A stretch of DNA of 64,000 nucleotides, taken from assembly GCA_028719205.1 (NCBI GenBank), contig JAQUKH010000009.1, positions 1 to 64,000 of the forward strand. Reading direction: 5' to 3'. Position numbers and translations under genes: made by a program. Of the stretch, positions 1 to 64,000 are shown one piece after another. The DNA is from a bacterium (GTDB taxonomy: Bacteria; JACRDZ01; JAQUKH01). Within the stretch, counting starts at the first letter, position 1; each line of letters opens with the position of its first letter. The notes beneath the pieces were generated by a model. The model worked only from the letters and a program-made list of their open reading frames with translations, was not told the DNA's origin and did no database searches.

Positions 1-1
1 T

Positions 2-82
2 GAAGATTTTATGTTTCAACTTTCAAAGGAAGAATCTCAATTCCTCGTATCGCAAAATCTGATACCATCGATGAAAAGTTAA
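2..82 (+). pseudogene. 3' part of an ORF6N-domain (phage antirepressor-like) gene, apparently truncated; 5' end lies outside the window
   Basis: Reads EDFMFQLSKEESQFLVSQNLIPSMKS*. This matches the ORF6N 'PxDFMFQLxxEE...SQ' motif but stops before the usual 'PYAFTEQGVAMLS' segment. Confidence 0.6.
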
Positions 83-112
83 GGATTTACAAGGATTAAA
101 AAGGAGGTAAAT

Positions 113-259
113 ATGCCAGTAATGGGAATGATGGGATTAATATTTATTGTTTTGGCTATACTATATGCCGGATTTTTATTCTTTTTTCCATTGCTAATTA
201 ATTCCAAGTTAAAAATAATTATTGAAGAATTAAGAGATATAAAAAGCAAAATAAAATGA
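113..259 (+). CDS. 48-aa single-pass membrane microprotein
   Basis: Strong RBS AAGGAGGT at 101-108. MPVMGMMGLIFIVLAILYAGFLFFFPLLINSKLKIIIEELRDIKSKIK has one hydrophobic segment and a charged tail. Not in the ORF track. Confidence 0.6.
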   Translation: MPVMGMMGLIFIVLAILYAGFLFFFPLLINSKLKIIIEELRDIKSKIK

Positions 260-583
260 ATAAAAAAAACACATAGCCTTGGCGAAGTGTGGCTGCCCCT
301 GATGGATGAATTATACAATTGGTGTTGCTCGGAAGATACAAGAATCCTATCTGTATATTCTCAAGAATTATCAGTATTTTAACCATTCATATATTTTGTA
401 ATTTAAAATTGACCTACTTTGGCATATTATCCTGTTTGTTTAATAAGCAGAAAAGGACTGTTGCTTTATTAGACAGGTACTCACCATTGCGAAATCATAA
501 AAACAGATGTGGAAAGTTACAGATTAAAATCAAGAAAAGGAAAAGAAAACATAGAAACGTAAGTTTAAAAGTGATATAATTTT

Positions 584-611
584 TGGGTTCAATATTAGAC
601 TACAAAACACA
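584..611. repeat. Direct repeat copy 1 bracketing the cassette-like array
   Basis: tgggttcaatattagactacaaaacaca vs tgggtcaattttagactataaaacaca at 4631-4657 (1 gap, 2 mismatches). Confidence 0.7.
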
Positions 612-648
612 AATTGAATAAATTAAAACAATAAAATTTAATTAAGAT

Positions 649-725
649 TTCGAACAAATAGGTGAAATAAACTACCCTAGTAAAGGATAAATCCTAACGG
701 AAGTTCACTTATCTTACCGTTGAGT
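649..725 (+). mobile_element. attC-like integron cassette recombination site (degenerate)
   Basis: TTCGAAC ... imperfect stem (ataggtgaa/ttcacttat, aactacc/ggaagtt, aggat/atcct) ... GTTGAGT, which fits GTTRRRY. Followed by the RBS and ATG of the next gene. Confidence 0.5.
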
Positions 726-758
726 AATATAAACAATATTACAAAAGGAGATGTCTAA

Positions 759-2435
759 ATGGCACAGACATACTTGATTCTTTTAGCAATATTTTGTGTT
801 GGAGTCGTATTTCTTTATTTAAAGCTATTACAGCAATCTAAAACAACAGAAAAATTACGGAAAGAAATTCATAATAAAGCGGATGAGTACAATAATTCTT
901 TAAAGATACTAAATGACAATGTCATAAAAATGGAGAGAGAGAATCTCCGATTATCAAAATGGCAAGTGGTTGAAGATGCTCAAGGTAAAGCTGACGAAAT
1001 TTTAAAAAATGCTCAAAATACACTTGAAATTACTAATCGTGAGGTAACAGACCTTCGTGTTAATTCACAAACACAAGCAACATCCATTCTTAATAATGCA
1101 AAAGAAGAAGCTAAATCAATTATAGTGGAAGCCAAGAAAGAAGCTAATATCCGTACAGATGAATCAAAAACTTCTTTAGATTTAGCGACAATTGAAGCAG
1201 GGAAAATAATAAATACCGCTAAAAAACAAGCCGAAGAAATTGCAGGGTCTGCATACGAGGCAATGAACAATGCAAAATTATACGAAGAAACATCCAAGGC
1301 GATGAAGAACATCATTGAAGGTTATGGCGATGAGTACATTATCCCTGGGCGCAGTCTTCTCGATGACCTATCGGAAGAATTTGGGCATACAGAGGCTGGA
1401 AATGAATTAAAGAAAGTTAGAGAACGATCAAAATTAATGGTCAAAAACAAAACAGCAGCCACTTGTGAATATGTTGAAATTAATAGACGAGATACTGCTA
1501 TTAATTTCGTGATTGACGCATTTAATGGGAAAGTCGATTCAATTCTTTCGAGGGTTAAAAATGATAATGTAGGAAAACTTGAACGAGAAATTAAGGATGC
1601 CTATACAGTTGTGAATTATAATGGAAAAGCTTTTAGAGAGGCTAAGATTAATGAAGAATATCTTGCTTCGCGACTCGAAGAATTGAAATGGGCAGTAATT
1701 GTACGACAGCTAAAATTAGATGAAAAAGAAGAGCAAAGAAGAATTCGTGAGCAAATTCGAGAAGAAGAAAAAGCACGAAAGGAATTTGAGCGTGCTATAA
1801 AAGAGGCAGAGAAAGAAGAAGATATACTTCGCAAAGCTATGGAAAAAATCCAGTCACAGCTAGGTCAAGCTAATGAAGAGCAGAAATTAAAGTATGAAAA
1901 GCAAGTTATAGAGCTGACCGAAAGGCTTAGAGTAGCAGAGGAAAAGAGTCAGCGTGCACTGTCTATGGCTCAGCAAACTAAACGTGGATATGTATACATA
2001 ATTTCTAATATTGGCTCTTTCGGAAATAATATATTTAAAATAGGAGTCACAAGAAGATTAGAACCTATTGATCGGGTTAGAGAATTAGGTGATTCGTCTG
2101 TACCTTTCGAGTTTGATGTGCATGCAATGATATTTAGCGAGGATGCTCCTGCGTTAGAAAATCAACTTCACAAGCACTTTGCTACTATGCAAATGAATAA
2201 GGTCAACTATCGAAAGGAATTCTTTAAGGTAGATATATCACATATTCGTGAGGAAGTAGAAAAACTTGGGCTAACTGTTAAATGGACAATGAAAGCAATC
2301 GCCAATGAATATCATGAAAGCATAGCCGTTGAAAAAGCTATTACTCAAGATTCATCGAAACGAGAAGCATGGTTAAATCGTCAACTTGAACTTGATCCAA
2401 CGGCTATGAAGATTGAAGTCGAAGATATTGAATAA
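759..2435 (+). CDS. DUF4041 domain protein with N-terminal TM, coiled coil and C-terminal T5orf172/MUG113 (GIY-YIG-like) domain
   Basis: Motifs 'GYVYIISNIGSFG...KIGVTRRLEPIDRVRELGDSSVPFEFDVHA...LENQLH...RKEFF' and 'EEQRRIREQIREEEKA'. RBS AAGGAG. Confidence 0.85.
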   Translation: MAQTYLILLAIFCVGVVFLYLKLLQQSKTTEKLRKEIHNKADEYNNSLKILNDNVIKMERENLRLSKWQVVEDAQGKADEILKNAQNTLEITNREVTDLRVNSQTQATSILNNAKEEAKSIIVEAKKEANIRTDESKTSLDLATIEAGKIINTAKKQAEEIAGSAYEAMNNAKLYEETSKAMKNIIEGYGDEYIIPGRSLLDDLSEEFGHTEAGNELKKVRERSKLMVKNKTAATCEYVEINRRDTAINFVIDAFNGKVDSILSRVKNDNVGKLEREIKDAYTVVNYNGKAFREAKINEEYLASRLEELKWAVIVRQLKLDEKEEQRRIREQIREEEKARKEFERAIKEAEKEEDILRKAMEKIQSQLGQANEEQKLKYEKQVIELTERLRVAEEKSQRALSMAQQTKRGYVYIISNIGSFGNNIFKIGVTRRLEPIDRVRELGDSSVPFEFDVHAMIFSEDAPALENQLHKHFATMQMNKVNYRKEFFKVDISHIREEVEKLGLTVKWTMKAIANEYHESIAVEKAITQDSSKREAWLNRQLELDPTAMKIEVEDIE

Positions 2436-2441
2436 AAATTA

Positions 2442-2525
2442 TATTAAAAAAGGCGCTGCATAGGATTCTTAATAGCGGCGAAAATCACGTTGCCATTAAG
2501 AACCGTTGCGTTTTTAGCGTTAATT
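2442..2525 (+). mobile_element. attC-like site (degenerate)
   Basis: TATTAAA-AAAGGCGCTGCA ... stem ttcttaatagcggcg/cgttgccattaagaa ... GCGTTAATT. Lies between the upstream stop and an ATG 9 nt downstream. Confidence 0.55.
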
Positions 2526-2533
2526 GCATAAAA

Positions 2534-3736
2534 ATGGAATTCAATAAAGAATATATAAATTCATTGCTTTTTGAAGAAGAAAGTGTTGTTTTAGATTTTA
2601 AAGCCGAACAATATAAATTTATTAATGCCTCAGACGAAGAAAAATCAGAGTTATTGAAAGATATATTATCTTTCACCAATGCTTGGCGTCGTAGTGATGC
2701 ATTTATACTTATAGGTATTAAGGAAATTAAAGGGGGAAGAAGCCAACTTATAGGAATATCTAAACATTTGGATGATGCAAATTTACAACAATTTGTGAAT
2801 ACAAAGACTCAAAAACCAATTACTTTCTCATATAGAAACATTGAAATTGATAATAAAATAATAGGAGTTATCCACATTCCAATTCAACAGAGACCAGTAT
2901 ATTTGAAAAAAGAATTTGGGAATTTATTAAAAGAGATTGTATATATTCGTAGAGGAACTTCAACTGATACTGTAAAACCTGATGAAATATCAATAATGGG
3001 GTCAAATTCAGAGTTGAATCATCTTGATGCACCAGAAATCGAAATACATTTAACTGATAGAATAAATAGAAAGTTACTTGCTGATACAATAACTCTTAAA
3101 TCCCTTGTACTAAAAACTCCTTTAAGTATTGACATTCCAGATTATAAGGAAGATAGAACAAATATACGGCCAAACTATTTTTTATTACACACTAACTATA
3201 ATTACTATCGAGAACTATCTGAGTATACGAAAATATATAACACTGTAAGTACTGTACAATTTGCCATAAAAAATAATGGAACAGTTGTTGCTAAAGAGGT
3301 AAAACTTGAAATCAAAATTGAAGATCCTGAAAATAAATTAGTTTTACTTGATTCACATAATTTCCCCAAAAGGCCAAAAAGCTCATATGATCCTCTTAGT
3401 GCAATTTATAATAAACCACGCAAGCATGACATATCTGTCAAAAAAATAAGTAACTATTGGCTTATTGAAGGAACTATTAATAAAGTTCAACCTAAAGGGA
3501 ATGAATGGTTCCAGAGCAATTTATTTATTGGTGCAATTGAATCTCTCTCATTACAATTATCATGTAATTTATTTGCAGATAATTTGCCAAATCCAATAAT
3601 AAAAACATTAAATATCCAAATCTCTGCTGAACATAGAACTGTCGATCTTGAAGAAATATTAGAGCTTGAGAACGAACGCTTCCTTTCCTCAGATGAAGGT
3701 AAAGAGTTTCTGAAAAGGATGAAGTTGTTAGAATAA
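2534..3736 (+). CDS. Schlafen/AlbA_2-domain protein with C-terminal beta-rich (Ig-like) domain; candidate anti-phage RNase
   Basis: N-terminal 'EESVVLDFK...ELLKDILSFTN...ILIGIKE...YIRRGTST' is the AlbA_2 pattern. The C-terminal 'FAIKNNGTVVAKEVKLEI' is an Ig/CARDB-like strand motif. Confidence 0.8.
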   Translation: MEFNKEYINSLLFEEESVVLDFKAEQYKFINASDEEKSELLKDILSFTNAWRRSDAFILIGIKEIKGGRSQLIGISKHLDDANLQQFVNTKTQKPITFSYRNIEIDNKIIGVIHIPIQQRPVYLKKEFGNLLKEIVYIRRGTSTDTVKPDEISIMGSNSELNHLDAPEIEIHLTDRINRKLLADTITLKSLVLKTPLSIDIPDYKEDRTNIRPNYFLLHTNYNYYRELSEYTKIYNTVSTVQFAIKNNGTVVAKEVKLEIKIEDPENKLVLLDSHNFPKRPKSSYDPLSAIYNKPRKHDISVKKISNYWLIEGTINKVQPKGNEWFQSNLFIGAIESLSLQLSCNLFADNLPNPIIKTLNIQISAEHRTVDLEEILELENERFLSSDEGKEFLKRMKLLE

Positions 3737-3827
3737 TTATAGTTGAGGATGAGCTGACTTTTGGTTATAGGAATAGAACTTGATGCAAAAAGTGCATAAA
3801 TAAAAAAAGATATAAAATAAATAAAGA

Positions 3828-3887
3828 TTTTGGCAAGATTAATCCAGAGGACGGTTAGTAGTCCACCTCTGATTTTTATCGTTATCG
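3828..3887 (+). mobile_element. attC-like site
   Basis: caagattAATCcAGAGGacgg...ccaCCTCTGATTtttatcGTTAT. The stem has a single unpaired base, as in attC L boxes. GTT lies 13 nt before the next ATG. Confidence 0.6.
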
Positions 3888-3893
3888 AAAAAA

Positions 3894-4628
3894 ATGATAT
3901 ACAAAACCGAACAAATGATTAACAAATCAGAAATCGAACAATTTCGAACAATTCCCGAGTTTAATCAGTGGATAGAGTCGAAATTAGTATTGCTTAAAAA
4001 ATATTATAAAAAAATAAGAAAACAAGAACTTTTGCGAGAAGGTATTTCAAAGCAATTTTGGGAAGAAGTTTACCCTTTATATCGGCTTTTAAAAAAGCAA
4101 ACTCTATTAGGAGGTAATTTTAAAGTTAAAAATATTATCGGAAGCCAGCCATATGATGTGGAAATAAAATATTTAGATTGCAATAAACATATAATTAACA
4201 AATTAGAATTCACTGAAGCCAAAGATGGACGAGATTCATCTCTAAGAATGGAAAAGTTTGTGGAAACTGGTTCCGTTTCTTTAACTGGCGAAATTAAATT
4301 TAGCGGGACTAAAAAATTAGGACGTAAAATATATATATCAGATGATTGCGCAGACAAGAAAGATTCACTTGACCGTAAATTGAGCCTCATTAGGGCATGC
4401 ATATCAAATAAGAAAGGGAAAAAATATTCTTCCGACACAGCTCTAGCTATTGTTATAGATGACTATTTGCCACCTCGATATGATAATAATAATGATTTAG
4501 ATTATGTTAACAATTTTTTACAAAATGATAGTATTTTTGAAAACACAGGATTTGCAGCTTTGTTTTTTGTGGGTTTGTCTGGAGGGTTGTTTTTTGAAAA
4601 ACATAAGATGACCATTCCTTCCAACTAA
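3894..4628 (+). CDS. Hypothetical protein, possible PD-(D/E)xK-fold nuclease
   Basis: 244 aa, low GC. Spacing 'EE...QPYDVEI...KLEFTEA' resembles a D...ExT catalytic variant. The family call is tentative. Confidence 0.55.
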   Translation: MIYKTEQMINKSEIEQFRTIPEFNQWIESKLVLLKKYYKKIRKQELLREGISKQFWEEVYPLYRLLKKQTLLGGNFKVKNIIGSQPYDVEIKYLDCNKHIINKLEFTEAKDGRDSSLRMEKFVETGSVSLTGEIKFSGTKKLGRKIYISDDCADKKDSLDRKLSLIRACISNKKGKKYSSDTALAIVIDDYLPPRYDNNNDLDYVNNFLQNDSIFENTGFAALFFVGLSGGLFFEKHKMTIPSN

Positions 4629-4630
4629 TA

Positions 4631-4657
4631 TGGGTCAATTTTAGACTATAAAACACA
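4631..4657. repeat. Direct repeat copy 2 bracketing the cassette-like array
   Basis: Near-identical to 584-611; begins 3 nt after the stop of 3894-4628. Confidence 0.7.
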
Positions 4658-4686
4658 TTTGCTCTGTCAATTCGCCAGAGGCGAAT

Positions 4687-4710
4687 TGCTGGGGCGGAAG
4701 GAAATCGAAC
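4687..4710 (-). mobile_element. Degenerate duplicate of the tRNA-Gln 3' end (att-like site)
   Basis: tgctggggcggaaggaaatcgaac vs tggctggggcggaaggattcgaac at 4897-4920, same orientation. Confidence 0.7.
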
Positions 4711-4896
4711 TCGCTACGGCATTTTATGCCTTCGCTCTCCATAGGGGCTCCGCCCCTCTGGCGTTCACTTCGTTCACTGTCACCCCTCGAAGAAAACTTT
4801 CGTTTTCTCCGAGCCTCTTTCCCAGTTCGAATCCTTAGGGTTTACTAACAGTAAAATAAATTCTATTGGTTTTTTAGGTAAGTTTAAAGATGAAAG

Positions 4897-4971
4897 TGGC
4901 TGGGGCGGAAGGATTCGAACCTTCGAGTGCGGGATCCAAATTCCCGAGTCTTGCCGCTTGACGACGCCCCA
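4897..4971 (-). tRNA. tRNA-Gln (anticodon TTG)
   Basis: Reverse complement TGGGGCG...CGGGA-ATTTGGA-TCCCG...GGTTCGAATCC...CGCCCCAGCCA: cloverleaf, T-loop and encoded CCA. Usual position after ispE-spoVG. Confidence 0.95.
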
Positions 4972-4984
4972 GTAATAGGTATGA

Positions 4985-5048
4985 TGTAGGGGCGAACCTG
5001 TGTGTTCGCCCTTTGAATTATTAGGGCACGATGAATCGTGCCCCTACA
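4985..5048. repeat. Inverted pair of GTAG-family REP palindromes
   Basis: tGTAGgggcgaacctgtgtgttcgccc ... gggcacgatgaatcgtgcccCTACa. Confidence 0.85.
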
Positions 5049-5061
5049 ATAAAATTGCAAA

Positions 5062-5095
5062 GGGGCCAATCTAATAACATTTTAAGACTGACCCC
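5062..5095. repeat. GGGG(T/C)CA...TGACCCC-type hairpin repeat
   Basis: ggggccaatct-aataacatttta-agactgacccc is an imperfect inverted repeat. Confidence 0.5.
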
Positions 5096-5135
5096 ATTGT
5101 ATATCGGTCAAATAAAATTATGAATCTACTTTTTG

Positions 5136-5516
5136 TTACGCAGGAATTCCCTCTTCCTTAACTTTTTGTTTATACGCCTCGATTACTTTATCCTGTATAT
5201 AATTTCTCATTTCAGTCGTGATCGGATGAGCTATATCTTTATGTTCTTCTTTACGGTCAATACTTTCCTCGTTAATAGGGTCAAGAGGGCCGCCGCAATG
5301 GCCGCAAAAACGGCTATGGAGGTTATTTTTATGATTGCATTTAGGACAGCCTACGCGCATTCTGCGGCTGGGCATAGCAACAAAAAGTCCATTTTTACCG
5401 TCCAGGATCTTCAGGTCACGGACAACAAAGGCATTATCAAAAGTCACCGTAATGTAGGCTTTAACTTTTTCAGTTTCGTCCTTTCTTAAGAATACTCTTA
5501 CTTCAGTGATTTCCAT
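5136..5516 (-). CDS. spoVG: SpoVG family nucleic-acid-binding protein with inserted zinc ribbon
   Basis: 'MEITEVRV...FDNAFVVRDLKILDGKNGLFVAMPSRR...DIAHPI', plus CPKC...CGHC insert. Confidence 0.92.
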   Translation of the reverse strand: MEITEVRVFLRKDETEKVKAYITVTFDNAFVVRDLKILDGKNGLFVAMPSRRMRVGCPKCNHKNNLHSRFCGHCGGPLDPINEESIDRKEEHKDIAHPITTEMRNYIQDKVIEAYKQKVKEEGIPA

Positions 5517-5565
5517 AGATGTACCCTTCCTTTCGCAAAGTGATCCGCCTGAGGCGGGCCTTTTT

Positions 5566-6420
5566 TCAGTGATGTCTTGTTTTTGCCAGGAAGACCTGTT
5601 CTCCCTTAGCCTTTAGATTGTTATATACTGATTCGGCTTTTTCCTTTTCCTGGGTAATTCCAAACACTGCCGAACCGCTGCCCGACATTAAGGCGTTTAA
5701 CCCAAAACATTCAAGTTCTTTTTTCTTTTCCCCGATCTTTGGGAATTCTCTTATTACACAGGATTCAAACTTGTTATAAAGATTATTCTTTAATGTAATA
5801 AAATCATAGTTTGTATCAGTAAAAAAAGGACAATTGATTCTATCCATATTTTTAGTGTTTGTCAACTCTAATTTTTGATATGCCCATTGCGTTGAAACAG
5901 ATATTTCAGGTTTTATTATCACCAGCCAGAAGGGCGGGGAGTTATGAACAGGGATCAGGATCTCTCCCCTGCCTTTTCCTATGCATGTGCCGCCTATAAG
6001 AAAAAAAGGCACATCGGATCCGGACTTAAAGGCTAATGATAAAATTTTTTCATTCGGGATCTTCGCCTGCCACAGGAGATTTAATCCTTTTAATACGGAA
6101 GCCGCGTTGCTGCTGCCGCCCCCCAGTCCCGCGGAGACAGGGATCTTTTTTATAAGGTTTATACTTACGCCTTTTTTTATTTGGAAGGTTTCTTGAAAAA
6201 GCCTGGCGGCTTTTACAACGAGATTATTATTTCCTTCAGGAACTTTTATCCCCTCAGAATGTAATGTAATCCCTTCCGGTATTTCTTCGAGAACAATTTT
6301 GTCGGCAAGGTCGATTTCCTGGAATAAGCTTAAAATATTATGGTAATTATCAGGGCGTTTGTCCAGAATATCAAGGTAGAGGTTTACTTTGGCGTAACTG
6401 AGAAGGGAAATAGAGTTCAT
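5566..6420 (-). CDS. ispE: 4-diphosphocytidyl-2C-methyl-D-erythritol kinase
   Basis: 'AKVNLYL', 'KKIPVSAGLGGGSSNAA', 'GSDVPFF', 'MSGSGS'. Confidence 0.97.
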   Translation of the reverse strand: MNSISLLSYAKVNLYLDILDKRPDNYHNILSLFQEIDLADKIVLEEIPEGITLHSEGIKVPEGNNNLVVKAARLFQETFQIKKGVSINLIKKIPVSAGLGGGSSNAASVLKGLNLLWQAKIPNEKILSLAFKSGSDVPFFLIGGTCIGKGRGEILIPVHNSPPFWLVIIKPEISVSTQWAYQKLELTNTKNMDRINCPFFTDTNYDFITLKNNLYNKFESCVIREFPKIGEKKKELECFGLNALMSGSGSAVFGITQEKEKAESVYNNLKAKGEQVFLAKTRHH

Positions 6421-8024
6421 TTAGAGTTTTTGTTTTTGAGTATTTCTTTTACTTTATCCAATTTTTCCTGAACCTTCGGGTCCTTTTTAAGAGCTATAGA
6501 TTTTTCCCATATCCTGGCGGCTTCTTCGAATTCTCCTTTTTTAAAAAGGATGTCTGCTAAATGATCAAATACTATCGGGTCCTCTTTGACATATCTTATG
6601 GCTTTCGTGATCTCGTATAAAGCATCATCTAACCTGTCCATTCGAAAATATGCCCATCCAAGGCTATCGATATAATAACCGTTCTCCGGTTCAATTTCCA
6701 GTGCCTTTGATATTAAAGATACCGCTTCTTCCAGTTTTTCTCCGCGGTCGGCATAAATATAGCCAAGATAATTATAAGCGTCCGCTTTTTTAGGATTTAA
6801 CTCGATAGTTTTATAAAAGGCTTTTACTGCCTCATTAAAATTTCCGATCTTATCATTAAGTATTCCAAGATGATAATAAAGCTCGGCATTTTGAGGATTT
6901 ATTTTTATAGCATCGGATATCGCGGTTATAGCATTTTCATTTTGTTCCGCGCGGGTGTAGCTTAGAGCCAGATAAAATAAGATATCCGGGTTGTTGGGAT
7001 GTAATTTATTGGAATTTTCCAGGATCTGAATGGTTTTTGAGTTTTGATTTGTTTTGTCATATAAAAAAGCGAGCTGGATATAAGCCTCTAAAAAATTCGG
7101 GTAGAATTTTAATATTTTCTCAAAATATGAAATAGATTCATCGTATTTTTCATTATTCTTGGCTATTAACGCCAGATAATACAGCGCGTCAATATCATGG
7201 GGATTTTTTTCTAAAACACTTAAGAAATAATTATTCGCCTCTTTTTCCTCTTTTTTCTGCATATAAATTTCACCGAGTATTTTATTGACCATAGTGTTCT
7301 TAGGCGCTATGTTTAATATTTCCTTTAACTCATTGATGGCGGAGTTAAAATCTTCTATTTTGCGATAGGCGTCTACTAACCCGTAATGGGAAAGCAGATA
7401 ATTTGGATTCGCTTCAATCGCTAATTTATATTCTTTAATAGCCTCATTATAATTTTTCAGGTCCATATAAGCATTACCCATATAAAAATGAATAAGTTCA
7501 GTATTGGGATCTAATTTTATTATAGTATTATATTCATCTATGGCTTCCTGGAAAAAATTCTTTCTTGAATAAAATTGTGCCAGAAGCTGGTGTGTCCCTA
7601 TATTTTCCGGTTCAAGTTCAGCGGCTTTTTTGAAATATTTAACTGCCTCATTACTTAAATTTTGGTAATTATATATGGTTCCTAAAAAAACATAAGGCAG
7701 CGCGAAGTTTGGATCCAGAGAAATCGATGTTAATAATTCTTTTATTGCTTCTTCATAAAGGCCCAGTTTAAGATACATATGGCCCAGTGATGTATGGAGA
7801 AAAGCGGAGTCCGGAGAAAGAAGGATCGCGCCTTCAAACTCATTGGCCGCTTCTTTGTATAATCCCTGTTCGTCATACATGGTTCCCATTAAATAATGGG
7901 AGTAAACATCCGGTGATAAATTTTGCGGTGAAGGCGCAGCGGAGCCGGTCTCCAGTCTTCTTTTGGAGCAACCAAAAGATAACAGCAGGCTAAATATAAA
8001 GATAAAACACAAAAATTTTTTCAT
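6417..8024 (-). CDS. TPR-repeat lipoprotein
   Basis: Lipobox SFGC, many TPRs, and the C-terminal 'NYLGY...YIDSLGWAY...DHLAD' typical of TPR proteins upstream of ispE. Confidence 0.9.
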   Translation of the reverse strand: MKKFLCFIFIFSLLLSFGCSKRRLETGSAAPSPQNLSPDVYSHYLMGTMYDEQGLYKEAANEFEGAILLSPDSAFLHTSLGHMYLKLGLYEEAIKELLTSISLDPNFALPYVFLGTIYNYQNLSNEAVKYFKKAAELEPENIGTHQLLAQFYSRKNFFQEAIDEYNTIIKLDPNTELIHFYMGNAYMDLKNYNEAIKEYKLAIEANPNYLLSHYGLVDAYRKIEDFNSAINELKEILNIAPKNTMVNKILGEIYMQKKEEKEANNYFLSVLEKNPHDIDALYYLALIAKNNEKYDESISYFEKILKFYPNFLEAYIQLAFLYDKTNQNSKTIQILENSNKLHPNNPDILFYLALSYTRAEQNENAITAISDAIKINPQNAELYYHLGILNDKIGNFNEAVKAFYKTIELNPKKADAYNYLGYIYADRGEKLEEAVSLISKALEIEPENGYYIDSLGWAYFRMDRLDDALYEITKAIRYVKEDPIVFDHLADILFKKGEFEEAARIWEKSIALKKDPKVQEKLDKVKEILKNKNSK

Positions 8025-8092
8025 AATTTTTTAAATAAATTTTAATTTTATCATATAAAATAAGATAAGTCAAAAATATTTGATTTATTAAA

Positions 8093-8665
8093 TTATTTTA
8101 TTGAAATTACTTCGATGATATCTTTAGCGAATGTTTCAGAGGCCAGCGGGCCGTTAGCAGTAATGATATTCCCGTCAATTTCCACTAATGAACCGATGTA
8201 TTTTCCGCCATATTCCGTAATTTTATTTTTAGCTGTTCCAAAACACGTCGCGCGTTTATCTTTTAAAACCCCGGCTTTAGCGAGGATTACCGGCGCAAGG
8301 CATATAGCACCTAATATCTTATTTTGTTTTATTGCTTCCTGAACGATTTTATGGGCCGTTTTATTGTCCCAATATCCCTGCGCCCCGACGCCTCCAATAA
8401 AAATAACAGCATCAAATTCGTTAACTTTTACGTTTTCAATAAGTATATCAGGTTTTACCTCAAGGCCCATCATACCTTTACTTATGTTTAAACTGGAAGA
8501 CGCGACAGTAATTTTTACACCGGCTTTTTCAAATAATTCTCTTGGTTTTTGATATTCTTCATCCCGGAAATCGGATGGTGCGATAATAATTAAAATTTTT
8601 TTGTTTTCCGCAAAGACAAAACCTGAAATTGCTAAAACAATAAAAAATACAATGTATTTTTTCAT
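8093..8665 (-). CDS. DJ-1/PfpI family protein with signal peptide
   Basis: 'DFRDEEY', 'FIGGVG', 'GAICLAP', 'IITANGP'. Start moved to MKKYIVFF at 8665. Confidence 0.88.
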   Translation of the reverse strand: MKKYIVFFIVLAISGFVFAENKKILIIIAPSDFRDEEYQKPRELFEKAGVKITVASSSLNISKGMMGLEVKPDILIENVKVNEFDAVIFIGGVGAQGYWDNKTAHKIVQEAIKQNKILGAICLAPVILAKAGVLKDKRATCFGTAKNKITEYGGKYIGSLVEIDGNIITANGPLASETFAKDIIEVISIK

Positions 8666-8670
8666 GTTTT

Positions 8671-9600
8671 TTAAAATGTTCCTTTTAAAATCCCGTTTTT
8701 TGTCCCCACCCAAAGGGTATTGCCTTGAATAGCTAAGGAGAGTACATGGGAAATTTCTTCAGGGGCCACCTTACTCCATGTTTCCCCGTCAAATTTACTA
8801 AGTCCCTGAGATGTTCCCACGTAAAGAATATTATTACTCAATACCAAAGCTAGAATATCATTACCCTGAAGCTCAGAAGTCTTGGACGTAGTGTATTTTA
8901 CCCATGTGTCTTTTGCGATATCTAACCTGTTGAGGCCATTGGCAGTTCCAGCCCATAAAAATTTACCGTCGGTAGCAACGGATTTTACGATATTGTTTGT
9001 TATATCTGGAGTGGTATAGGTTTTAACCGGAGAACCATTATAAAGTTTTCCAAGCCCGCTTTCTGTTCCTACCCACATATTTTGCTGATCAGAAGCAATA
9101 GAACTTATTTGATTTCCAGGGATATTGTTAAAAGTTCCAACTATATTACCTTGCGAATCTAACCGAAAAAGCCCGTTATTTGACCCTAACCAAAGGTTCC
9201 CATTTTGATAATATAAAGACTCGACAAGTACATCTCCTATTGAATCTACTCTCTTCCATGAGGTGGAGTCAAAAAAATACAAACCTCTGGATGATCCTGC
9301 CCAAATACCGGTGTCTCCTTGAGCTAAAGAATATATATTATTACTGCCAAGGCCATTTTTTGTAGTATAAGAAGTCCACTCATTATAATCAAACACATTA
9401 ACCCCGTTATCAGTGCCTGCCCAGAGTTTATTATCAGAAGTTACAATAACGTTAAAAACATTGCTGCTTGGGTTATCGTTATTTATCCAGTAAGATGTCC
9501 AATTTTTTTCGTCTTGATATTCCAGCGGGCTGAGAATGCAGCTGCAAAATAGCAATAAAAATACGGTTGTAAAAAATCTAAACAAAAATTTTATTTTCAT
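8671..9600 (-). CDS. Beta-propeller lipoprotein (two-component regulator propeller-like repeats)
   Basis: Seven 'LWxGTxxGL' blades; N-terminal signal with Cys. Confidence 0.8.
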   Translation of the reverse strand: MKIKFLFRFFTTVFLLLFCSCILSPLEYQDEKNWTSYWINNDNPSSNVFNVIVTSDNKLWAGTDNGVNVFDYNEWTSYTTKNGLGSNNIYSLAQGDTGIWAGSSRGLYFFDSTSWKRVDSIGDVLVESLYYQNGNLWLGSNNGLFRLDSQGNIVGTFNNIPGNQISSIASDQQNMWVGTESGLGKLYNGSPVKTYTTPDITNNIVKSVATDGKFLWAGTANGLNRLDIAKDTWVKYTTSKTSELQGNDILALVLSNNILYVGTSQGLSKFDGETWSKVAPEEISHVLSLAIQGNTLWVGTKNGILKGTF

Positions 9601-10994
9601 CTTGCTCCATATTGAGTTAAAACTACAATTATCGTTTTTAAAAGAATTTTAACATCAAGCACAAACGAATGGTTACGGATATAAAAAAGATCGTATTTAG
9701 CTTTTTCATGTATAGTTAAATGATATCGCCCGTTAACTTGCGCTAATCCCGTGATCCCCGGTTTAACCAGAAGCCTTTCATCCTGGAGCTCCGTGTGTTT
9801 TTGAATAAAGAACTCTCTTTCAGGCCTCGGCCCGACTAAGCTCATATCGCCTTTAAGAATGCACCAGAGTTGAGGTATCTCGTCCAGGCTGGTCTTTCTT
9901 AATATATTTCCTAAGCGGGTTATGCGGTTATCATTTTCCTGAGCCCATACAGGGCCGGTGTGTTTTTCAGCATCTTCCATCATTGACCGGAATTTATAGA
10001 GGTTAAAAGGAATACCTCTTTTTCCTATACGTTCCTGTTTGAAAAATATTTTCCCGGGGCTGTCGAGCTTGATCAGTATCATGATGATTAAAGCCGGTAC
10101 AGTAAATATCAGCAGGGCGATCAGAGAAACAACTACATCCGTTGTTCTTTTTAGTATTTTAGACCAGCCGTAGATAGGCTCGCCGGCTAATTCGATCAAT
10201 GGAATCTCTTCCACATTCCGTATTTTAACTTTTCCGATAACTACTTCCAAAAAGTCAGGGACTATTTTAAGAGTGGTATTGGTATCTTTTAATTGTAATA
10301 ATAATTCGTATATAGCCTTATGCGATGTGGGAGGGATTGAGATTATTATCTCTTCGATCGATTCGGATACTATAATATTTTTTAAATTTCCGTCATTCCC
10401 CAGTACTTTTAATTCATGTATCTCTTTATTTAATTTTTCGGGATCATTATCTATGAACCCGATTACTTTATAACCCAGTTTCGGGAAATTTTTAAGCTCT
10501 TCCGCGATCCTTATCCCTGTTTCACCCGCGCCGATAATTAATGTGCGGCATAAAAACATACCTTTTTCTCTGCTGTTTAACCTGTATTGTATTATAATAA
10601 ACCGTAATATTGACAGATAAAGAAGGTTTGTTAACCATGTATATACAACTGTTAATCTCCAATCGTATAATGTTTTAGAAAGAAATGTTCCGATCGTCAG
10701 GATTATTATTGCGGTTGATACACTTTTAACAATTAGATGAAATTCGGATATTTTAGAAAGTCCCCTGCGCAGATCATACATTCCCATAATACTGAAAACA
10801 AAAATCCATAAAAAATTAATTGAGATTAATATCGGAATGTTGGTAAATATTATGGGAGGAGGGGGAATATATTTTACAGGAACCAGATTAGCCCTGAAAC
10901 TGATCCAATATGCAGTTGAAAAAGCAAGGTTTATCCCTATAATATCAAGCAATATATTAAGGCCGGTAAAAACTAATTCATTTTTCTTTTTCAT
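9597..10994 (-). CDS. Polyprenyl-phosphate sugar-1-phosphate transferase (WcaJ/WbaP family)
   Basis: 4 TM + 'LIIGAG' CoA-binding-like domain + 'KFRSM...DNRITRLG...SLDEIPQ...GDMSLVGPRPE'. Confidence 0.93.
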   Translation of the reverse strand: MKKKNELVFTGLNILLDIIGINLAFSTAYWISFRANLVPVKYIPPPPIIFTNIPILISINFLWIFVFSIMGMYDLRRGLSKISEFHLIVKSVSTAIIILTIGTFLSKTLYDWRLTVVYTWLTNLLYLSILRFIIIQYRLNSREKGMFLCRTLIIGAGETGIRIAEELKNFPKLGYKVIGFIDNDPEKLNKEIHELKVLGNDGNLKNIIVSESIEEIIISIPPTSHKAIYELLLQLKDTNTTLKIVPDFLEVVIGKVKIRNVEEIPLIELAGEPIYGWSKILKRTTDVVVSLIALLIFTVPALIIMILIKLDSPGKIFFKQERIGKRGIPFNLYKFRSMMEDAEKHTGPVWAQENDNRITRLGNILRKTSLDEIPQLWCILKGDMSLVGPRPEREFFIQKHTELQDERLLVKPGITGLAQVNGRYHLTIHEKAKYDLFYIRNHSFVLDVKILLKTIIVVLTQYGAR

Positions 10995-11190
10995 CGCTGA
11001 ATAATTCTAACATAATTTAGAAAAATTTCACTAGTATTTTTTTATCAGCATAATGGTATATCCATTGAGGTATATAAAATGCCCGTTCAACTAATTATTT
11101 TGCTGCTCAATATTAATGTTTTTGTGTTTATCAGCTTTTACGTGTTAGAATCTTAAAAAATAAAATAGGAATTTTTTTGGGAGTAATTAT

Positions 11191-11547
11191 ATGATGAACG
11201 ATTATACTGGAGTTCTTATTTTCTTAATAATAGCCATAGGTTTTGTGGCTATTATGTTTTCTGTAAGTTATGTTTTACGCCCGAGTAAACCCGATTTGAA
11301 AAAACTCCTGCCTTATGAATGTGGAAATATAGTTAACGAAGATGCCCGCGGACTTGTTTCAGTCAAATACTATCTAATAGCTATTATCTTTGTTCTTTTT
11401 GATGTAGAAACTGCTTTTATGTTTCCCTGGGCAGTTGTCTTCAGAGATTTTGGAATGTTTGGTTTAATTGAAATGGCTATATTCCTTTTAATTATTTTAA
11501 TCGGCTTTTGTTATGCATGGAAGAAAGGTGCTTTAGAATGGGATTAA
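11191..11547 (+). CDS. nuoA: NADH:quinone oxidoreductase subunit A
   Basis: 'PYECG', 'FVLFDVE', 'KKGALEW'. Confidence 0.96.
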
Positions 11548-12017
11548 TAGAAAATAAATTTGAAAAAAATATTTTAATTACTTCTGTTGATAAATTATTT
11601 AATTGGGCGCGCACGCGCTCTTTATGGCCGATGACGTTCGGATTGGCCTGCTGCGCGATCGAGATGATGGCTGCGGGAGGCGACCATTATGATCTGGATA
11701 GGTTTGGTATGGGAGTGTTTCGGGCTACTCCGAGGCAGGCGGACGTTATGATCGTGGCTGGGACGGTTACAAAAAAAATGGCGCCTATCGTCAGGCATCT
11801 TTATGACCAGATGCCTGAGCCAAAATATGTGATCGCTATGGGAAACTGCGCCATAAGCGGTGGTATTTTTAAAACATATAGTGTTGTGCAGGGAGTTGAG
11901 AAGATTATTCCGGTAGATGTTTATATACCGGGGTGCCCGCCGCGGCCGGAGGCTTTATTTTATGGCCTGTTTAAACTTCAAAAAAAGATTGAAAAAGAAA
12001 CAATCGCGAAAAAATAG
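11538..12017 (+). CDS. nuoB: NADH:quinone oxidoreductase subunit B (N2 cluster)
   Basis: 'GLACCAIEM', 'PRQAD', '[12 protein letters not shown]'. ATG at 11538. Confidence 0.97.
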
Positions 12018-12020
12018 ATT

Positions 12021-12491
12021 ATGGATATACAAAAGGATGTTGTAGAAAAAATAAAAGAGCGTTTCCCTGATGCGGTGAAAGATGTTTCTTCTTTCCGTGA
12101 CCAGCAGACAATAGTGGTAGATAAGAAATTTATTATTGATGTCTGTAAGTTTTTGAAAGAAACGCAGGAATTAGATTTTAGTTATTTGGTTGATTTAACG
12201 GCGGTTGATTTTCCTGAAAGAGATGCCCGGTTTAAAATGGTTTATAATTTATATTCAATATCTCAATCTAAAAGAATATTTATAAATGTGAATGTTGATT
12301 TGGATGATTTGGTTGTTCCTTCTCTTACCTGTTTATGGGAATCCGCTAATTGGGCAGAACGTGAAGCCTATGATATGTTTGGAATAAAATTTTCAGGGCA
12401 TCCGAATCTAAAAAGGCTTTTTATGCCGGAAGATTTTGAAGGATTTCCTTTGCGTAAAGATTTTTTATTGGATGGGGAGGGCTTAGAATAA
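12021..12491 (+). CDS. nuoC: NADH:quinone oxidoreductase subunit C
   Basis: 'ANWAEREAYDMFGI.F.GHP.L.R...PLRKDF'. Confidence 0.96.
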   Translation: MDIQKDVVEKIKERFPDAVKDVSSFRDQQTIVVDKKFIIDVCKFLKETQELDFSYLVDLTAVDFPERDARFKMVYNLYSISQSKRIFINVNVDLDDLVVPSLTCLWESANWAEREAYDMFGIKFSGHPNLKRLFMPEDFEGFPLRKDFLLDGEGLE

Positions 12492-12492
12492 G

Positions 12493-13665
12493 ATGTTTCA
12501 GCAAAACGAGATGACTATAGAGATGGGCCCCCAGCATCCCAGTACGCATGGTGTGTTGAGGCTTACCTTGCGTATAAGAGGCGAAACTGTTATTAATGTG
12601 GATCCGACGGTAGGCTATCTGCATAGGGGAATAGAGAAGATCGCTGAAAATTTGATGTATACGCAGTTTCAACCTTATACGGACAGGCTGGATTATATTT
12701 CCGCTCCGGCTAACAATTTAGCTTATGTTCAAACGGTTGAAAAATTATTGGGCGTTGACGTTACTCCCAGGGCCAAATTTATACGGGTTATTCTAGCGGA
12801 ATTAGCAAGGATCTCCAGCCATTTAGTATGGTTAGCTACTCATGGGCTTGATCTTGGCGCTATGAGTATGTTCCTTTATTGTTTCCGTGAGAGAGAATTA
12901 ATTATGGACCTTCTTGAGCTTTATTGCGGCTCAAGATTAACAACTACCTGTATGGAAATCGGCGGTGTCCGGGGTGATATCAGCCAGGAATTTATAGACA
13001 AACTTAATGATTTTATAAAGATGTTCCCTGATAAGATCCAGGATTATGAAACTCTACTGACAAAAAACAGGATCTGGTTGAAACGGACAAAAGGTATTGG
13101 AATAGTTTCAGCCGAACAGGCAATTAATTTTGGATTAACCGGGCCGACATTGCGTGGTTCAGGTGTCAAATACGATGTCCGGAAGGCACAGCCTTACGCG
13201 GCATATGACCAAATTGATTTTGAAGTTCCAATAGGTACGGTAGGGGATGTGTATGATAGATATCTTGTCAGAATGGAAGAAATGCGGCAGAGCACTAAAA
13301 TTATCCGGCAGGCATTAGAAAAATTACCGGAGGGATCAGTTAGAGTTCAGGATTCCAGGATCACCAGGCCTGACAAAGCTTTGCTTGCCACCAGTATGGA
13401 AGCTCTTATTCAATATTGTTATTTGATCATGGAAGGAATTATTCCACCCAAAGGAGAAGTTTATTCAAGTGTTGAAGGGTCTAAGGGAGAATTAGGTTTT
13501 TATATTTACAGTGACGGGACGTCTAAACCATATCGTTTAAAAATAAGGACTCCTTCATTTTATAATGTTGGAATTTTGCCCTCTATGGCTAAAGGGGCTT
13601 TCCTGGCTGACATGACGGCGTTTATTGCAAGTATTGATATAGTATTGGGTGAAATAGACAGATAG
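12493..13665 (+). CDS. nuoD: NADH:quinone oxidoreductase subunit D (quinone site, not a NiFe hydrogenase)
   Basis: 'GPQHPSTHGVLRL', 'GYLHRG.EK', 'DRLDY', C-terminus 'DIVLGEIDR'. No NiFe CxxC motifs. Confidence 0.97.
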   Translation: MFQQNEMTIEMGPQHPSTHGVLRLTLRIRGETVINVDPTVGYLHRGIEKIAENLMYTQFQPYTDRLDYISAPANNLAYVQTVEKLLGVDVTPRAKFIRVILAELARISSHLVWLATHGLDLGAMSMFLYCFRERELIMDLLELYCGSRLTTTCMEIGGVRGDISQEFIDKLNDFIKMFPDKIQDYETLLTKNRIWLKRTKGIGIVSAEQAINFGLTGPTLRGSGVKYDVRKAQPYAAYDQIDFEVPIGTVGDVYDRYLVRMEEMRQSTKIIRQALEKLPEGSVRVQDSRITRPDKALLATSMEALIQYCYLIMEGIIPPKGEVYSSVEGSKGELGFYIYSDGTSKPYRLKIRTPSFYNVGILPSMAKGAFLADMTAFIASIDIVLGEIDR

Positions 13666-13673
13666 GAGTTATT

Positions 13674-14627
13674 GTGGCGCTTTTACTTTTAATATTAGAA
13701 TCTCTATTGATATTTGTTTTTATACTACTTTTTTGCGTAGCTTATATAATTTTAGCTGAACGAAAAATTTTGGGGCATATGCAAGGACGTTTTGGGCCAA
13801 TGCATACAGGCTGGCACGGGATGCTGCAGCCGATCGCGGATATCCTTAAATGTTTAATTAAAGAAAATATAATGCCGACGGCGGCTGATAAGATCGTGTT
13901 TATTCTGGCCCCGGTTATGTCAATTTTGCCTGCTATTATGTGTCTGGCAGTTATTCCTTTCAGTAAAAATATCTATGCGGCCGATTTAAATATCGGGGTG
14001 CTTTATCTTCTCGCGCTGGGTTCTTTGGGTGTATACGGAGTAGCCACATGCGGTTGGGCGGGAAATAGTAAATACGGGCTTTTAGGAAGTATCCGTTCCA
14101 CGGCTCAATTAATAAGCTATGAGGTTCCCATGGGCCTGGCTGTTTTAGGGCCCGTTATGATGGCAAGGTCTTTGAATTTGATAAAAATAGTTGAAGCGCA
14201 AAAATCCTTTTGGTACATACTTATTCAACCTGTCGGATTTTTTATTTTCGTGGTATGCTCCGCGGCAGAGACTAATCGTATCCCTTTTGATTTACCTGAA
14301 GCTGAAACAGAGTTGGTCGCGGGTTTTCATGTTGAGTACAGCGGATTTAAATTTGTCGCGTTTTTTCTGGCAGAGTATATGCACATGTTTGTGACATCGG
14401 CTATGGCGGCTATCCTGTTTTTAGGCGGGTGGAAGGGGCCATTTTTCCCGGGGCCTATCTGGTTTATGATCAAGGTCTATTCATTTTTAGTACTTTATAT
14501 ATGGGCAAGAGGGACATTCCCGCGGTATCGTTATGATCAACTGATGCAGTTAGGATGGAAATTTTTGCTTCCGCTTTCTCTGGCAAATTTAGTATTAACA
14601 AGTATAGGAATAGTTATTTTTGGATAA
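13674..14627 (+). CDS. nuoH: NADH:quinone oxidoreductase subunit H
   Basis: 'ERK..G..Q.R.GP', 'AETNRIPFDLPEAETELVAGF..EY', 'PRYRYDQLM'. Confidence 0.97.
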   Translation: MALLLLILESLLIFVFILLFCVAYIILAERKILGHMQGRFGPMHTGWHGMLQPIADILKCLIKENIMPTAADKIVFILAPVMSILPAIMCLAVIPFSKNIYAADLNIGVLYLLALGSLGVYGVATCGWAGNSKYGLLGSIRSTAQLISYEVPMGLAVLGPVMMARSLNLIKIVEAQKSFWYILIQPVGFFIFVVCSAAETNRIPFDLPEAETELVAGFHVEYSGFKFVAFFLAEYMHMFVTSAMAAILFLGGWKGPFFPGPIWFMIKVYSFLVLYIWARGTFPRYRYDQLMQLGWKFLLPLSLANLVLTSIGIVIFG

Positions 14628-14630
14628 AAT

Positions 14631-15101
14631 ATGGGTAACTTTTTAGAAAAAATATTTTTATTGGAACTTTTTAAAGGGATGGGGGTAGTCTTTAAGCATG
14701 TGTTTATTAAGCCTGTTACAAGAATGTATCCTTTTGAAAAGCCGGTTTTGCCTAATTCTTCCCGCGGGCTGCATACTTTAATGCGTGACGCGGATACCGG
14801 GAATGAGCGTTGTGTCGGATGTTCATTATGCGTAAAGATATGCCCCAGCGGTGTGATCCATATGGTTACATCAAAAGGTGAAATGAATCAAAAACGGATA
14901 GATGAATATGAAATTGATATCAGCCGGTGCGCGTTTTGCGGTTTATGCGTGGATATTTGTCCTAAGAGCGCGATTGTTATGTCTGACCGTTTTGAGTTAG
15001 CTGTTTATGATAGAAAAAATTTATCATATAACAAGAATTTACTTTTAAAGATCGGTGAAGTGAAACAGAAGGAAAGTAAAGAGAAAGGAAAAGACAAATA
15101 G
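14631..15101 (+). CDS. nuoI: NADH:quinone oxidoreductase subunit I (2x[4Fe-4S])
   Basis: CVGCSLCVKICP and CAFCGLCVDICP. Confidence 0.95.
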   Translation: MGNFLEKIFLLELFKGMGVVFKHVFIKPVTRMYPFEKPVLPNSSRGLHTLMRDADTGNERCVGCSLCVKICPSGVIHMVTSKGEMNQKRIDEYEIDISRCAFCGLCVDICPKSAIVMSDRFELAVYDRKNLSYNKNLLLKIGEVKQKESKEKGKDK

Positions 15102-15616
15102 TGAAACAGGTTGTGTTTTTTATACTCTCTATTATTTCAATTTTTTCGGCATTAATGGTTATCAGCCGGAAAAACGTTGTTCACAGCGCGCTTTCTCTGG
15201 TTTTATTATTTTTCTCAACTTCAGGGCTTTTTGTTTTAATAGGGGCGGAATTGGTAGCCGCGCTGCAGATTTTTCTTTATGCCGGCGCTATAATAGTTAT
15301 CTATCTTTTTGTTATCATGATGATAGACCTGAGAAAAGGAACAACCGATGATATCGGTACAATGCCTAAGATGTTTATTGTCGGCGCGGGGGTTTTATTT
15401 TTCGCGGAAATAATTTATTTACTTTCAAAAGCAAATTACTCCGGGATCAAGGATATTTATTCCGGTGAAAAAATAAAAGAGTTAGGCGGCATGACTGGAG
15501 TTTTAGCAAAAATAATGTATACAAAATATTTATACCCGTTTGAGATAGTTTCACTGATTTTACTTATAGCCATGATCGGGGCGATCGTTTTAGCAAAAAG
15601 GGCGGATAAAAAATGA
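15101..15616 (+). CDS. nuoJ: NADH:quinone oxidoreductase subunit J
   Basis: 'QIFLYAGAI...FVIM', 'PFEIVSLILLIAMIGAI'. Confidence 0.95.
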   Translation: MKQVVFFILSIISIFSALMVISRKNVVHSALSLVLLFFSTSGLFVLIGAELVAALQIFLYAGAIIVIYLFVIMMIDLRKGTTDDIGTMPKMFIVGAGVLFFAEIIYLLSKANYSGIKDIYSGEKIKELGGMTGVLAKIMYTKYLYPFEIVSLILLIAMIGAIVLAKRADKK

Positions 15617-15915
15617 TACCTTTATATTATTATACTATTTTAAGCGCGGTTTTATTTGTGATCGGCCTTATCGGATTTTTGATAAGGAGGAATATAATTC
15701 TTTTGTTCATGAGCATTGAGGTTATGCTGAACGCGGTTAATATTAATTTAGTGTCATTTTCATCTTATTATGATTCTTTAGACGGGCAAATACTTTCAAT
15801 ATTTGTTATGGCGATAGCGGCGGCAGAAGCCGCGGTAGGATTTGGTATACTTATTGCGTTTTATCGTAATAAGAATGTAATTGACAGCGATAAGGCTGAC
15901 TTAATGAAATGGTAA
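15613..15915 (+). CDS. nuoK: NADH:quinone oxidoreductase subunit K
   Basis: 'SIEVMLNA', 'AAAEAAVG'. Confidence 0.96.
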   Translation: MIPLYYYTILSAVLFVIGLIGFLIRRNIILLFMSIEVMLNAVNINLVSFSSYYDSLDGQILSIFVMAIAAAEAAVGFGILIAFYRNKNVIDSDKADLMKW

Positions 15916-15921
15916 AAATAA

Positions 15922-17421
15922 ATGGATAAAAATAACATGATGGTCCCTATACTTATTATTTTTCCCTTGATCTGTACCGCGCTTGTAACATTTTTCGGCG
16001 AGAAAAACAAATTTACGCGTAATTTGTTCGCTATGATCCCGGCGCTGGTTACGTTTATTCTTGTAGTTAAATTAGCACCGGCGGTTTTAGACGGGGAAAG
16101 ATTCTATTTTACGTTTATAGACCGCGCGCCTTTTTTAATTCAATTCCGTATAGATTGTTTCGCGCTTTTAATGCTTATCGTTGTATCGTTTTTATGGATA
16201 TTTACTGTTTCGTACTCATATGGATATATGGCGGATGAGCATTCCCAGACACGGTATTATACCGCGTTGACCGGCTGTTTAGGAATAGTTGTCGGAATAG
16301 TTGTCGCGGCAAATTTATTTACGCTGTTTATTTTCTTTGAAATATTTACCTGTTGCGTTTATCCGTTAGTAATACATGAAGAGACCGATGAGTCATTTCG
16401 GTCCGGTGTAATGTATGGGGCTTATCTTTTAGGCGGAGGTTCTCTTATTTTCGCGGGGATGTTATTGCTATATTATTATTCAAACGGAAATTTAACATTT
16501 ACTAATTTTGGTATCCCGGGATTGGCTTTGGCGCCAAAATGGGCGCTATATCTTATGTTTTTTCTTTTCATGGCGGGTTTCGGCGTGAAGGCCGCGATCA
16601 TGCCTCTGCATGCGTGGCTCCCGCGGGCGATGGTGGCTCCAACCCCGATCAGTGCCCTTCTTCACGCGGTAGCAGTAGTAAATATGGGGCTTTACGGGGT
16701 AATAAGGGTTATTTACAATATTTTTGGGCCACAGTTATTCTCAGCCCTTCAGATGGATACCATTTTAGCCATTTTTGCCGCGATGACGATCATAAGCGCG
16801 GCGCTTATCGCTTTAAGGCAGAAGCAGATTAAGAAAATGCTGGCATATTCAACAGTTAACCAGTTGAGTTATGTTATTCTTGGTGTTTCCTCGGTGAATC
16901 CATACGCTTTTATGGGCGCGCTACTGCATATTTTTTATCACGCGCTTATGAAAATTACTTTATTTTATTCCGCTGGAACTATAATTAAACAGACCGGAAA
17001 GACTGATCTTAAGGATATGTCCGGGCTAGCCAAAAAAATGCCGATCACTTGTTTAGGTTTTACGATCGGCGCTATCGGGATAATCGGATTGCCGCCGATC
17101 GCAGGATGGATAAGTAAATGGAATATGGTTGAAGGATTTCTGAAAATTAACCAGCCTGTACTGGCGACAGTTTATATGATAAGCAGCATAATTGAATTAG
17201 GATATTTTTTACCTCCCATACTATGGGCATATTTCGGGAAAGAGATAGAATATGATCCTAAAAAATATAAAGTTGATAAACAAAAATGGGAAGCACCTGT
17301 TAACATGCTGGTCCCGATCGGCATGGTAACAATATTGTCTCTGGCTTTTGGATTATTCGGCTCGGTTCCGGTTCAGTTGTCAAAGGCTGTGGTAGCGGAA
17401 TTGCTAACAAAGACCTTTTAA
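15922..17421 (+). CDS. Extra antiporter-like subunit 1 (MrpD/NuoL-M-N family)
   Basis: TM5 'FFE', TM7 'GFGVKAA..PLHAWLP.AMVAPTPISALLHA', 'LAYSTVNQL', TM12 'GWISKW'. Confidence 0.92.
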   Translation: MDKNNMMVPILIIFPLICTALVTFFGEKNKFTRNLFAMIPALVTFILVVKLAPAVLDGERFYFTFIDRAPFLIQFRIDCFALLMLIVVSFLWIFTVSYSYGYMADEHSQTRYYTALTGCLGIVVGIVVAANLFTLFIFFEIFTCCVYPLVIHEETDESFRSGVMYGAYLLGGGSLIFAGMLLLYYYSNGNLTFTNFGIPGLALAPKWALYLMFFLFMAGFGVKAAIMPLHAWLPRAMVAPTPISALLHAVAVVNMGLYGVIRVIYNIFGPQLFSALQMDTILAIFAAMTIISAALIALRQKQIKKMLAYSTVNQLSYVILGVSSVNPYAFMGALLHIFYHALMKITLFYSAGTIIKQTGKTDLKDMSGLAKKMPITCLGFTIGAIGIIGLPPIAGWISKWNMVEGFLKINQPVLATVYMISSIIELGYFLPPILWAYFGKEIEYDPKKYKVDKQKWEAPVNMLVPIGMVTILSLAFGLFGSVPVQLSKAVVAELLTKTF

Positions 17422-17433
17422 CGAAGGGGGCGT

Positions 17434-18921
17434 ATGTTTCTGTCACCTAATTATTTACCTTTAATTGCAATTGTTGTCCCGATCATATCTATTTTGATCA
17501 GGCCGATAGTTGAGAACAAAAAGCATTATTTAGTGGCGTGCATAGCGCATTCTATAAGTTTTCTATGTGTGCTTGGAATGTATCCTTCAGTTGTCATGGA
17601 AGGAAAAACACTGGAAATTTTGTTTGACACAGGACTTGGGCCTCAATTACATTTCAGGGCTGATCTGGTCGGTTTCTATTTTGCTTTTGTCGCGTCTTTC
17701 ATGTGGGTACTGGCATCCATTTACTCTATTGAGTATATGAAAAAGGAGCATGAGGAGAGGAGATTTAATATATTTTCTTCTCTGTCTTTTGCTGGTATGC
17801 TCGGTGTTGTTTTTACCGGGAATTTATTCAGTTTATATTTGTTTTTTGAATTACTGACTGTGTCCTCATCAGTTCTTGTGTTTCATGAACAGAGCGAAGA
17901 GGCTATACGGACCGGATTAAAATATCTTTTTATGGGAGTTTTTGGCGGGCTGCTTTTGCTTTTTGCGATCATTGCTACATATTCAGTAGCGGGGCATGGA
18001 GATTTGAATAATTTAGGGATAAAGGAATTGCAGTCGTCACCGCTTTTGATGTTTATTTTCTGGGGATATATTATCGGGTTTGGTGTAAAGGCCGGAATGT
18101 GGGGTGTCCATATATGGCTTCCCAGCGCGCATCCGATCGCGCCCAGTCCCGCATCAGCTTTGCTTTCAGGCGTAATGATCAAGGCCGGGGCTTATGGGAT
18201 TTTTAGAACAGTGTATAATATTTTTGGCGCTGAATTTTTGGGCCAGAATCATGTGTTTATGATAAATTGTGTTCTGATGCTTGGGCTCGCGGGTATTTTT
18301 TACGGGTCGGCGGCGGCTATTACACAGAAAGAGCTGAAGAAAATGCTGGCTTATTCGAGCATATCACAGATAGGTTATATTATTATGGGGATAGCCCTTC
18401 TGACTAAAAATGGATTAGAGGGCGCGTTGATACATGTTTTGAACCATGCAATATTCAAAGGGCTTTTGTTCTTTTGCGCAGGGGCTTTTATATATAAAAC
18501 AGGAAAACGGCAATTAAGCGATTTAAAAGGAATTGGGAAGATAATGCCGAAAACAACATTAATGTTTACAATAGCCGCGGCGTCGATTATCGGGCTTCCG
18601 CTATTTAATGGTTTTGTCGGTAAATGGTTTTTGGCATGGGGGGCATTGGACGCGGCAAAGGCCGGAGTGTATGGAAAAAGCACAGGTATCGTTGCCTTGG
18701 GAGTTCTTCTTTTAAGCAGTTTAATGAATTTAGTATATTATGCTCCGATAGTTATCGGCGCGTGGTTTGGGGAAGCGGGAGAAGTATCTGATAAAAAGGA
18801 TCCAAATTTTTTAATGCTGATACCTATGTATATTTTGGGCGCGCTTATTTTGATCTTAGGTATTGCCCCGGCAATACCCGTAAGTATTTGTCAAAGAATT
18901 GCGGGAGGATTTTTCCAATAA
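17434..18921 (+). CDS. Extra antiporter-like subunit 2 (MrpD-like)
   Basis: 'FFE', 'GFGVKAG...HIWLPSAHPIAPSPASALLSGVMIK', 'LAYSSISQIG', 'GFVGKW'. Confidence 0.92.
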   Translation: MFLSPNYLPLIAIVVPIISILIRPIVENKKHYLVACIAHSISFLCVLGMYPSVVMEGKTLEILFDTGLGPQLHFRADLVGFYFAFVASFMWVLASIYSIEYMKKEHEERRFNIFSSLSFAGMLGVVFTGNLFSLYLFFELLTVSSSVLVFHEQSEEAIRTGLKYLFMGVFGGLLLLFAIIATYSVAGHGDLNNLGIKELQSSPLLMFIFWGYIIGFGVKAGMWGVHIWLPSAHPIAPSPASALLSGVMIKAGAYGIFRTVYNIFGAEFLGQNHVFMINCVLMLGLAGIFYGSAAAITQKELKKMLAYSSISQIGYIIMGIALLTKNGLEGALIHVLNHAIFKGLLFFCAGAFIYKTGKRQLSDLKGIGKIMPKTTLMFTIAAASIIGLPLFNGFVGKWFLAWGALDAAKAGVYGKSTGIVALGVLLLSSLMNLVYYAPIVIGAWFGEAGEVSDKKDPNFLMLIPMYILGALILILGIAPAIPVSICQRIAGGFFQ

Positions 18922-19403
18922 TGAGAAAGATAAAGTTTTTGATATTATTATTAACATTATTTATGATTTTCTCCGTTTCTCTAAAAGCGGAAGAGAATGA
19001 AGTTGTGAGTGAGGAAGGCCAAAGCGCCCCGCATGAGACCGGAACGCCTTTAGTATATTATTTGAACTGGGCGGGCCTGATTGCGATGTGTGTGATTGTT
19101 TTGAGGGAGGTTAAAAATAAAAAAAGTGATAAAAAACACCAGGAAGATAAAAAAGATATTGAGTTTTATGAAGCCGGTTCTGAAAAACCAAATGATCCGG
19201 AGCATAAGTTCCAAAAACCGGTGCTTAAACCGGTTCTTTTGATACTTTTAGCGGTGTTAATATTTTTTGGCGAGCAGTTGCCGGTATTATCTGATTTTCA
19301 TGAAAATTTAGCTGCCGGGTATTTTAGATTTATTTTTAAAATTCTTATAGGTGTTTTAATGTTATCGTACGGCCTTTCCAGTATGGAAGAGGAACATCAT
19401 TAG
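18921..19403 (+). CDS. Uncharacterised membrane protein inside the nuo-like operon (~160 aa)
   Basis: ATG overlaps the upstream TAA (taATG). Signal-peptide-like N-terminus, about 3 further hydrophobic segments, ends EEEHH. Confidence 0.8.
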   Translation: MRKIKFLILLLTLFMIFSVSLKAEENEVVSEEGQSAPHETGTPLVYYLNWAGLIAMCVIVLREVKNKKSDKKHQEDKKDIEFYEAGSEKPNDPEHKFQKPVLKPVLLILLAVLIFFGEQLPVLSDFHENLAAGYFRFIFKILIGVLMLSYGLSSMEEEHH

Positions 19404-19412
19404 GAGATATTA

Positions 19413-20963
19413 ATGGTTATCGAAAGCAGTTTACCTTTATTTGCTATCTTTATTCCTTTATTGGGATCAATTGCGATTCCGATATTAAGGGGGAAAATAG
19501 AGAAATATGTTAATCAATTTACTGTATTAATAACGGTCTTGACCTTTGCGATGGTTTTGCTGATGTATCCGGATATAGGCCGCGGGAATATTCTGGAGAA
19601 GAGCTTTAATTCAGGATTTAGTATTGGTTTTCTTTTTCAGGTAGACGCTTTAGGTTATTTTATTGGATTTATTTCCGCCTTTATCTGGATGCTGACAAGT
19701 TTTTATAGTATTGAGTACATGGCTAATAAAGGCAATTTACTGAGATATAATATGTTTTCTTTGCTTTCTCTTGCAGGTATGCTCGGAGTTGTTTTTACCG
19801 GGAATCTTTTTAGTTTGTATCTTGCGTTTGAATTATTGACGGTTGCGTCCTATGTTTTAATTATACAGGAAGAAAATTCTAAAGCCATGCGGGCAGGTAT
19901 GATCTATCTTTTTATGGGGATCGCAGGCGGATTGATACTTTTATTTTCGATTTTAGCAACATACGCAATGGCGGGAACCGGAGATTTTACGGGTCTAGCC
20001 TCAAAATTATCAGGGAGCCCTTTATTACATTCTTTATTGCCATATGTTTTCTGGGGTTATATTATCGGTTTTGGAGTAAAGGCAGGCCTTTTCCCATTTC
20101 ACGTATGGGTTCCTGAAGCATATTCCATAACGCCTTCTCCTTCATCTGCGCTTTTTGCCGGTGTAATGAAAAAAGCGGGGGCATATGGTATTTTACGCGC
20201 TATTTACAGTATTGTAGGGATGGATTTGCTTAGAGGTGAAACCATGCTGACAGTCTTGTTAGTTTTTTCACTGATAAGTATATTTTTAGGTTCTGCCATA
20301 GCTATATCACAAACAGAATTAAAAAAGATGCTTGCATATTCCAGTATCGCTCAGATCGGATATATTGTGTTGGGTTTTGCGCTCCTTACTCCAAGAGGCG
20401 CGACGGGCGGGACTTTACATATTTTAAATCACGCGTTAACAAAAAGTACTTTATTTTTAGCCGCAGGAAGTTTTATTTTTAAAAAAGGAATAGTAAATAT
20501 AGCTGATCTGGAAGGAATAGGGAAAAAAATGCCTGTTACTACTGCCTGTTTCACTATTGCCGGCTTATCAATGATCGGATTTCCGCCTTTTTGTGGTTTT
20601 ATCAGTAAATGGTTTCTGGCGTTAGGTTCATTGGATGTGGTGAATTATGGCTCATATAGTTTTTATGTCGGGGTGATTGCGTTAAGTACACTAATGCTTA
20701 GCAGTTTTATGAATCTGGTTTATTACGGGCCTGTTATTTATAAGGCATGGTTTGGAGGAGAAAATTCAGACAATCCTTCACTGGAATACGCGGTGACTGA
20801 TGAGGAATCAAAAATCGAGGATCCAAGTTTATATATGTTAATACCTTTAATTATTTTAACTGCCGGGATCGTGTGTTTTGGTATTTTTCCGCAGTTTCCT
20901 GTATCGTTCGTTCAAAAGATCGTAGATGGCTTTTTTTCTGCCGGAGGGTGTATAGTTAAATGA
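19413..20963 (+). CDS. Extra antiporter-like subunit 3 (MrpD-like, close paralog of subunit 2)
   Basis: 'AFE', 'FWGYIIGFGVKAG', 'GVMKKAG', 'ELKKMLAYSSI', 'GFISKW'. Confidence 0.92.
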   Translation: MVIESSLPLFAIFIPLLGSIAIPILRGKIEKYVNQFTVLITVLTFAMVLLMYPDIGRGNILEKSFNSGFSIGFLFQVDALGYFIGFISAFIWMLTSFYSIEYMANKGNLLRYNMFSLLSLAGMLGVVFTGNLFSLYLAFELLTVASYVLIIQEENSKAMRAGMIYLFMGIAGGLILLFSILATYAMAGTGDFTGLASKLSGSPLLHSLLPYVFWGYIIGFGVKAGLFPFHVWVPEAYSITPSPSSALFAGVMKKAGAYGILRAIYSIVGMDLLRGETMLTVLLVFSLISIFLGSAIAISQTELKKMLAYSSIAQIGYIVLGFALLTPRGATGGTLHILNHALTKSTLFLAAGSFIFKKGIVNIADLEGIGKKMPVTTACFTIAGLSMIGFPPFCGFISKWFLALGSLDVVNYGSYSFYVGVIALSTLMLSSFMNLVYYGPVIYKAWFGGENSDNPSLEYAVTDEESKIEDPSLYMLIPLIILTAGIVCFGIFPQFPVSFVQKIVDGFFSAGGCIVK

Positions 20964-23464
20964 TAGTACAATCAATAACTAATCAAATGGGGTTGGAATC
21001 CGCTCTTCCGATATGGATAATTCTGGTTCCGATATTAACGGCGTTTATAAGTATATTTGTCGCAAGGTTCAGCGAAGTTATGCGTAAATTTGTTGTTATA
21101 GGCGGATCTGTCCTGGATTTTATTCTTGTCTTATTAATGGGCAAACCTGTTTTATCCGGAGGCGGGATAGCAATTTCAATGCCTTGGATGGAAAGATTTA
21201 ATCTGGGATTCCGGGTGGATCATATTGGTTATTTAATGGTGCTTTTAGTAAGTTTTGTCTGGCTGTTGGCCACGATTTATGGCCAGGGTTATTTTAAAAA
21301 GGAAGACAAAGGCGCCCGTTATGACTTTTTCAGTTTGATTACAATGTCAATGAACCTGGGGGTTATGCTTGCGGGAGATTTCCTCACTTTGTTCATATTT
21401 TTTGAAGGGCTGGTAATATTTCCTTACAGTATGATAGCTCACAAGGGTGATGACAAATCGATTAAAGGCGCGAATTTTTATCTTTATGTTGGTGTTGTTA
21501 CAGGTTTGATGCTGTTAGGCGGAATGATCATGCTGAACTATTTTACCGGAAGCCTGGATATAATCAGCCAGGGCGCGAAATTAAGCAGTATTCCGAATCA
21601 GGCAAAATATATTATAGCCTTCTTAATGATTGCTGGTTTTGGCGGAAAGGCCGCATTGTTCGGCGAACATATCTGGGTTCCCAGGATGTATCCGAATACA
21701 TTAAGCATTACAGCCTGCTTATCAAGCGGCGCGATGATCAAGGCGGGGGCATATGGAATATTCAGGGTTTTAAACTTAATTTATAGCGGATTTGACAGTA
21801 ATTTGCTTACGCAGGAAAATATAGGTTATGTGTTGATCATGGTTGGTGTCGTGACAATGTTTTTAGGTGTTTTAAACGCGCTGATCAGCAGTGATTCGCA
21901 GGAAATGCTGGGGTACCATAGCGTAAGCCAGATGGGTTATATCATGATGGGTTTAGGCTGTGCGGCTTATATGGGGAAAGACGGGGCAATGGGATTGTCG
22001 GGCGCGATATATCATATTGTAAATCACAGCCTTTTTAAGGCAAGTTTGTTTTTATGCGTAGGCGCGGTGTATTACGCCACAGGCGAACAGGACATGTATA
22101 AATCAGGCGGATTATTTAAAAAAATGCCTTTGACCGCGATCTGTCTGTTAATAGCTGTACTGGGTATTTCGGGGGTGCCGGGCTTTAACGGTTTTGCCAG
22201 TAAAACATTATTACATCATTCCATTTTAGAAGCGTATGAACATTCCGCGCTTTATTTTGGCAAGCCTGATATTATGCTGCGATTAGCGGAAATAATTTTT
22301 GTTTTAACCGCGGCAGGGACATTCGCTTCAAATATTAAGCTGTTCATTTTAGTATTTTTAGGTAAAGAGAAAGAGGTATCGAAAGACGCGAAAGAAGTAC
22401 CTGTTTTAATGAAGATAAGCTTAATAGGTTTTTCAGCTGTAATAATATTTTTAGGATTATTCCCAAATTGGCTTTTAGAGCATATAATCGGGCCGGGCCT
22501 CAGTGCTTATGGATATGATCCTTCATCTCACGCGTACCATCTGATTTATAATATTCATGCAAGCGATATCCACTCTACTTTGCCTATCTTGTATGAACCG
22601 TTGACAAAGGCGTTTTTTACGAGTTCAGCTGTTCTTCATAATTTATTGCCCGGCGCTACAGCTATATTTTTTGGAGGTATGTATTTTATATTAGGAATGC
22701 GGTTTGGATGGTTTCATGTTTATGTTACGGAAAAATTTACCGTGGAGTTTTATTACAGAAAAGTTTTTGACGGTTTCAAATATTTTTGTGTAAAGCCGTG
22801 CGTTATTTTTGCCATGTGGGTCAGAGAGTTGATTTCTGTTTTGATGGTTTATATCTGGGTGCCCGGAAGCCATGAAGGAATTTTCATAAAACGTCCTGCG
22901 CCTAAAGCAAAAGGTTTAGAACTTTTTAGCGACGCGGAAACCAAATTCAATCTGGTTTATGATGAGAAGGATAAGCAGCAGCCAGGCGCGCTGGATATGC
23001 TGGCGCGTGTAGAAGGCGGAACAAATGGCCAGAAAAGGCCGGGAGCGTGGGAAGTGTTTGGAAGGGCGGATACAAATTACGATAACATGCTTGGCGGGGC
23101 TATTCAAAGACAGGGAGGTTTGTGGAGGATTTTTGGCAGTACTGATATGACATATGATACGATTTTAGATCGTGTTATTGCCGCTATCGTAGGTTTAGAA
23201 GAAATACCGATTTCGAGAATTGAAGAAGTAAAAGTTTTAGAAAAGCTGCCTGGAGAGGATTTGGTGGCGAATTATTATATATTCTGTGACGCGAATAAAT
23301 CAGTAGATATGAATGTTATTGATGGTTTTGTAAATTATATAGCGGATATGACAAGCGGGCTGGGCAGTATATTAAGGAAATTACAGACGGGCAGAGTTTC
23401 AAGTTACGCGTACAGTTTTGTTTTGGGCGCGGTAGTTTTAATGGCTGTATTATTGTTGAGATAG
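20960..23464 (+). CDS. nuoL: NuoL-like subunit, 834 aa: MrpD-like core, long repeat-containing extension, canonical NuoL C-terminus
   Basis: Core 'FFE', 'GFGGK', 'GAMIKAG', 'GFASK'. Tail 'D..VIDGFVN...LRKLQTGRVSSYAY...G' is the NuoL helix end plus last TM. Confidence 0.85.
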   Translation: MIVQSITNQMGLESALPIWIILVPILTAFISIFVARFSEVMRKFVVIGGSVLDFILVLLMGKPVLSGGGIAISMPWMERFNLGFRVDHIGYLMVLLVSFVWLLATIYGQGYFKKEDKGARYDFFSLITMSMNLGVMLAGDFLTLFIFFEGLVIFPYSMIAHKGDDKSIKGANFYLYVGVVTGLMLLGGMIMLNYFTGSLDIISQGAKLSSIPNQAKYIIAFLMIAGFGGKAALFGEHIWVPRMYPNTLSITACLSSGAMIKAGAYGIFRVLNLIYSGFDSNLLTQENIGYVLIMVGVVTMFLGVLNALISSDSQEMLGYHSVSQMGYIMMGLGCAAYMGKDGAMGLSGAIYHIVNHSLFKASLFLCVGAVYYATGEQDMYKSGGLFKKMPLTAICLLIAVLGISGVPGFNGFASKTLLHHSILEAYEHSALYFGKPDIMLRLAEIIFVLTAAGTFASNIKLFILVFLGKEKEVSKDAKEVPVLMKISLIGFSAVIIFLGLFPNWLLEHIIGPGLSAYGYDPSSHAYHLIYNIHASDIHSTLPILYEPLTKAFFTSSAVLHNLLPGATAIFFGGMYFILGMRFGWFHVYVTEKFTVEFYYRKVFDGFKYFCVKPCVIFAMWVRELISVLMVYIWVPGSHEGIFIKRPAPKAKGLELFSDAETKFNLVYDEKDKQQPGALDMLARVEGGTNGQKRPGAWEVFGRADTNYDNMLGGAIQRQGGLWRIFGSTDMTYDTILDRVIAAIVGLEEIPISRIEEVKVLEKLPGEDLVANYYIFCDANKSVDMNVIDGFVNYIADMTSGLGSILRKLQTGRVSSYAYSFVLGAVVLMAVLLLR

Positions 23465-23471
23465 GAGAAAT

Positions 23472-25007
23472 ATGTTTCCAATTTTGTCAATTTTAACTTT
23501 TTTACCTCTTGCAGGCGCGTGTCTGGTTCTTCTCTTTATCCCTAAAGATAAAGAAGAGCTGATCAGAAAAATTACATTAGTAATTTCACTTGTGGAATTA
23601 ATTTTGGCAGTATTCCTTGTTTATGAATTTAATCCGGGAAAGATCGAAATGCAATTTGTGGAAAAATTGCCGTGGATCCCGTCGGTAGGCATTGAATATT
23701 TTATGGGTGTAGACGGAATAAGTGTTTTGATCATTCTTTTGACTGCTATTTTAACGTCGGTTTCCATCCTTGCCTCTTGGACCTCGATTAAAAACAGAGT
23801 TAGAGAATTTTATCCTTTACTTCTTTTTATTGAAACTGCTGTAATAGGTTCACTGGCTTCATTAGATTTTGTGCTTTTTTATATTTTCTGGGAAATTATG
23901 CTTATTCCGATGTTTTTCCTGATCGGCGTTTGGGGTGGAGAGAATAGGCTGTACGCGGCTGTAAAGTTTTTCCTTTTTACCTTGTTTGGCAGCGTATTAA
24001 TGCTTGTAGGTATTTTGGCTTTATATTTTAAATTTTATGAATTGACCGGTGGGGCATTAGGTGGCGGTGAATTAACTTTTAATATTTTAAAATTAAGATC
24101 TGTTTCTTATCCGATTAATTTTCAGCTTTGGGTATTCGCGGCATTTTTTGTGGGATGGGCGATCAAAATACCGATGTTTCCATTCCATACATGGCTTCCG
24201 GATGCCCATGTACAGGCTCCGACCGCGGGGAGTATTATTCTTGCGGGTGTTTTATTAAAGATGGGAGCATATGGATTTTTACGTTTCAGTTTACCTTTAT
24301 TCCCATATGCGAGCCATGCCTTTGCGCCTTTGGTCGGGATCTTAGCGGTTATCGCGATAATATATGGGGCATTTCTGGCTATTTCTCAAAAGGATATGAA
24401 AAAACTGGTGGCATATTCCAGTGTCAGCCATATGGGTTTTATAGTATTGGGAATTTTTTCATTCAGTCAATTCGGTCTGGAGGGGGCAATACTTCAATTA
24501 TTTAATCATGGTGTTACTACCGGGGCATTATTTTTGTGTGTTGGTTTGCTTTATGACCGCGCGCATACAAAACAGATAGAGGATTTTGGGGGATTATCTA
24601 AACAGGTTCCGATATTTACTTTTTTCTTCACTTTGTTCCTGCTGGCTTCAATGGGGGTGCCGGCCCTTTCAGGTTTTATGGGGGAATTTTTGATACTGAC
24701 CGGGGCGGTAAAAAATAATGTTATTCTTCATAATGGATTATATAGATTTTTTGGTGTTTTTGCGGTAGCGGGTATTCCTTTAGGCGCGGCTTATTCCTTG
24801 TGGTTGTATCAGCGAGTAATGCTGGGGCATAAGGTAAATCCTAAACATGTTAATATGCTTGACCTGAATCTTAGGGAGGGCATATGCCTGGCAACACTTG
24901 CAATATTTGTTATCTGGATCGGTGTTTATCCTGATCCATTTTTAAGGATTTTTCGCGTTGCCGCTGAACAAATTGTTTTACAGGCAGGAAAGGCTGGAGG
25001 TATTTAG
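23472..25007 (+). CDS. nuoM: NADH:quinone oxidoreductase subunit M
   Basis: 'FYIFWE', 'KIPMFPFHTWLPDAHVQAPTAGS..LAGVLLKMG', 'AYSSVSHMG', 'GFMGEF'. Confidence 0.96.
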   Translation: MFPILSILTFLPLAGACLVLLFIPKDKEELIRKITLVISLVELILAVFLVYEFNPGKIEMQFVEKLPWIPSVGIEYFMGVDGISVLIILLTAILTSVSILASWTSIKNRVREFYPLLLFIETAVIGSLASLDFVLFYIFWEIMLIPMFFLIGVWGGENRLYAAVKFFLFTLFGSVLMLVGILALYFKFYELTGGALGGGELTFNILKLRSVSYPINFQLWVFAAFFVGWAIKIPMFPFHTWLPDAHVQAPTAGSIILAGVLLKMGAYGFLRFSLPLFPYASHAFAPLVGILAVIAIIYGAFLAISQKDMKKLVAYSSVSHMGFIVLGIFSFSQFGLEGAILQLFNHGVTTGALFLCVGLLYDRAHTKQIEDFGGLSKQVPIFTFFFTLFLLASMGVPALSGFMGEFLILTGAVKNNVILHNGLYRFFGVFAVAGIPLGAAYSLWLYQRVMLGHKVNPKHVNMLDLNLREGICLATLAIFVIWIGVYPDPFLRIFRVAAEQIVLQAGKAGGI

Positions 25008-25012
25008 TTTTT

Positions 25013-26470
25013 ATGGAACAATTAAATTATTTGAGTTTATTACCGGAAATAGTTATTATTTTGGCAGGAATACTGGTTATTGCTGCTGATCTTATAATAG
25101 ATAAGAAGGATAATATTATCAGCGAAGTGATCTCCGTACTTGGATTAATTATTGCGCTTTTTTTAACAGGCAATCAATTCTTAAATCCGGAGATCATATC
25201 TCAGAATAATATGCTGATATCTGATTCCTATGCTGTGTTTTTTAAGGTAGCTCTGATCATACTTTCTTTAATGGTCATTTTAATCTCATCACATCATATC
25301 AGAGAACGCGGTATTACTCATCGGGCTGAATATTTTACTTTTATTCTTTTCGCCACAGTAGGTATGATGATTATGGCCGGAAGTTTGGATCTTGTAACTG
25401 TTTATGTCGGACTGGAGTTAATGGCAATTTCCATATATATTCTTGTCGGGATTTCCAGGACGGAATTCCTTTCAAATGAGGCAGCGTTAAAGTATTTTCT
25501 TTTAGGCCTGTTAGCTACCGCTTTTCTGCTTTACGGGATCTCGTTCACTTATGGAATGTTCGGGACAACTAATCTGGTTGTAATTAAAAACTTTTTGCAA
25601 AATAATACAACTGCTAACAGCGGTTATATACTGGTTTTGGTTTTTCTTGTAATAGCGTTTGGTTTTAAGGTTGCGGCTGTTCCCTTTCATATGTGGACCC
25701 CTGACGCGTATGAGGGCGCGATGACTCCGGTTACCGGTTTTATGTCTGTCGGCCCGAAATTGGCCGCGTTCGCGGTGTTAGGCAGGGTTTTTGTTTATAG
25801 CTTATTGACATTAAAGGCTGAATGGACGCTTATTTTGACTATTGTTTCAATATTAACTATGACTGTGGGAAATGTGGTTGCGATCGCGCAGACTAATATA
25901 AAAAGAATGCTGGCTTATTCCAGTATTGCCCACGCGGGTTATTGCTTAATGGGGCTTGTGGCGGCAGGCGGGTTGGCGGGAAGCCTGGGATTGCAGTCAG
26001 TTCTTTTTTACCTGAGCGGGTATCTTTTTATGAATGTAGGCGCGTTCTCTATTATAATATTTTTAAATAAGAAAGGTATTTCAGGATCTGAGCTGGATGA
26101 TTTTTCAGGTTTAAATGAACGCTATCCCGGTATCGCGTTAATGATGAGTGTTATTTTGCTTTCTCTGGCGGGGGTACCGCCGACGACGGGCTTTGCCGGA
26201 AAATTGTATGTTTTTATGGCCGCGGTAAAATCAAAATATATGTTTTTAGCGGTTATAGGTGTGCTCAATAGCGTAATTGCTTTATATTATTATCTTAGAA
26301 TAATTGTTTATATGTATATGAAAAAACCTGCTGACCTGAAAGAGGAGACTAATAGGTCTGTGCCGTTATTATTAGTGTTAGGAATCGCGGTAGTTGCGAT
26401 TTTGGTGCTTGGTATTTATCCTGAACCGGTACTAAATTTTGCAAAATCGGCTGCTGGAGGTATGTTTTAA
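25013..26470 (+). CDS. nuoN: NADH:quinone oxidoreductase subunit N
   Basis: 'EAALKYF', 'FKVAAVPFHMWTPDAYEGA', 'KRMLAYSSIAHAG', 'GFAGK', 'YYYLR'. Confidence 0.96.
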   Translation: MEQLNYLSLLPEIVIILAGILVIAADLIIDKKDNIISEVISVLGLIIALFLTGNQFLNPEIISQNNMLISDSYAVFFKVALIILSLMVILISSHHIRERGITHRAEYFTFILFATVGMMIMAGSLDLVTVYVGLELMAISIYILVGISRTEFLSNEAALKYFLLGLLATAFLLYGISFTYGMFGTTNLVVIKNFLQNNTTANSGYILVLVFLVIAFGFKVAAVPFHMWTPDAYEGAMTPVTGFMSVGPKLAAFAVLGRVFVYSLLTLKAEWTLILTIVSILTMTVGNVVAIAQTNIKRMLAYSSIAHAGYCLMGLVAAGGLAGSLGLQSVLFYLSGYLFMNVGAFSIIIFLNKKGISGSELDDFSGLNERYPGIALMMSVILLSLAGVPPTTGFAGKLYVFMAAVKSKYMFLAVIGVLNSVIALYYYLRIIVYMYMKKPADLKEETNRSVPLLLVLGIAVVAILVLGIYPEPVLNFAKSAAGGMF

Positions 26471-26938
26471 ATGGAACTTTCACCTAAACTTATAAAAGAA
26501 ATAAATGAGTTAGCGGATGCATGCCCGAATAAAAAAGGGGCCTTGCTTCCGGTTCTATATTTGGTTCAGAAAGAATATGGTTTTCTTTCAGAGAGCATTT
26601 TAAAGGATATAGCTTTTATTTTAAATATACCGGAGGTTTTTGTTTTTGGCGTGACGACTTTTTATACAATGTTCCATACAAGTGAGCAGGCTAAAAATAT
26701 TATTTCAGTTTGTACAAATATAACCTGCTCATTATTAGGGAGCGAACATATTATTAAGACATTAGAAAATATCTTAAAGATAAAGCCGGGTGAGATGACA
26801 AAAGACAAAAAGTTCAGTTTGAACCTGGTGGAATGTTTGGGTTCCTGCGGAACTGCGCCTGTTATGATGGTAAATGGGGACCTTCATGAGAATCTTACAG
26901 AAGAAAAAATAAAGAGAATTTTAGATACATATAAATGA
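26471..26938 (+). CDS. nuoE: NuoE copy 1 ([2Fe-2S])
   Basis: CTNITC...CLGSC, 'TFYTMF'. Confidence 0.93.
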   Translation: MELSPKLIKEINELADACPNKKGALLPVLYLVQKEYGFLSESILKDIAFILNIPEVFVFGVTTFYTMFHTSEQAKNIISVCTNITCSLLGSEHIIKTLENILKIKPGEMTKDKKFSLNLVECLGSCGTAPVMMVNGDLHENLTEEKIKRILDTYK

Positions 26939-26956
26939 TCAATTGTGGAGATATAA

Positions 26957-28231
26957 ATGGATTATCCTAGTATAACTTTGCGGAATATTAAAGAGCCTGA
27001 TTCACATAAAATAAATACTTATTTAAAATCGGGCGGATATAAAGGATTAACACGTGTTTTGGATGATATGGTTCCGGAAGAGGTTATTGGAAGCATAAAA
27101 CGTTCAGGGCTGCGCGGCCGCGGCGGAGCTTCATTTCCTACCGGGTTGAAATGGGAGTTTGCCCGCAGGGACAGGAATTTCCCGAAATATATTGTATGTA
27201 ATGCGGATGAGGGCGAGCCGGGAACGTTTAAAGACAGGATCCTTATTGAAAAAGATCCGTTCGCGATCATTGAAGGAATGACGATAGCGGGTTTTTCAGT
27301 GGGAGCTGAAAAGGGATATATTTATATAAGAGGTGAATATGTTAAAGGGGCGGAGATCCTGAGAAAGGCGATAAAAGAAGCAAAGGAAAAAAATTTTCTC
27401 GGGAAAAATATCCAGGGGAAAGATTTTAATTTTGACTTGGATGTTTATATGGGCGCAGGGTCATATATCTGCGGTGAAGAGACCGCCTTGATCGAATCTC
27501 TGGAGGGTAATGTGGGATATTCTCGTATTAAACCGCCTTTTCCGATAAATGTCGGATTATGGGATAAGCCTACAGTATTGAATAATGTTGAGACATTTTC
27601 TCTGGTCGCCCCGATCATTGTTAACGGCGATGAATGGTTCTCGAATATAGGCGCCCGTGATTTTCCCGGCACAATGATATATTCTTTGAGCGGGCATGTA
27701 AATAAACCGGGACTGTATGAACTTCCGACAGGGATAAATTTAAAAACTATTATTTATGAGTTTGGCGGAGGTATAAAAGACGGTAAAAAATTGAAGGCGG
27801 TTTTTCCCGGAGGCCTTTCTTCCGGATGTTTAAATGAAAATGAAATTGATATCCCGATGGACCATAAAGCGCTGGCAAAAGTGGGCAGCATGTTAGGTTC
27901 GGGCGCGATAATAGTAATTAATGATGAAACTTGTATGGTAGAGATCGCACGCCGGGGAATGAAATTTTTCAGGCATGAGTCTTGCGGCAAATGTGTGCCA
28001 TGCCGTGAAGGGACATTTTGGATCTCAAAGATAATGTTACGGATCGTGAATGGAGAGGGGAAAAAAGAAGATCTGGATCTGATTAAGGACCTTGGACAGG
28101 GTATGAAAACCGCGGCGTTTTGCGGGTTGGGCTTAGCAGCGGCAAATCCTGTTTTAAGTATTATAAAGAATTTCCCTAAGGATTTTGAATCGCATATTAA
28201 TGATAAGAAATGCGCGTATAATAATAAGTGA
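26957..28231 (+). CDS. nuoF: NuoF copy 1, canonical short FMN/NADH-binding subunit
   Basis: 'GLRGRGGA.FPTG.KW', 'NADEGEPGTFKD', 'GAGSYICGEETAL', 'ESCGKCVPCREG...C'. Confidence 0.95.
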   Translation: MDYPSITLRNIKEPDSHKINTYLKSGGYKGLTRVLDDMVPEEVIGSIKRSGLRGRGGASFPTGLKWEFARRDRNFPKYIVCNADEGEPGTFKDRILIEKDPFAIIEGMTIAGFSVGAEKGYIYIRGEYVKGAEILRKAIKEAKEKNFLGKNIQGKDFNFDLDVYMGAGSYICGEETALIESLEGNVGYSRIKPPFPINVGLWDKPTVLNNVETFSLVAPIIVNGDEWFSNIGARDFPGTMIYSLSGHVNKPGLYELPTGINLKTIIYEFGGGIKDGKKLKAVFPGGLSSGCLNENEIDIPMDHKALAKVGSMLGSGAIIVINDETCMVEIARRGMKFFRHESCGKCVPCREGTFWISKIMLRIVNGEGKKEDLDLIKDLGQGMKTAAFCGLGLAAANPVLSIIKNFPKDFESHINDKKCAYNNK

Positions 28232-28272
28232 ATAGCCGTTTGTGAATAGTAGAAAGAAAAATAGGAAGGATT

Positions 28273-31200
28273 ATGGTCAAAATAACAATAGATGGTAAAG
28301 AGGTTCTTGTTCCTGAAAATATAAATATTTTAGAGGCCGCGCAGCAGGCCGGTATTTATATACCTAAATTATGTTTTCATAGCAAACTAAGCCGGTACGG
28401 GGCCTGCAGGGTCTGTCTGGTTAAGATAGAAGGGGTTCCAAAATTATCGGCCGCTTGCGCTGTTATGTGTACGGAAGGAATGATCATAACTACTGATACC
28501 CCTGAGATAAATAAACTTAGAAAAACTGTAGTTGAACTTATGCTTTTGTATCATCCTCTGGATTGCCTGGTTTGCGATAAGGGCGGGGAGTGTGAGCTTC
28601 AGACTCTGACATTCAAGCTGGGAGTTACGGAAGACCGGTTCAAAATGCATTTCCAGAAATATGAGAGAATTGATGTTAATCATCTTATCGCGCGGGATAT
28701 GAAAAAATGTATTCTTTGCGGTAAATGTGTCAGGGTTTGTGATGAGATCCGCGGGAGGGGTGCGATCGGTTACACTTATCGCGGTTTTAATACCCGTGTA
28801 GATTTTCCATTCGGCCGTGTTTCGAATTGTGAGGTTTGCGGGCAGTGCCTTGCGGTCTGTCCTGTCGGAGCTTTGGCACCGCGATTTTCTGAATATGAAG
28901 CAAGGCCGTGGGAAATGAAACAGGTGAAAAGCATATGCCCTTATTGCGGATGCGGCTGTACGGTTATTTTAGATACTAAAGAAAATAAGATTGTAAGGAT
29001 CTCTTCTAAAGAAGGGCTTGGTGTTAATGACGGGAAGGTATGCGCGAAGGGCAGATTCGGGTATGATTTTGTAAATAATAAGTTCAGGTTAAAATATCCC
29101 CTGGCAAAAAAAGACGGGATGTTTGTTCCTGTGACATGGGATGAAGCATTAGATTTAATTGCCAATAATTTTAAGGAAATAACAGAAAAATACGGCAGTG
29201 ATAAAATTGGCGGCATTGGATCAAACCGGGTTACAAATGAAGAAAGTTATTTATTCCAGAAATTCATGCGGGCAGTCTTAAAGACAAATAACGTAGACAG
29301 CCAGATAAGAATCGAACACGCGGCTTCTTTCAAGGCATTAACTGATAGTTTTGGGTATGGAGCGGCTACTAATACCATACCGGAGATAGAAAATACAAAG
29401 GTTATTTTATTAATAGGAACAGATACTACTGAGACTATGCCTATTATTGGATTAGCAATTAAAAAAGCCATTAGAGCGAACAAGGCAAAATTAATTGTTA
29501 TTAACAGCCGCGAGATCGACCTGACAAAGTTTTCAGAAATGTGGTTTCAGGTAAAACCCGGGATAGAGCTTTTACTGCTTTCAGCCATGTTAAAGATAAT
29601 AATTGATGAGAAACTTTATAACGTGTCTTTTGTGGAAAAACGGACAGAAGATTTTGAAAAGGTAAAAATTAAACTCGAAAAATTATCCCTGGATAATGTG
29701 CAAAATGTAGCGGGGATCAGCAAGGAAAAAATTCAGGAGGCGGCAAGGCTTTACGCGGGCGCGGAAAGCGCGATGGTGATTTTCGGCCTTGAATTTGTTT
29801 TGCAGGAAAGAGCAGTTGATAACGTTTACACGCTGGTCAATCTGGTACTTGCATGCGGCCATATAGGTAAAGAAAATAACGGGATCATTCCCCTGCGCCA
29901 GACAAATAACGGCCAGGGAACTACAGATATGGGTGTTCTCCCGGATTATCTTCCCGGATATCAGTCAATATATTCTTCTTCAGTAAAAAATGATTTTGAA
30001 AAAAAGTGGAATACAAAACTTCCGGTTAATGTCGGTTTGACTGCCACAGAGATGATCCAGGCTATTCCTGAAGGGAAAATAAAGGGAATGTATATTGTCG
30101 GCTGTAATCCCGCGGTCTCCCATCCAAACGCGATACAAGTGGAAGAAAATTTAAAATCACTGGATTTTCTTGTTGTGCAGGATATATTTCTTTCTGAAAC
30201 AGCAAAGCTTGCGGATGTTGTTCTGCCCGCGGTAAGTTTCGCGGAAAAGGAAGGGACATTTACTAATACTGAGCGCAGGGTCCAGAAAATAAATAAGGCT
30301 ATAAAATCTTCCGCTGAAACCAGGCCGGATTGGAAAATAATCGTAAATCTGGCTATGAAGTTCGGATATGTAATGGAATATCTTTCAATAGAAGAAATAT
30401 TCCAGGAAATGACAAGCCTGGTTCCTATTTATAGAGGAATAACCTATTCAAGGCTTGAAGAAAAAGAACCTATATACTGGCCATGTGTTTCTCTGGAAGA
30501 TAAAGGCACGAAAATTTTATATCTGGACAGTTTTGAACGTGGAAAAGCAAAGTTTCATCCTGTTGAATATAAATATTCTACTTCACAGCCGACATTGCAT
30601 TTTCCTTACCGTATTATCACTAACGGTACCTTATTCCATCATAGAAGCGGGGTTATGACCAGAAGGTCAAAAGGAATGAGTTTTGTTGAGGAAGAGCCGA
30701 AATTATGTGTGCATCCTAATGACGCAAAGAAATTAGAGATAGAAGATAATTCGATAGTCAGGGTGGCAAGCAAGCAGGGCGAGATAGAAACTAAGGTTTT
30801 TGTTACAAATAAAGTTATGGAAGGAATGCTATTCCTGCCTTTGCACGCGAATTGGAATTCCTGTTTTAATATGCTTACTAAATCGACGCTGGATCCTTCA
30901 TCAAAGTCTCCTAATATGGAAGAAACCTTTGTGGATGTTATTCCTGTTACCAGAAAAAAAGAAATGGTGACTTTGAGCGTTAATGATAAAGAAATTACCG
31001 TTGAGCAAGGTACTACAATTCTGGAAGCCGCGAAAAAACTTGATATTTATATTCCAACACTTTGTTATCACAGTAAAATGTCTCCATTTGGCGCGTGCAG
31101 GCTTTGCCTTGTTGAGATCGAGGGAACAAATAAATTATTAGCCTCATGTATTACGCCTGTGTTAAATAACATGAAAGTTAAAACTGAGACGGATCCCGTG

Positions 31201-33639
31201 CGAAAGCTCCGGAAGATGATACTGGAACTTCTTTTAGCGAAACACCCTGTGGATTGTTTGGTTTGTGACAAAGGCGGGGAGTGTGATCTGCAGAAGCTTT
31301 CTTTTCTGTATGGTCCTGAAAGGAACCGTTTTGGCGCGCAGACACAGGAAAGTGTAACGGACGATACAAGAACATTAGTTGAACGGGATATGAGCAAATG
31401 TATTTTATGCAAGAAATGTGTCCGTGCGTGCAGTGAGATGCAGGGTGTAAATGCGATCGCGTTTTCACGAAGGGGTTTTAAGACAGAGATGGGGACGTTT
31501 TTCGGCAGGGGATTGGATTGTGAATTTTGCGGCAGATGTGTTTCTGTCTGTCCGACAGGGGCGTTAGCCAATAAGTTATCAAAACACGCCGCGCGGCCCT
31601 GGGAGATGAAAGAGTTTTCTACAATATGTTCCTACTGCGGGTGCGGGTGCAGTATGGTGTTAAATATAAAGGATAACAAGATCGTCAAGGTTACCGCTAA
31701 AGAAGGGGCAGGTATAAATAACGGAAATTTGTGCGTGAAAGGCAGATATGGTTATACCTATGTAAATGATCCGGAAAGACTGACTACGCCTTTAATTAAA
31801 AGAAGCGGGAAATTTATGCGCGCTTCATGGGAAGAGGCGATTAAATTAATAGCCTCTAAGTTTAAAACGATAAAGGAACAGGCTGGGCCGGATTCAATTA
31901 TGGGATTGGGTTCGGCATATTGCACTAATGAAGATAATTATTTGTTCCAGAAATTTATGCGGGCAGCAATTGGGACCAATAATGTTGACACAGCTTGTTT
32001 CCATTATGAACACGCGGCTTCATTAAAGGTTCTTACACAGGTGTTTGGCAGCGGTTCAATGACTAATTCTTTTAATGAAATTGCGAATGCCAAATCGATC
32101 CTTGTTATCGGAACGGATATTACAGAAACTCATCCTACATTCGCGTTAGAGGTTAAACGTGCGGTAAGAGAAAATAACGCGAATTTAATTGTTATCGATC
32201 CGAGACGCATAAAACTTACAAATATCGCCAAATTATGGCTTCGCCCGAATTATGGAACAGATGTGGCATTAATTAACGGTATTATTAATATTATTATCAG
32301 TCAGGGATTGCTGGACCAGAATTTTATTGAGAACCGGACGGAAGGATTCGAGGAATTACAGGAGACTATCAGGGAATATACACCGGAATTTGTTTCTAAA
32401 ATTACCGGTGTCGCGAAAGAAGATATTGTTAAGGCCGCGGAACTGTTTACTTCAAGCAGAAATGGCGCGGTTCTTTATGGAATGGGCGCGACACAGCATA
32501 CGTCAGGATTGCAAAATGTAGCCGCGTTAACCAATTTGATATTATTGACCGGTAATGTCGGCCGGCCGAATGTCGGGCTTTATCCGCTTCGCGGGCAAAG
32601 CAACAGCCAGGGCTCCTGCGATATGGGAAGCATTTCTGATTTTCTTCCCGGATACCAGAAAATGAGTGATCTCGCGATGATCAAAAAGTTTGAGAAGGCA
32701 TGGAAGATTACTTTGCCTATGTGGCCCGGATTCAACCTGCCGGAAGCAGTTTCAGCTATGGAGATAGGAAAGGTAAAAGCCCTTTATATTATGGCAGGCA
32801 ATTTGAAGATGAGTTATCCTAATTCCCGCCAGATCGAGGAGAGCTTAAAAAAACTGGAATTTTTGGTAGTTCAGGATATGTTCTTAACAGAGACCGGAAA
32901 AATGGCGGATGTAATTTTACCCTCCTGCAGTTTCGCGGAAATAGACGGGACGTTCACTAATATGGAAAGAAGGGTACAGTTGTTAAGAAAGGCATTGCCT
33001 CCGGTTGGAGAAAGCAAGCCGAACTGGAGAATTATTTCCAATTTATCAAAGGCAATGGGTTATGATATGAATTACAGCAATTCATCTGAAATAATGGATG
33101 AGATCAATCAATTAGTGCCGATATACGGTGGTATTACGCATAAACGTTTAAATAGCCATGGGTTACAATGGCCTTGTCCGGATAAAAATCATCCAGGTTT
33201 GCAATATTTGTATAAACAAGGTTTTCCCAGTGGAAAGGCAAAATTTATTGTGGAACGGTACATACCTATGGCTGAAAAGCCGGATAGAGAATATCCGTTT
33301 TTGTTATCAACCGGAAAATCGCTTTTTCATTATCATACAGGGGTTATGACCCAAAGGTCTCAAGGGATCATGGATGTTTGTCCTGAGGGTTTTATGGAGA
33401 TAAATCCAAAAGATGCGGATATATTGAATTTGAAGGATAAAGATAAAGTTCGTGTAAAATCCAGAAGAGGGGAACTTACTGTAAAAATTATCATAACTGA
33501 TAAAACACCGGATGGCGTTGTTTTCCTTCCTATGCATTTTAAAGAAATTCCGGTTAATGTTTTAACAAACGCTGCATTAGACCCTTATTCTCATGTGCCG
33601 GAGTTTAAATCTTGTGCGGTAAAAGTAGAAAAAATTTAA
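28273..33639 (+). CDS. Tandem NuoG/formate-dehydrogenase-alpha-like fusion protein (two complete ~890-aa units)
   Basis: Each half has a 2Fe-2S site (C...GACRxC...C), HPxDCLVCDKGGEC, two ferredoxin-type 4Fe-4S sites, CxYCGCGC...C, and molybdopterin oxidoreductase and dinucleotide-binding domains. The second unit starts in frame at Met898 (nt 30964). Confidence 0.92.
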   Translation: MVKITIDGKEVLVPENINILEAAQQAGIYIPKLCFHSKLSRYGACRVCLVKIEGVPKLSAACAVMCTEGMIITTDTPEINKLRKTVVELMLLYHPLDCLVCDKGGECELQTLTFKLGVTEDRFKMHFQKYERIDVNHLIARDMKKCILCGKCVRVCDEIRGRGAIGYTYRGFNTRVDFPFGRVSNCEVCGQCLAVCPVGALAPRFSEYEARPWEMKQVKSICPYCGCGCTVILDTKENKIVRISSKEGLGVNDGKVCAKGRFGYDFVNNKFRLKYPLAKKDGMFVPVTWDEALDLIANNFKEITEKYGSDKIGGIGSNRVTNEESYLFQKFMRAVLKTNNVDSQIRIEHAASFKALTDSFGYGAATNTIPEIENTKVILLIGTDTTETMPIIGLAIKKAIRANKAKLIVINSREIDLTKFSEMWFQVKPGIELLLLSAMLKIIIDEKLYNVSFVEKRTEDFEKVKIKLEKLSLDNVQNVAGISKEKIQEAARLYAGAESAMVIFGLEFVLQERAVDNVYTLVNLVLACGHIGKENNGIIPLRQTNNGQGTTDMGVLPDYLPGYQSIYSSSVKNDFEKKWNTKLPVNVGLTATEMIQAIPEGKIKGMYIVGCNPAVSHPNAIQVEENLKSLDFLVVQDIFLSETAKLADVVLPAVSFAEKEGTFTNTERRVQKINKAIKSSAETRPDWKIIVNLAMKFGYVMEYLSIEEIFQEMTSLVPIYRGITYSRLEEKEPIYWPCVSLEDKGTKILYLDSFERGKAKFHPVEYKYSTSQPTLHFPYRIITNGTLFHHRSGVMTRRSKGMSFVEEEPKLCVHPNDAKKLEIEDNSIVRVASKQGEIETKVFVTNKVMEGMLFLPLHANWNSCFNMLTKSTLDPSSKSPNMEETFVDVIPVTRKKEMVTLSVNDKEITVEQGTTILEAAKKLDIYIPTLCYHSKMSPFGACRLCLVEIEGTNKLLASCITPVLNNMKVKTETDPVRKLRKMILELLLAKHPVDCLVCDKGGECDLQKLSFLYGPERNRFGAQTQESVTDDTRTLVERDMSKCILCKKCVRACSEMQGVNAIAFSRRGFKTEMGTFFGRGLDCEFCGRCVSVCPTGALANKLSKHAARPWEMKEFSTICSYCGCGCSMVLNIKDNKIVKVTAKEGAGINNGNLCVKGRYGYTYVNDPERLTTPLIKRSGKFMRASWEEAIKLIASKFKTIKEQAGPDSIMGLGSAYCTNEDNYLFQKFMRAAIGTNNVDTACFHYEHAASLKVLTQVFGSGSMTNSFNEIANAKSILVIGTDITETHPTFALEVKRAVRENNANLIVIDPRRIKLTNIAKLWLRPNYGTDVALINGIINIIISQGLLDQNFIENRTEGFEELQETIREYTPEFVSKITGVAKEDIVKAAELFTSSRNGAVLYGMGATQHTSGLQNVAALTNLILLTGNVGRPNVGLYPLRGQSNSQGSCDMGSISDFLPGYQKMSDLAMIKKFEKAWKITLPMWPGFNLPEAVSAMEIGKVKALYIMAGNLKMSYPNSRQIEESLKKLEFLVVQDMFLTETGKMADVILPSCSFAEIDGTFTNMERRVQLLRKALPPVGESKPNWRIISNLSKAMGYDMNYSNSSEIMDEINQLVPIYGGITHKRLNSHGLQWPCPDKNHPGLQYLYKQGFPSGKAKFIVERYIPMAEKPDREYPFLLSTGKSLFHYHTGVMTQRSQGIMDVCPEGFMEINPKDADILNLKDKDKVRVKSRRGELTVKIIITDKTPDGVVFLPMHFKEIPVNVLTNAALDPYSHVPEFKSCAVKVEKI

Positions 33640-33655
33640 AAGTGAGGTGACTAAA

Positions 33656-34126
33656 ATGACAGATGTAAAATTCATCAAGAATATTTCGATTTTTAAAGAT
33701 CTGGATGATGAAGAAGTAAAAAAAATCGCGGGCATCGCTACTGAAAAAACATATCCCGCTAAAACAGTTATTTTTACTGAGGGACAGACAGGCGCGAAAT
33801 TGTACATTGTTAAACAGGGGAGTGTTAGAATAACTAAGGTAATCCGGGAAGGGGAAAAACAGATTTTGGATATAATCGAAGAAGGGGAATATTTCGGAAA
33901 GATGTCTTTCATTGATGGCGGGGAACATTCAGCTACAGTCGAAACTGTTAAAGAATCTACATTAATATGTATTGAAAAAGCAGACTTTGAAAAATTGGCT
34001 CAGGATGATCCAGCCGGTGGTTTCAGAATAATGAAAGCATTGTCGGTTGTTACTATCGAGATATTGCGGGAAATGAATGATAAGTTTGTTGAGTTAGTAA
34101 ATTATATGTGGGGTGGAAGGAGATAG
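33656..34126 (+). CDS. Stand-alone cyclic-nucleotide-binding domain protein 1 (no HTH)
   Basis: 'IFTEGQTG..LYIV..GSV.I...FGKMSFIDG..HSATV'. RBS GAGGTG. Confidence 0.9.
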   Translation: MTDVKFIKNISIFKDLDDEEVKKIAGIATEKTYPAKTVIFTEGQTGAKLYIVKQGSVRITKVIREGEKQILDIIEEGEYFGKMSFIDGGEHSATVETVKESTLICIEKADFEKLAQDDPAGGFRIMKALSVVTIEILREMNDKFVELVNYMWGGRR

Positions 34127-34138
34127 GAGCGAAAAAAT

Positions 34139-34648
34139 ATGGTTATAGAATATGTTGCGGCTAAACAAACGAGTTTTGATACAACCAAAGCGTTAGAGAT
34201 AATAAAACAGTATAAAGGTAAACGTGGGTCATTAATTTCAGTTCTGCAAAGGATCCAGGATGCCTATGGATTTTTGCCTGAGCCGATATTGGACCTGGTT
34301 GCTGAAGGCTTGAATGTTTATCTGACAGATGTATATGGGGTAGTAACTTTTTATTCACAATTTTATTTGACGCCTCGGGGTAAAAACGTTATAAGGATTT
34401 GTCGCGGGACGGCATGCCATGTAAAGGGATCAGACAGAATTATGGAGAAATTGCTTGAAAAACTGGAAGTTAAGCCCGGGGAGATGACAAGAGACGGGAA
34501 TTTTACCATAGAAGAGGTTGCGTGCCTTGGCGCGTGCGGTATGGCGCCTGTTATGGTAATTAATAAAGATACATTTGGAGAGGTTACCACTGCTAAATCT
34601 TTAGAGATTGTTGAAAGCCACAGTGTTAACAAGGGAGAGAAAAAATGA
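34139..34648 (+). CDS. NuoE copy 2 / HydC-like subunit
   Basis: 'VYGVVTFYSQF...CRGTACHVKG...ACLGACGMAPV'. Confidence 0.93.
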   Translation: MVIEYVAAKQTSFDTTKALEIIKQYKGKRGSLISVLQRIQDAYGFLPEPILDLVAEGLNVYLTDVYGVVTFYSQFYLTPRGKNVIRICRGTACHVKGSDRIMEKLLEKLEVKPGEMTRDGNFTIEEVACLGACGMAPVMVINKDTFGEVTTAKSLEIVESHSVNKGEKK

Positions 34649-36444
34649 ATCTGGATGAAGAGATAAAAGATGATAGAGTTCAGATATTAGTTTGTCTTGG
34701 AACAGGCGGACAAGCCGCGGGCGGAGACGCGGTTATTCATAAATTTGAAGAAGAAGTAAAAAAACACCACATTGACGCGGTGGTACAAAAGCCGTGTGTT
34801 GTAAGTAAGTCAGGATGCCGCGGTCTTTGCGCGAAGGATCTGTTGGTTGATATAATTATGCCTGGAAAAGGCCAGCATACATATATGAAAGTTACTAAAG
34901 AAATGGTTGTAAGGATCGTTGAGGAAGATATCCTGCAGGGAAATCCGATCCAGGAATGGCTGGTAACGGATGATTACCATAAATTTTATGATACTCAGGT
35001 ACGTAATATATTAAGCAGGTGCGGCAAAATTGACCCTGAAAATATTGATGAATATATTTCTCATGGCGGATATAAGGCATTAAGAAAAGTATTATTTGAG
35101 ATGACTCCTGATGAAGTAATTGAGGTAATAACAAATTCTAAATTAAGAGGCCGCGGAGGAGCCGGTTTTCCTACCGGAATGAAATGGAGTTTCGCGAAGA
35201 TGGCCCAGGCCGAGCATAAATATGTTGTTGTTAACGCGGATGAAGGAGATCCGGGCGCGTTCATGGATAGGAGCGTTTTAGAGGGTGATCCGCATTCAGT
35301 AATTGAAGGATTGATAATTGCCGCATACACTATGGGCGCTACTCATGGTTATTTTTACGCGCGGGCGGAATATCCTTTAGCTATAAAAAGGCTGGGGATC
35401 GCTCTTGAACAGGCAAGAGAAAAAAATTTATTAGGGAAAAATATCCTTGGCAAAGATTTTAATTTTGATATTGAAATTAAAGAAGGCGCCGGCGCGTTTG
35501 TCTGCGGCGAGGAAACCGCATTGATGGAATCAATTGAAGGGAAAAGAGGTATGCCGAGGATCCGGCCTCCTTTTCCGGCACGCAAGGGGTTATGGGAATC
35601 TCCTACAAACATTAATAATGTCAAAACCTATGCCAATATTCCTCTTATAATTAACAAAGGCGCGGAATGGTATCTTAATTTAGGGACAAAAAAAAGCCCG
35701 GGAACCGCGATCTTCGCGCTTACAGGGAAGATCAAAAATACCGGATTGGTAGAAGTCCCGATGGGTATGACATTACGGGCAATTATTTTTGATATATGCG
35801 GCGGTATGAGCGGGAAGAACCGAAAGTTTAAGGCTGCGCAGTTGGGCGGGCCTTCAGGCGGATGCCTTCCTGAGTCTCTTTTAGATACGCCTATTGATTT
35901 TGATTCATTAACTGCTGCCGGCGCTATGATGGGTTCCGGAGGTATTGTAGTTATGGATGATACTACATGCATGGTTGACATGGCGAGATTTTTCTTACAG
36001 TTCACGCAGAATGAGTCATGTGGTAAATGCACTCCCTGCAGGATAGGAACCCGCGCCATGCTTGAGATCCTTACAAGAATAACGGAGGGCAGAGGCCAGC
36101 CGAATGATATGGATTTACTCGCGGATATGGCCGGTGATATAAAAATGGCGTCACTTTGCGGTTTAGGACAGACCGCGCCAAATCCGGTACTCAGCACCCT
36201 CAGGTATTTCCGTGATGAATATGAGGCTCACATTATAGAAAAGCGATGTCCGGCAAGTTCATGTGTTAACCTGCTGAAATTTGAAGTTAATCCGAAACTT
36301 TGCAAAATGTGCGGTATTTGTATGAAAAATTGTCCGACCCAGGCAGTTATCTGGGAAAAGAAAACTGTCGCGAGAATAGATAAACCTAAATGTATAAAAT
36401 GCAGAACCTGCATAGATGTTTGTCCGTTCAGGGCAATAGGATAA
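34645..36444 (+). CDS. NuoF copy 2 / HydB-like long diaphorase (electron-bifurcating type)
   Basis: N-terminal thioredoxin-like Fe-S domain, 'ADEGDPGAFMD', 'GAGAFVCGEETAL', 'GGPSGG', C-terminal CKMCGICMKNCP and CIKCRTCIDVCP. Confidence 0.93.
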   Translation: MNLDEEIKDDRVQILVCLGTGGQAAGGDAVIHKFEEEVKKHHIDAVVQKPCVVSKSGCRGLCAKDLLVDIIMPGKGQHTYMKVTKEMVVRIVEEDILQGNPIQEWLVTDDYHKFYDTQVRNILSRCGKIDPENIDEYISHGGYKALRKVLFEMTPDEVIEVITNSKLRGRGGAGFPTGMKWSFAKMAQAEHKYVVVNADEGDPGAFMDRSVLEGDPHSVIEGLIIAAYTMGATHGYFYARAEYPLAIKRLGIALEQAREKNLLGKNILGKDFNFDIEIKEGAGAFVCGEETALMESIEGKRGMPRIRPPFPARKGLWESPTNINNVKTYANIPLIINKGAEWYLNLGTKKSPGTAIFALTGKIKNTGLVEVPMGMTLRAIIFDICGGMSGKNRKFKAAQLGGPSGGCLPESLLDTPIDFDSLTAAGAMMGSGGIVVMDDTTCMVDMARFFLQFTQNESCGKCTPCRIGTRAMLEILTRITEGRGQPNDMDLLADMAGDIKMASLCGLGQTAPNPVLSTLRYFRDEYEAHIIEKRCPASSCVNLLKFEVNPKLCKMCGICMKNCPTQAVIWEKKTVARIDKPKCIKCRTCIDVCPFRAIG

Positions 36445-36479
36445 AAAATATAAAATAGATAGGATGAAAGGAGAAAACC

Positions 36480-36956
36480 ATGGTAGATAAAGCGGTGTTA
36501 AAAAATATTCCACTTTTTAAAAATTTGGATAATAAAGAATTGGATGTAATTGCCAAGATCGTTAAAGAGGAGGCTTACCCTTCAGAAGAGATAATTTTTA
36601 GCGAGAATATGCAGGGCGGCAGGTTATTTATTATAAAAAAGGGAACGGTTAAGATAAGTAAGACCCTAAGGGAAGGCGAGAGGCAAAATCTGAATATACT
36701 TAAGGAAAATGAGTTTTTTGGAGAATGTTCTTTTATTGATTCCAGGCCGCATTCAGCTACGGCGGAGACCTTAAAAAATACCGATTTATTTATTATAGAA
36801 AAATCAGATTTTGATAAATTAGAAGAAACTAATCCTATGTGCGGCTATAAAGTTTTAAGGACTCTGACTTTAACCATTAATGGTATTCTCCGGCAAATGG
36901 ATGAAAAATTTATTGATATGGTTAAATATGTTTGGGAATACGGAAGCAAATCTTAG
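36480..36956 (+). CDS. Stand-alone cyclic-nucleotide-binding domain protein 2 (paralog of 33656-34126)
   Basis: 'IPLFKNL...LFIIKKGTV.I...FFGECSFIDSRPHSATA'. Confidence 0.9.
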   Translation: MVDKAVLKNIPLFKNLDNKELDVIAKIVKEEAYPSEEIIFSENMQGGRLFIIKKGTVKISKTLREGERQNLNILKENEFFGECSFIDSRPHSATAETLKNTDLFIIEKSDFDKLEETNPMCGYKVLRTLTLTINGILRQMDEKFIDMVKYVWEYGSKS

Positions 36957-37912
36957 TTGTGAAAAAGATTATTTTTTCTATCCTTCGGTTTTCTGTCAGT
37001 TTTTTTCTTATTTATTTCCTGTTACGGAAGATTAATTTCCGTGAACTATCCTCGCAATTTTTAAACATTAATTATTATTTTCTATTTTTAGGTTTCACAA
37101 TTCAATTATTGACGGTTTTTGTCGGATCCTATCGATGGCAGACTTTACTTTCAGCCAGAGATATAAGAATAGGATTCAAAAAATTATTAAGTTACAGTTT
37201 TATCGGGATGTTTTTCAATTTTTTTCTGCCGGGTACTTCAGGCGGGGATTTTGTCAGAATGTACAAAGTTATTGATCATACCGAAGACAAAATGTACGCG
37301 GGAATTTCAGTTTTAGCGGAAAGGATCATAGGGACATACACTATGATCAGTTTTGTGTTTATTGCCTCTCTTTTTAGTTTTAATTTATTGCCGCATAAAT
37401 TATTAATAACAATATTTTCGGTAATAATCATGTTTTTTTGCGCTTTGATGCTTTTTATATTCCTGAAAACATGGATCATAAGTTTGATAAATAAAATGCC
37501 GGGCAAGGGAAAGACATCAGCTAAGATCAAAGAAAATGTGATAATATTTTATGAGGCAATGCATTTTTTTATTACGCACAGGCAAGTTCTTTTTAAGATA
37601 ATGATCATCTCGTTTTTTATGCAGTTTTTGTCTATAATGAGCTGTTATTTTGTCGCGAAGGCTATAGGGCTTTCTCTGTCAGTATTTTATTTTTTTATTT
37701 TCGTTCCTGTTATGTTTTTTATTACGGCAATACCTATTTCGTTAAGTGGAATTGGAGTAAGGGAGGGAGTATTTGTATATCTTTTCAGCAAAGCCGGCGT
37801 ACCTTCTGATACTGCTGTTATGATTTCCTTATTATTTTTCAGCCTGGGAGTATTAATAGGCCTGGTCGGCGGTGTGGTCCATTTTTGGTCGGATATGAGA
37901 AAAACAGATTAG
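36932..37912 (+). CDS. Lysylphosphatidylglycerol-synthase TM / flippase-like membrane protein
   Basis: 'YRWQ.LL', 'FFNFFLPGTSGGD..R', 'IPISLSGIGVREG'. True start is probably GTG near 36959. Confidence 0.85.
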   Translation: MGIRKQILVVKKIIFSILRFSVSFFLIYFLLRKINFRELSSQFLNINYYFLFLGFTIQLLTVFVGSYRWQTLLSARDIRIGFKKLLSYSFIGMFFNFFLPGTSGGDFVRMYKVIDHTEDKMYAGISVLAERIIGTYTMISFVFIASLFSFNLLPHKLLITIFSVIIMFFCALMLFIFLKTWIISLINKMPGKGKTSAKIKENVIIFYEAMHFFITHRQVLFKIMIISFFMQFLSIMSCYFVAKAIGLSLSVFYFFIFVPVMFFITAIPISLSGIGVREGVFVYLFSKAGVPSDTAVMISLLFFSLGVLIGLVGGVVHFWSDMRKTD

Positions 37913-37993
37913 GCAAAAAAATATCTTGCCAAAAAATCCGGTCTGGTAGTATGATATCTCTATAAAAAATAGTATCATAAGCAGGGAGAAAAT

Positions 37994-38170
37994 ATGAAAA
38001 AAGTTAAAATTTTGATATCTATTACCAGTATTTTTTTTCTCATTGGATTTTTGGGATGCAGCCGGACTAAAAAAGTACAGCCCCCAAAGGAAGAGCAAAA
38101 AGGCAATGCATGGGAACAAGATATGAATAAATTAATAGAAAAGGCCACACCAAAGGAAGGCGGAAAATAG
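37994..38170 (+). CDS. 58-aa lipoprotein
   Basis: RBS AGGGAG; MKKVKILISITSIFFLIGFLGC lipobox; open to TAG at 38168-38170. Not in the ORF track. Confidence 0.7.
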   Translation: MKKVKILISITSIFFLIGFLGCSRTKKVQPPKEEQKGNAWEQDMNKLIEKATPKEGGK

Positions 38171-38215
38171 CCTCAGTAAAATATGCCGAAAGAGGCGTTT
38201 TTGTTTTAGGCTGTC

Positions 38216-38240
38216 CATACCTAACAGGGGTATAGTATAA
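38216..38240 (+). promoter_or_regulatory. CsoR-type operator upstream of copA
   Basis: cATACCtaacaggGGTATagtataa resembles the TACC-n-GGGGTA box at 40953-40971. Confidence 0.65.
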
Positions 38241-38321
38241 GCAAAACGCGAAGGTTAAAAAAATAAAATTGCTTTTTCGAGTATTTTGGATGTAGAATTA
38301 AAATAAAAGGAGTTGATTGAA

Positions 38322-40943
38322 ATGGCTATTGATCCTGTATGCGGAATGGAGGTTGACGAGAAAACCGCCATTAAGGCTGAAAAAGACGGTAAGACTTATT
38401 ATTTTTGCAGTAATATTTGCAAGCGTAAATTCTTAGGCGAGGATCTTCCTTTTGAACATAAAAAAGTGCCTGAAGGGAAAAAATTGGAAAAAGCTATTAT
38501 AAGCATTTCGGGTATGACCTGCGCGTCCTGCGTTATGTCTATTGAGGTGGGGCTTAAGCGCATGAAAGGAGTGTATACTGCGAATGTTAATTTTGCTTCA
38601 GGTAAAGCTATGGTTGAATATGATCCGCAGGCAGTTAACTTGCAGAAGATTGAAAATACTATTGAAAAAATAGGGTATAAGGTTATAAAACCAAAAATAC
38701 CGGATACAGGAAATGTGCTTAGGCTTAAAATAATCGGGATGGATAATCCCCATTGCCTTAATACAGTTAAAGGGGCGATTGAAAGCCTGCCGGGGATCAT
38801 ATCAAAAGAATTGTTTATGAATGAACGCGGGATCATTACTTTTGATCCATCTAAAATAACTAAAGAGAAAATAAAAGAGGCAATAAAAAACTCAGGGTAC
38901 ACGCCTCTTGAAGAGGCTGAAACAACTGCTGACGCTGAAAAAGAGGCCAGAGAAAAAGAAATTAACACGCTTAAACTTAAAACTATATTTTCGTTTGTCC
39001 TGGGAATTCCGCTTCTGTATCTTGCGATGGGGCATCACGCTGGTTTGCCTGTGCCTGAGGTTATTCTTAATAACATGGCTCTTTTGCAATTTATTTTCGC
39101 GACTCCGATCATAATTATAGGGTACCAGTTTTATACGAGGGGAATAACATCTATTATTAAAACAAGAGTGGCTAATATGGATACGCTTGTTGCTATTGGC
39201 ACGGGTGCGGCATATATCTATAGCCTTTTTGTGTCTATTAATATCTGGCAAGGCAATACAAAGTTTGGCGGTATGGAAAATTTATATTTTGAAGTCGCGG
39301 GAATACTTATAGCGTTTATCCTTTTTGGTAAAATGCTTGAAGCAATCGCGAAGGGAAAAACTTCAGAGGCTATTAAAAAACTTATGGGGCTTCAGCCAAA
39401 AACCGCCTTAGTGGAACGGGAAGGTCATGAACAGGAAATCCCGATAGAAGATGTAATTTTGGGTGATATAGTTATTGTAAAACCGGGTCAAAAAATTCCT
39501 GTTGACGGGGAAGTTACAGAGGGGTATTCAAGCGTTGATGAATCAATGCTGACCGGTGAGAGTATTCCTGTTGAAAAATCCGTTGGGTCAAAGATTATCG
39601 GCGCGACGATAAATAAAACAGGCAGTTTTAAATTTAAGGCTACCAAGGTCGGTAAAGATACCGCTCTTGCCCAGATCATAAAACTTGTTGAAGAAGCGCA
39701 GGGGAGTAAAGCCCGTGTTCAGGAACTGGCGGATAAAATATCCGCTTATTTCGTGCCGGTAGTCGTAATTATTGCGATACTCGCTTTTATGGGCTGGATA
39801 CTGGCGGGAAAAGGATTTGTTTTCGCTTTATCGATCTTTATCTCAGTTTTAGTTATTGCCTGTCCATGCGCTTTAGGTCTTGCCACACCGACTGCCGTAA
39901 TGGTTGGCACGGGCCTTGGAGCGGAACATGGTATTTTGATTAAAAGCGCGGACGCGCTTCAGACAGCACATGAGATCAATACTGTGGTTTTTGACAAAAC
40001 AGGGACCCTTACAAAAGGAGAACCTGAACTAACGGATGTTATAACTCACGGAGAGTATAAAGAAAATGACATTTTAATGTTTGCCGCGCTGACCGAAAAA
40101 AAATCAGAACACCCGTTGGGAGAGGCAATTGTAAAAGGTGCCGGTAAGAGAAATATTAACATCCCGGAGGCTGAAAGTTTTGATTCGATAACGGGTAAAG
40201 GCGTGAAAGCCTTGTGGCAGGGAAAAACCATTTATCTTGGGAACCGCAAACTTATGGAAGATCTATCGATCGATGTATCTTCATTAGAAGCTGCTTTGCA
40301 GGATCTGGAAAAGCAGGGAAAGACTGCCGTACTTGTGGCAATAAACAACAAATTAGAAGGTTTGGTGGCGGTTGCTGATACGCTGAAAGAACATTCTCAG
40401 GAGGCGGTTGACGCGTTGAAAAAGATGGGTAAAAATGTAGTAATGATAACAGGTGATAATATCCGTACGGCAAAAGCCATTGCGGGACAGCTTGGAATAG
40501 AACGGGTATTAGCCGAAGTATTGCCTCAGGATAAATCAGAAGAAATAAAAAAACTTCAGGCTGAAGGATTAAAAGTCGCAATGGTTGGAGACGGCATAAA
40601 TGACGCTCCTGCTTTAAGTCAGGCTGATATCGGAATAGCAATAGGAACGGGAACGGACGTCGCGATCGAAGCCGGAGATATTGTTCTTATAAAAGATGAC
40701 CTCCGCGATGTGGCGATAGCGATAGGCCTTTCAAGCTACGCGATGAAAAAGATAAAACAAAACCTTTTCTGGGCCTTTTTTTATAACTCTATTGGGATCC
40801 CGGTTGCCGCGGGTATCCTTTATCCCTTTACCGGTTTCCTTCTCAACCCGATGATCGCGGGCGCCGCGATGGCTTTCAGTTCGGTATCCGTGGTCAGCAA
40901 TTCGCTATTAATGAAAAGGTATAAGCCGGAAATAAAAAAATAA
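38322..40943 (+). CDS. copA: Cu(I)-transporting P1B-1 ATPase with YHS and two HMA domains
   Basis: 'DPVCGM', 'GMTCASC', TGES, '[11 protein letters not shown]', DKTGT, 'GDGINDAP', 'YN...P...MAFSS'. Confidence 0.96.
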
Positions 40944-40948
40944 AGTTC

Positions 40949-40978
40949 TTGACATACCCTAGGGGGGTATGGTAATGT
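40949..40978 (+). promoter_or_regulatory. Sigma70 promoter with embedded CsoR operator
   Basis: TTGACA at 40949-54, palindrome CATACCCtagggGGGTATG at 40953-71, extended -10 TGgTAATGT ending at 40978. Confidence 0.85.
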
Positions 40979-40984
40979 ATAATT

Positions 40985-41263
40985 ATGGAAAAAGGCGCGT
41001 TACATTTAGATGAAATATCTAGATTAAAAAAAATTGAAGGGCAGGTTCGGGGTATTCAGAAAATGCTTGAGGAAAGAAGGTATTGCGTGGATATCCTGCT
41101 CCAGCTTTCCGCGGCCGGCGCGGCAATTAAAAAAGTCGAGAATAGTATTCTTAAAAGGCATTTAGAAACTTGTTTTTCAAATGCCTTTATTTCTGGAACT
41201 GAAAAAGAAAAGCATGATAAAATAAAAGAAGTTATTGATGTATTGGAAAAATTCAATAAATGA
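40985..41263 (+). CDS. csoR: Copper-sensing repressor
   Basis: 'RLKKIEGQVRGIQKM....YCVDIL.Q...HLETC' carries the C-H-C ligand set. Confidence 0.94.
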   Translation: MEKGALHLDEISRLKKIEGQVRGIQKMLEERRYCVDILLQLSAAGAAIKKVENSILKRHLETCFSNAFISGTEKEKHDKIKEVIDVLEKFNK

Positions 41264-41278
41264 TGAAAAGGATCAGAA

Positions 41279-41665
41279 ATGTTTAACTTTAAGGAAAAAT
41301 ATAAAAGATTATTTATTATAGGGATTATATTGTTGTTTAGCAATTCGGCAGTATTTGCTCATGTGAAGACCTGCTGTCAGATGGGGAAAACTCAAGAAAA
41401 TCATTCCTGTTGCGCAAATAAGGCTTCATTTAGTTATAAGCAGGCATCGAAATGCGAATGCAGGATCGGTATAGCCGGCGATCTTGTTTCTGAAAACAAG
41501 AGTGATGTAATAGATGATTTATTAAAACATTCCGTATCTTTCGCCCGGAATAACTCCGTTATTAATGTTCCTTCAGAAAATAATGATAAATCGCATGACA
41601 ATGAATTATTATTCAAATCTTGTTCTGTCCCAATATTCCTCAAAGATTGTTCATTCCTTATTTGA
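41279..41665 (+). CDS. Exported Cys-rich hypothetical protein (possible metal binder)
   Basis: Signal peptide, CC...HSCC...CEC, C-terminal 'PIFLKDCSFLI'. Confidence 0.65.
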   Translation: MFNFKEKYKRLFIIGIILLFSNSAVFAHVKTCCQMGKTQENHSCCANKASFSYKQASKCECRIGIAGDLVSENKSDVIDDLLKHSVSFARNNSVINVPSENNDKSHDNELLFKSCSVPIFLKDCSFLI

Positions 41666-41771
41666 TCAAAAATCTTCCCAGTAAAAAATTGACTTTTTAA
41701 AAATTAAAGTAGTATAATTCTATTAGAATTGTTTTCCGTTAAATTAAGTTAAAAACATAAATGGAGTAATT

Positions 41772-43049
41772 ATGTTCAGGATTATTTTGTCCTCAAAGAG
41801 GATAACAAGGACTAGAAGCGGTAAGAACCTGGCTTTCAGCCAGAACCTTACGCTTAAGTCTTGTTTATCAGCCTTATTGATATTTGTATTTATCTTTGGG
41901 AATGCCGGTTTTGCATCGGATGATATTCTGGATGACATTGGTGAGGGCCTGAAAGATGCCAAAACCTTTGAAAAGGAAAAGGCGGAGCCCTATTTTAAAA
42001 GCCTTTTTAAGGCAATAGGCAGAAGCGATAACTATATCATTTATAAAGAACTTTATATTTCTGAACGGTATTCATCTGAACTTGGGCAAATGGAAGGCAG
42101 AAATTCGCTTGGATTTATTTTATTCGGAACATTTTCCGGGCCTGAAGGACAGCTTGGTGATATGAATGTGCAATTCAGGGCCGCTTATTACAACAACCAG
42201 TTTGCCTACGGTGAAAAGATGAAACGGGAATATACAGAAAACCTGAATGATTTTGAAACAGAACTGCATAATGCCTATTTAAGGTTGAGAGTTTCCCCCC
42301 CAATGTTTACACTGAGGCTGGGCCATTTTTATGTTCCTTTCGGGATCCAGCCGTGGATCGATACTCATGGAACGCTTTTGCAAAGCCCGGCAATGGAATT
42401 CAGCGGTGTTGAAAGGGATTGGGGTATCGGTATAGAAGGACAAAATGATTTCTTTGAATACCAAGCGGCGGTTACCCGCGGTTCAGGTATGGAATATTTT
42501 GAACGGGACGGGAATTATGTCTTAGCCGGTAAAGTTTCTACCCCGAGGATAGGCGAACATTTGAATGAGTGGTTAGGAATATCACTTTTAGTAGGAAGGA
42601 TATATGATCCGATGGCAGTTATGAAACTTCGCAGTTTCACAATGCAGGAAAAAGAAGATGATTTAATGAGTAACATTATTAAAAAGTGGAGGATCGGAAC
42701 TGACGGGCAAAAGCTGTATGGCCCGATGAGGCTGCGCGGTGAAGTTTCATTCGGCCGGGATGCGGGTAAAGAAGATATCCTGGCGGAATTCGCGGAAATT
42801 AAATACGCGCTGGGCAGAGATAACCGCTGGTCAGGTTATGCGCAGATCGAAAATCTGACGCAGGATTTTAACAACCCGGACCGGGGCAGTAATACCGCGC
42901 TTCGCGGGGGATTGACTTATAGCTTTTCCGCGAATTACAATTTACAGTTTGTAGTGTCAAAGGATCTGGCTACTATCTTTGGTGAAAAGGATACATGGGT
43001 AGGAGTTTTATTTTATGGGCAAAAGGGCGGAGGATTCAGGGAATGGTAA
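41772..43049 (+). CDS. Probable outer-membrane beta-barrel protein with an in-frame repeat insertion in its signal peptide
   Basis: Alternating beta-strand pattern; 'ELHNAYL...LRLGHFYVPFG...RDWG' porin-like motifs. Confidence 0.7.
   Translation: MFRIILSSKRITRTRSGKNLAFSQNLTLKSCLSALLIFVFIFGNAGFASDDILDDIGEGLKDAKTFEKEKAEPYFKSLFKAIGRSDNYIIYKELYISERYSSELGQMEGRNSLGFILFGTFSGPEGQLGDMNVQFRAAYYNNQFAYGEKMKREYTENLNDFETELHNAYLRLRVSPPMFTLRLGHFYVPFGIQPWIDTHGTLLQSPAMEFSGVERDWGIGIEGQNDFFEYQAAVTRGSGMEYFERDGNYVLAGKVSTPRIGEHLNEWLGISLLVGRIYDPMAVMKLRSFTMQEKEDDLMSNIIKKWRIGTDGQKLYGPMRLRGEVSFGRDAGKEDILAEFAEIKYALGRDNRWSGYAQIENLTQDFNNPDRGSNTALRGGLTYSFSANYNLQFVVSKDLATIFGEKDTWVGVLFYGQKGGGFREW
41787..41868. repeat. ~80-bp hairpin repeat copy 1 (intragenic, in frame)
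   Basis: gaggataacaaggactagaagcgg.aagaacctggctttcagcc...cgcttaagtcttgtttat is shared with 60288-60378. Confidence 0.9.
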
Positions 43050-43055
43050 GAAACG

Positions 43056-43097
43056 CCCCCTCTGTCCCCCTCTTTAATTAAAGAGGGGGAAGGGGGA
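43056..43097. repeat. C-tract/G-tract palindromic repeat
   Basis: ccccctctgtccccctcttt-aatt-aaagagggggaaggggg; a related element lies at 44787-44856. Confidence 0.7.
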
Positions 43098-43117
43098 GTT
43101 AAATTAAAGGAGATTAA

Positions 43118-44377
43118 ATGTATAAGAAATTAATTATTTATTTGATGATATTTATGCTTATAGGGACAATGAATGTTTTCGCCCAATCCCAAGTCGTTCC
43201 GTGCCAGTTAACGAACGCGGATCAGGATACGATCCGGCTTTTTCCGGAAAGGACCAATTACCGTTCGGAATTTATCCGGACTGATGAAGTGGGAGATAAG
43301 CGTAAGATTGGCGGCGAGGTATTGTATAAAGAATTGGAGAAGCGGTTAGGTGATAAATGGGATCCTATCTGGGAAACGAAGGATATTCCATATGTTTTTT
43401 ATGAAATTTTAAAAGGGCAGGAAACGATCGGCTGGGTCTTTGGCGCGAACCAGGGCTGGCCGGGAGCTGATAATTCACAGTTGATGATGGCCTTTGATCT
43501 GGATGAAAGGATCCAGGAATTTTTTTATCAGAAACTGCCTTCCGTGCAAAGGGAAAAGTTGCAAACTCCGGAGTTCTATTCTCAATTTATCGGGCTGACT
43601 TTGGAACATTTTTATATTAATGAATATCTGATAAGCCAGAAAATTGAGGATAAGAATATTTTGAGTTTAGACATGATTGGTCGCATCCGGAATCCGGCCG
43701 AGAAAGAAACCGAAGGCTTCCAAAAGACACTGCGCGGGATGAAAAAGGTTTTAGTTTATCTGGATGACTTCAAGTTTGGAAATAAAATAAAAAAGGACGA
43801 AGTAATTAATAAAACAAAAAAAATTATTGAAGCCAAAGTTCCATTATTAAGTGAAAATCCAATGGAAAGGATCAAAAAAATATTTCCAAACGCGTCGAGG
43901 TATGTGGTTGACCTTATATCAACGGATCCAGTTACTCCGGTTTATGTGGTTTACAAAGATGATGTGTATAAGAAGCCTTTTGTCAGGGGAATTCTTTTGG
44001 GATATGTCCTGCCGTTGGAATTAAATACAGCGCAGGGAAAATTCAGCTTGGTTATTTCCGTTGGCAGTCAGGATAAAGAAAAGGGCAAGATCCAGTCTTT
44101 GGAAATAAACAAAACCGGATTTAATCAGTTAAAAAATATATCCCTGGTTAATTTTTACGCGAAGGACGTACTGACGAGGACCAAATTGTCTGACGAGAAA
44201 ATAGATAAGATAGGGCCTTTAAAAGTTGAGGTTGAAGGTAAGGATATAACTCAGGATGTTCTTGCAATAGCACGAAAGGAATTGATCTTAGTTGATAACA
44301 CTTATCTTCATAATTTATTTAAAAAGGATGAGATCGAGAAAAAAATTGAAGATTATTTAAAAGGACAAAAAAAATAA
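43118..44377 (+). CDS. Exported hypothetical protein with two related domains (possibly FMN-binding/RnfG-like fold)
   Basis: Signal peptide; internal similarity RLFPERTNY/KIFPNASRY and GLTLEHFY/NISLVNFY. No TGAT flavinylation motif seen. Confidence 0.6.
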   Translation: MYKKLIIYLMIFMLIGTMNVFAQSQVVPCQLTNADQDTIRLFPERTNYRSEFIRTDEVGDKRKIGGEVLYKELEKRLGDKWDPIWETKDIPYVFYEILKGQETIGWVFGANQGWPGADNSQLMMAFDLDERIQEFFYQKLPSVQREKLQTPEFYSQFIGLTLEHFYINEYLISQKIEDKNILSLDMIGRIRNPAEKETEGFQKTLRGMKKVLVYLDDFKFGNKIKKDEVINKTKKIIEAKVPLLSENPMERIKKIFPNASRYVVDLISTDPVTPVYVVYKDDVYKKPFVRGILLGYVLPLELNTAQGKFSLVISVGSQDKEKGKIQSLEINKTGFNQLKNISLVNFYAKDVLTRTKLSDEKIDKIGPLKVEVEGKDITQDVLAIARKELILVDNTYLHNLFKKDEIEKKIEDYLKGQKK

Positions 44378-44393
44378 AATAGGAGGAACAACT

Positions 44394-44786
44394 ATGAAAA
44401 AGATATTGGTAATCTTAGGATTAATTTTAATAGGAGCGGCAGGATTATTTATATCAAGCTGCGGTTCAGGGATAGAAAAATTTGGCGAGGAGATCGGTGC
44501 AAATACAGCCAAAACAGCTATCGGGACAATACTGCTTAATCCCGGTGATTACGTTAATAAAGAAGTAATTATTGAGGGAAAAATAGCGAGTGAATGCCCG
44601 ACAGGCGGATGGATAAATGTTTCTGACGCTTCAGGCGGCGGGACAATTTATGTTGAAATGCACGGTACACCTATAACTATACCTCAAAGGGTGGGTAAAA
44701 ATGTAGAGGTTAAAGGGATGGTTTATCAGACAGAAAGCGAACCGAAAGAAACAAAAATCTTGGCGAAAGGATTAATAATAAAATAA
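44394..44786 (+). CDS. Lipoprotein with OB-fold-like domain
   Basis: Lipobox ISSC; 'ILLNP..Y..KEV.IEGKI..ECPTGGW'. Confidence 0.7.
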   Translation: MKKILVILGLILIGAAGLFISSCGSGIEKFGEEIGANTAKTAIGTILLNPGDYVNKEVIIEGKIASECPTGGWINVSDASGGGTIYVEMHGTPITIPQRVGKNVEVKGMVYQTESEPKETKILAKGLIIK

Positions 44787-44856
44787 CCCCCTTTCATTCC
44801 CCCTTATCAGGGGGATAATTGATTTCTCCCCTGATAAGGAGAGATCAAGAGGGGTT
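44787..44856. repeat. C-tract/G-tract double-hairpin repeat
   Basis: ccccctttcattcccccttatcaggggga...tctcccctgataaggagagatcaagagggg. Confidence 0.7.
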
Positions 44857-44875
44857 TGAATAAAGGTTAATATTT

Positions 44876-45361
44876 ATGAAAAAAATAATTGTGATTTCCA
44901 TGCTCTATGCTTTATGCTCTATGCTCTTTTCGAGTTGCGGCCCAAAACCACAATTTATGGCGGTAGGAGATGAAGCTCCAGGTTTTTCTATCCTGGATAT
45001 GAATGGCAATAAAGTTTCATTGAAAAGCCTTTTGAATGGGAAAGAGGTAGTATTAAATTTCTGGGCCAGCTGGTGTCCGGAGTGCCGTGCCGAGGTATCG
45101 CGTTTAAAAGAGTTTTCTGAGAAATATAAAGATAAGATAGAGATTGTGGGAATAAATCTGGAAGAATCCAAAGAAACGGTCCAATCGTTTATTGAATCTA
45201 ACGGGATAAAATACAAAATATTGCTGGATTCAAATGGAAAGACAGCAAAACTTTATATGGTGCGGGGCGTGCCGACGAATATTTTAATTAATAAGGATGG
45301 GTTAATTAAAAAACTTAATATAGATATCAGGGAAATGGAAAGTTATTTAATCCAAATATAA
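44876..45361 (+). CDS. TlpA/ResA-like thioredoxin lipoprotein
   Basis: Lipobox FSSC; 'LNFWASWCPEC', 'VRGVPT'. Confidence 0.92.
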   Translation: MKKIIVISMLYALCSMLFSSCGPKPQFMAVGDEAPGFSILDMNGNKVSLKSLLNGKEVVLNFWASWCPECRAEVSRLKEFSEKYKDKIEIVGINLEESKETVQSFIESNGIKYKILLDSNGKTAKLYMVRGVPTNILINKDGLIKKLNIDIREMESYLIQI

Positions 45362-45372
45362 GGAGAAGGATT

Positions 45373-47145
45373 ATGAGGAAATTTTTTAATTTGGCTTATA
45401 AAAATTTATACAGGCGAAAAATAAGGTCAATGCTTACGATCGGCGGTGTAGGCGTGGCAGTGGCGGTATTGGTGAGCCTTTTAGGATTTAATTCCGGGTA
45501 TCGTATCGCGCTGGAAAAGGATGTTTCCGGTATGGGATACCAGGTTTTAATTACCGCTAAGGGATGTCCATATGAATTGGCGACTGTGGCTTTATCCGGG
45601 ACAGGGGCACTGCGTTATCTTACGGATGACACGATAGCAAAAGTAAAACAGGACAAAGAGATCGCTGAATTAACTCCAATGTTAATGAATCCGCTGATTA
45701 AAGAAAACGGGAATGGTTTTTATACCTTCTGGGGGATAGACAAGGATAGTTACACGAAACTTCGCCCAATGATGCAGATAGCGAAAGGCAAACATAAAGA
45801 AAGGATTACTGATCCATCTTCGGGAAAAGAGACTGAAAAAGAAATAGACGGGCCAATGGGCAGGTGGTTTAAAACTCGTGAGATTAAAGCGGACGAGATC
45901 TATTTGAAGAATGGTAAAGTCTTAAAAGGTTTGATCACGGGCGAGGGAAAATATGAAAAGGTTGTGGGAACTGAACTTGATCCGGTCAGCGGGGATTTTG
46001 TCCAGAAAAAGAAAATGGTTTCAACGGTCAAGGTTATGCTTCCATCAAGAGTGTACAATAAAATAGATGTCGAAAGTGTAAAGACTGCAAAAATCGGAGA
46101 AGAACTGAAAGATGAATTGTATTTAAAGGATGGAAGTAAAATAACAGGAGTGATACTTAATGAGACGAAGGATGTATACAATGTAGGAGATGTAGAATTG
46201 GCTTATCCCAACAGTGAAGAAATTGATCTGGAACAGGTTGCTGTTGAGGCTAATGGCAGTCCGAAAATTATTAAATATGACAAGGGCGAGGAAATTGAAC
46301 TGGTTATGGGCTGGGAGGCCGCGCAAACGGGATTTGTTCAGGTCGGTCAGAAACTGGCGATTAATGTTAAAGAAATGGCAAGAGAAAAAGTTAAGGAAAA
46401 AATAACCGACCCGGTCAGCGGGAAATCAAAAGAGATCGAAAAAGAAATAGAAAAACCTGTATCAACTTCTTATACCTTCAGAGTAGTCGGGATCCTGGAA
46501 AAAGGAGGAGGCCAGGATGATGGTTCATATTTTATCCAGATAGAAGAGGCGCAAAGAATTTTCAGGAAATACAAAATGCTTACAGGTATCGGTGTCAGGC
46601 TGAATAATCTTGCCCAGCTTCCATTGTTTACAGACAGGATCTACAACCGTAAAGAATTGGGAGAAACACAGATCGTAAGCCTCGCGGAGGTGAAAGGAAC
46701 GATCCTCAATCTGGTGCAGACCGCGAAAATTCTGGTTATGTCGGTGGCGTTTATCGCGATCCTTGTCGCGTTGATCGGAGTAATGAACACTATTTTGATG
46801 AGCGTGTTTGAGCGGACCCAGGAAATAGGAATTATGAAAGCGATAGGCGCGTCGCGTATGGATATATTTAAACTTATCTGGCTGGAGACAATTGTTATCT
46901 GTGTATTTGGAGGTATTTTGGGGACGATTATTGCCGTAGTTGGAGGAAGTTTTATAGAAAAATTGATCAGAGCGGTAATGTCCAGGGCGGGTTATGTTCC
47001 CGCAGGCCAGATAATTAATTTTACACCTGGCATAATTATCGGTTCATTTGTCGGCGCGATCGTTTTAGGAATTTTATCTGGGATCTGGCCCGCATACCGC
47101 GCGGCAAAGATGAGGCCTATTGAGGCGATAAGAAGCGGAGAATAA
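45373..47145 (+). CDS. MacB/FtsX-family ABC permease with an expanded periplasmic domain
   Basis: 'NLYRRKIRS.LT', 'AKGCPYE', 'MSVFERTQEIGIMKAIGAS', 'PAYRAAKM.PIEAIR'. Confidence 0.92.
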   Translation: MRKFFNLAYKNLYRRKIRSMLTIGGVGVAVAVLVSLLGFNSGYRIALEKDVSGMGYQVLITAKGCPYELATVALSGTGALRYLTDDTIAKVKQDKEIAELTPMLMNPLIKENGNGFYTFWGIDKDSYTKLRPMMQIAKGKHKERITDPSSGKETEKEIDGPMGRWFKTREIKADEIYLKNGKVLKGLITGEGKYEKVVGTELDPVSGDFVQKKKMVSTVKVMLPSRVYNKIDVESVKTAKIGEELKDELYLKDGSKITGVILNETKDVYNVGDVELAYPNSEEIDLEQVAVEANGSPKIIKYDKGEEIELVMGWEAAQTGFVQVGQKLAINVKEMAREKVKEKITDPVSGKSKEIEKEIEKPVSTSYTFRVVGILEKGGGQDDGSYFIQIEEAQRIFRKYKMLTGIGVRLNNLAQLPLFTDRIYNRKELGETQIVSLAEVKGTILNLVQTAKILVMSVAFIAILVALIGVMNTILMSVFERTQEIGIMKAIGASRMDIFKLIWLETIVICVFGGILGTIIAVVGGSFIEKLIRAVMSRAGYVPAGQIINFTPGIIIGSFVGAIVLGILSGIWPAYRAAKMRPIEAIRSGE

Positions 47146-47159
47146 AGGAGGGGACCAAA

Positions 47160-47849
47160 ATGGAAAATACACAAGTTATAAATACAAAAGGATTAAAAAA
47201 GGTCTACCGCCTTTATGCTGAAGAAATAGCCGCGCTCAAAGGAATAGATCTTAGTATAAATAAAGGAGAATTTGTTTCAATAATGGGGCCATCGGGCGCC
47301 GGAAAAACCACATTTTTAAATCTTGTCGGATGCTTGGATCATATAACATCCGGGGATTTGACGGTGCTTGGCAAAAATCTTAATTCATTCGATGACTCCC
47401 GTATGCGTGACCTGAGGCTCCATCACCTGGGATTTGTTTTTCAGGAATTTTTTCTGGTGAAAGAGCTGACTGCCCTGGAGAATGTGGAATTACCCATGCT
47501 GTTTGCCGACAACAAGGACCTAAGCTGGGCAAAACATTTGATAGAAAGAGTGGGGCTTGGAAAAAGAATGAATCATTTGCCTAAAGAAATGTCTGGCGGA
47601 GAGATGCAGAGAGTTGCTATCGCGCGGGCATTGGCAAATAAGCCGGATATTGTATTGGCTGATGAGCCTACAGGAAATCTGGATACAAAGAACGCCCAGA
47701 GTATTTACGATCTTTTCAGGGAACTGGGTAAGGAAGAAAATCTTACGATTATCGCGGCTACTCATAATGTAAAACTGGCTTATCAGGCGGACAGGGTTGT
47801 GCATTTGCGTGAAGGGCGTATTGAAAAAGATGAAATTGTTAAACATTAA
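47160..47849 (+). CDS. ABC transporter ATP-binding protein (LolD/MacB type)
   Basis: GPSGAGKT, MSGGEMQR, LADEPTGNLD. Confidence 0.95.
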   Translation: MENTQVINTKGLKKVYRLYAEEIAALKGIDLSINKGEFVSIMGPSGAGKTTFLNLVGCLDHITSGDLTVLGKNLNSFDDSRMRDLRLHHLGFVFQEFFLVKELTALENVELPMLFADNKDLSWAKHLIERVGLGKRMNHLPKEMSGGEMQRVAIARALANKPDIVLADEPTGNLDTKNAQSIYDLFRELGKEENLTIIAATHNVKLAYQADRVVHLREGRIEKDEIVKH

Positions 47850-47854
47850 TTAAT

Positions 47855-47918
47855 TGTAGGGGCAGACCCATGTGTCTGCCCAAAAATAATGGGGCGAACA
47901 CATGGGTTCACCCCTACA
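47855..47918. repeat. Inverted pair of GTAG REP palindromes
   Basis: tGTAGgggcagacccatgtgtctgccc ... ggggcgaacacatgggttcacccCTACa. Confidence 0.85.
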
Positions 47919-47930
47919 AAGGAAAATATT

Positions 47931-48623
47931 ATGAATGACATAGTTCTTGAAGCAAAAAACCTGAAGAAATATTATACCCGCGGCCCGGAAACCGTTAAGG
48001 CTCTGGACGGCGTGGATTTCTCGATCAGAAAAGGCGAGATTGTTTCGATCGTCGGGCCCTCGGGTTCGGGTAAAACTACACTGATGAATTTGATCAGTTG
48101 TCTGGATACGGCTACATCCGGTACCTTGAATGTAGGCGGCGAGGATGTTACGCATTTCAGTGAGTCACAACTCATTAATGTGCGGCGAAATTATCTCGGG
48201 TTTATCTTTCAGCAGTTTTATCTTATTCCAAATCTTTTCGCGGTGGAAAATATAGAATTGCCGCTGGTTTTCGCGAAAAAACCTATTGACCAGAAAAAAA
48301 TACTTGAGGTTATTGAACTCGTCGGGCTAAAAGGGCGAGAAAATATTCCGGCATTTATGCTTTCAGGCGGAGATAAACAGCGCATTGCGATTGCCCGCGC
48401 TTTGATCAATGACCCTAAGCTTCTCATTGCGGATGAGCCTACGGGAAAACTGGAGTTAAAAGTAAGGGATGACCTGCTGGTTTTATTTAACCAGCTGGTA
48501 AAAAAAGGAATTGCTATTTTTATAGCGACGCATGATCTGGAACTGGCAGGCATGACACAGAGGATAATTCATTTGCAGGACGGCAAGATAATTCCAAAAG
48601 AACAATCAAGTTTATATTATTAA
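47931..48623 (+). CDS. Second ABC transporter ATP-binding protein
   Basis: GPSGSGKT, LSGGDKQR, IADEPTGKLE. Start moved to ATG 47931, since the upstream in-frame part is REP sequence. Confidence 0.93.
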   Translation: MNDIVLEAKNLKKYYTRGPETVKALDGVDFSIRKGEIVSIVGPSGSGKTTLMNLISCLDTATSGTLNVGGEDVTHFSESQLINVRRNYLGFIFQQFYLIPNLFAVENIELPLVFAKKPIDQKKILEVIELVGLKGRENIPAFMLSGGDKQRIAIARALINDPKLLIADEPTGKLELKVRDDLLVLFNQLVKKGIAIFIATHDLELAGMTQRIIHLQDGKIIPKEQSSLYY

Positions 48624-48645
48624 AATTTATGTGAAAGGGGAAAAA

Positions 48646-49161
48646 ATGAAAAAAAGTATTATATTGTTATTCGGATTTTTATTGTTCGCGCAAAGCAATA
48701 TTTTTGCGATGGATTGTAGTGCGACAGACGATAAAGATACTACTGCGCATGGCGAATCAAAGCATAAAGACATGGAAATGGCAAAGAAGGATTCAAATGA
48801 TACAGCTTCAGTCAAGGCGAAAAATATTGGCAATACCGTCTGCCCGGTTACCGGCGAAAAGATCAATGAGAAGTATAAATCTTCTTACGAATATAAGGAC
48901 ACGACTTATAATTTCTGCTGTGCCGGATGCGTTGATGAATTTAAAAAAGACCCGGGTAAATATATTAAAATAATCGGAGAAGAACTCCAAAAAAAGTGGG
49001 ATTTAATGAACCTGAAAGTTAAAGACCCGGTTTGTAACAAGGAAATTAATTCCCAGGAAGCGGATGCGACTTCCGTATATAATGGGAAAACATATTATTT
49101 CGACTCTAATGAATGTAAAGCAAAATTTGATAAGGAACCGGGAAAGTATATTAAAGATTAA
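48646..49161 (+). CDS. Exported protein with two YHS/TRASH-like metal-binding domains
   Basis: Signal peptide; 'CPVTG...YNFCCAGC..EF..DP.KY' and 'DPVC...YYFDS.EC..KF..EP.KY'. Confidence 0.85.
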   Translation: MKKSIILLFGFLLFAQSNIFAMDCSATDDKDTTAHGESKHKDMEMAKKDSNDTASVKAKNIGNTVCPVTGEKINEKYKSSYEYKDTTYNFCCAGCVDEFKKDPGKYIKIIGEELQKKWDLMNLKVKDPVCNKEINSQEADATSVYNGKTYYFDSNECKAKFDKEPGKYIKD

Positions 49162-49204
49162 TTTTTATTTTCGCTAAAAGAGAAAAAAACAAAAAAGGAG
49201 GGAA

Positions 49205-49360
49205 ATGGATATGAAAGTAAAAGATCCGGTTTGCGGCATGGAAATTAATTCAGAAGAAGCGGAGGCTACCTCTGTGTATAATGGGAAAACTTATTATTTC
49301 TGCTCGCAAACATGCAAAAATAAATTTGATAAAGACCCGAAAAAATATATTAAAGTATAA
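49205..49360 (+). CDS. 51-aa stand-alone YHS domain protein
   Basis: [61 protein letters not shown]. Not in the ORF track. Confidence 0.9.
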   Translation: MDMKVKDPVCGMEINSEEAEATSVYNGKTYYFCSQTCKNKFDKDPKKYIKV

Positions 49361-49393
49361 TTTGTTTTATCAATTTTAAATCAAGGAGAAAAA

Positions 49394-49822
49394 GTGAAAA
49401 AAGAAAATAAATTGCCGGGATTTGCGCTGATCTGCTGTCTTTTTATATCCATATCGACCGGTTGTACAACAAGCAGCAATAATGTCACACAGCCTTCCGG
49501 AACGGTAATTAATGTTTCGGGGGAATGGAATGGACCATGGACAAGCTCGGTTTTTATCGCGTTAAATGTTAAGGGTACTTTTAAGGCAACAGTAGTTCAG
49601 AGTGGAACGGTTTTAACCGGAACAATAAATGTCCCTGAGATAGGCATGACTAACGCGCAGCTAAAAGGGACGGTTGATACAACAAATATTACGTTCGGGG
49701 ATATAGATAATAAAATAGTTTTTACCGGCGTGGTAAGCGGTAATTCTTCAGCATCCGGAACTTATATTTATGCTTATGCTCCATTGAATGATAATGGGAC
49801 TTGGAGCGGTACTAAAAAATAA
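49394..49822 (+). CDS. Hypothetical lipoprotein (beta-rich)
   Basis: RBS AAGGAG; lipobox STGC; 'SGEWNGPW...GTWSG'. Confidence 0.75.
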   Translation: MKKENKLPGFALICCLFISISTGCTTSSNNVTQPSGTVINVSGEWNGPWTSSVFIALNVKGTFKATVVQSGTVLTGTINVPEIGMTNAQLKGTVDTTNITFGDIDNKIVFTGVVSGNSSASGTYIYAYAPLNDNGTWSGTKK

Positions 49823-49919
49823 AAGTTTTTGTTTATTGACTTTCTTATTAATGTATATTTGAATATTGCCGATATTAGTGTTGTTTTATGGCAATTAATA
49901 TGCATAGGGAGGGTCTCAT

Positions 49920-50678
49920 ATGAAGAAAATATCTGTTTTCTTTGCAATTATAATGCTGTCAGCCTTTTCAGGTTGTGATCTAAATAACTTATCGCAAAAT
50001 ACTTCACCGGATACTACACAAAAATTTGTACAAGATACTACTCGATATATTACCCAGGACACAACCAACTATACTCAACAGGACACTACCAAATATACTA
50101 TACAAGACACTACACAACAACAGCAATTTAACATAGTTTTACCTTATTTTAATGATTTTGAAAACGGTTCACTGAACGGCCTTGAAACCTTCTTTAATGA
50201 GTGGGTAATTTTAAAGGATTCAGACAACAATAATGTTATTGTTCCCTATTATGCCGATGATAACTCTGATCTGTATCTTGCTGCTGATCTGAAAACTAAT
50301 TTTACAATAGAATTCAGATTCAACAGAAGGATGTCGCCCTGTTGGATGGCGTTTGATTTTTCTCAGTATAAGAGGGTTGGCATGAATTTGAATAACTGGC
50401 TTCTTGTTAACGATAACGGTCTCATTTTTGGAAGAAGAAGTGAATCCCCTTTTGGGTTTGTGAATTATATGACTAACATTAATCCGAATAAATGGTACAC
50501 CTTGAAAATACAGGTAATTAATGCCAACCGGTATGTAATCTCGTTTGACGGTATTCAGGTTATTGATTACACAGACGTCAGCATAAATACAACTTTAGGT
50601 TATAATCTTATTAAATTCGAGGGAAATCCATTAGATGGGTACTATTATCTGGATAATATAAAGGTATCTAATCCTTAA
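49920..50678 (+). CDS. Lipoprotein with DTT-repeat linker and concanavalin A/LamG-like domain
   Basis: Lipobox FSGC; five xDTT units; 'NDFENG...KWYTLKI...YYLDNIKV'. Confidence 0.75.
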   Translation: MKKISVFFAIIMLSAFSGCDLNNLSQNTSPDTTQKFVQDTTRYITQDTTNYTQQDTTKYTIQDTTQQQQFNIVLPYFNDFENGSLNGLETFFNEWVILKDSDNNNVIVPYYADDNSDLYLAADLKTNFTIEFRFNRRMSPCWMAFDFSQYKRVGMNLNNWLLVNDNGLIFGRRSESPFGFVNYMTNINPNKWYTLKIQVINANRYVISFDGIQVIDYTDVSINTTLGYNLIKFEGNPLDGYYYLDNIKVSNP

Positions 50679-50697
50679 ATATTTATTTTTCTATTTC

Positions 50698-50731
50698 AGG
50701 GGCTCCGGTATTTATCGGAGCCCTTTTTTTT
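50698..50731 (+). terminator. Intrinsic terminator
   Basis: gggctccggt-attt-atcggagccc followed by a T-run. Confidence 0.85.
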
Positions 50732-50899
50732 ATTGCAGAGACATGTCCACGTGCATATCTTCTATTTTTGAAATTGAATGGAATATTACGAAAAAGATAT
50801 AAATATTTTTTAAAAATATGGTATTATTCGTTGTGTATGCGTAGATTCTTCAAAAAACGGATTAATTATAAAACTTTTCTTAGAAAGGAAAATTCAATC

Positions 50900-51436
50900 A
50901 TGAAAAAAGTAATTGCAGGGCTTATTCTCGCTGTACTATTGTCTTTTAACCAAAACTTAATGGCAAGTGAGGAGACCCACAGAAAGACAACAGAAGAATT
51001 AATCAAGGTGCTGAAGGTCGAGGAAATGGAAAACCAGGGTTTTGAACAACTTAAACAGATGTTCATGGACCAGACGGATCAAATGCTAATGTCCCTGCAG
51101 GATGATGCAAAAATAAATGCAGCCAAGGAAAAGTATATTGGCATACTAAATAAGGAATTAACCTGGACGAATCTTAAAAGTAAATATATGGAACTTTATA
51201 TGGAATTATTTACTGAAGAGGAAATGAAAGGAATTATGGCTTTTTATAAAAGTCCGGCGGGACAAAAGTTTATGGAAAAAACTCCAGACCTTATGGATCG
51301 GTCCATGCAGATCGGAGAAAAAACGGTATCTGAAATAATGTTAAGAATAGGGAGTGATGATAATGAGAAAGGCGGAAAGGATCAGCAGAAAAATGAAATG
51401 CCGAAAGATAAAATGCATATGCAAAGGAACAAATAG
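50900..51436 (+). CDS. DUF2059 family exported protein
   Basis: 'Y.ELFTEEEMKGIMAFYKSPAGQKF.EK.P'. Start at MKKVIAG after AGAAAGGA. Confidence 0.85.
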   Translation: MKKVIAGLILAVLLSFNQNLMASEETHRKTTEELIKVLKVEEMENQGFEQLKQMFMDQTDQMLMSLQDDAKINAAKEKYIGILNKELTWTNLKSKYMELYMELFTEEEMKGIMAFYKSPAGQKFMEKTPDLMDRSMQIGEKTVSEIMLRIGSDDNEKGGKDQQKNEMPKDKMHMQRNK

Positions 51437-51482
51437 TTGAACAATAAATATGTTATAATATATATAGTGTGAAAAGGAACAA

Positions 51483-53132
51483 ATGATGATTGACAATATT
51501 TTTGTGATAGGCCATAAAAACCCTGATACAGATTCGGTATGTGCGGCAATTGCATACGCGAAGCTTAAACAGTCGATGGGAGAGAAAAATGTAGTTTCTG
51601 CCAGGGCGGGGAGCCTTAATTTACAGACAGAATTTGTTTTATCATACTTCGGCGTTTCAGCGCCGGTATTTCTTCCGGACATCACCCCCAGTGTGGGGCA
51701 TGCTATGGAAAAAGAAGTAATTTCCTGCAGCAAGAATACATCGATAAAAGAATTATTGGCAATGATGGAAAAGCATAATATCCGTTTGATTCCGTTGGCC
51801 GATGAAACAGGCCTTTACAGCGGAATGATAAGCTTATTTGATATAGCTCACAATCTTTTTCGTGAGGTCAATCCGATAAATTCAAGGGAAATTTTTACTT
51901 CGATTAAATTTATTCATGCCTCGCTAGGCGGTAAATTGCTGAATGCCTACCAGCCGGATGATGTTTTTCAGGGAAATTTTCTGGTAGGCGCTATGAAGGA
52001 ACTTTCTTTTGGAAAAGTCTTATTCGGGCTGGACCATCAAAAATGCATTGTGATAACCGGGGATAGGGAAGAGATCCAGGAAATCGCGATCGAGAATGGG
52101 GTAAAGGCGCTGATAGTAACGGGCGGATTGCCTGTTTCAAAAGAGATACAACGTATGGCGGTTGAGCATAATGTAAACCTTATAGTTTCACCATATGATA
52201 CTGCTACTACAGTCGGGCTTGTTAAATTAAGTATCCCTGCCTATCGCGTGGCGCAGAATTACGATGGTACGCTTAATGAAAATGAATCGCTGGAAGATGC
52301 CCGGTTAAAGATCCTTAAGGCTTTCAATCGCGGTATGGCAGTGCTGGATGAAGAACATAAGCTTTGCGGAATGATCACTATGGCTGATTTTATGCAATTT
52401 TCTAAACCCCGGCTGATTTTGGTTGACCATAATGAGATCTCACAATCAGTTGATGGCGCGGACCAGTGCGAGATCCTGGAGATCATAGACCATCATCGTT
52501 TAGCTAACCGCGAAACTTTACACCCTATATTGTTCATAAATCAACCTGTGGGAAGCACCTGTACTTTAATAGCCAAGCTTTATTTTGAAAAAAATATCGA
52601 AATGGATAAAAAGATCGCGGGACTTTTAATTTCCGGTATAATAGCGGATACTTTAAATTTAAAATCACCTACCGCGACAGCCTTGGACAAGGAAATACTG
52701 GAAAAGCTGAATGAAACAGCAAAGCTCGATCTGAAAAAATATAGTGAAAAATTATTGGCTTCCGGAGTAAATATTAAAGGCCGCAATCCTGAAGAAATTA
52801 TTCTCAGCGATTTTAAAGAGTATAAAACAGGGAAGATCACTTTTGGGGTAGGGCAGGTGGAATTGGTAGGTTTCAGTGAATTTGAGGAAATTAAACACCG
52901 GTTCATGGAGGAACTTATAAAAATAAGGCGCAACCGCAAATATAATTTTGCCGCGTTAATGGTAACTGATATTTCGACATCAAATAGCCTGCTGATCTTT
53001 GATGGAGATGTTAATTTATGCCGCCGTCTGGGTTATCCTTTATTGGAACCGCATGTAGCTGAATTAAAAGGTGTCTTGTCCCGCAAAAAACAGCTGGCCC
53101 CGCATCTTTTGAGTATCTTCAAGGAAACTTAA
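51483..53132 (+). CDS. ppaC: Family II Mn-dependent inorganic pyrophosphatase with CBS and DRTGG domains
   Basis: 'GHKNPDTDS', 'ITGDR', 'LVDHNE', 'IIDHH', 'GVLSRKKQ'. Confidence 0.95.
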   Translation: MMIDNIFVIGHKNPDTDSVCAAIAYAKLKQSMGEKNVVSARAGSLNLQTEFVLSYFGVSAPVFLPDITPSVGHAMEKEVISCSKNTSIKELLAMMEKHNIRLIPLADETGLYSGMISLFDIAHNLFREVNPINSREIFTSIKFIHASLGGKLLNAYQPDDVFQGNFLVGAMKELSFGKVLFGLDHQKCIVITGDREEIQEIAIENGVKALIVTGGLPVSKEIQRMAVEHNVNLIVSPYDTATTVGLVKLSIPAYRVAQNYDGTLNENESLEDARLKILKAFNRGMAVLDEEHKLCGMITMADFMQFSKPRLILVDHNEISQSVDGADQCEILEIIDHHRLANRETLHPILFINQPVGSTCTLIAKLYFEKNIEMDKKIAGLLISGIIADTLNLKSPTATALDKEILEKLNETAKLDLKKYSEKLLASGVNIKGRNPEEIILSDFKEYKTGKITFGVGQVELVGFSEFEEIKHRFMEELIKIRRNRKYNFAALMVTDISTSNSLLIFDGDVNLCRRLGYPLLEPHVAELKGVLSRKKQLAPHLLSIFKET

Positions 53133-53180
53133 ATCTGGTCTTTATTCTTAAATTAAATCTAAAAAATATCAAAGGGAAAA

Positions 53181-55328
53181 ATGAATATTGATTTTATAAT
53201 AGATAATATTGTTAACGATCTTAAACTTAAAAAAACACCGGTTAAAAATACAATAGACCTTTTTGAAGGCGGTGCGACCATACCGTTTATTTCAAGATAC
53301 CGGAAAGAAATGACAGGTGATCTTGATGAAATAAATGTCCGTTTGATCTCGGAAAAACTGGAATATTACAAAGTTCTGGAAGCGCGGAAAGAAACTGTAA
53401 TAAATACCATTAATGAGCAGGGTAAGCTCACGCCCGAGCTTGAACAAAAAATATCAGCCTGTACCGATAAAACGGTGCTTGAGGATATTTATCTTCCTTA
53501 TAAGCCTAAGAAATCTACTAAAGGAACAAAAGCGAAAGAAAAAGGTCTTGAACCCCTGGCTGATTTTATTTTTAAACAGGAAAATAACGGCAAAACTAAA
53601 GAAGAAATAGTTTCTGTTTTTATTGATCCCGCAAAAGGCGTCGCGTCCTGTGAAGAGGCTGTGTCCGGGGCGCTGGATATTATCGCTGAAAATATAGCTG
53701 ATAATGAAAATATACGCTCATGGATAAGGAATACTATCCAGACAACAGGTAAAATTACTTCGAAGGCAAGAAAAGAATGGGCGGAAAAAGAATCAAAATA
53801 TAAAAGCTATTATAATTTTTCCGAACTCCTTAAAGATTCTCCGTCACACAGGATGCTTGCCATACGGCGCGGGACAAAAGAGGAAGTTCTTTCGTGGAAT
53901 ATTGAAGTTAACGAAGATGAGATCATCAATTTTATAGAATTAAAAGTATTAAAACAACAGGATTTCATTTTTTATACGGACCTGAAAAAAGCTATCCGCA
54001 ACAGTTTTAAACGCAATTTATTCCTTTCCCTTGAACTTGAAGTTTTTAATCTCAGGATGGAAGAATCCGAGAAAGAGGCCATAAATGTTTTCTCGAGGAA
54101 CCTTAAGAATTTACTACTGGCGCCCCCGGCGGGAAACAAGGTTATAATAGGTGTTGATCCGGGTTTCAGGACCGGCTGTAAGGTTGCGGTGATCGATTCG
54201 AACGGGGATTTCAAAGAATATGCCGCGATCTTTCCTCACGAGCCGCATAATAAAAAAGATGCCGCTGAGAAAACTTTGCTGGGTTTTATCTCTAAATACA
54301 ACGCGGAAATTATTTCAATGGGTAACGGAACGGCCTCAAAAGAAACCGATATTTTTGTCAGGGATATAATAAAGAAAAATAAATTAAAAGCAAGATCGGT
54401 TGTTGTAAGTGAAGCAGGCGCTTCGGTTTATTCCGCGTCTCCCGCCGCTTCCGCAGAATTCCCTGAGCTTGATGTTACTGTAAGAGGCGCGATAAGCATA
54501 TCAAGGCGCCTGCAGGACCCTCTGGCGGAACTTGTCAAGATTGACCCGAAAGCGATAGGTGTCGGTCAATACCAGCATGATGTCGACCAGAATGGCCTGA
54601 AAACATCTCTGGATCTCACTGTCGAATCCTGTGTTAATTATGTTGGCGTTGAACTCAATACGGCATCGGTTGAGCTGCTCTCTTATGTATCCGGAATAAA
54701 CAAGGGAATAGCGAAAAATATAGTAAGCTACCGGTCAGAGAAGAACATGTTCAAGACAAGAGAAGAGCTTAAAAATGTTTCGAAACTCGGAGCCAAGGCG
54801 TTTGAACAATGCGCGGGTTTTTTAAGGATCAGGAATAGCGTGAACCCATTGGATAATTCAGCTATTCACCCTGAGACCTACTGGATCGTTGAAAAAATGG
54901 CAAAAGACGAGAATGTGCCTCTTGATAAAATAATCGGGAATGATAAGGCCATTTCAAAAATAAATATCAAAAAATATGTAACTCCCGAGTTTGGTATCCC
55001 GACCCTGAACGATATTTTGAACGAACTTAAAAAACCGGGTATCGACCCGAGAAAAGAATTCAATAGCATCGAATTCTCCTCAGAGATCAATGAAATTTCG
55101 GACCTGAAAACGGATATGCAGTTAACAGGTATAGTTACAAACGTCACGAATTTCGGCGCGTTCGTCGATATCGGCGTGCATCAGGACGGCCTCATACATA
55201 TCTCCAAATTAAGCAACCGCTTCGTTAAAAATCCCCACGATGTAGTTTCCGTCGGCGACACGGTCAATGTAAAAGTGCTGGCGGTGGATGCGGTGTTGAA
55301 GAGGATCTCGCTGGAGAGGGTGCAATAG
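53181..55328 (+). CDS. tex: Tex transcription accessory protein
   Basis: 'ATIPFISRYRKE', 'DPGFRTGCK', 'SEAGASVYSAS', 'GVGQYQHD', C-terminal S1 domain. Confidence 0.96.
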   Translation: MNIDFIIDNIVNDLKLKKTPVKNTIDLFEGGATIPFISRYRKEMTGDLDEINVRLISEKLEYYKVLEARKETVINTINEQGKLTPELEQKISACTDKTVLEDIYLPYKPKKSTKGTKAKEKGLEPLADFIFKQENNGKTKEEIVSVFIDPAKGVASCEEAVSGALDIIAENIADNENIRSWIRNTIQTTGKITSKARKEWAEKESKYKSYYNFSELLKDSPSHRMLAIRRGTKEEVLSWNIEVNEDEIINFIELKVLKQQDFIFYTDLKKAIRNSFKRNLFLSLELEVFNLRMEESEKEAINVFSRNLKNLLLAPPAGNKVIIGVDPGFRTGCKVAVIDSNGDFKEYAAIFPHEPHNKKDAAEKTLLGFISKYNAEIISMGNGTASKETDIFVRDIIKKNKLKARSVVVSEAGASVYSASPAASAEFPELDVTVRGAISISRRLQDPLAELVKIDPKAIGVGQYQHDVDQNGLKTSLDLTVESCVNYVGVELNTASVELLSYVSGINKGIAKNIVSYRSEKNMFKTREELKNVSKLGAKAFEQCAGFLRIRNSVNPLDNSAIHPETYWIVEKMAKDENVPLDKIIGNDKAISKINIKKYVTPEFGIPTLNDILNELKKPGIDPRKEFNSIEFSSEINEISDLKTDMQLTGIVTNVTNFGAFVDIGVHQDGLIHISKLSNRFVKNPHDVVSVGDTVNVKVLAVDAVLKRISLERVQ

Positions 55329-55363
55329 TTCACCCTGTTTAATTCTGTTTTTTAAATTCCTAA

Positions 55364-55560
55364 TGTAGGGGCGATTCGCGAATCGCCCCTACAAGAAAAA
55401 TATTTTTACCTGAATGTGTATGGTATTTAATTATCCCATTAAAATTGTCAAACAAAAAATCTTAAGAGGGCAGGGCAAGCCCAGCCCCTACATTAATAAC
55501 CGTAATCAAAATTGTTAAAAAATATATTAAAAAGGGCGAACACATGGGTTCGCCCCTACA
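55364..55560. repeat. Cluster of three GTAG REP palindromes
   Basis: 55364-55393 tgtaggggcgattcgcgaatcgcccctaca; 55467-55492; 55533-55560, each ending cccctaca. Confidence 0.85.
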
Positions 55561-55598
55561 AATGCAAAAATTATGGAAAAAATTACTAATACTAACTT

Positions 55599-55964
55599 TT
55601 ATACCGCTATTTCTAAAGATATTTTATCATAATCTATGGTTGGTGCTATTTTTCTGTTTGTCTCTGTTTTTTCAATCAAGCCCATCTGCCCTAAGTATTT
55701 CACGTCATCAGCGACATTTTTTATATCCCTGTTTATCATCCTTGCAAGTTCATTAATAGAGGAAGGTTTTTTTGCCTTGATTATACGCAATAGTTCGAGC
55801 CTTTTAGGTGTTAAGGCCTTTCTGAACGCTTCAAAACTGGTGAAGTAAACGCCGGTTTCTTCTTTAATCATTTCCCCGCGTTCGATGGATTCACCTGTTT
55901 TTTCAAAATCATTTAATGCGCTTTTTAAATCTTTAATGCCTATTTTAATCTTTTTAAGTTTCAT
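55599..55964 (-). CDS. Winged-HTH putative antitoxin (HVO_A0114/TumA-like)
   Basis: 'F.SFEAFRKALTPKRLELL..I....PSSINELAR...RD.KNV..DV..L...GLI'. Confidence 0.8.
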   Translation of the reverse strand: MKLKKIKIGIKDLKSALNDFEKTGESIERGEMIKEETGVYFTSFEAFRKALTPKRLELLRIIKAKKPSSINELARMINRDIKNVADDVKYLGQMGLIEKTETNRKIAPTIDYDKISLEIAV

Positions 55965-55971
55965 AATTCAC

Positions 55972-56028
55972 CTAAATACCGCCAAATTCATCTATGATTT
56001 TTTCATGCCTGACTAAATTTGCATCCAT
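55972..56028 (-). pseudogene. 18-codon remnant of the cognate toxin gene (DUF6516/TumE-like N-terminus)
   Basis: MDANLVRHEKIIDEFGGI* directly upstream of the antitoxin; resemblance judged by eye only. Confidence 0.45.
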
Positions 56029-56146
56029 CAATGGTATTCTATACCAATAGCAAAAATTAATCAAATATATTTTTATTTATTAGATATTTATTTTATGGTT
56101 GAAATTAATGATCAAAAGTAAAATTGTGGGGAAAATATATAAAAAA

Positions 56147-56174
56147 AGGGCGAACAAGGTAGTTCGCCCCTGCA
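56147..56174. repeat. REP palindrome (degenerate)
   Basis: agggcgaacaaggtagttcgcccctgca. Confidence 0.75.
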
Positions 56175-56190
56175 AAAGAATAAATCATAT

Positions 56191-56787
56191 TTATTTCTTT
56201 GGAAGTGTAATGACCAGCTTATTACCCTTTCTTTCATACTGCATTTTTGACGTGTCCGCGTCGGCAGGGACGGGAATGGATTTCAGGAAGGTTGCGTAAC
56301 TTTTTGAACTGAAATGTATATTCCCTGTGTCCTGTTTTTGTTCTTCTGTTCTTTCTCCTTTAATTGTTATATTCTGTTCATTTACCCGAATATCAAGTAT
56401 TTTCTGATTCAGTCCCGTAACATCTAATTCAATGACATACTTATTTTTTTCATTTTTTATTTCAAACCGGTCATCATAAAAAATATCGCTTCTGAACATT
56501 CCTTTATTAGGGTTACCTGTCCCGCTGAATGAATCCCTGAACATTTGATCCATTTCTTCCTGCATTAATTTCATCTCCTGAAATGGATCCCAGATATTTT
56601 CATTCGTTTTATCTTTATCCTTTTGTTTATTTTCTCTGGTATTTTTTTCCAGCTCTTTGATCTTTTTACGCAACACCTGGATTTCTTTTTTTAAGTCTTC
56701 GACACTTTCTGCCGCGTATAATGGAAATGTTTCGAATATAAAAGCGGATAACATTAAGAAAATGATAAATATAATTATTTTTTTCAT
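56191..56787 (-). CDS. Hsp20/alpha-crystallin protein with signal peptide and coiled coil
   Basis: RBS GGAGG before MKKIIIF; 'WDPFQEM'; alpha-crystallin domain ending 'GNKLVITLPKK'. Confidence 0.85.
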   Translation of the reverse strand: MKKIIIFIIFLMLSAFIFETFPLYAAESVEDLKKEIQVLRKKIKELEKNTRENKQKDKDKTNENIWDPFQEMKLMQEEMDQMFRDSFSGTGNPNKGMFRSDIFYDDRFEIKNEKNKYVIELDVTGLNQKILDIRVNEQNITIKGERTEEQKQDTGNIHFSSKSYATFLKSIPVPADADTSKMQYERKGNKLVITLPKK

Positions 56788-56804
56788 AAAAACCTCCAAT
56801 GGCA

Positions 56805-57251
56805 CTATTTAACTTCGATCTTTACTTCTTTTTCTTTAACTTCTTCAGTTTTTGGTACATGAACGGTTAAAATACCGTTAACATAGGAAGCCTTTATGTC
56901 TTTTGGATTAACAGAATACGGCAGATCGAAGCTTCGGAAAAATGAGCCATACTCCATTTCCTTCATAACATAATCCTTTTTCTTTTCTTCTTTTTCCTCT
57001 TTGCGTTCTCCGTGTAAAATAAGTTTATGGTCCTGCAAAGAAATTTTAATGTCTTCTTTTTTCATTCCGGGGACATCGGCTTTTATCGTGTATTCGTCTT
57101 TTGATTCTTCAATATCAACCAATGGTGACCATGCCGCCAACCCCTGGTTTTTTCCTCTTTTCGTCATAAAATAATCTCCGAATAACTTTCTCATGTCGCT
57201 GTCAAAATCAAATAGATCTCTTTCCGGTTCCCACTTAATCAAATTTGCCAT
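56805..57251 (-). CDS. Small heat-shock protein Hsp20
   Basis: 'PLVDIEE...ADVPG...YGSF.RSF.LP...ASY.NGIL.V.VPK...KIEVK'. Confidence 0.95.
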   Translation of the reverse strand: MANLIKWEPERDLFDFDSDMRKLFGDYFMTKRGKNQGLAAWSPLVDIEESKDEYTIKADVPGMKKEDIKISLQDHKLILHGERKEEKEEKKKDYVMKEMEYGSFFRSFDLPYSVNPKDIKASYVNGILTVHVPKTEEVKEKEVKIEVK

Positions 57252-57437
57252 AATATGCCTCCTTTTTTTTGTTTTTAATTTAGAAAACTTTTATGTGATA
57301 TATCATATACTTTAAAAATAATAAGTAAATGGCCTGATTCTACTTTTGTTTGATTTTTTTCTAAGGCGATTTTAATTAAGTTTAAAGTCGACAAACAAAT
57401 TAAAAAGAGTTAATATTAAAAAAAGCAGGAGGTGCGA

Positions 57438-57644
57438 ATGGCCAATAAAAATGAAACAAAAAATGAAAAACTTGCAAGGCTTGAAAAGGACTTAAAAGAG
57501 GTAAAGGGGACGTTGCCGGAACATTGTTATGGGAAAAACGGTTATATTGATTATCATAACGCGCCGGTATCCCTGTGGCAAAAGATAGAAGGTTTAGAAG
57601 AAGAAATAAAAGTGCTTAAAAAGGAACTTGGAATAAAAGATTAA
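57438..57644 (+). CDS. Small helical-hairpin hypothetical protein
   Basis: RBS AGGAGG; two amphipathic helices around an 'LPEHC' loop. Confidence 0.7.
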   Translation: MANKNETKNEKLARLEKDLKEVKGTLPEHCYGKNGYIDYHNAPVSLWQKIEGLEEEIKVLKKELGIKD

Positions 57645-59617
57645 TCAGAGGCGCATTGTCTTGCTCTTTCATCTAAAAATTCCAGGCGTTCATAAAGCTT
57701 TTTAATTTCTTCTGTTAAAAAGTTTGATCTGGATCTGGTAGAAGCAACTTCCTGCGAGTTTTTTTTATAAAAAGAGGCATCTGCGAAAAGCGCGAATATT
57801 TTTTTCTGTTCCGCCTCCAACTTTTCTATTTTAGGCATAAGCTCTTCCAGCTCGCGTTTTTCTTTAAATGATAGTTTTTTTAAAGCGGATTTTTCTTTTG
57901 GTTTTACTTGCCCGCCGTGGAGGGTAGGGTCTTTTACTTCCGACTTAGTTTTTTGGGCTGGAGCAAGGGCTTCCTGTTGTACCTTTGTTTCAACTTGTCC
58001 GCCGTGGCGAGCCTGCCCGGCTAGGAGGGACTGGCTTAGGTAATCATCATATCCGCCGGGATATTCATTGATCACTCCGTCCCCTTCAAAGCAGATCGTT
58101 GAAGTTACAACATTATTAATGAAAGATCTATCATGGCTGACCAGAAGGAGGGTGCCCTGGTATTCAAGCAGTAATTCTTCCAGAAGTTCCAGCGTTTCGA
58201 TATCAAGGTCGTTTGTTGGTTCATCCATCACGAGCAGATTAAAAGGTTTTGTAAAAAGCCTTGCAAGAAGAAGGCGGTTGCGTTCTCCTCCTGAAAGGAC
58301 TTTTGCCGGTGATCTGGCTCGATCCGGTGGAAAAAGAAATTCCTGCAGATAACCGATAATATGTTTGGGTTTTCCGTTTATGACCACTGTGTCATTATTG
58401 CCGCAGACGTTTTGAATTACACTTTTTTCTCCATCCAGCTGTTCCCGTAATTGATCGTAATAAGCAATTTCAAGGTTGGTGCCAAGTATTACTTTACCTT
58501 TTTGAGGAACAAGCTGACCAAGAAGCAGCCGTAACAATGTTGATTTACCGCATCCGTTCGGGCCGAGTATTCCTATTTTATCACCCCGTGAAATTATGGT
58601 TGTAAAATCCTGTATCAGGTGATTGTTTCCATAAGCATGTCCTAATTTTATCGCTTTTATTACCTGTTCGCCTGAAATAGAGGCTCCCTGCAGATTTACG
58701 CGGACTAATCCTGTTTGTTTACGCTGAGTTTTCTTTGTTGCGCGTAAACTCTCCAAAGCCCTTACCCGGCCTTCATTACGGCACCGGCGCGCTTTAACCC
58801 CACGCCTTATCCAGACTTCTTCCTGAGCTAATTTTTTATCGAATTTATCCCATTGGGATTCTTCAGCATCCAGCACCGCCTGTTTACGTTCGAGGAATGT
58901 TTTGTAATCACATTGCCAATTATATATTTTCCCGCGATCGAGTTCAATAATCCTTGTAGCGATATCAGTCATGAACATCCGGTCATGTGTGACAAAAAAT
59001 ATTGTGCCGGGATAATCCTTAAGAAATTGTTCGAGCCAGTTTATCGATTCTATATCAAGATGGTTCGTCGGTTCATCCAGTAAAAGTACTTCCGGTTTTA
59101 AAGCCAGGGCTCGCGCTAATAAGACCCGACGTTTTTGCCCACCTGATAATTTTTCAAAATCGCTTTCAGGGTCAAGTTTAACATGTTTGATGATATCTTC
59201 GATCTGATCGTTAACATCCCAGCCTTCTGAGTGGTCCAGTTCAGCTTGCAGGATGCCAAGCTGTTTCATCAATTCCGGAGTATGTTCTGTCTGCAGGCGG
59301 GCGGTAAGGTGATGGTAATCACTTAAAAGCTTTCCGGATCTGCCTAAACCGGACAGGACAATATCAAAAATATTTCCTTTTATATCTGAGGGGACTTCCT
59401 GCGGCAAATGAGCTACCTGGATTCCTTTCTGAACGACAACAAGCCCGGTGTTTATTTTTAACTGGCCCGCGAGAACTTTCATTAAAGTAGTTTTCCCTGC
59501 GCCGTTACGTCCAAGCAGGGCTATACGTTCTCCCGGTTCCACCTGAAGATTTAATTTATCAAAAATAAGCGGCCCGCCAAAAGCGAGCGTGATTTCCTGT
59601 AAACTGATTAATGCCAT
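57641..59617 (-). CDS. uup: ABC-F family ATPase Uup
   Basis: Two ABC domains (GRNGAGKT, GPNGCGKS, LSGG, DEPTN), 'EEVWIRRGVKARR.RNEGRVRAL', C-terminal 'KLSFKE.REL'. Confidence 0.93.
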   Translation of the reverse strand: MALISLQEITLAFGGPLIFDKLNLQVEPGERIALLGRNGAGKTTLMKVLAGQLKINTGLVVVQKGIQVAHLPQEVPSDIKGNIFDIVLSGLGRSGKLLSDYHHLTARLQTEHTPELMKQLGILQAELDHSEGWDVNDQIEDIIKHVKLDPESDFEKLSGGQKRRVLLARALALKPEVLLLDEPTNHLDIESINWLEQFLKDYPGTIFFVTHDRMFMTDIATRIIELDRGKIYNWQCDYKTFLERKQAVLDAEESQWDKFDKKLAQEEVWIRRGVKARRCRNEGRVRALESLRATKKTQRKQTGLVRVNLQGASISGEQVIKAIKLGHAYGNNHLIQDFTTIISRGDKIGILGPNGCGKSTLLRLLLGQLVPQKGKVILGTNLEIAYYDQLREQLDGEKSVIQNVCGNNDTVVINGKPKHIIGYLQEFLFPPDRARSPAKVLSGGERNRLLLARLFTKPFNLLVMDEPTNDLDIETLELLEELLLEYQGTLLLVSHDRSFINNVVTSTICFEGDGVINEYPGGYDDYLSQSLLAGQARHGGQVETKVQQEALAPAQKTKSEVKDPTLHGGQVKPKEKSALKKLSFKEKRELEELMPKIEKLEAEQKKIFALFADASFYKKNSQEVASTRSRSNFLTEEIKKLYERLEFLDERARQCASD

Positions 59618-59665
59618 ATAAAAACCTTATTAAGTATTTTGATGAAAATGGGTAATAAAAAAACT

Positions 59666-59689
59666 AAGGGCGATATATGAATCGCCCTT
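59666..59689. repeat. REP-like hairpin (may act as a terminator)
   Basis: aagggcgat-atatga-atcgccctt flanked by A and T tracts. Confidence 0.6.
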
Positions 59690-59749
59690 TTTGTTGATCC
59701 TGTTATTTTTGCCTGCCTGCGGCAGGCAGTAATGTAAAATTAAAACTTA

Positions 59750-59860
59750 TTATTTTTTCTTGTGACTCGCGCAGAATTTTGATTTGCCTGACGCGAAATT
59801 TTTACATTTTTTGCCTTCTTTTGTTTTACCTGCGCAACAAGCTTTTTTTGCATTTGCCAT
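59750..59860 (-). CDS. 36-aa basic CCCH zinc-finger microprotein (DUF5763-like)
   Basis: RBS AAGGAG 5 nt before ATG; MANAKKACCAGKTKEGKKCKNFASGKSKFCASHKKK. Not in the ORF track. Confidence 0.75.
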   Translation of the reverse strand: MANAKKACCAGKTKEGKKCKNFASGKSKFCASHKKK

Positions 59861-60007
59861 GTATTCTCCTTTTCGAATTAAAGACGGAAAAAATTATCCA
59901 TCCTGCGGTTAATACTCCAACCAGTTATATCGACAATCTAACAAATAATCTTAATTTTTTTATATTATAGCACTCTTTGCGCAGGAAATCAGATTTAATT
60001 TTAAATT

Positions 60008-60283
60008 TTATTTAATATTGGTTTTATTAATTCTTATTTTTCTTTTCAGGATCATCTCTTTTTTTTCTTTTGGAAGTTTTTTTATCGCGCTTTCGAGCCT
60101 GAGCGCTCTGCCTTTTTTCCCGATTTTTTTCTTAAATACTAATTCCAGGGGTGATTTTCCTCTTAAATATTTTGAGCCTTTACCCTCCTGATGTTCCTTA
60201 AACCTTCTTTTTATATCAGTTGTAATACCTGTGTATAAACTTTTATTTTTACATCTTATTATATACAAAAACCAGTTGATCAT
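60008..60283 (-). CDS. GIY-YIG nuclease family protein (YhbQ/UPF0213-like)
   Basis: 'WFLYII.C...SLYTGITTD..RR..EH..GKG.KY.RG...ALRLE..IKKL'. Confidence 0.93.
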   Translation of the reverse strand: MINWFLYIIRCKNKSLYTGITTDIKRRFKEHQEGKGSKYLRGKSPLELVFKKKIGKKGRALRLESAIKKLPKEKKEMILKRKIRINKTNIK

Positions 60284-60287
60284 TAAA

Positions 60288-60378
60288 TTGTCCCCTTCGA
60301 GGATAACAAGGACTAGAAGCGGAAAGAACCTGGCTTTCAGCCATCCCGATAAAATCGGGACGCTTAAGTCTTGTTTAT
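60288..60378. repeat. ~80-bp hairpin repeat copy 2 with nested ATCCCGATAAAATCGGGA palindrome
   Basis: Matches 41787-41868, except that agaacctta is replaced by atcccgataaaatcggga. Confidence 0.9.
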
Positions 60379-60380
60379 TC

Positions 60381-60542
60381 CTAGCTAAACTTGTAACCTA
60401 ACCATACGCCGATCATTCCACCGGCGCCGCTTCCAAGTATAGAGGCAACAGAAAATGTGTCAGCTCCCAGAAATATAACAAAATACTGTCCAATAATTGA
60501 GCCGGCGATCATTCCGATCAGGATCATTGTTTTTCGAGACAT
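60381..60542 (-). CDS. Small glycine-zipper membrane protein (~53 aa)
   Basis: MSRKTMILIGMIAGSIIG...GSGAGGMIGVWLGYKFS has two GxxxG-rich TM segments; start uncertain. Confidence 0.7.
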   Translation of the reverse strand: MSRKTMILIGMIAGSIIGQYFVIFLGADTFSVASILGSGAGGMIGVWLGYKFS

Positions 60543-60732
60543 AATGTTAAGCATACTACTATTTTTAATGGTTCTCAAGTTTTTTTATTTGTTGCCACTT
60601 TTTTCTAAGCATAATATAATAACAGAGTATGAAAAATGAAAAAATACCGTGCTAAAATAAAAAAATAAGTTTTTTACAAATTTTAAAAAATTTGGTATCA
60701 TAGATAGTTGCAATTTCAATAAGGAAAAGATT

Positions 60733-61617
60733 GTGAGATCAAAAAGGATATTTATATTAACTTTATTTTTTGGGCTTTTATTTGGTTTGGGAGATTCTCA
60801 ATCACAGACAAGCTCAGAAAAAATACAAGAGACTATTGATTTGCTTAAAAATCGGGATAGTGATATTCGTAAGAAAGCTGTAATGGAATTAGGCGAATTA
60901 AAGGACGGGCGCGCGGTAAAGAGCCTTATCGATACGTTTCAGGATAGTAATGCGAATATCCGGGAGGAAGCATCCGCAGCTTTATGCAAAATAGGTAAAC
61001 CTGCGATAGAGACCCTTATATCGGTACTCAGAGATGATAACGACAATCTTCGTGAAGGAGCCGCAAAAACTTTGAGTTGTATGGGTAAAACCTCAGTGGA
61101 TTTACTTATTTTAGAGCTTAAAAATACTTTCAGTTCTCTACATAAAGAAGTAATGGATGTACTTACTAAAATGGGCAATCCTGCCGTTGAACCGCTTATT
61201 AACACGCTTATAAATGATGAGGATACTGATGTTAAATTAAAAGCGGCTGAAGTTCTGGGCAGAATAGGGGATGTGCGCGCGGTTGACCCTCTTATAGCAT
61301 TTTTAAAATATAGAGAGGATATGTTCCTTCAATGCAGTGTGGCAGTTGCTTTAGGTAATATTAAAGATGCACGGGCGGTAGATCCGCTGATAGAAGCCTT
61401 TAAAACTGAAGAAGGCGGTGTCCGTCTGGCAGTATTGGACTCTTTAACTAAAATAAAAGATAAACGCGCGGTGGCACCTATGGTTGATATGATTAAGAAA
61501 GATAAAAGTATTCAGGCTGAATTAGTAAAAAGCCTGGCTAATTTAATGGACAGTACTGAATTTGAAGCGTTTATTCTTGCCAATAAAGATGAACTTAATA
61601 ATGTATTAGATAAATAA
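60733..61617 (+). CDS. Exported HEAT/PBS-lyase repeat protein
   Basis: Signal peptide; repeats 'VR..AA.ALG.I.D.RAV.PLI'. Confidence 0.88.
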   Translation: MRSKRIFILTLFFGLLFGLGDSQSQTSSEKIQETIDLLKNRDSDIRKKAVMELGELKDGRAVKSLIDTFQDSNANIREEASAALCKIGKPAIETLISVLRDDNDNLREGAAKTLSCMGKTSVDLLILELKNTFSSLHKEVMDVLTKMGNPAVEPLINTLINDEDTDVKLKAAEVLGRIGDVRAVDPLIAFLKYREDMFLQCSVAVALGNIKDARAVDPLIEAFKTEEGGVRLAVLDSLTKIKDKRAVAPMVDMIKKDKSIQAELVKSLANLMDSTEFEAFILANKDELNNVLDK

Positions 61618-61638
61618 TAATAACCGACTTGACAATTT

Positions 61639-62574
61639 ATGGCTAAAAAGATAATTTTGTATATAATTCCGTTTTTTTTGCTGTTTTTGTTTGTTTTATA
61701 TTCTAATGTCCTGTCGGTTAAAGCTTCAGGAGAAAAAAAACCCGCCGTTATTTACGGTAAGAATAATTATATTTTAAAGAATCCTTCAGGTGTGGCAATA
61801 AATAAAACCAGCAAAAATATATATGTGACTGATACTGTAAACAGCAGAGTAGTGATTTTTAATCCTTCAGGCCAGTTTCTTTCTTCTTTTGGAGAAAAAG
61901 GAAAGGGTGAAGGACAATTTAATCTGCCTTATGATATCGCGATCGGGCCTGATGGAACTATCTATGTGAATGACCTTTCATCATATTTTATTCAGGTATT
62001 TGATCCTGATGGAAAGTTTAAATTTCGTTTTGGTAAACCGGGCAAAAAAAAGGATCAGTTCATCCTGCCTTTTGGTTTAGATGTAGATGCTAATGGCAAT
62101 GTTTATGTAGTTGATGTTGAAAATAATACTGTTCAGATCTTTACGGGACAGGGGCAATTTATGAAGAAGTTTGGCCAAAGCGGGGCAAGAAATGGCGAGT
62201 TTTCGCAACCTTCAGATGTCGCGATAGATAAAAATGGGAATATATATGTAGTTGAGATGCGTAACTGCCGCGTGCAGGTATTTGATAAAGATGGTAATTA
62301 TAAATTCAAATTTGCTCAACCGGGGTCAGGGCCAGGTGATCTTTCTTCTCCAAAAGGGATAGCTATATCTTCTGATGGAATGATATATGTCAGCGATTCA
62401 GGGAATGACAGGATCTCTGTTTTTTTAAAAAATGGATTATTCACTGAGTTTCGCGGAGATAAAGATGAATTAAAGGGAATAGAAAAAATAAATATTGATG
62501 ATGATAATTATTTATATATTCCAGATTCGCAAAACAGCAGAATAAGGATTTTTAGTATAGGAAATGGTTTATAA
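61639..62574 (+). CDS. NHL-repeat six-bladed beta-propeller protein
   Basis: Six 'F..P.GIA.D..G.IYV.D..N.R.Q.F' repeats; N-terminal hydrophobic segment. Confidence 0.9.
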   Translation: MAKKIILYIIPFFLLFLFVLYSNVLSVKASGEKKPAVIYGKNNYILKNPSGVAINKTSKNIYVTDTVNSRVVIFNPSGQFLSSFGEKGKGEGQFNLPYDIAIGPDGTIYVNDLSSYFIQVFDPDGKFKFRFGKPGKKKDQFILPFGLDVDANGNVYVVDVENNTVQIFTGQGQFMKKFGQSGARNGEFSQPSDVAIDKNGNIYVVEMRNCRVQVFDKDGNYKFKFAQPGSGPGDLSSPKGIAISSDGMIYVSDSGNDRISVFLKNGLFTEFRGDKDELKGIEKINIDDDNYLYIPDSQNSRIRIFSIGNGL

Positions 62575-63010
62575 TTTGTAGTATGAAGTTGCTGTAGATC
62601 CCTGCCAGAATATCATCCGCCATTATGCCGGTCCCGCCGGGAAATTTTTGTAAATATGAGATCGGAAAAGGCTTCCAGATGTCAAAGATCCTGAATAAAG
62701 TAAAACCAAAGAAAATAAATTTAATGTTCAAGGGGATGAAAAGCATTGTTATAAGAAATCCGGCTATTTCATCAATAATGATCTTGGGGCTGTCATGTTC
62801 ATCAAATATGGTTTCTGCCAAAGAGGATATTTCTATTCCTAATATGATAAATAGAGTCGTGAAAATAATATAGATTTTGGGGCCCTTTAGAGAAAGAATA
62901 AAATATAAAGGAATACCTATTAATGTTCCAAGTGTTCCGGGCGCGACAGGGGAATATCCAACAAAAAAGCTCGCGAAAAATTTCACAAGCTTTTTCTGCA
63001 GTTTATCCAT
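62552..63010 (-). CDS. pgpA: Phosphatidylglycerophosphatase A
   Basis: 'APGTLGT', 'HD...IIIDE..G', 'FRIFDI.KP.PI', 'GIMADD..AG'. Confidence 0.95.
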   Translation of the reverse strand: MDKLQKKLVKFFASFFVGYSPVAPGTLGTLIGIPLYFILSLKGPKIYIIFTTLFIILGIEISSLAETIFDEHDSPKIIIDEIAGFLITMLFIPLNIKFIFFGFTLFRIFDIWKPFPISYLQKFPGGTGIMADDILAGIYSNFILQIINHFLY

Positions 63011-63611
63011 TTATCAATTCCTTGTTTTTATTGTAGTATTCAATGCCGGAAAGGACGGTAACTATTACTGTTGAAAACATTAAATAATATGGGCCTGAAA
63101 TAAAGATCCACAAGGTTAATTTGTCTAAAAACGTATTATGACTGAAGATCTGTTCTATGGGGACAAAAAAACGGGTGAAAGTATCCCTGAAAAGAATAAG
63201 ACAAATGCTTACTATGATAACCTCAAGCTGGTTTATGGTTTTATATTTGCCCGATTCTCTGGCCGGAATAACGTCGCCGTTAGAACTGGACAGTATACGG
63301 ATCCCCATGACCATAAATTCCCTGCCCAGTATAATGATAACCATCCAACCGGGGATGATCTTTCTTTCCGTGAAGGAAAGTAAGGCGCAAAGGAGCAGCA
63401 GTTTATCCGCTAAGGGATCAAGCATCTGGCCGAATTTCGAAACAACATTGTAGCGTCTCGCAAGATGGCCGTCATAAAAATCAGTGATAGTAGCAATGAT
63501 AAAACACAGAAACGCCAAATAATTCAAAAATAAATTATTGAATTCAAAAAGAAAATAGAATATTACCGCGAAAAAAATTCGGGAGATGGTGATTTTATTT
63601 ACTAGATGCAT
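63003..63611 (-). CDS. pgsA: CDP-diacylglycerol--glycerol-3-phosphate 3-phosphatidyltransferase
   Basis: 'TDFYDGHLARR...S.FG..LDPLADK', 'GREF', 'GKYKT'. Confidence 0.95.
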   Translation of the reverse strand: MHLVNKITISRIFFAVIFYFLFEFNNLFLNYLAFLCFIIATITDFYDGHLARRYNVVSKFGQMLDPLADKLLLLCALLSFTERKIIPGWMVIIILGREFMVMGIRILSSSNGDVIPARESGKYKTINQLEVIIVSICLILFRDTFTRFFVPIEQIFSHNTFLDKLTLWIFISGPYYLMFSTVIVTVLSGIEYYNKNKELING

Positions 63612-64000
63612 TTTTATTCAGTTTGGCGTTAATTTTATTCCTGACTATGTCAGGAACAAGCCCGTTAATGTTTCCGCCGTAGGAGGCGATCTCTTTTATT
63701 ACACTTGAAGAGACATATGAATATATCTCATTCGGCATGAGGAAAACCGTTTCAATTTTGTCATCCAGTTTACGGTTCATCAAAGCCATCTGGAATTCAT
63801 ATTCAAAATCAGTCATAGCCCTAACCCCGCGGATAATGACATGGGCCTTCTGTTTATTAACATAATTTATCAATAACCCGTCCAGTGAATCCACTTTAAC
63901 CCGTTTAAGTTTTTTGAGGGAATCTGTTAGCATTTCCAGTCTTTCTTCAAGCGTGAAAAAAGGTTCTTTATGCGGATGTTTCGCCACAGCTATGATAATA
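63595..64000 (-). CDS. coaD: Phosphopantetheine adenylyltransferase (5' end outside the window)
   Basis: 'K.PFFTLEER', 'IIRGVRAMTDFEYEFQMALMN', 'YVSSS..KE.A..GG'. Confidence 0.95.
   Translation of the reverse strand, partial: IIIAVAKHPHKEPFFTLEERLEMLTDSLKKLKRVKVDSLDGLLINYVNKQKAHVIIRGVRAMTDFEYEFQMALMNRKLDDKIETVFLMPNEIYSYVSSSVIKEIASYGGNINGLVPDIVRNKINAKLNKNASSK

Follow-up and report, generated by a model that had tools for sequence, protein, structure and literature searches.

Canonical complex I has three pump modules. The genome of an uncultured anaerobic bacterium (GCA_028719205.1, contig JAQUKH010000009.1; the window that we analyzed is positions 1 to 64,000) contains a complex I-like operon with six such modules and two pairs of electron-input flavoproteins. 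Does this operon encode one enlarged enzyme, and if so, in which direction would that enzyme run? As explained below, we think that the product of the operon is probably a single, very large enzyme of the complex I type, with a six-module arm and a double input head, and that forward is its more likely direction.

A conserved operon of 22 genes

The operon lies on the forward strand (positions 11191 to 36956) and has the order nuoABCDHIJK-D1-D2-X-D3-L*-nuoM-nuoN-nuoE1F1-GG-cNMP1-nuoE2F2-cNMP2, where GG is a double NuoG-like protein (Table 1). All 22 genes are on one strand; neighbouring genes are separated by -40 to +41 nt, and stop and start codons overlap at several gene pairs. We identified the genes with Pfam scans (X was also compared to NCBIfam), which recovered the full gene list, coordinates, and order of the initial annotation. 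The best promoter-like match is upstream of nuoA, within a divergent intergenic region.

Table 1. Coordinates of the operon's genes and of its putative promoter
Feature	Position	Strand	Evidence or remarks
Sigma-70-like promoter match, TTGAAA-16-TATAAT	10916-10943	+	11/12 hexamer positions; consensus match alone
nuoA, nuoB, nuoC, nuoD, nuoH, nuoI, nuoJ, nuoK	11191-15915	+	PF00507, PF01058, PF00329, PF00346, PF00146, Fer4, PF00499, PF00420
D1, Mrp "Db"-type module, 499 aa	15922-17421	+	PF00361 (3.9e-61)
D2, Mrp "Dc"-type module, 495 aa	17434-18921	+	PF00361
X, small four-helix membrane protein, 160 aa from ATG	18921-19403	+	ORF opens at TTG 18888 (171 aa)
D3, second Dc-type module, 516 aa	19413-20963	+	PF00361
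L*, MrpA-type distal module, 834 aa	20960-23464	+	PF00361 and PF00662
nuoM, 511 aa	23472-25007	+	PF00361, canonical
nuoN, 485 aa	25013-26470	+	PF00361, canonical
nuoE1 (155 aa) and nuoF1 (424 aa), canonical-length flavoprotein pair	26471-28231	+	Pfam
GG, fused NuoG/FdsA-like halves, 1788 aa	28273-33639	+	Single ORF; each domain present twice
cNMP1, stand-alone cyclic-nucleotide-binding-like domain, 159 aa	33647-34126	+	PF00027 (6.3e-24)
nuoE2 (169 aa) and nuoF2 (599 aa), BfuC/BfuB (HydC/HydB)-type pair	34139-36444	+	Pfam
cNMP2, second cNMP-like protein, 158 aa	36480-36956	+	PF00027 (7e-21)

All of the genomes that we compared are metagenome-assembled, and the host genome is 92.7% complete. The initial annotation had raised the concern that separate nuo and mrp loci might have been joined by misassembly. 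Another genome from the same genus (G001) matches this gene order throughout, with X, the 1788-aa fusion, the two cNMP genes, and nuoE2F2 all present; a third member of the genus (G002) differs only in that X is missing. Furthermore, a contig of 9,744 bases, produced by a second assembler (run X1), covers positions 14455 to 24198, from nuoH to nuoM and across both junctions, with zero differences, and another contig from that run covers the junction of the GG fusion. Because two congeners share the order and an independent contig bridges both junctions, we exclude misassembly. The tight, co-directional packing is real as well, and the architecture is conserved in relatives: G003, which belongs to a different family of this phylum, has the variant nuoBC-[E2-F2-G-cNMP]-DHIJK-D1-Dc'-X-(half module)-L*(1017 aa)-M-N.

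The quinone-reducing core is standard

NuoD aligns with NuoCD2 from Aquifex (1.3e-131) and Nqo4 from Thermus thermophilus (5.4e-127). As described in the initial annotation, NuoD retains the quinone-site residues and lacks NiFe cysteines: His19 and Tyr68 align with His38 and Tyr87 of Nqo4, which we take to be the quinone-site numbering, and no NiFe cysteine motifs are found in the NuoD sequence. The cluster-binding cysteine motifs of NuoB and NuoI are visible in their sequences. In a phylogenetic tree, NuoM and NuoN are placed in the NuoM and NuoN clades, beside canonical operons. The TM12 position is occupied by Glu in NuoM and by Lys in NuoN, which is the canonical pattern. The core (NuoB, C, D, I, H, A, J, and K) together with NuoN and NuoM is standard.

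Four modules resemble the host's Mrp antiporter

D1, D2, D3, L*, NuoM, and NuoN are antiporter-like modules (PF00361), and all six contain the TM5 Glu, the TM7 Lys, the following His, and a Lys or Glu in TM12. In the four additional modules, these relay residues are E140, K223, H230, and K399 (both D1 and D3), E139, K219, H226, and K397 (D2), and E149, K230, H237, and K415 (L*).

Elsewhere in its genome, the host has a separate mrpEFGBC-D-D-D-A cluster (C12). D1 is 53% identical to Db of this cluster and belongs to the Db clade. D2, in the Dc clade, is 49% identical to the cluster's Dc and 51% identical to D3. D3 is 48% identical to the same Dc and, in the tree, joins the second Dc genes from two other loci (L007 and L010) and from G003. 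L* is 48% identical to the cluster's A protein and is its sister in the tree (support 98). Judging from identity and phylogeny, D1, D2, D3, and L* are paralogues of Db, Dc, and A from the host's own Mrp cluster and not Nuo duplicates; in particular, we rejected the idea that the three extra D genes are duplicates of NuoM.

L* had been annotated as a NuoL, but besides its relationship to the Mrp cluster's A protein, its best matches among solved structures are MbhH (2.3e-50) and MrpA (1.8e-44), versus 1.5e-32 for Nqo12, so it is MrpA-type and not an orthologue of NuoL. The host genome (92.7% complete) has 12 matches to PF00361: six in the nuo operon, four in the Mrp cluster, and two in a group-4-hydrogenase-like cluster. 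None of the 12 is a canonical nuoL, which implies that L* must stand in for NuoL. The lateral-helix tail of L* is helical in an AF2 model (pLDDT < 50) and includes 25-residue tandem repeats (residues 691-740). Congeners that share one gene set differ by two repeats in this tail, so its length is not tuned at one repeat per module.

X has no match in Pfam or NCBIfam, and its homologues are rare: 14 representatives among 1.84 billion at E ≤ 1e-3. His127, Glu128, and Gly133 are invariant, and the AF2 model has four helices (pLDDT 75.7). The homologues follow a Dc-type gene in the nuo operons of G001 and G003, in G001's Mrp cluster, and in two further Mrp clusters (L006 and L007), and the order Dc-X-Dc'-A is seen again in L007. 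Given these locations, X may be an accessory subunit that goes with multi-D cassettes, and the nuo operon of G002 does without it.

Two input pairs and a doubled NuoG-like protein

With 561 bits, NuoF1 passes the cut-off of the NuoF equivalog model (558.65). The solved proteins that it matches best are Bfu B subunits, in their core region (1.5e-137), narrowly above NuoF from Aquifex (1.4e-124); the cluster domains at the N- and C-terminus are absent from NuoF1. NuoF2 has an N-terminal domain with four Cys and two CxxCxxCxxxC motifs at its C-terminus, and residues 13-598 align with 9bov_B (5.8e-232), 7t2r_B, 8oh5_B, HydB (7q4v_B), and NfnB (9n5u_B). A HydBC-like bifurcating head had been suggested, and NuoF2 is indeed a full-length HydB/Bfu-type protein. 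This head therefore fits the "Nuo-Bfu" class, that is, complex I with a bifurcating BfuABC head, which was already predicted (PMC9304861).

The NuoG-like protein is doubled, as first annotated, but its halves are not separate genes: they form one uninterrupted ORF. The halves are 45% identical to each other, and all of the Fe-S Cys/His motifs are present in both, so that complete NuoG-like Fe-S domains and NuoEF pairs are equal in number, at two each. Only three proteins span the fusion junction. The second half aligns with FdsA from Rhodobacter capsulatus (2.4e-198), with Glu at the catalytic Cys. Among the 120 homologues listed, 104 have Cys at this position, 13 are not matched by the pattern, and the three with Glu are all fusions. 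The alignments indicate that both halves derive from formate dehydrogenase, with Glu replacing the catalytic Cys. A role for GG in formate oxidation is not supported, as both halves lack a catalytic Cys or Sec.

CRP-type cyclic-nucleotide domains have an Arg in the phosphate-binding cassette; cNMP1 (FGK...EHSAT) has His at that position. cNMP2 shares 45% identity with cNMP1 and 54% with the cNMP-like protein encoded after the NuoG-like gene in the nuo operon of G003.

A proposed six-module enzyme

We propose that part of a multi-D ("group 3") Mrp antiporter was duplicated and that the resulting cassette took the place of the distal NuoL: D1 corresponds to Db, D2 to Dc, and D3 to Dc', X lies between the two Dc-type modules, and L* is the MrpA-type end subunit. 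These proteins would assemble into complex I, giving the membrane arm N-M-D1-D2-D3-L* with six ion-translocating modules. The long, repeat-built lateral helix of L*, ending in a terminal TM anchor, presumably straps the modules together. The peripheral arm would be built on GG, as an FDH-derived but catalytically dead protein, and each half may provide one docking site and Fe-S wire: one for NuoE1F1 (NADH) and the other for the Bfu-type NuoE2F2 (NADH and ferredoxin). X and the cNMP-like proteins may have roles in this enzyme as well.

The host genome encodes PFOR, acetyl-CoA synthase, Rnf, a NapC/NirT-like protein, and multihaem cytochromes. Anaerobic carbon metabolism (PFOR and acetyl-CoA synthase) could supply reduced ferredoxin and NADH, which would be oxidised jointly, as predicted for Nuo-Bfu enzymes, to reduce menaquinone; electrons from menaquinol would then pass to the NapC/NirT-type and multihaem cytochromes. 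Per 2e-, up to about seven ions, of whichever species, might be translocated, with energy conservation concentrated at one coupling site. If true, this would be an unusually high ion/electron ratio for an NADH and ferredoxin to menaquinone oxidoreductase.

The likely direction

Our estimate of seven ions assumes one per module and one for the proximal channel, as in the canonical 4 H+/2e-. Given potentials of about -280 mV for NADH, -500 mV for ferredoxin, and -74 mV for menaquinone (available text of PMC9304861), this ratio would permit a membrane potential of about 60 mV with NADH alone, 90 mV with NADH and ferredoxin, or 120 mV with ferredoxin alone. Such low values imply that the ratio is below additive, that the proton-motive force is low, or that the enzyme works in reverse.

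In reverse, ion influx via the six or seven channels would drive electrons from menaquinol to NAD+ and ferredoxin for the Wood-Ljungdahl pathway. We consider this possible, but less likely. A high ion/electron ratio would make uphill transfer feasible at a modest proton-motive force; the same reasoning is in print for "2M" complex I and for the five-pump Complex_I_3 of Manganitrophaceae, for which reverse flow was proposed (PMC9040806). The host has a RuBisCO-like gene as well as acetyl-CoA synthase and would need low-potential reductant if it fixes carbon, and its multihaem cytochromes could import electrons. On the other hand, Rnf already links ferredoxin and NAD. Also, we found no COX1, cytochrome bd, NrfD, NarI, cytochrome b (bc-type), or Sdh_cyt family in the genome (at 92.7% completeness, absence is unproven), so there is no evident downhill branch to power reverse flow, and for this reason we judge the forward direction to be the likelier of the two, by a modest margin. 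For quinone biosynthesis, the only matches are UbiA/MqnP-like, with scores under the equivalog cut-offs.

One enzyme or two?

A doubtful alternative is that the operon encodes two enzymes: a ferredoxin-fed, 11-subunit-type complex with six modules (similar to cyanobacterial NDH-1), and a soluble Bfu-type complex of GG, NuoE1F1, NuoE2F2, and the cNMP-like proteins that interconverts electrons between NAD(H) and ferredoxin. In this genus, the E, F, and G genes are at the 3' end, past nuoN and outside the nuo cluster, and a similarly extended arm in Elusimicrobia (UBA5214) has no nuoEFG at all and an enlarged NuoI of 643 aa. Furthermore, both halves of GG match soluble FdsA (~1e-198) far better than they match NuoG from solved complex I (1e-62 to 1e-86), so the docking of GG onto NuoCDI is putative. 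However, E2-F2-G-cNMP in G003 lie between nuoC and nuoD, which is where the Bfu genes of Nuo-Bfu operons are described (PMC9304861). A soluble complex would also be without an obvious third substrate, because GG lacks both the catalytic Cys and any extra substrate domain. Finally, nuoE1 begins directly after nuoN (gap of 0 nt), and nuoF1 follows nuoE1 after 18 nt.

It seems similarly improbable that the cassette (D1, D2, X, D3, and L*) is a built-in or detachable cation/proton antiporter, which would convert part of a proton gradient to a sodium gradient or vice versa (a role that has also been suggested for the Mrp-like module in Mbh-type hydrogenases), and would leave the net stoichiometry near canonical instead of adding four redox-driven pumps in series. 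The cassette proteins do fall in Mrp clades, with MbhH and MrpA/MrpD as their closest solved relatives, and the thermodynamic limit on seven ions would favor a non-additive role. The genome's other Mrp is a stand-alone one with four modules; the initial annotation had considered that D1-D3 might belong to such a separate complex, but with D and A genes of its own, that cluster does not require the copies in the nuo operon. Against this role, MrpE, F, G, B, and C are missing from the cassette (they are encoded beside the D and A genes in 60 of 80 related loci); its modules share their relay residues with NuoM and NuoN; and nothing in its sequences is indicative of a sodium site. We thus prefer a single six-module complex.

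Comparison to described complexes

The initial annotation, made without searches, knew of no described complex with this architecture; several elements of the architecture are in print. "Green complex I" has Mrp-type subunits in place of NuoL, 2M complex I has an extra NuoM, and Complex_I_3 has five pumps (PMC9040806); the Nuo-Bfu head was predicted, as discussed above. What stands is the number of modules: six in this operon, versus four or five in the green, 2M, and Manganitrophaceae complexes and at most five in the variants reported in the available text of PMC9040806. Analogous recruitment seems to have produced five-module arms in Elusimicrobia UBA5214 (nuoA-K-D-D-L-M-N) and in an actinobacterial MAG (nuoIJK-M-N-D-D-A).

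Operon layout and assembly

The operon (see table) has the gene order nuoA-B-C-D-H-I-J-K-D1-D2-X-D3-L*-nuoM-nuoN-nuoE1-nuoF1-GG-cNMP1-nuoE2-nuoF2-cNMP2. D1, D2, D3, and L* are Mrp-type antiporter-like genes (PF00361), X encodes a small membrane protein, GG encodes a fused double NuoG/FdsA-like protein, and cNMP1 and cNMP2 encode proteins with a cyclic-nucleotide-binding-like domain. So, four PF00361 genes and X lie between nuoK and nuoM. We scanned all of the operon's ORFs against Pfam, and the results agree with the gene list and order of the initial annotation. NuoA, NuoB, NuoC, NuoD, NuoH, NuoI, NuoJ, and NuoK each match their own Pfam family, and the core subunits, including NuoM and NuoN, are in one cluster. 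The cluster motifs of NuoB and NuoI are visible in their sequences. NuoD can be aligned along its whole length with Aquifex NuoCD2 and with Nqo4 from Thermus thermophilus, and the alignment places His19 and Tyr68 of NuoD at the quinone-site residues His38 and Tyr87 of Nqo4. The NiFe cysteine motifs are absent (there is no cysteine in the N-terminal GPQHPSTHG or in the C-terminal IDIVLGEIDR), so NuoD has an intact quinone site and no NiFe ligands, as had been claimed.

The best promoter-like match is in the divergent intergenic region 5' of nuoA. The neighbors of the operon are unrelated to it. Upstream, on the opposite strand, is a gene for a sugar transferase; downstream are genes for an LPG-synthase-like membrane protein and a copper ATPase. 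The gene for the membrane protein (LPG_synthase_TM family) is also next in G001, a genome from the same genus, and it may be co-transcribed with the operon.

Coordinates of the operon, of features within it, and of related loci
Feature	Location	Strand	Description
Whole operon	window 11191-36956	+	22 genes, gaps of -40 to +41 nt
L* repeat region	window 22910-23180		L* residues ~650-740, in-frame 25-residue tandem repeats
cNMP1	window 33647-34126	+	stand-alone, ~158 aa, cNMP-binding-like domain
cNMP2	window 36480-36956	+	stand-alone, ~158 aa, cNMP-binding-like domain
cNMP-like protein of G003	C23 24299-24772		stand-alone, ~158 aa, cNMP-binding-like domain
LPG_synthase_TM-family gene	window 36932-37912		overlaps the end of cNMP2 by 25 nt
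LPG_synthase_TM-family gene of G001	C96 65250-66218
Locus of the 25-residue repeats in G001	C96 80169-82850		four clear copies
Half PF00361 module of G003	C23 32611-33588 (L101 14612-15589)		325-aa ORF
Mrp cluster on contig C12	L001 9231-18808; L002 2726-10306		ten-gene-type, mrpE-F-G-B-C-Da-Db-Dc-A (762 aa), four antiporter-like subunits
Group-4 [NiFe]-hydrogenase-like cluster	C13 (L003 8477-10134) and C37 (L004 814-5411)		split over the contig ends

For comparison, this small phylum offered just five species besides the host genome (G000). G001 has the same order with all 22 genes, including X and the 1788-aa fusion, and G002, another genome of this genus, has the same order without X. In G003, which is from another family of the phylum, the order is nuoB-C, then a nuoE2-type gene, a nuoF2-type gene (613 aa), one NuoG-like gene (896 aa), and a cNMP-like gene, and then nuoD-H-I-J-K-D1-Dc'-X, half of a PF00361 module (325 aa), L* (1017 aa), and nuoM-nuoN. 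The half module, which lies between X and L*, matches PF00361 over just the first half of the domain. It could be a genuine half module, or the gene could be split or disrupted by a sequencing frameshift.

A misassembly is ruled out by the gene order shared with the congeners and by independent contigs across the junctions. In the sequencing run X1 (possibly the source sample), a 9,744-base contig from a different assembler corresponds to window positions 14455-24198 with zero differences, and it spans both the nuoK/D1 and the L*/nuoM junctions. Another contig from this run spans the fusion point of the 1788-aa gene. The architecture of the operon is real and conserved.

Origin of the antiporter cassette

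PF00361 has 12 matches in the host genome, which is 92.7% complete: six are in the operon, four are in a separate Mrp antiporter cluster on contig C12, and two are in a cluster that resembles group-4 [NiFe]-hydrogenases. No canonical nuoL is among these 12. Instead, the distal subunit of the operon is L*, which is MrpA-like and is not an ortholog of canonical NuoL. In blastp comparisons with the C12 cluster, the identity of D1 to Db is 53%, that of D2 and D3 to Dc is 49% and 48% (with 51% between D2 and D3), and that of L* to A is 48%, as compared to 22-34% identity of these four proteins to NuoM or NuoN. Among proteins of solved structure, L* is closest to MbhH (2.3e-50), MrpA (1.8e-44), and MrpD; Nqo12 from T. 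thermophilus is a weaker match (1.5e-32).

A FastTree phylogeny of 90 antiporter-like proteins, with local support values only and some long branches flagged, separates into five clades (NuoM, NuoN, Da, Db/Dc, and A). The sister of L* is the host's own Mrp A (support of 98), and D1 is in the Db clade. D2 and D3 fall in two sub-branches of Dc, which they share with the first and second Dc genes of two Mrp clusters (L007 and L010); the gene order in L007 is Dc-X-Dc'-A. NuoM and NuoN are in their canonical clades, and the NuoM clade holds just one gene from the window. Canonical NuoL sequences were below the score filter for this tree, so the distinction between L* and NuoL draws on the ranking of the PDB matches and on the sister relationship with Mrp A.

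MrpE, MrpF, MrpG, MrpB, and MrpC were not found in the operon by the Pfam scans; they are encoded in the separate C12 cluster. The hydrogenase-like cluster encodes a NuoB-like protein, two PF00361 proteins, a NuoH-like protein, and a fused NuoCD-like large subunit (523 aa).

With a profile of the L* family, we found 80 loci in species-representative genomes. Most of these (60/80) contain at least two genes for Mrp small subunits, which indicates that the parent of the cassette was the widespread multi-D type of Mrp cluster. Nuo core genes are present at just three of the loci (L005, L012, and L050; L005 has both Nuo and Mrp genes), and 18 loci have neither type. A metagenome scan with L* yielded 12 loci, and the same operon was present in none of them: eight are canonical complex I (L107-L114), L103 and L105 each hold a pair of D and A genes, L104 has an A-type gene by itself, and L106 is a short Mrp fragment. 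L009, L103, and L105 contain pairs of Db-type (~520 aa) and A-type (604 aa) genes without Nuo or Mrp partners.

Mrp-type genes in other nuo clusters

L012, from an uncultured member of the Coriobacteriia, encodes NuoN-like, Db, Dc, A (962 aa), NuoB-like (253 aa), NuoD-like (427 aa), NuoH, and NuoA proteins, and so is a further case of a redox module combined with multi-D genes. L050 (also L116; CAJVYJ010000046.1, from an uncultured actinobacterium) contains nuoI (673 aa)-J-K-M-N-D-D-A, truncated where the contig ends. It encodes five modules, and the Mrp-type genes are after nuoN, not before nuoM.

In Elusimicrobia bacterium UBA5214 (L005 and L115; DHVG01000002.1), a nuo cluster with five modules, nuoABCDH-I (643 aa)-JK-D-D-L (639 aa)-M-N, lies directly downstream of an Mrp cluster with the order E-F-G-B-C-Da-D-D-A906. 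nuoEFG are absent downstream of this nuo cluster. The nuo-linked D genes of UBA5214 group as sisters with those of the neighboring Mrp cluster, which argues for an independent and local recruitment.

Overall, complex I has recruited Mrp cassettes more than once, and the cases seen here span at least three lineages.

Functional residues and the tail of L*

We aligned the six modules of the operon with the four from the C12 cluster. The glutamate of TM5, the lysine of TM7, and the histidine that follows it are present in 10/10 modules. The lysine of TM12 is present in 9/10; NuoM has a glutamate at this position, and glutamate is what canonical NuoM has there.

Beyond its last core helix, L* continues for about 220 residues, up to a hydrophobic helix at its end. 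Tandem repeats with a length of 25 residues, of the type W-E-V-F-G-R-A-D-T-N-Y-D-x-M-L, occur in this tail: two copies are clear (residues 691-740), and degenerate copies lie upstream. G001 has more clear copies (see table), three related copies are found in the host's own Mrp A, and in the L* tail from G003 the repeat is a different one, about 33 residues long. The repeat array appears to change readily in evolution.

In the AlphaFold2 model of L*, the core is confident, and the tail (residues 605-834) has pLDDT below 50. At this low confidence, the tail is modeled as a string of helices of 22-40 residues with a transmembrane helix at the end, and we drew on the model of the tail for secondary structure only. 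A helix of 25 residues is about 37 Å long. The length of the repeat matches the 26-residue insert in the lateral helix that the accessible text of PMC9040806 describes for the 2M and Manganitrophaceae complexes. We considered the idea that there is one repeat per module and dropped it: tail lengths overlap between the classes (the pattern caught just part of the A-type proteins) and differ between congeners. Because the copy number of the repeat varies between congeners with the same genes, there is no one-to-one rule.

Protein X

X (171 aa) has no match to any family in Pfam. It is predicted to be a four-helix membrane protein (AlphaFold2 pLDDT of 75.7), and its first loop is rich in histidine and glutamate, with an invariant His-Glu pair. 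Among 1.84 billion proteins, matches with E ≤ 1e-3 comprised 14 representatives. Comparing the model to the PDB with Foldseek gave nothing at E ≤ 0.001, and a comparison to the protein atlas gave no usable match. A homolog of X follows a Dc-type gene at five sites, namely in the nuo operons of G001 and G003, in the Mrp cluster of G001, and in Mrp clusters L006 and L007. We read X as a probable accessory subunit of multi-D cassettes.

The electron-input head

NuoF2 (599 aa) aligns over residues 13-598 with B subunits from bifurcating enzymes of solved structure: 9bov_B (5.8e-232), HydB of the NiFe type (7t2r_B), StnB (8oh5_B), HydB (7q4v_B), and NfnB (9n5u_B). NuoF2 also has four N-terminal cysteines and two C-terminal 4Fe-4S motifs, which are the extra domains of BfuB, from the bifurcating/confurcating (Bfu) family. 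nuoE2 is directly upstream of nuoF2, with a 4-nt overlap. The other flavoprotein, NuoF1, is of canonical length and just reaches the cut-off of the NuoF equivalog; its best matches among solved proteins are the cores of Bfu B subunits. The head genes follow nuoN in this operon and are not in the middle of the cluster; BfuABC are mid-cluster in the relative G003.

Every NuoG/FdhF domain is present twice in GG (1788 aa), and all of the Fe-S ligand motifs are conserved in both halves. The second half is strongly similar to FdsA from Rhodobacter capsulatus (2.4e-198). We rejected a formate dehydrogenase function for GG because the catalytic cysteine is missing from both halves: the cysteine that ligates molybdenum is replaced by glutamate, with the adjacent histidine and the active-site arginine retained. 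Among the 120 homologs listed, 104 have a cysteine at this position, 13 were not matched by the pattern, and 3 have glutamate, and those three are the fusions. The same three proteins are the only ones that span the fusion point among the matches listed from a search of 5.8 billion proteins. The single NuoG-like protein from G003 has a tyrosine at the molybdenum-ligand position and lacks the arginine. We conclude that the halves of GG are probably scaffolds and wires of the NuoG type and not formate dehydrogenases.

The paralogs within the head are 40% (NuoE1 and NuoE2), 49% (NuoF1 and NuoF2), 45% (the halves of GG), and 45% (cNMP1 and cNMP2) identical. These values are compatible with a single old duplication of an E-F-G-cNMP unit. 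The two NuoEF pairs, along with two NuoG-like docking domains, suggest a two-headed N-module.

The cNMP-like proteins are conserved within the nuo operons of the phylum, beside the Bfu-type NuoEF and NuoG genes. In domains of the CRP and PKA type, the phosphate-binding cassette has a conserved arginine. cNMP1, cNMP2, and the homolog from G003 all (3/3) have a histidine at the position where this arginine would be expected. These proteins may be ligand-sensing accessory subunits of the input head.

Physiology and energetics

The host genome carries RnfA/E, two PFOR-type genes, an acetyl-CoA synthase gene, and a RuBisCO-like gene. It also has two UbiA/MqnP-like prenyltransferases and a weak MenA-like one, all of which score below the equivalog cut-offs. 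There are NapC/NirT-like and other multiheme cytochromes, including one of 2,526 aa whose ORF, with NapC/NirT-like multiheme matches, lies a few kb downstream of the C12 Mrp cluster. The COX1, cytochrome bd, NrfD, NarI, cytochrome b, and Sdh_cyt families have no matches in this 92.7%-complete MAG, in which absence is not proof. This gene content fits an anaerobe in which reduced ferredoxin and NADH are produced and electrons go from quinol to cytochromes. We did not find a downhill branch in this genome that could power reverse flow, so we somewhat favor the forward direction for this enzyme over the reverse.

If each module moves one ion and the proximal channel moves another, then the complex would pump seven ions per two electrons. 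With potentials of about -280 mV for NADH, about -500 mV for ferredoxin, and -74 mV for menaquinone (as given in the accessible text of PMC9304861), seven ions would balance at roughly 60 mV with NADH alone, 90 mV with NADH and ferredoxin, or 120 mV with ferredoxin alone. The extra pumps would thus make sense only with a low-potential input, at a low membrane potential, or in reverse. The co-occurrence of the Bfu head with extra pumps in this phylum is consistent with the low-potential input, and having the Bfu head in the operon provides an energetic rationale for the extra pumps.

Significance

We did not find a six-module operon, a fused double NuoG, a complex I with both canonical-length and Bfu-type NuoEF, or the X family as a named subunit, either in our literature search (mainly openly available papers, without their supplements) or among the loci that we examined. 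Two aspects are already known from the accessible texts of the papers: the replacement of NuoL by Mrp-type subunits (the green complex I) and, as a prediction, the Bfu head (PMC9304861).

The functions that we propose for the operon are predictions from sequence. A more ambitious reading is as follows: this complex I would have the longest arm yet seen, with six functional modules; X would be a new subunit; a double flavoprotein head would merge the electrons from NADH and ferredoxin; about seven ions would be pumped per electron pair; the host's own multi-D Mrp genes would have been duplicated into the place of NuoL, with the same route taken independently in Elusimicrobia and Actinomycetota; and the head would be regulated by the cNMP-like proteins, as subunits that sense a ligand. 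We doubt that all of this will prove correct together. If it does, then the exchange of NuoL for an Mrp cassette would amount to an evolutionary "gear shift" of complex I that is general among energy-limited anaerobes.

Two mechanistic questions are at stake: how far the relay of redox energy can reach along the membrane arm, and whether ion stoichiometry scales with the number of antiporter-like modules. The enzymes with four modules (2M and green) and five modules (Manganitrophaceae) are known from genomes only. A conserved six-module version, with its relay residues intact and a lateral helix built from repeats, would put models of long-range coupling to their most extreme test. This would make the complex an attractive target for cryo-EM and a strong candidate for structural and bioenergetic study.

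Comparison with known systems

Each half of GG has the domain set of FdsA from FdsABG, the NAD-dependent formate dehydrogenase of R. capsulatus (6tg9). The second half matches FdsA over its full length, and the active-site histidine and arginine positions are kept. In contrast to FdsABG, there are two fused copies, the gene is in a nuo operon, and the molybdenum ligand is glutamate instead of cysteine.

The cassette shares the Db, Dc, and A protein clades with the multi-D ("group 3") Mrp clusters, mrpEFGB(B)C-D-(D)n-A, which include the C12 cluster. Some of those clusters also have X after a Dc gene, and they have A tails with the same 25-residue repeats. Unlike them, the nuo-linked cassette lacks MrpE, MrpF, MrpG, MrpB, MrpC, and the proximal Da, and has NuoA-K, NuoM, and NuoN instead.

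In the 2M complex I of Nitrospira and other organisms, reported by Chadwick et al. 2018, the extra module is a second NuoM and the lateral helix is lengthened. Having an added antiporter-like module is a shared feature, and the repeat period of 25 residues can be set against the 26-residue insert of 2M. However, our operon has one gene of the NuoM clade, and according to the tree, the extra modules are of the Mrp D type.

The same text describes Complex_I_3 of Candidatus Manganitrophaceae, in which Mrp-type subunits replace NuoL, the lateral helix is extended, and there are more than four pumps; it discusses a high ion ratio for this complex. As compared to that description, our operon encodes six modules (three of the D type, one of the A type, one NuoM, and one NuoN), its head is of the Bfu type, and its host is an anaerobe, in whose 92.7%-complete MAG we found no oxidase genes.

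The green complex I of rhizobia (Degli Esposti and Martinez-Romero 2016) follows the same principle as our operon: NuoL is replaced by Mrp-type subunits that are encoded between nuoK and nuoM (PMC9040806, accessible text). There are two replacements and four modules in the rhizobial complex, as described there, versus four replacements and six modules here. In our tree, the cassette is nearest to the host's own Mrp genes.

Finally, Schut et al. 2022 (PMC9304861) predicted a class of 14-subunit complexes, Nuo-Bfu, in which BfuABC take the place of NuoEFG in the middle of the nuo cluster. In the accessible text, Nuo-Bfu is proposed, as a prediction only, to co-oxidize NADH and ferredoxin and to reduce menaquinone. 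Like Nuo-Bfu as described there, our operon has NuoF and NuoE of the BfuB and BfuC types, with N- and C-terminal cluster domains, within the nuo cluster, and G003 has the Bfu genes mid-cluster. Relative to that description, our operon also has a canonical-length NuoEF pair, a duplicated and fused homolog of BfuA/NuoG, and two cNMP-like genes; its head genes are after nuoN, and there are six modules in its membrane arm. The operon derives from the Nuo-Bfu layout, which G003 fits, and it unites two ideas that had been described separately: extra pumps and a confurcating Bfu head.

What the first reader, a model, noticed from the sequence alone, without database searches (positions are those of the whole stretch)
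22733..23464. NuoL lateral-helix region lengthened by ~160 aa of internal repeats, possibly a ruler for three extra subunits
Seen in sequence: about 190 residues separate 'KFTVEFYY' (the position of the helix start) from the canonical 'D..VIDGFVN...LQTG.V..YA' end; ordinary NuoL has roughly 25-30. The insert has four related units, GLELFSDAETKFN / GALDMLARVEG / GAWEVFGRADTNYD / GLWRIFGSTDMTYD, spaced 24, 19 and 25 aa apart. Established: in 2M complexes the amphipathic helix gains about 26 aa to span one extra subunit. Inference: three spacings of about that size match three extra antiporter genes. This is independent support that they sit in the same membrane arm.
Basis: partly seen in the sequence, partly recalled or inferred. 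Interest (0 to 1): 0.9.

Follow-up and report, generated by a model that had tools for sequence, protein, structure and literature searches.

The report
Repeat-built long strap on NuoL-like subunit
The outermost pump subunit of an unusual six-pump respiratory complex I carries a side "strap" about 160 residues longer than normal, partly built from 25-residue repeats; strap length rises with pump number across relatives, but repeats are not one per pump.

Summary
The 834-aa gene at 20960-23464 sits where nuoL should be, between nuoK plus three extra MrpD-like genes and nuoM/nuoN. It has about 160 extra residues inside its lateral-helix region.

Only two of the four proposed repeat units are robust: residues 695-718 and 719-743, a 25-aa period. 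One more is marginal and one is weak.

The strict "one unit per extra subunit" ruler fails. Same-genus orthologous operons with the same six antiporter-like genes carry 2, 2 (+2 weak) and 4 (+2 weak) units. In one of them (G002) the X1 frame is broken.

A looser version holds. Across 28 complete Mrp/Nuo clusters, strap length rises with the number of antiporter-like genes (Spearman 0.79, about 39 aa per gene). The window's 232 aa lies on that line. A phylogenetically controlled test had too few pairs to confirm it.

The clear units are under purifying selection and are predicted helical at low confidence. A sister lineage expanded a different 30-aa unit at the same place.

The protein is an Mrp-derived core with a NuoL-type C-terminal anchor. 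The scan saw a similar repeat-built strap before, on an archaeal Mrp cluster.

Verdict: a new variant of a known kind (the 2M / Manganitrophaceae HL extensions).

The parts
20960..23464 (+). L-like subunit (834 aa): an MrpD/MrpA-like 14-TM core, then TM15, a long lateral element and TM16. It occupies the nuoL position.
   Evidence: ORF. Pfam Proton_antipo_M and Proton_antipo_N. Best PDB sequence hits are MbhH and MrpA. The NCBIfam NuoL model scores 184 bits against a cutoff of 407.5. Fold match to MrpA 7qru_A has Z 44.7 and to NuoL 8e9g_L Z 44.1.
22625..22705 (+). TM15 (residues about 556-582).
   Evidence: AF2 helix 556-582 with pLDDT above 90.
22742..22855 (+). First, conserved part of the lateral helix (residues 595-632). 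It contains the 'VEFYY...FCVKP' motif.
   Evidence: AF2 helix 595-632, pLDDT about 80. It aligns to HL up to E. coli NuoL residue about 561. Hydrophobic moment 0.31, reached by 3.6% of shuffles.
22856..23311 (+). The insert (residues 633-784), about 150-160 aa that canonical NuoL lacks.
   Evidence: Composition is 10.5% Gly, net charge -6. AF2 pLDDT is 31-67, with helices 651-673, 677-685, 696-717, 719-743 and 767-779.
22910..22984 (+). Degenerate unit 1 (residues 651-675).
   Evidence: BLOSUM score 21 against unit 3; 0.8% of 1000 shuffles reach it. Not found by the unit HMM.
22985..23041 (+). Doubtful unit 2 (residues 676-694).
   Evidence: Second-best window only, score 15. Not found by the unit HMM.
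23042..23113 (+). Clear repeat unit 3 (residues 695-718).
   Evidence: Unit HMM E 3e-16. AF2 helix 696-717. Hydrophobic moment 0.40, reached by 4.3% of shuffles.
23114..23188 (+). Clear repeat unit 4 (residues 719-743).
   Evidence: Unit HMM E 7e-16. AF2 helix 719-743. dN/dS of units 3+4 is 0.043 against G001 and 0.21 against G002.
23189..23311 (+). Conserved linker 'GLEEIPIS...LPGE...YYIFCDANKSVD' (residues 744-784).
   Evidence: Conserved in the three nuo orthologues and recognisable in the Mrp paralogues. AF2 gives coil 744-766 and helix 767-779.
23312..23461 (+). NuoL-type end of the lateral helix (785-808) and the TM16 anchor (813-833).
   Evidence: The last 66 aa hit only NuoL/NdhF/Nqo12 chains, 4 of 4 hits at E up to 10, best 0.007. 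Hydrophobic moment 0.56, reached by 0 of 2000 shuffles.
15922..17421 (+). Extra antiporter-like gene X1 (499 aa).
   Evidence: TM5 Glu and TM7 Lys conserved.
17434..18921 (+). Extra antiporter-like gene X2 (495 aa).
18921..19403 (+). Small membrane protein (160 aa) with no family. It travels with the four-antiporter module.
   Evidence: Homologues occupy the same position in G001 nuo and in the Mrp clusters L036 and L080.
19413..20963 (+). Extra antiporter-like gene X3 (516 aa). Its stop overlaps the start of L.
23472..25007 (+). nuoM.
   Evidence: TIGR01972 scores 614.5 bits against a cutoff of 263.8.
25013..26470 (+). nuoN.
   Evidence: TIGR01770 scores 438.8 bits against a cutoff of 332.6.

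Best explanation
The 834-aa protein is the distal, strap-bearing subunit of a complex-I-type enzyme whose membrane arm is encoded with six antiporter-like subunits.

Its core derives from a four-subunit Mrp module (three MrpD-like proteins plus an MrpA-N-like protein). That module has taken the place of NuoL. Its last ~50 residues are NuoL-type, so the strap can anchor next to NuoN/J/K.

The lateral element between TM15 and TM16 has been lengthened by tandem duplication of a ~25-residue amphipathic helical unit, plus a conserved linker. This makes it long enough to run along a longer row of subunits.

It works as a segmented, glycine-jointed clamp with slack, not as a rigid ruler. Length must exceed a minimum that grows with subunit number. 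Copy number drifts by replication slippage.

Shown: the anatomy, the repeats, their conservation, the variation between species, and the length trend.
Inferred: that all six subunits sit in one arm, that the units lie on the cytoplasmic face of neighbouring subunits, and that the strap clamps them.
For: Gene order is nuoA-K, X1, X2, small, X3, L, nuoM, nuoN, nuoE, nuoF, nuoG-fdh. It is the same in two congeners and similar in another family of the phylum.

All six antiporter-like proteins keep the TM5 Glu, TM7 Lys and TM12 Lys/Glu.

In a tree of core domains, L forms a starred (100) six-row clade. The clade holds the three same-genus nuo L proteins, the G003 nuo L, the genome's own Mrp-operon paralogue and a metagenomic Mrp L'. 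That paralogue sits in an mrpEFGBC + 3 MrpD + L' operon and carries related W..F..D..Y units.

The C-terminal 66 aa hit only NuoL-type chains.

Two lineages expanded different units at the same site: 75-nt and 90-nt tandem repeats at 88-89% matches.

The clear units have dN/dS 0.043 and 0.21, against 0.07 and 0.10 for the core.

The units are predicted as helices in two independent AF2 models and are moderately amphipathic.

Lateral length rises with the number of antiporter-like genes.
- 28 complete clusters: rho 0.79, slope 38.6, intercept 7.6.
- Without the focal phylum, 23 clusters: rho 0.74.
- Motif-anchored measure, 18 clusters: rho 0.85; 13 without the focal phylum: rho 0.79.

Published precedent: 26-aa HL insertions accompany an extra pump in Nitrospira 2M complex I and in Manganitrophaceae Complex_I_3 (passages read in PMC9040806). 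MrpA braces Mrp with HL from TMH15 to TMH16 (passages read in PMC7419157).
Against: - AF2 confidence in the insert is low: pLDDT 31-67 and 30-54. Helicity is a prediction, not a result.
- At a constant six genes the lateral length ranges from 184 to 309 aa. Within n = 4 it ranges from 114 to 313.
- One left-truncated cluster with at least five antiporter genes (L082) has a motif-anchored length of only 98 aa, no longer than its four-gene relatives.
- The trend is largely between clades. Only 3 independent pairs lie on supported branches: the trait moves the same way in 1-2, the opposite way in 0, and is unchanged in 1-2. The sign test cannot reach significance.
- Units 1 and 2 are not significantly amphipathic; 14% of shuffles reach their moment.
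- Nothing here shows physically that X1-X3 assemble with NuoM/N.
Confidence: 0.6

Rival explanations
1. Strict ruler. Each ~25-aa unit docks on one extra antiporter-like subunit, so unit number equals the number of extra genes.
For: - The unit length of 25 aa is close to the published 26-aa insertion per extra pump (passages in PMC9040806).
- The window has four unit-like stretches, giving three spacings, and three extra genes.
- G002 has the shortest strap. It also has a frame break in X1, and no small gene was found there.
Against: - Robust units number 2 in the window, 4 in G001 and 2 in G002, with the same six antiporter-like genes.
- The Mrp paralogues of the three congeners also differ: about 3, 4-5 and 1 unit.
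- The regression slope is 39-44 aa per gene, not 25.
- An earlier scan note on an archaeal cluster reached the same negative result.
Confidence: 0.05
2. Tolerated expansion. The region between the two halves of HL is a permissive loop in which slippage-prone repeats come and go. They have no role in spanning subunits, and the length trend reflects shared ancestry.
For: - Copy number differs between congeners.
- Recent DNA-level tandem duplications exist.
- pLDDT is low.
- The independent-pairs test is not significant.
- There are large outliers, such as 313 aa at n = 4 and 244 aa at n = 3.
Against: - dN/dS of the clear units is as low as that of the core.
- Different units expanded at the same site in separate lineages.
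- The trend survives removal of the focal phylum and a change of measure.
- All three complete two-gene clusters with a motif-anchored measure have 64-65 aa, and none of the four six-gene operons has less than 174 aa.
Confidence: 0.22
3. Docking or regulatory appendage. The insert binds something other than the antiporter-like subunits, for example the small 160-aa membrane protein, the enlarged formate-dehydrogenase-bearing peripheral arm, or lipids.
For: - The small protein co-occurs with the module in nuo and Mrp clusters.
- It was not found in G002, which has the shortest strap.
- The conserved 'GLEE...PGE' linker is predicted as non-helical.
Against: - Similar repeats occur in Mrp operons that have no peripheral arm.
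- No domain family or fold match covers the insert.
- The small protein is predicted to be membrane-embedded with a signal-like N-terminus. The lateral helix is said to lie on the cytoplasmic side (passage in PMC7419157).
Confidence: 0.1

Closest known systems
NuoL of Nitrospira-type '2M' complex I (Chadwick et al. 2018; known to me only through passages of PMC9040806, and recall)
   Same: An extra antiporter-like subunit gene in the nuo operon goes with a longer lateral helix. A 2M-like operon in my own sample (L097: NuoL of 655 aa plus three further antiporter-like genes) shows a triplicated 'DG.V' helix unit and a lateral length of 123 aa, against 76-99 aa in three-gene operons.
   Different: - 26 aa there against about 160 aa here.
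- One extra NuoM there against three extra MrpD-like genes here.
- A bona fide NuoL core there. Here the core is Mrp-derived and fails the NuoL model cutoff.
MrpD2 of 'Ca. Manganitrophaceae' Complex_I_3 and rhizobial 'green' complex I (PMC9040806, passages read)
   Same: NuoL is replaced by MrpD-like proteins, and the last of them carries the HL with an insertion. It was proposed to serve high-stoichiometry or reverse electron transport.
   Different: [quoted passage not shown] Here there are four and six.
- The insertion is 26 aa there. Here it is about 160 aa, repeat-built and variable between species.
Helix HL of MrpA in Mrp antiporters (PDB 7qru, 6z16; PMC7419157)
   Same: Best fold match: 7qru_A, Z 44.7, rmsd 2.6, 564 residues aligned. 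The closest relatives by tree are L' subunits of Mrp operons. HL runs from TM15 to TM16 and braces the neighbouring MrpD.
   Different: - There is no fused MrpB-like C-terminal domain.
- The C-terminal anchor is NuoL-type.
- The gene lies in a nuo operon.
- The strap is about three times as long.
Earlier scan note e1-3216593: repeat-built lateral helix on an archaeal MrpA-like subunit (AI note)
   Same: Tandem 25-26-residue units make up the strap. Their number varies among relatives and is not one per neighbouring subunit.
   Different: That case is an archaeal Mrp cluster. This one is a bacterial complex-I operon with six antiporter-like genes and a NuoL-type anchor.

Membership tests
NuoL / ND5 (complex I subunit L) | Gene lies between nuoK and nuoM in a nuo operon. 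| tested here: met
   though three extra genes and a small ORF intervene after nuoK.
NuoL / ND5 (complex I subunit L) | Antiporter-like core with conserved TM5 Glu, TM7 Lys and TM12 Lys. | tested here: met
   E149, K230 and K415 are invariant in a 67-sequence alignment and across the six paralogues. The helix numbering is recalled.
NuoL / ND5 (complex I subunit L) | C-terminal TM15, lateral helix and TM16, with the 'IDG.VN...Q.G..Y' end. | tested here: met
   4 of 4 PDB hits of the last 66 aa are NuoL/NdhF/Nqo12.
NuoL / ND5 (complex I subunit L) | Scores above the curated NuoL family cutoff. | tested here: not met
   TIGR01974 scores 184.4 bits against a cutoff of 407.5. NF005141 scores 196.5 against 556. 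MrpD, HyfB and MrpA models score higher, but also below their cutoffs.
MrpA (N-terminal antiporter domain with HL) | Closest relatives are strap-bearing subunits of mrpEFGBC operons. | tested here: met
   Starred (100) six-row clade that also holds L033 (own genome's Mrp operon) and L080.
MrpA (N-terminal antiporter domain with HL) | Fused MrpB-like C-terminal domain, and residence in an mrp operon. | tested here: not met
   No MnhB domain. The protein ends at TM16, and the context is nuo.
2M-type / Complex_I_3-type extended complex I | Extra antiporter-like gene(s) inside the nuo operon. | tested here: met
   Three extra genes, all MrpD-like.
2M-type / Complex_I_3-type extended complex I | A single ~26-aa insertion in HL per extra pump. 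| tested here: not met
   The insert is about 160 aa. Unit number varies from 2 to 4 (robust units) at constant gene number.
2M-type / Complex_I_3-type extended complex I | All pumps assemble in one membrane arm. | not testable with these tools
   Needs a structure of the whole arm (about 3,500 residues) or biochemistry.

The most novel reading that the evidence does not exclude
This is a complex I with six proton-pump modules, one more than the published record of five. Its distal four-subunit Mrp cassette is held by a modular strap assembled from duplicated ~25-aa helical units.

Across the Mrp/Nuo superfamily the strap follows a simple design rule of roughly 40 residues per antiporter-like subunit, met in different lineages by duplicating different units.

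This would make strap length a sequence-only predictor of how many pumps a complex holds. It would also argue that HL is a flexible clamp rather than a rigid coupling rod.
Probability: 0.4. Interest if true: 0.75.

Novelty: new variant of a known kind. Interest (0 to 1): 0.6.

Why it matters
The number of antiporter-like subunits sets the H+/2e- stoichiometry of complex I. It therefore decides whether the enzyme can be driven in reverse to make low-potential reductant.

In 2022 five pumps was described as unique. This operon encodes six, together with a NuoG fused to a formate dehydrogenase.

The strap is the only covalent element that could tie such a long row together. A segmented, glycine-jointed, copy-number-variable strap bears on an old question: is helix HL a rigid piston or a mere clamp? 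This strap is a natural argument for the clamp.

If the length rule holds after proper phylogenetic correction, it gives annotators a simple way to tell whether neighbouring MrpD-like genes belong to one complex.

Tried and rejected
- Complex prediction of X3 (8-row alignment) with L residues 590-834 (4-row alignment) gave the verdict 'no answer', score 0.00. It counts neither for nor against binding. The tool was busy five times before it took the job.
- Independent-pairs test on the tree gave only 3 usable pairs and was not significant.
- I could not get the genomic context of P0005, the 654-aa, repeat-free closest relative outside the genus. The best single test of the idea is therefore left open.
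- The genome search on the metagenome loci L080, L043, L046 and L082 failed because those records are not held. I could not extend L080's adjacent nuo operon or complete L082.
- My first TM-based lateral measure mis-set TM15 in several proteins (seen). I replaced it with a motif-anchored measure, and the trend persisted.
- The small protein is not similar to the N-terminal extensions of longer homologues (BLASTP E 0.93).
- The Nitrospirota loci L001 and L002 proved to be a different system: an L-like protein without HL or TM16, next to cytochrome genes. They were not used in the counts.
- Two clusters were dropped from the counts. L046 has two strap-bearing proteins. L003 has a duplicated L.
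- Literature searches for six-pump complex I or repeat-built HL found nothing beyond the 2M and Manganitrophaceae work. Supplements are closed, and the Chadwick 2018 paper itself was not in the library listing.
- (an RNA fold of the L/nuoM junction) was idle and bears on nothing.
Full report
WHAT IS THERE

The finding lies in the last 244 codons of an 834-aa ORF at 20960-23464 on the + strand. The ORF belongs to one long + strand operon:
- nuoA, B, C, D, H, I, J, K (11191-15915)
- three antiporter-like genes that I call X1 (15922-17421), X2 (17434-18921) and X3 (19413-20963)
- a small 160-aa membrane ORF between X2 and X3 (18921-19403)
- the 834-aa gene
- nuoM, nuoN, nuoE and nuoF
- a 1788-aa NuoG-formate dehydrogenase fusion

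nuoM and nuoN pass their curated NCBIfam cutoffs. X1-X3 and the 834-aa protein score best with MrpD, HyfB and MrpA models, and none reaches the NuoL cutoff: TIGR01974 gives 184 bits against 407.5. All six antiporter-like proteins keep the Glu, Lys and His residues that are invariant in the family.

THE OBSERVATION

'KFTVEFYY' starts at residue 592 and 'VIDGFVN' at residue 786, so the separation is about 190 residues as stated.

The AlphaFold2 model used a 67-row alignment and has mean pLDDT 81.8. The core is above 90. The predicted elements are:
- TM15 at 556-582
- a helix at 595-632 (pLDDT about 80)
- a low-confidence stretch (pLDDT 31-67) with helices 651-673, 677-685, 696-717 and 719-743
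- coil at 744-766
- helices at 767-779 and 785-808
- TM16 at 813-833

Residues 14-622 superpose on MrpA (7qru_A, Z 44.7, rmsd 2.6). Residues 13-618 superpose on E. coli NuoL residues 1-561. E. coli NuoL has 52 further residues and this protein has 216, so the excess is about 164 aa.

The last 66 residues hit only NuoL, NdhF or Nqo12 chains in the PDB: 4 of 4 hits at E up to 10, the best at 0.007, and no MrpA.

THE REPEATS

I built an HMM from six units taken only from the orthologues of two other species. In the window protein it finds two units, 695-718 (E 3e-16) and 719-743 (E 7e-16).

By ungapped BLOSUM scoring, unit 1 (651-664) resembles unit 3 better than 99.2% of 1000 shuffles. Unit 2 (676-689) is only the second-best window.

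So there are two robust 25-aa units, one marginal and one doubtful.

RELATIVES

A search restricted to residues 540-834 found only 4 proteins with E of 0.001 or less among 2577 candidates in 5.8 billion sequences. These are the query itself and proteins of 893, 751 and 654 aa. Aligned, they differ by whole units.

The 893-aa and 751-aa proteins lie in the orthologous operons of two same-genus genomes, G001 and G002. Both operons have the same order: nuoK, X1, X2, X3, L, nuoM, nuoN.
- G001 also has the small gene.
- In G002 the small gene was not found, and the X1 reading frame is broken once. That may be an assembly error.

Robust units number 4 in G001, 2 in the window and 2 in G002. G001 and the window each also carry the two degenerate upstream units.

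In G001 the units are a DNA-level tandem repeat: period 75 nt, 3.4 copies, 88% matches. No such repeat is detectable in the window.

A genome of another family in the same phylum (G003) has a 1017-aa L in a similar operon. That protein carries a different 30-aa unit expanded at the same place: period 90 nt, 3.2 copies, 89% matches.

This refutes one unit per extra subunit.

ORIGIN

The same genome has, on another contig, an operon of mrpE, F, G, B, C followed by three MrpD-like genes and a 762-aa L' with related W..F..D..Y units. A metagenomic relative, L080, has the same Mrp cluster including the small gene.

In a tree of the core domains with the strap excluded, the nuo L proteins form a starred (100) six-row clade with these two Mrp L' proteins.

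The nuo L therefore looks like a chimera: a four-subunit Mrp cassette placed where NuoL was, with a NuoL-type C-terminal anchor.

A full-library search returned many further L-like proteins of 700-1051 aa. Their tails are built from other repeated units, or from long charged helices.

DOES LENGTH TRACK SUBUNIT NUMBER?

Sample. I took 80 metagenome loci, the genome loci and the window. I called ORFs, marked antiporter-like genes with an HMM, and grouped adjacent ones into clusters.

Selection. I kept clusters that:
- start right after mrpC or nuoK,
- are not cut by a contig end,
- hold one strap-bearing protein.

That left 28 clusters. L046 (two straps) and L003 (duplicated L) were dropped.

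Measure 1: TM15 end to anchor-TM start.

| Antiporter-like genes | Median lateral length (aa) |
|---|---|
| 2 | 77 |
| 3 | 102.5 |
| 4 | 155 |
| 5 | 158 |
| 6 | 254.5 |

The six-gene values are 184 (G002), 232 (window), 277 (G001) and 309 (G003). Spearman rho is 0.79 (p 4e-7), the slope is 38.6 aa per gene and the intercept is 7.6. Without the focal phylum (23 clusters) rho is 0.74.

Measure 2: motif-anchored. Inspection showed that TM15 was mis-set in several proteins, so I repeated the analysis from a conserved motif. This gave 18 clusters with rho 0.85 and slope 44. The 13 clusters outside the focal phylum gave rho 0.79.

Results against the trend:
- The trend is mostly between clades. Only 3 independent pairs exist on supported branches, which is not significant.
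- The scatter is large: 114-313 aa at n = 4.
- A left-truncated cluster with at least five genes (L082) has only 98 aa.

CONSTRAINT AND SHAPE

dN/dS of the two clear units is 0.043 against G001 and 0.21 against G002. The core gives 0.07 and 0.10, and the degenerate-unit region gives 0.18. dS is saturated, so these values are rough.

Hydrophobic moments:
- clear units: 0.40 and 0.37, each reached by 4.3% of shuffles
- NuoL-type HL end: 0.56, reached by 0 of 2000 shuffles
- degenerate units: not significant (14% of shuffles)

A second AF2 model, of the G001 protein, again makes the units helical at low confidence.

Helices between residues 595 and 808 sum to 154 residues, about 231 Å at 1.5 Å per residue. 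From recall, HL is about 110 Å long and 26 aa (about 39 Å) is added per extra pump. That gives about 227 Å for three extra pumps. The agreement rests on recalled dimensions and low-confidence helices.

READING

The best reading is a segmented clamp, lengthened by unit duplication so that it reaches along a longer row of pumps. A loose minimum length is required rather than a counted ruler (confidence 0.6).

Rivals:
- a merely tolerated slippage-prone loop (0.22)
- a docking appendage for another partner (0.1)
- the strict ruler (0.05)

LITERATURE

PMC9040806 (passages read) describes 26-aa HL insertions in Nitrospira 2M complex I and in MrpD2 of Manganitrophaceae Complex_I_3. It calls the five-pump enzyme unique.

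PMC7419157 (passages read) describes MrpA's HL bracing the complex from TMH15 to TMH16 on the cytoplasmic side.

Five full-text searches found no six-pump complex I and no repeat-built HL. Supplements were closed.

The scan itself had noted a repeat-built strap on an archaeal Mrp cluster, with the same negative result on one unit per subunit (e1-3216593).

Noticed in passing
window 28273-33639 (+): A 1788-aa ORF fuses NuoG (residues 4-693), a HoxU-like Fe-S module (about 898-1106) and a formate dehydrogenase alpha subunit (1117-1785; TIGR01591 scores 1513 bits). In G003 the Fdh part is a separate 896-aa gene next to nuoF. Formate may feed this six-pump enzyme directly, or the enzyme may reduce CO2 in reverse.
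   Followed up: partly
window 33647-36444 (+): Directly downstream lie a cNMP-binding protein, a second NuoE-like protein and a second NuoF-like protein with a C-terminal 2x[4Fe-4S] domain. A cNMP-binding gene also sits in the G003 operon.
   Followed up: partly
window 18921-19403 (+): A 160-aa protein with a signal-like N-terminus, a charged middle and C-terminal TM helices, and no family. It travels inside the four-antiporter module in both nuo (G001) and Mrp (L036, L080) clusters. tblastn did not find it in G002.
   Followed up: partly
L033 5231-14808 (own genome, another contig): A paralogous Mrp operon: mrpE, F, G, B, C plus three MrpD-like genes plus a 762-aa L' with about three W..F..D..Y units. 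Four-antiporter Mrp clusters of this kind are common in the metagenome sample: 10 of the 28 complete clusters, plus one 2M-type nuo operon with four genes.
   Followed up: partly
window 15922-17421 versus 20960-23464: X1 carries the 'LHAV..' motif in TM8, a His, which I recall as typical of NuoL/MrpA. The strap-bearing L carries the Lys typical of MrpD/NuoM/N. The two NuoL hallmarks are thus split between two proteins.
   Followed up: no
L031 about 5625-5831: In G002 the first ~75 codons of X1 are in a different frame from the rest. This is either a real frameshift or a MAG assembly error. The same genome has the shortest strap.
   Followed up: partly
L046 3024-13992: An Mrp cluster with six antiporter-like genes, two of which (814 and 840 aa) have long tails of 231-248 aa. 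It may be two straps in one complex.
   Followed up: no
L097 3654-10010: A 2M-type nuo operon: a 655-aa NuoL plus three more antiporter-like genes. Its HL shows three 'DG.V' units 28-30 aa apart, so the published 26-aa insertion also looks like a unit duplication.
   Followed up: no
P0007-P0014 (homologues): Many long L-like homologues start with a signal-like TM helix followed by a His/Glu-rich stretch of 40-100 aa. Its function is unknown.
   Followed up: no
L002 7819-13737: In Nitrospirota MAGs an X1-like gene and an L-like gene that lacks HL and TM16 sit beside large membrane cytochrome genes. This is a different system from complex I.
   Followed up: partly
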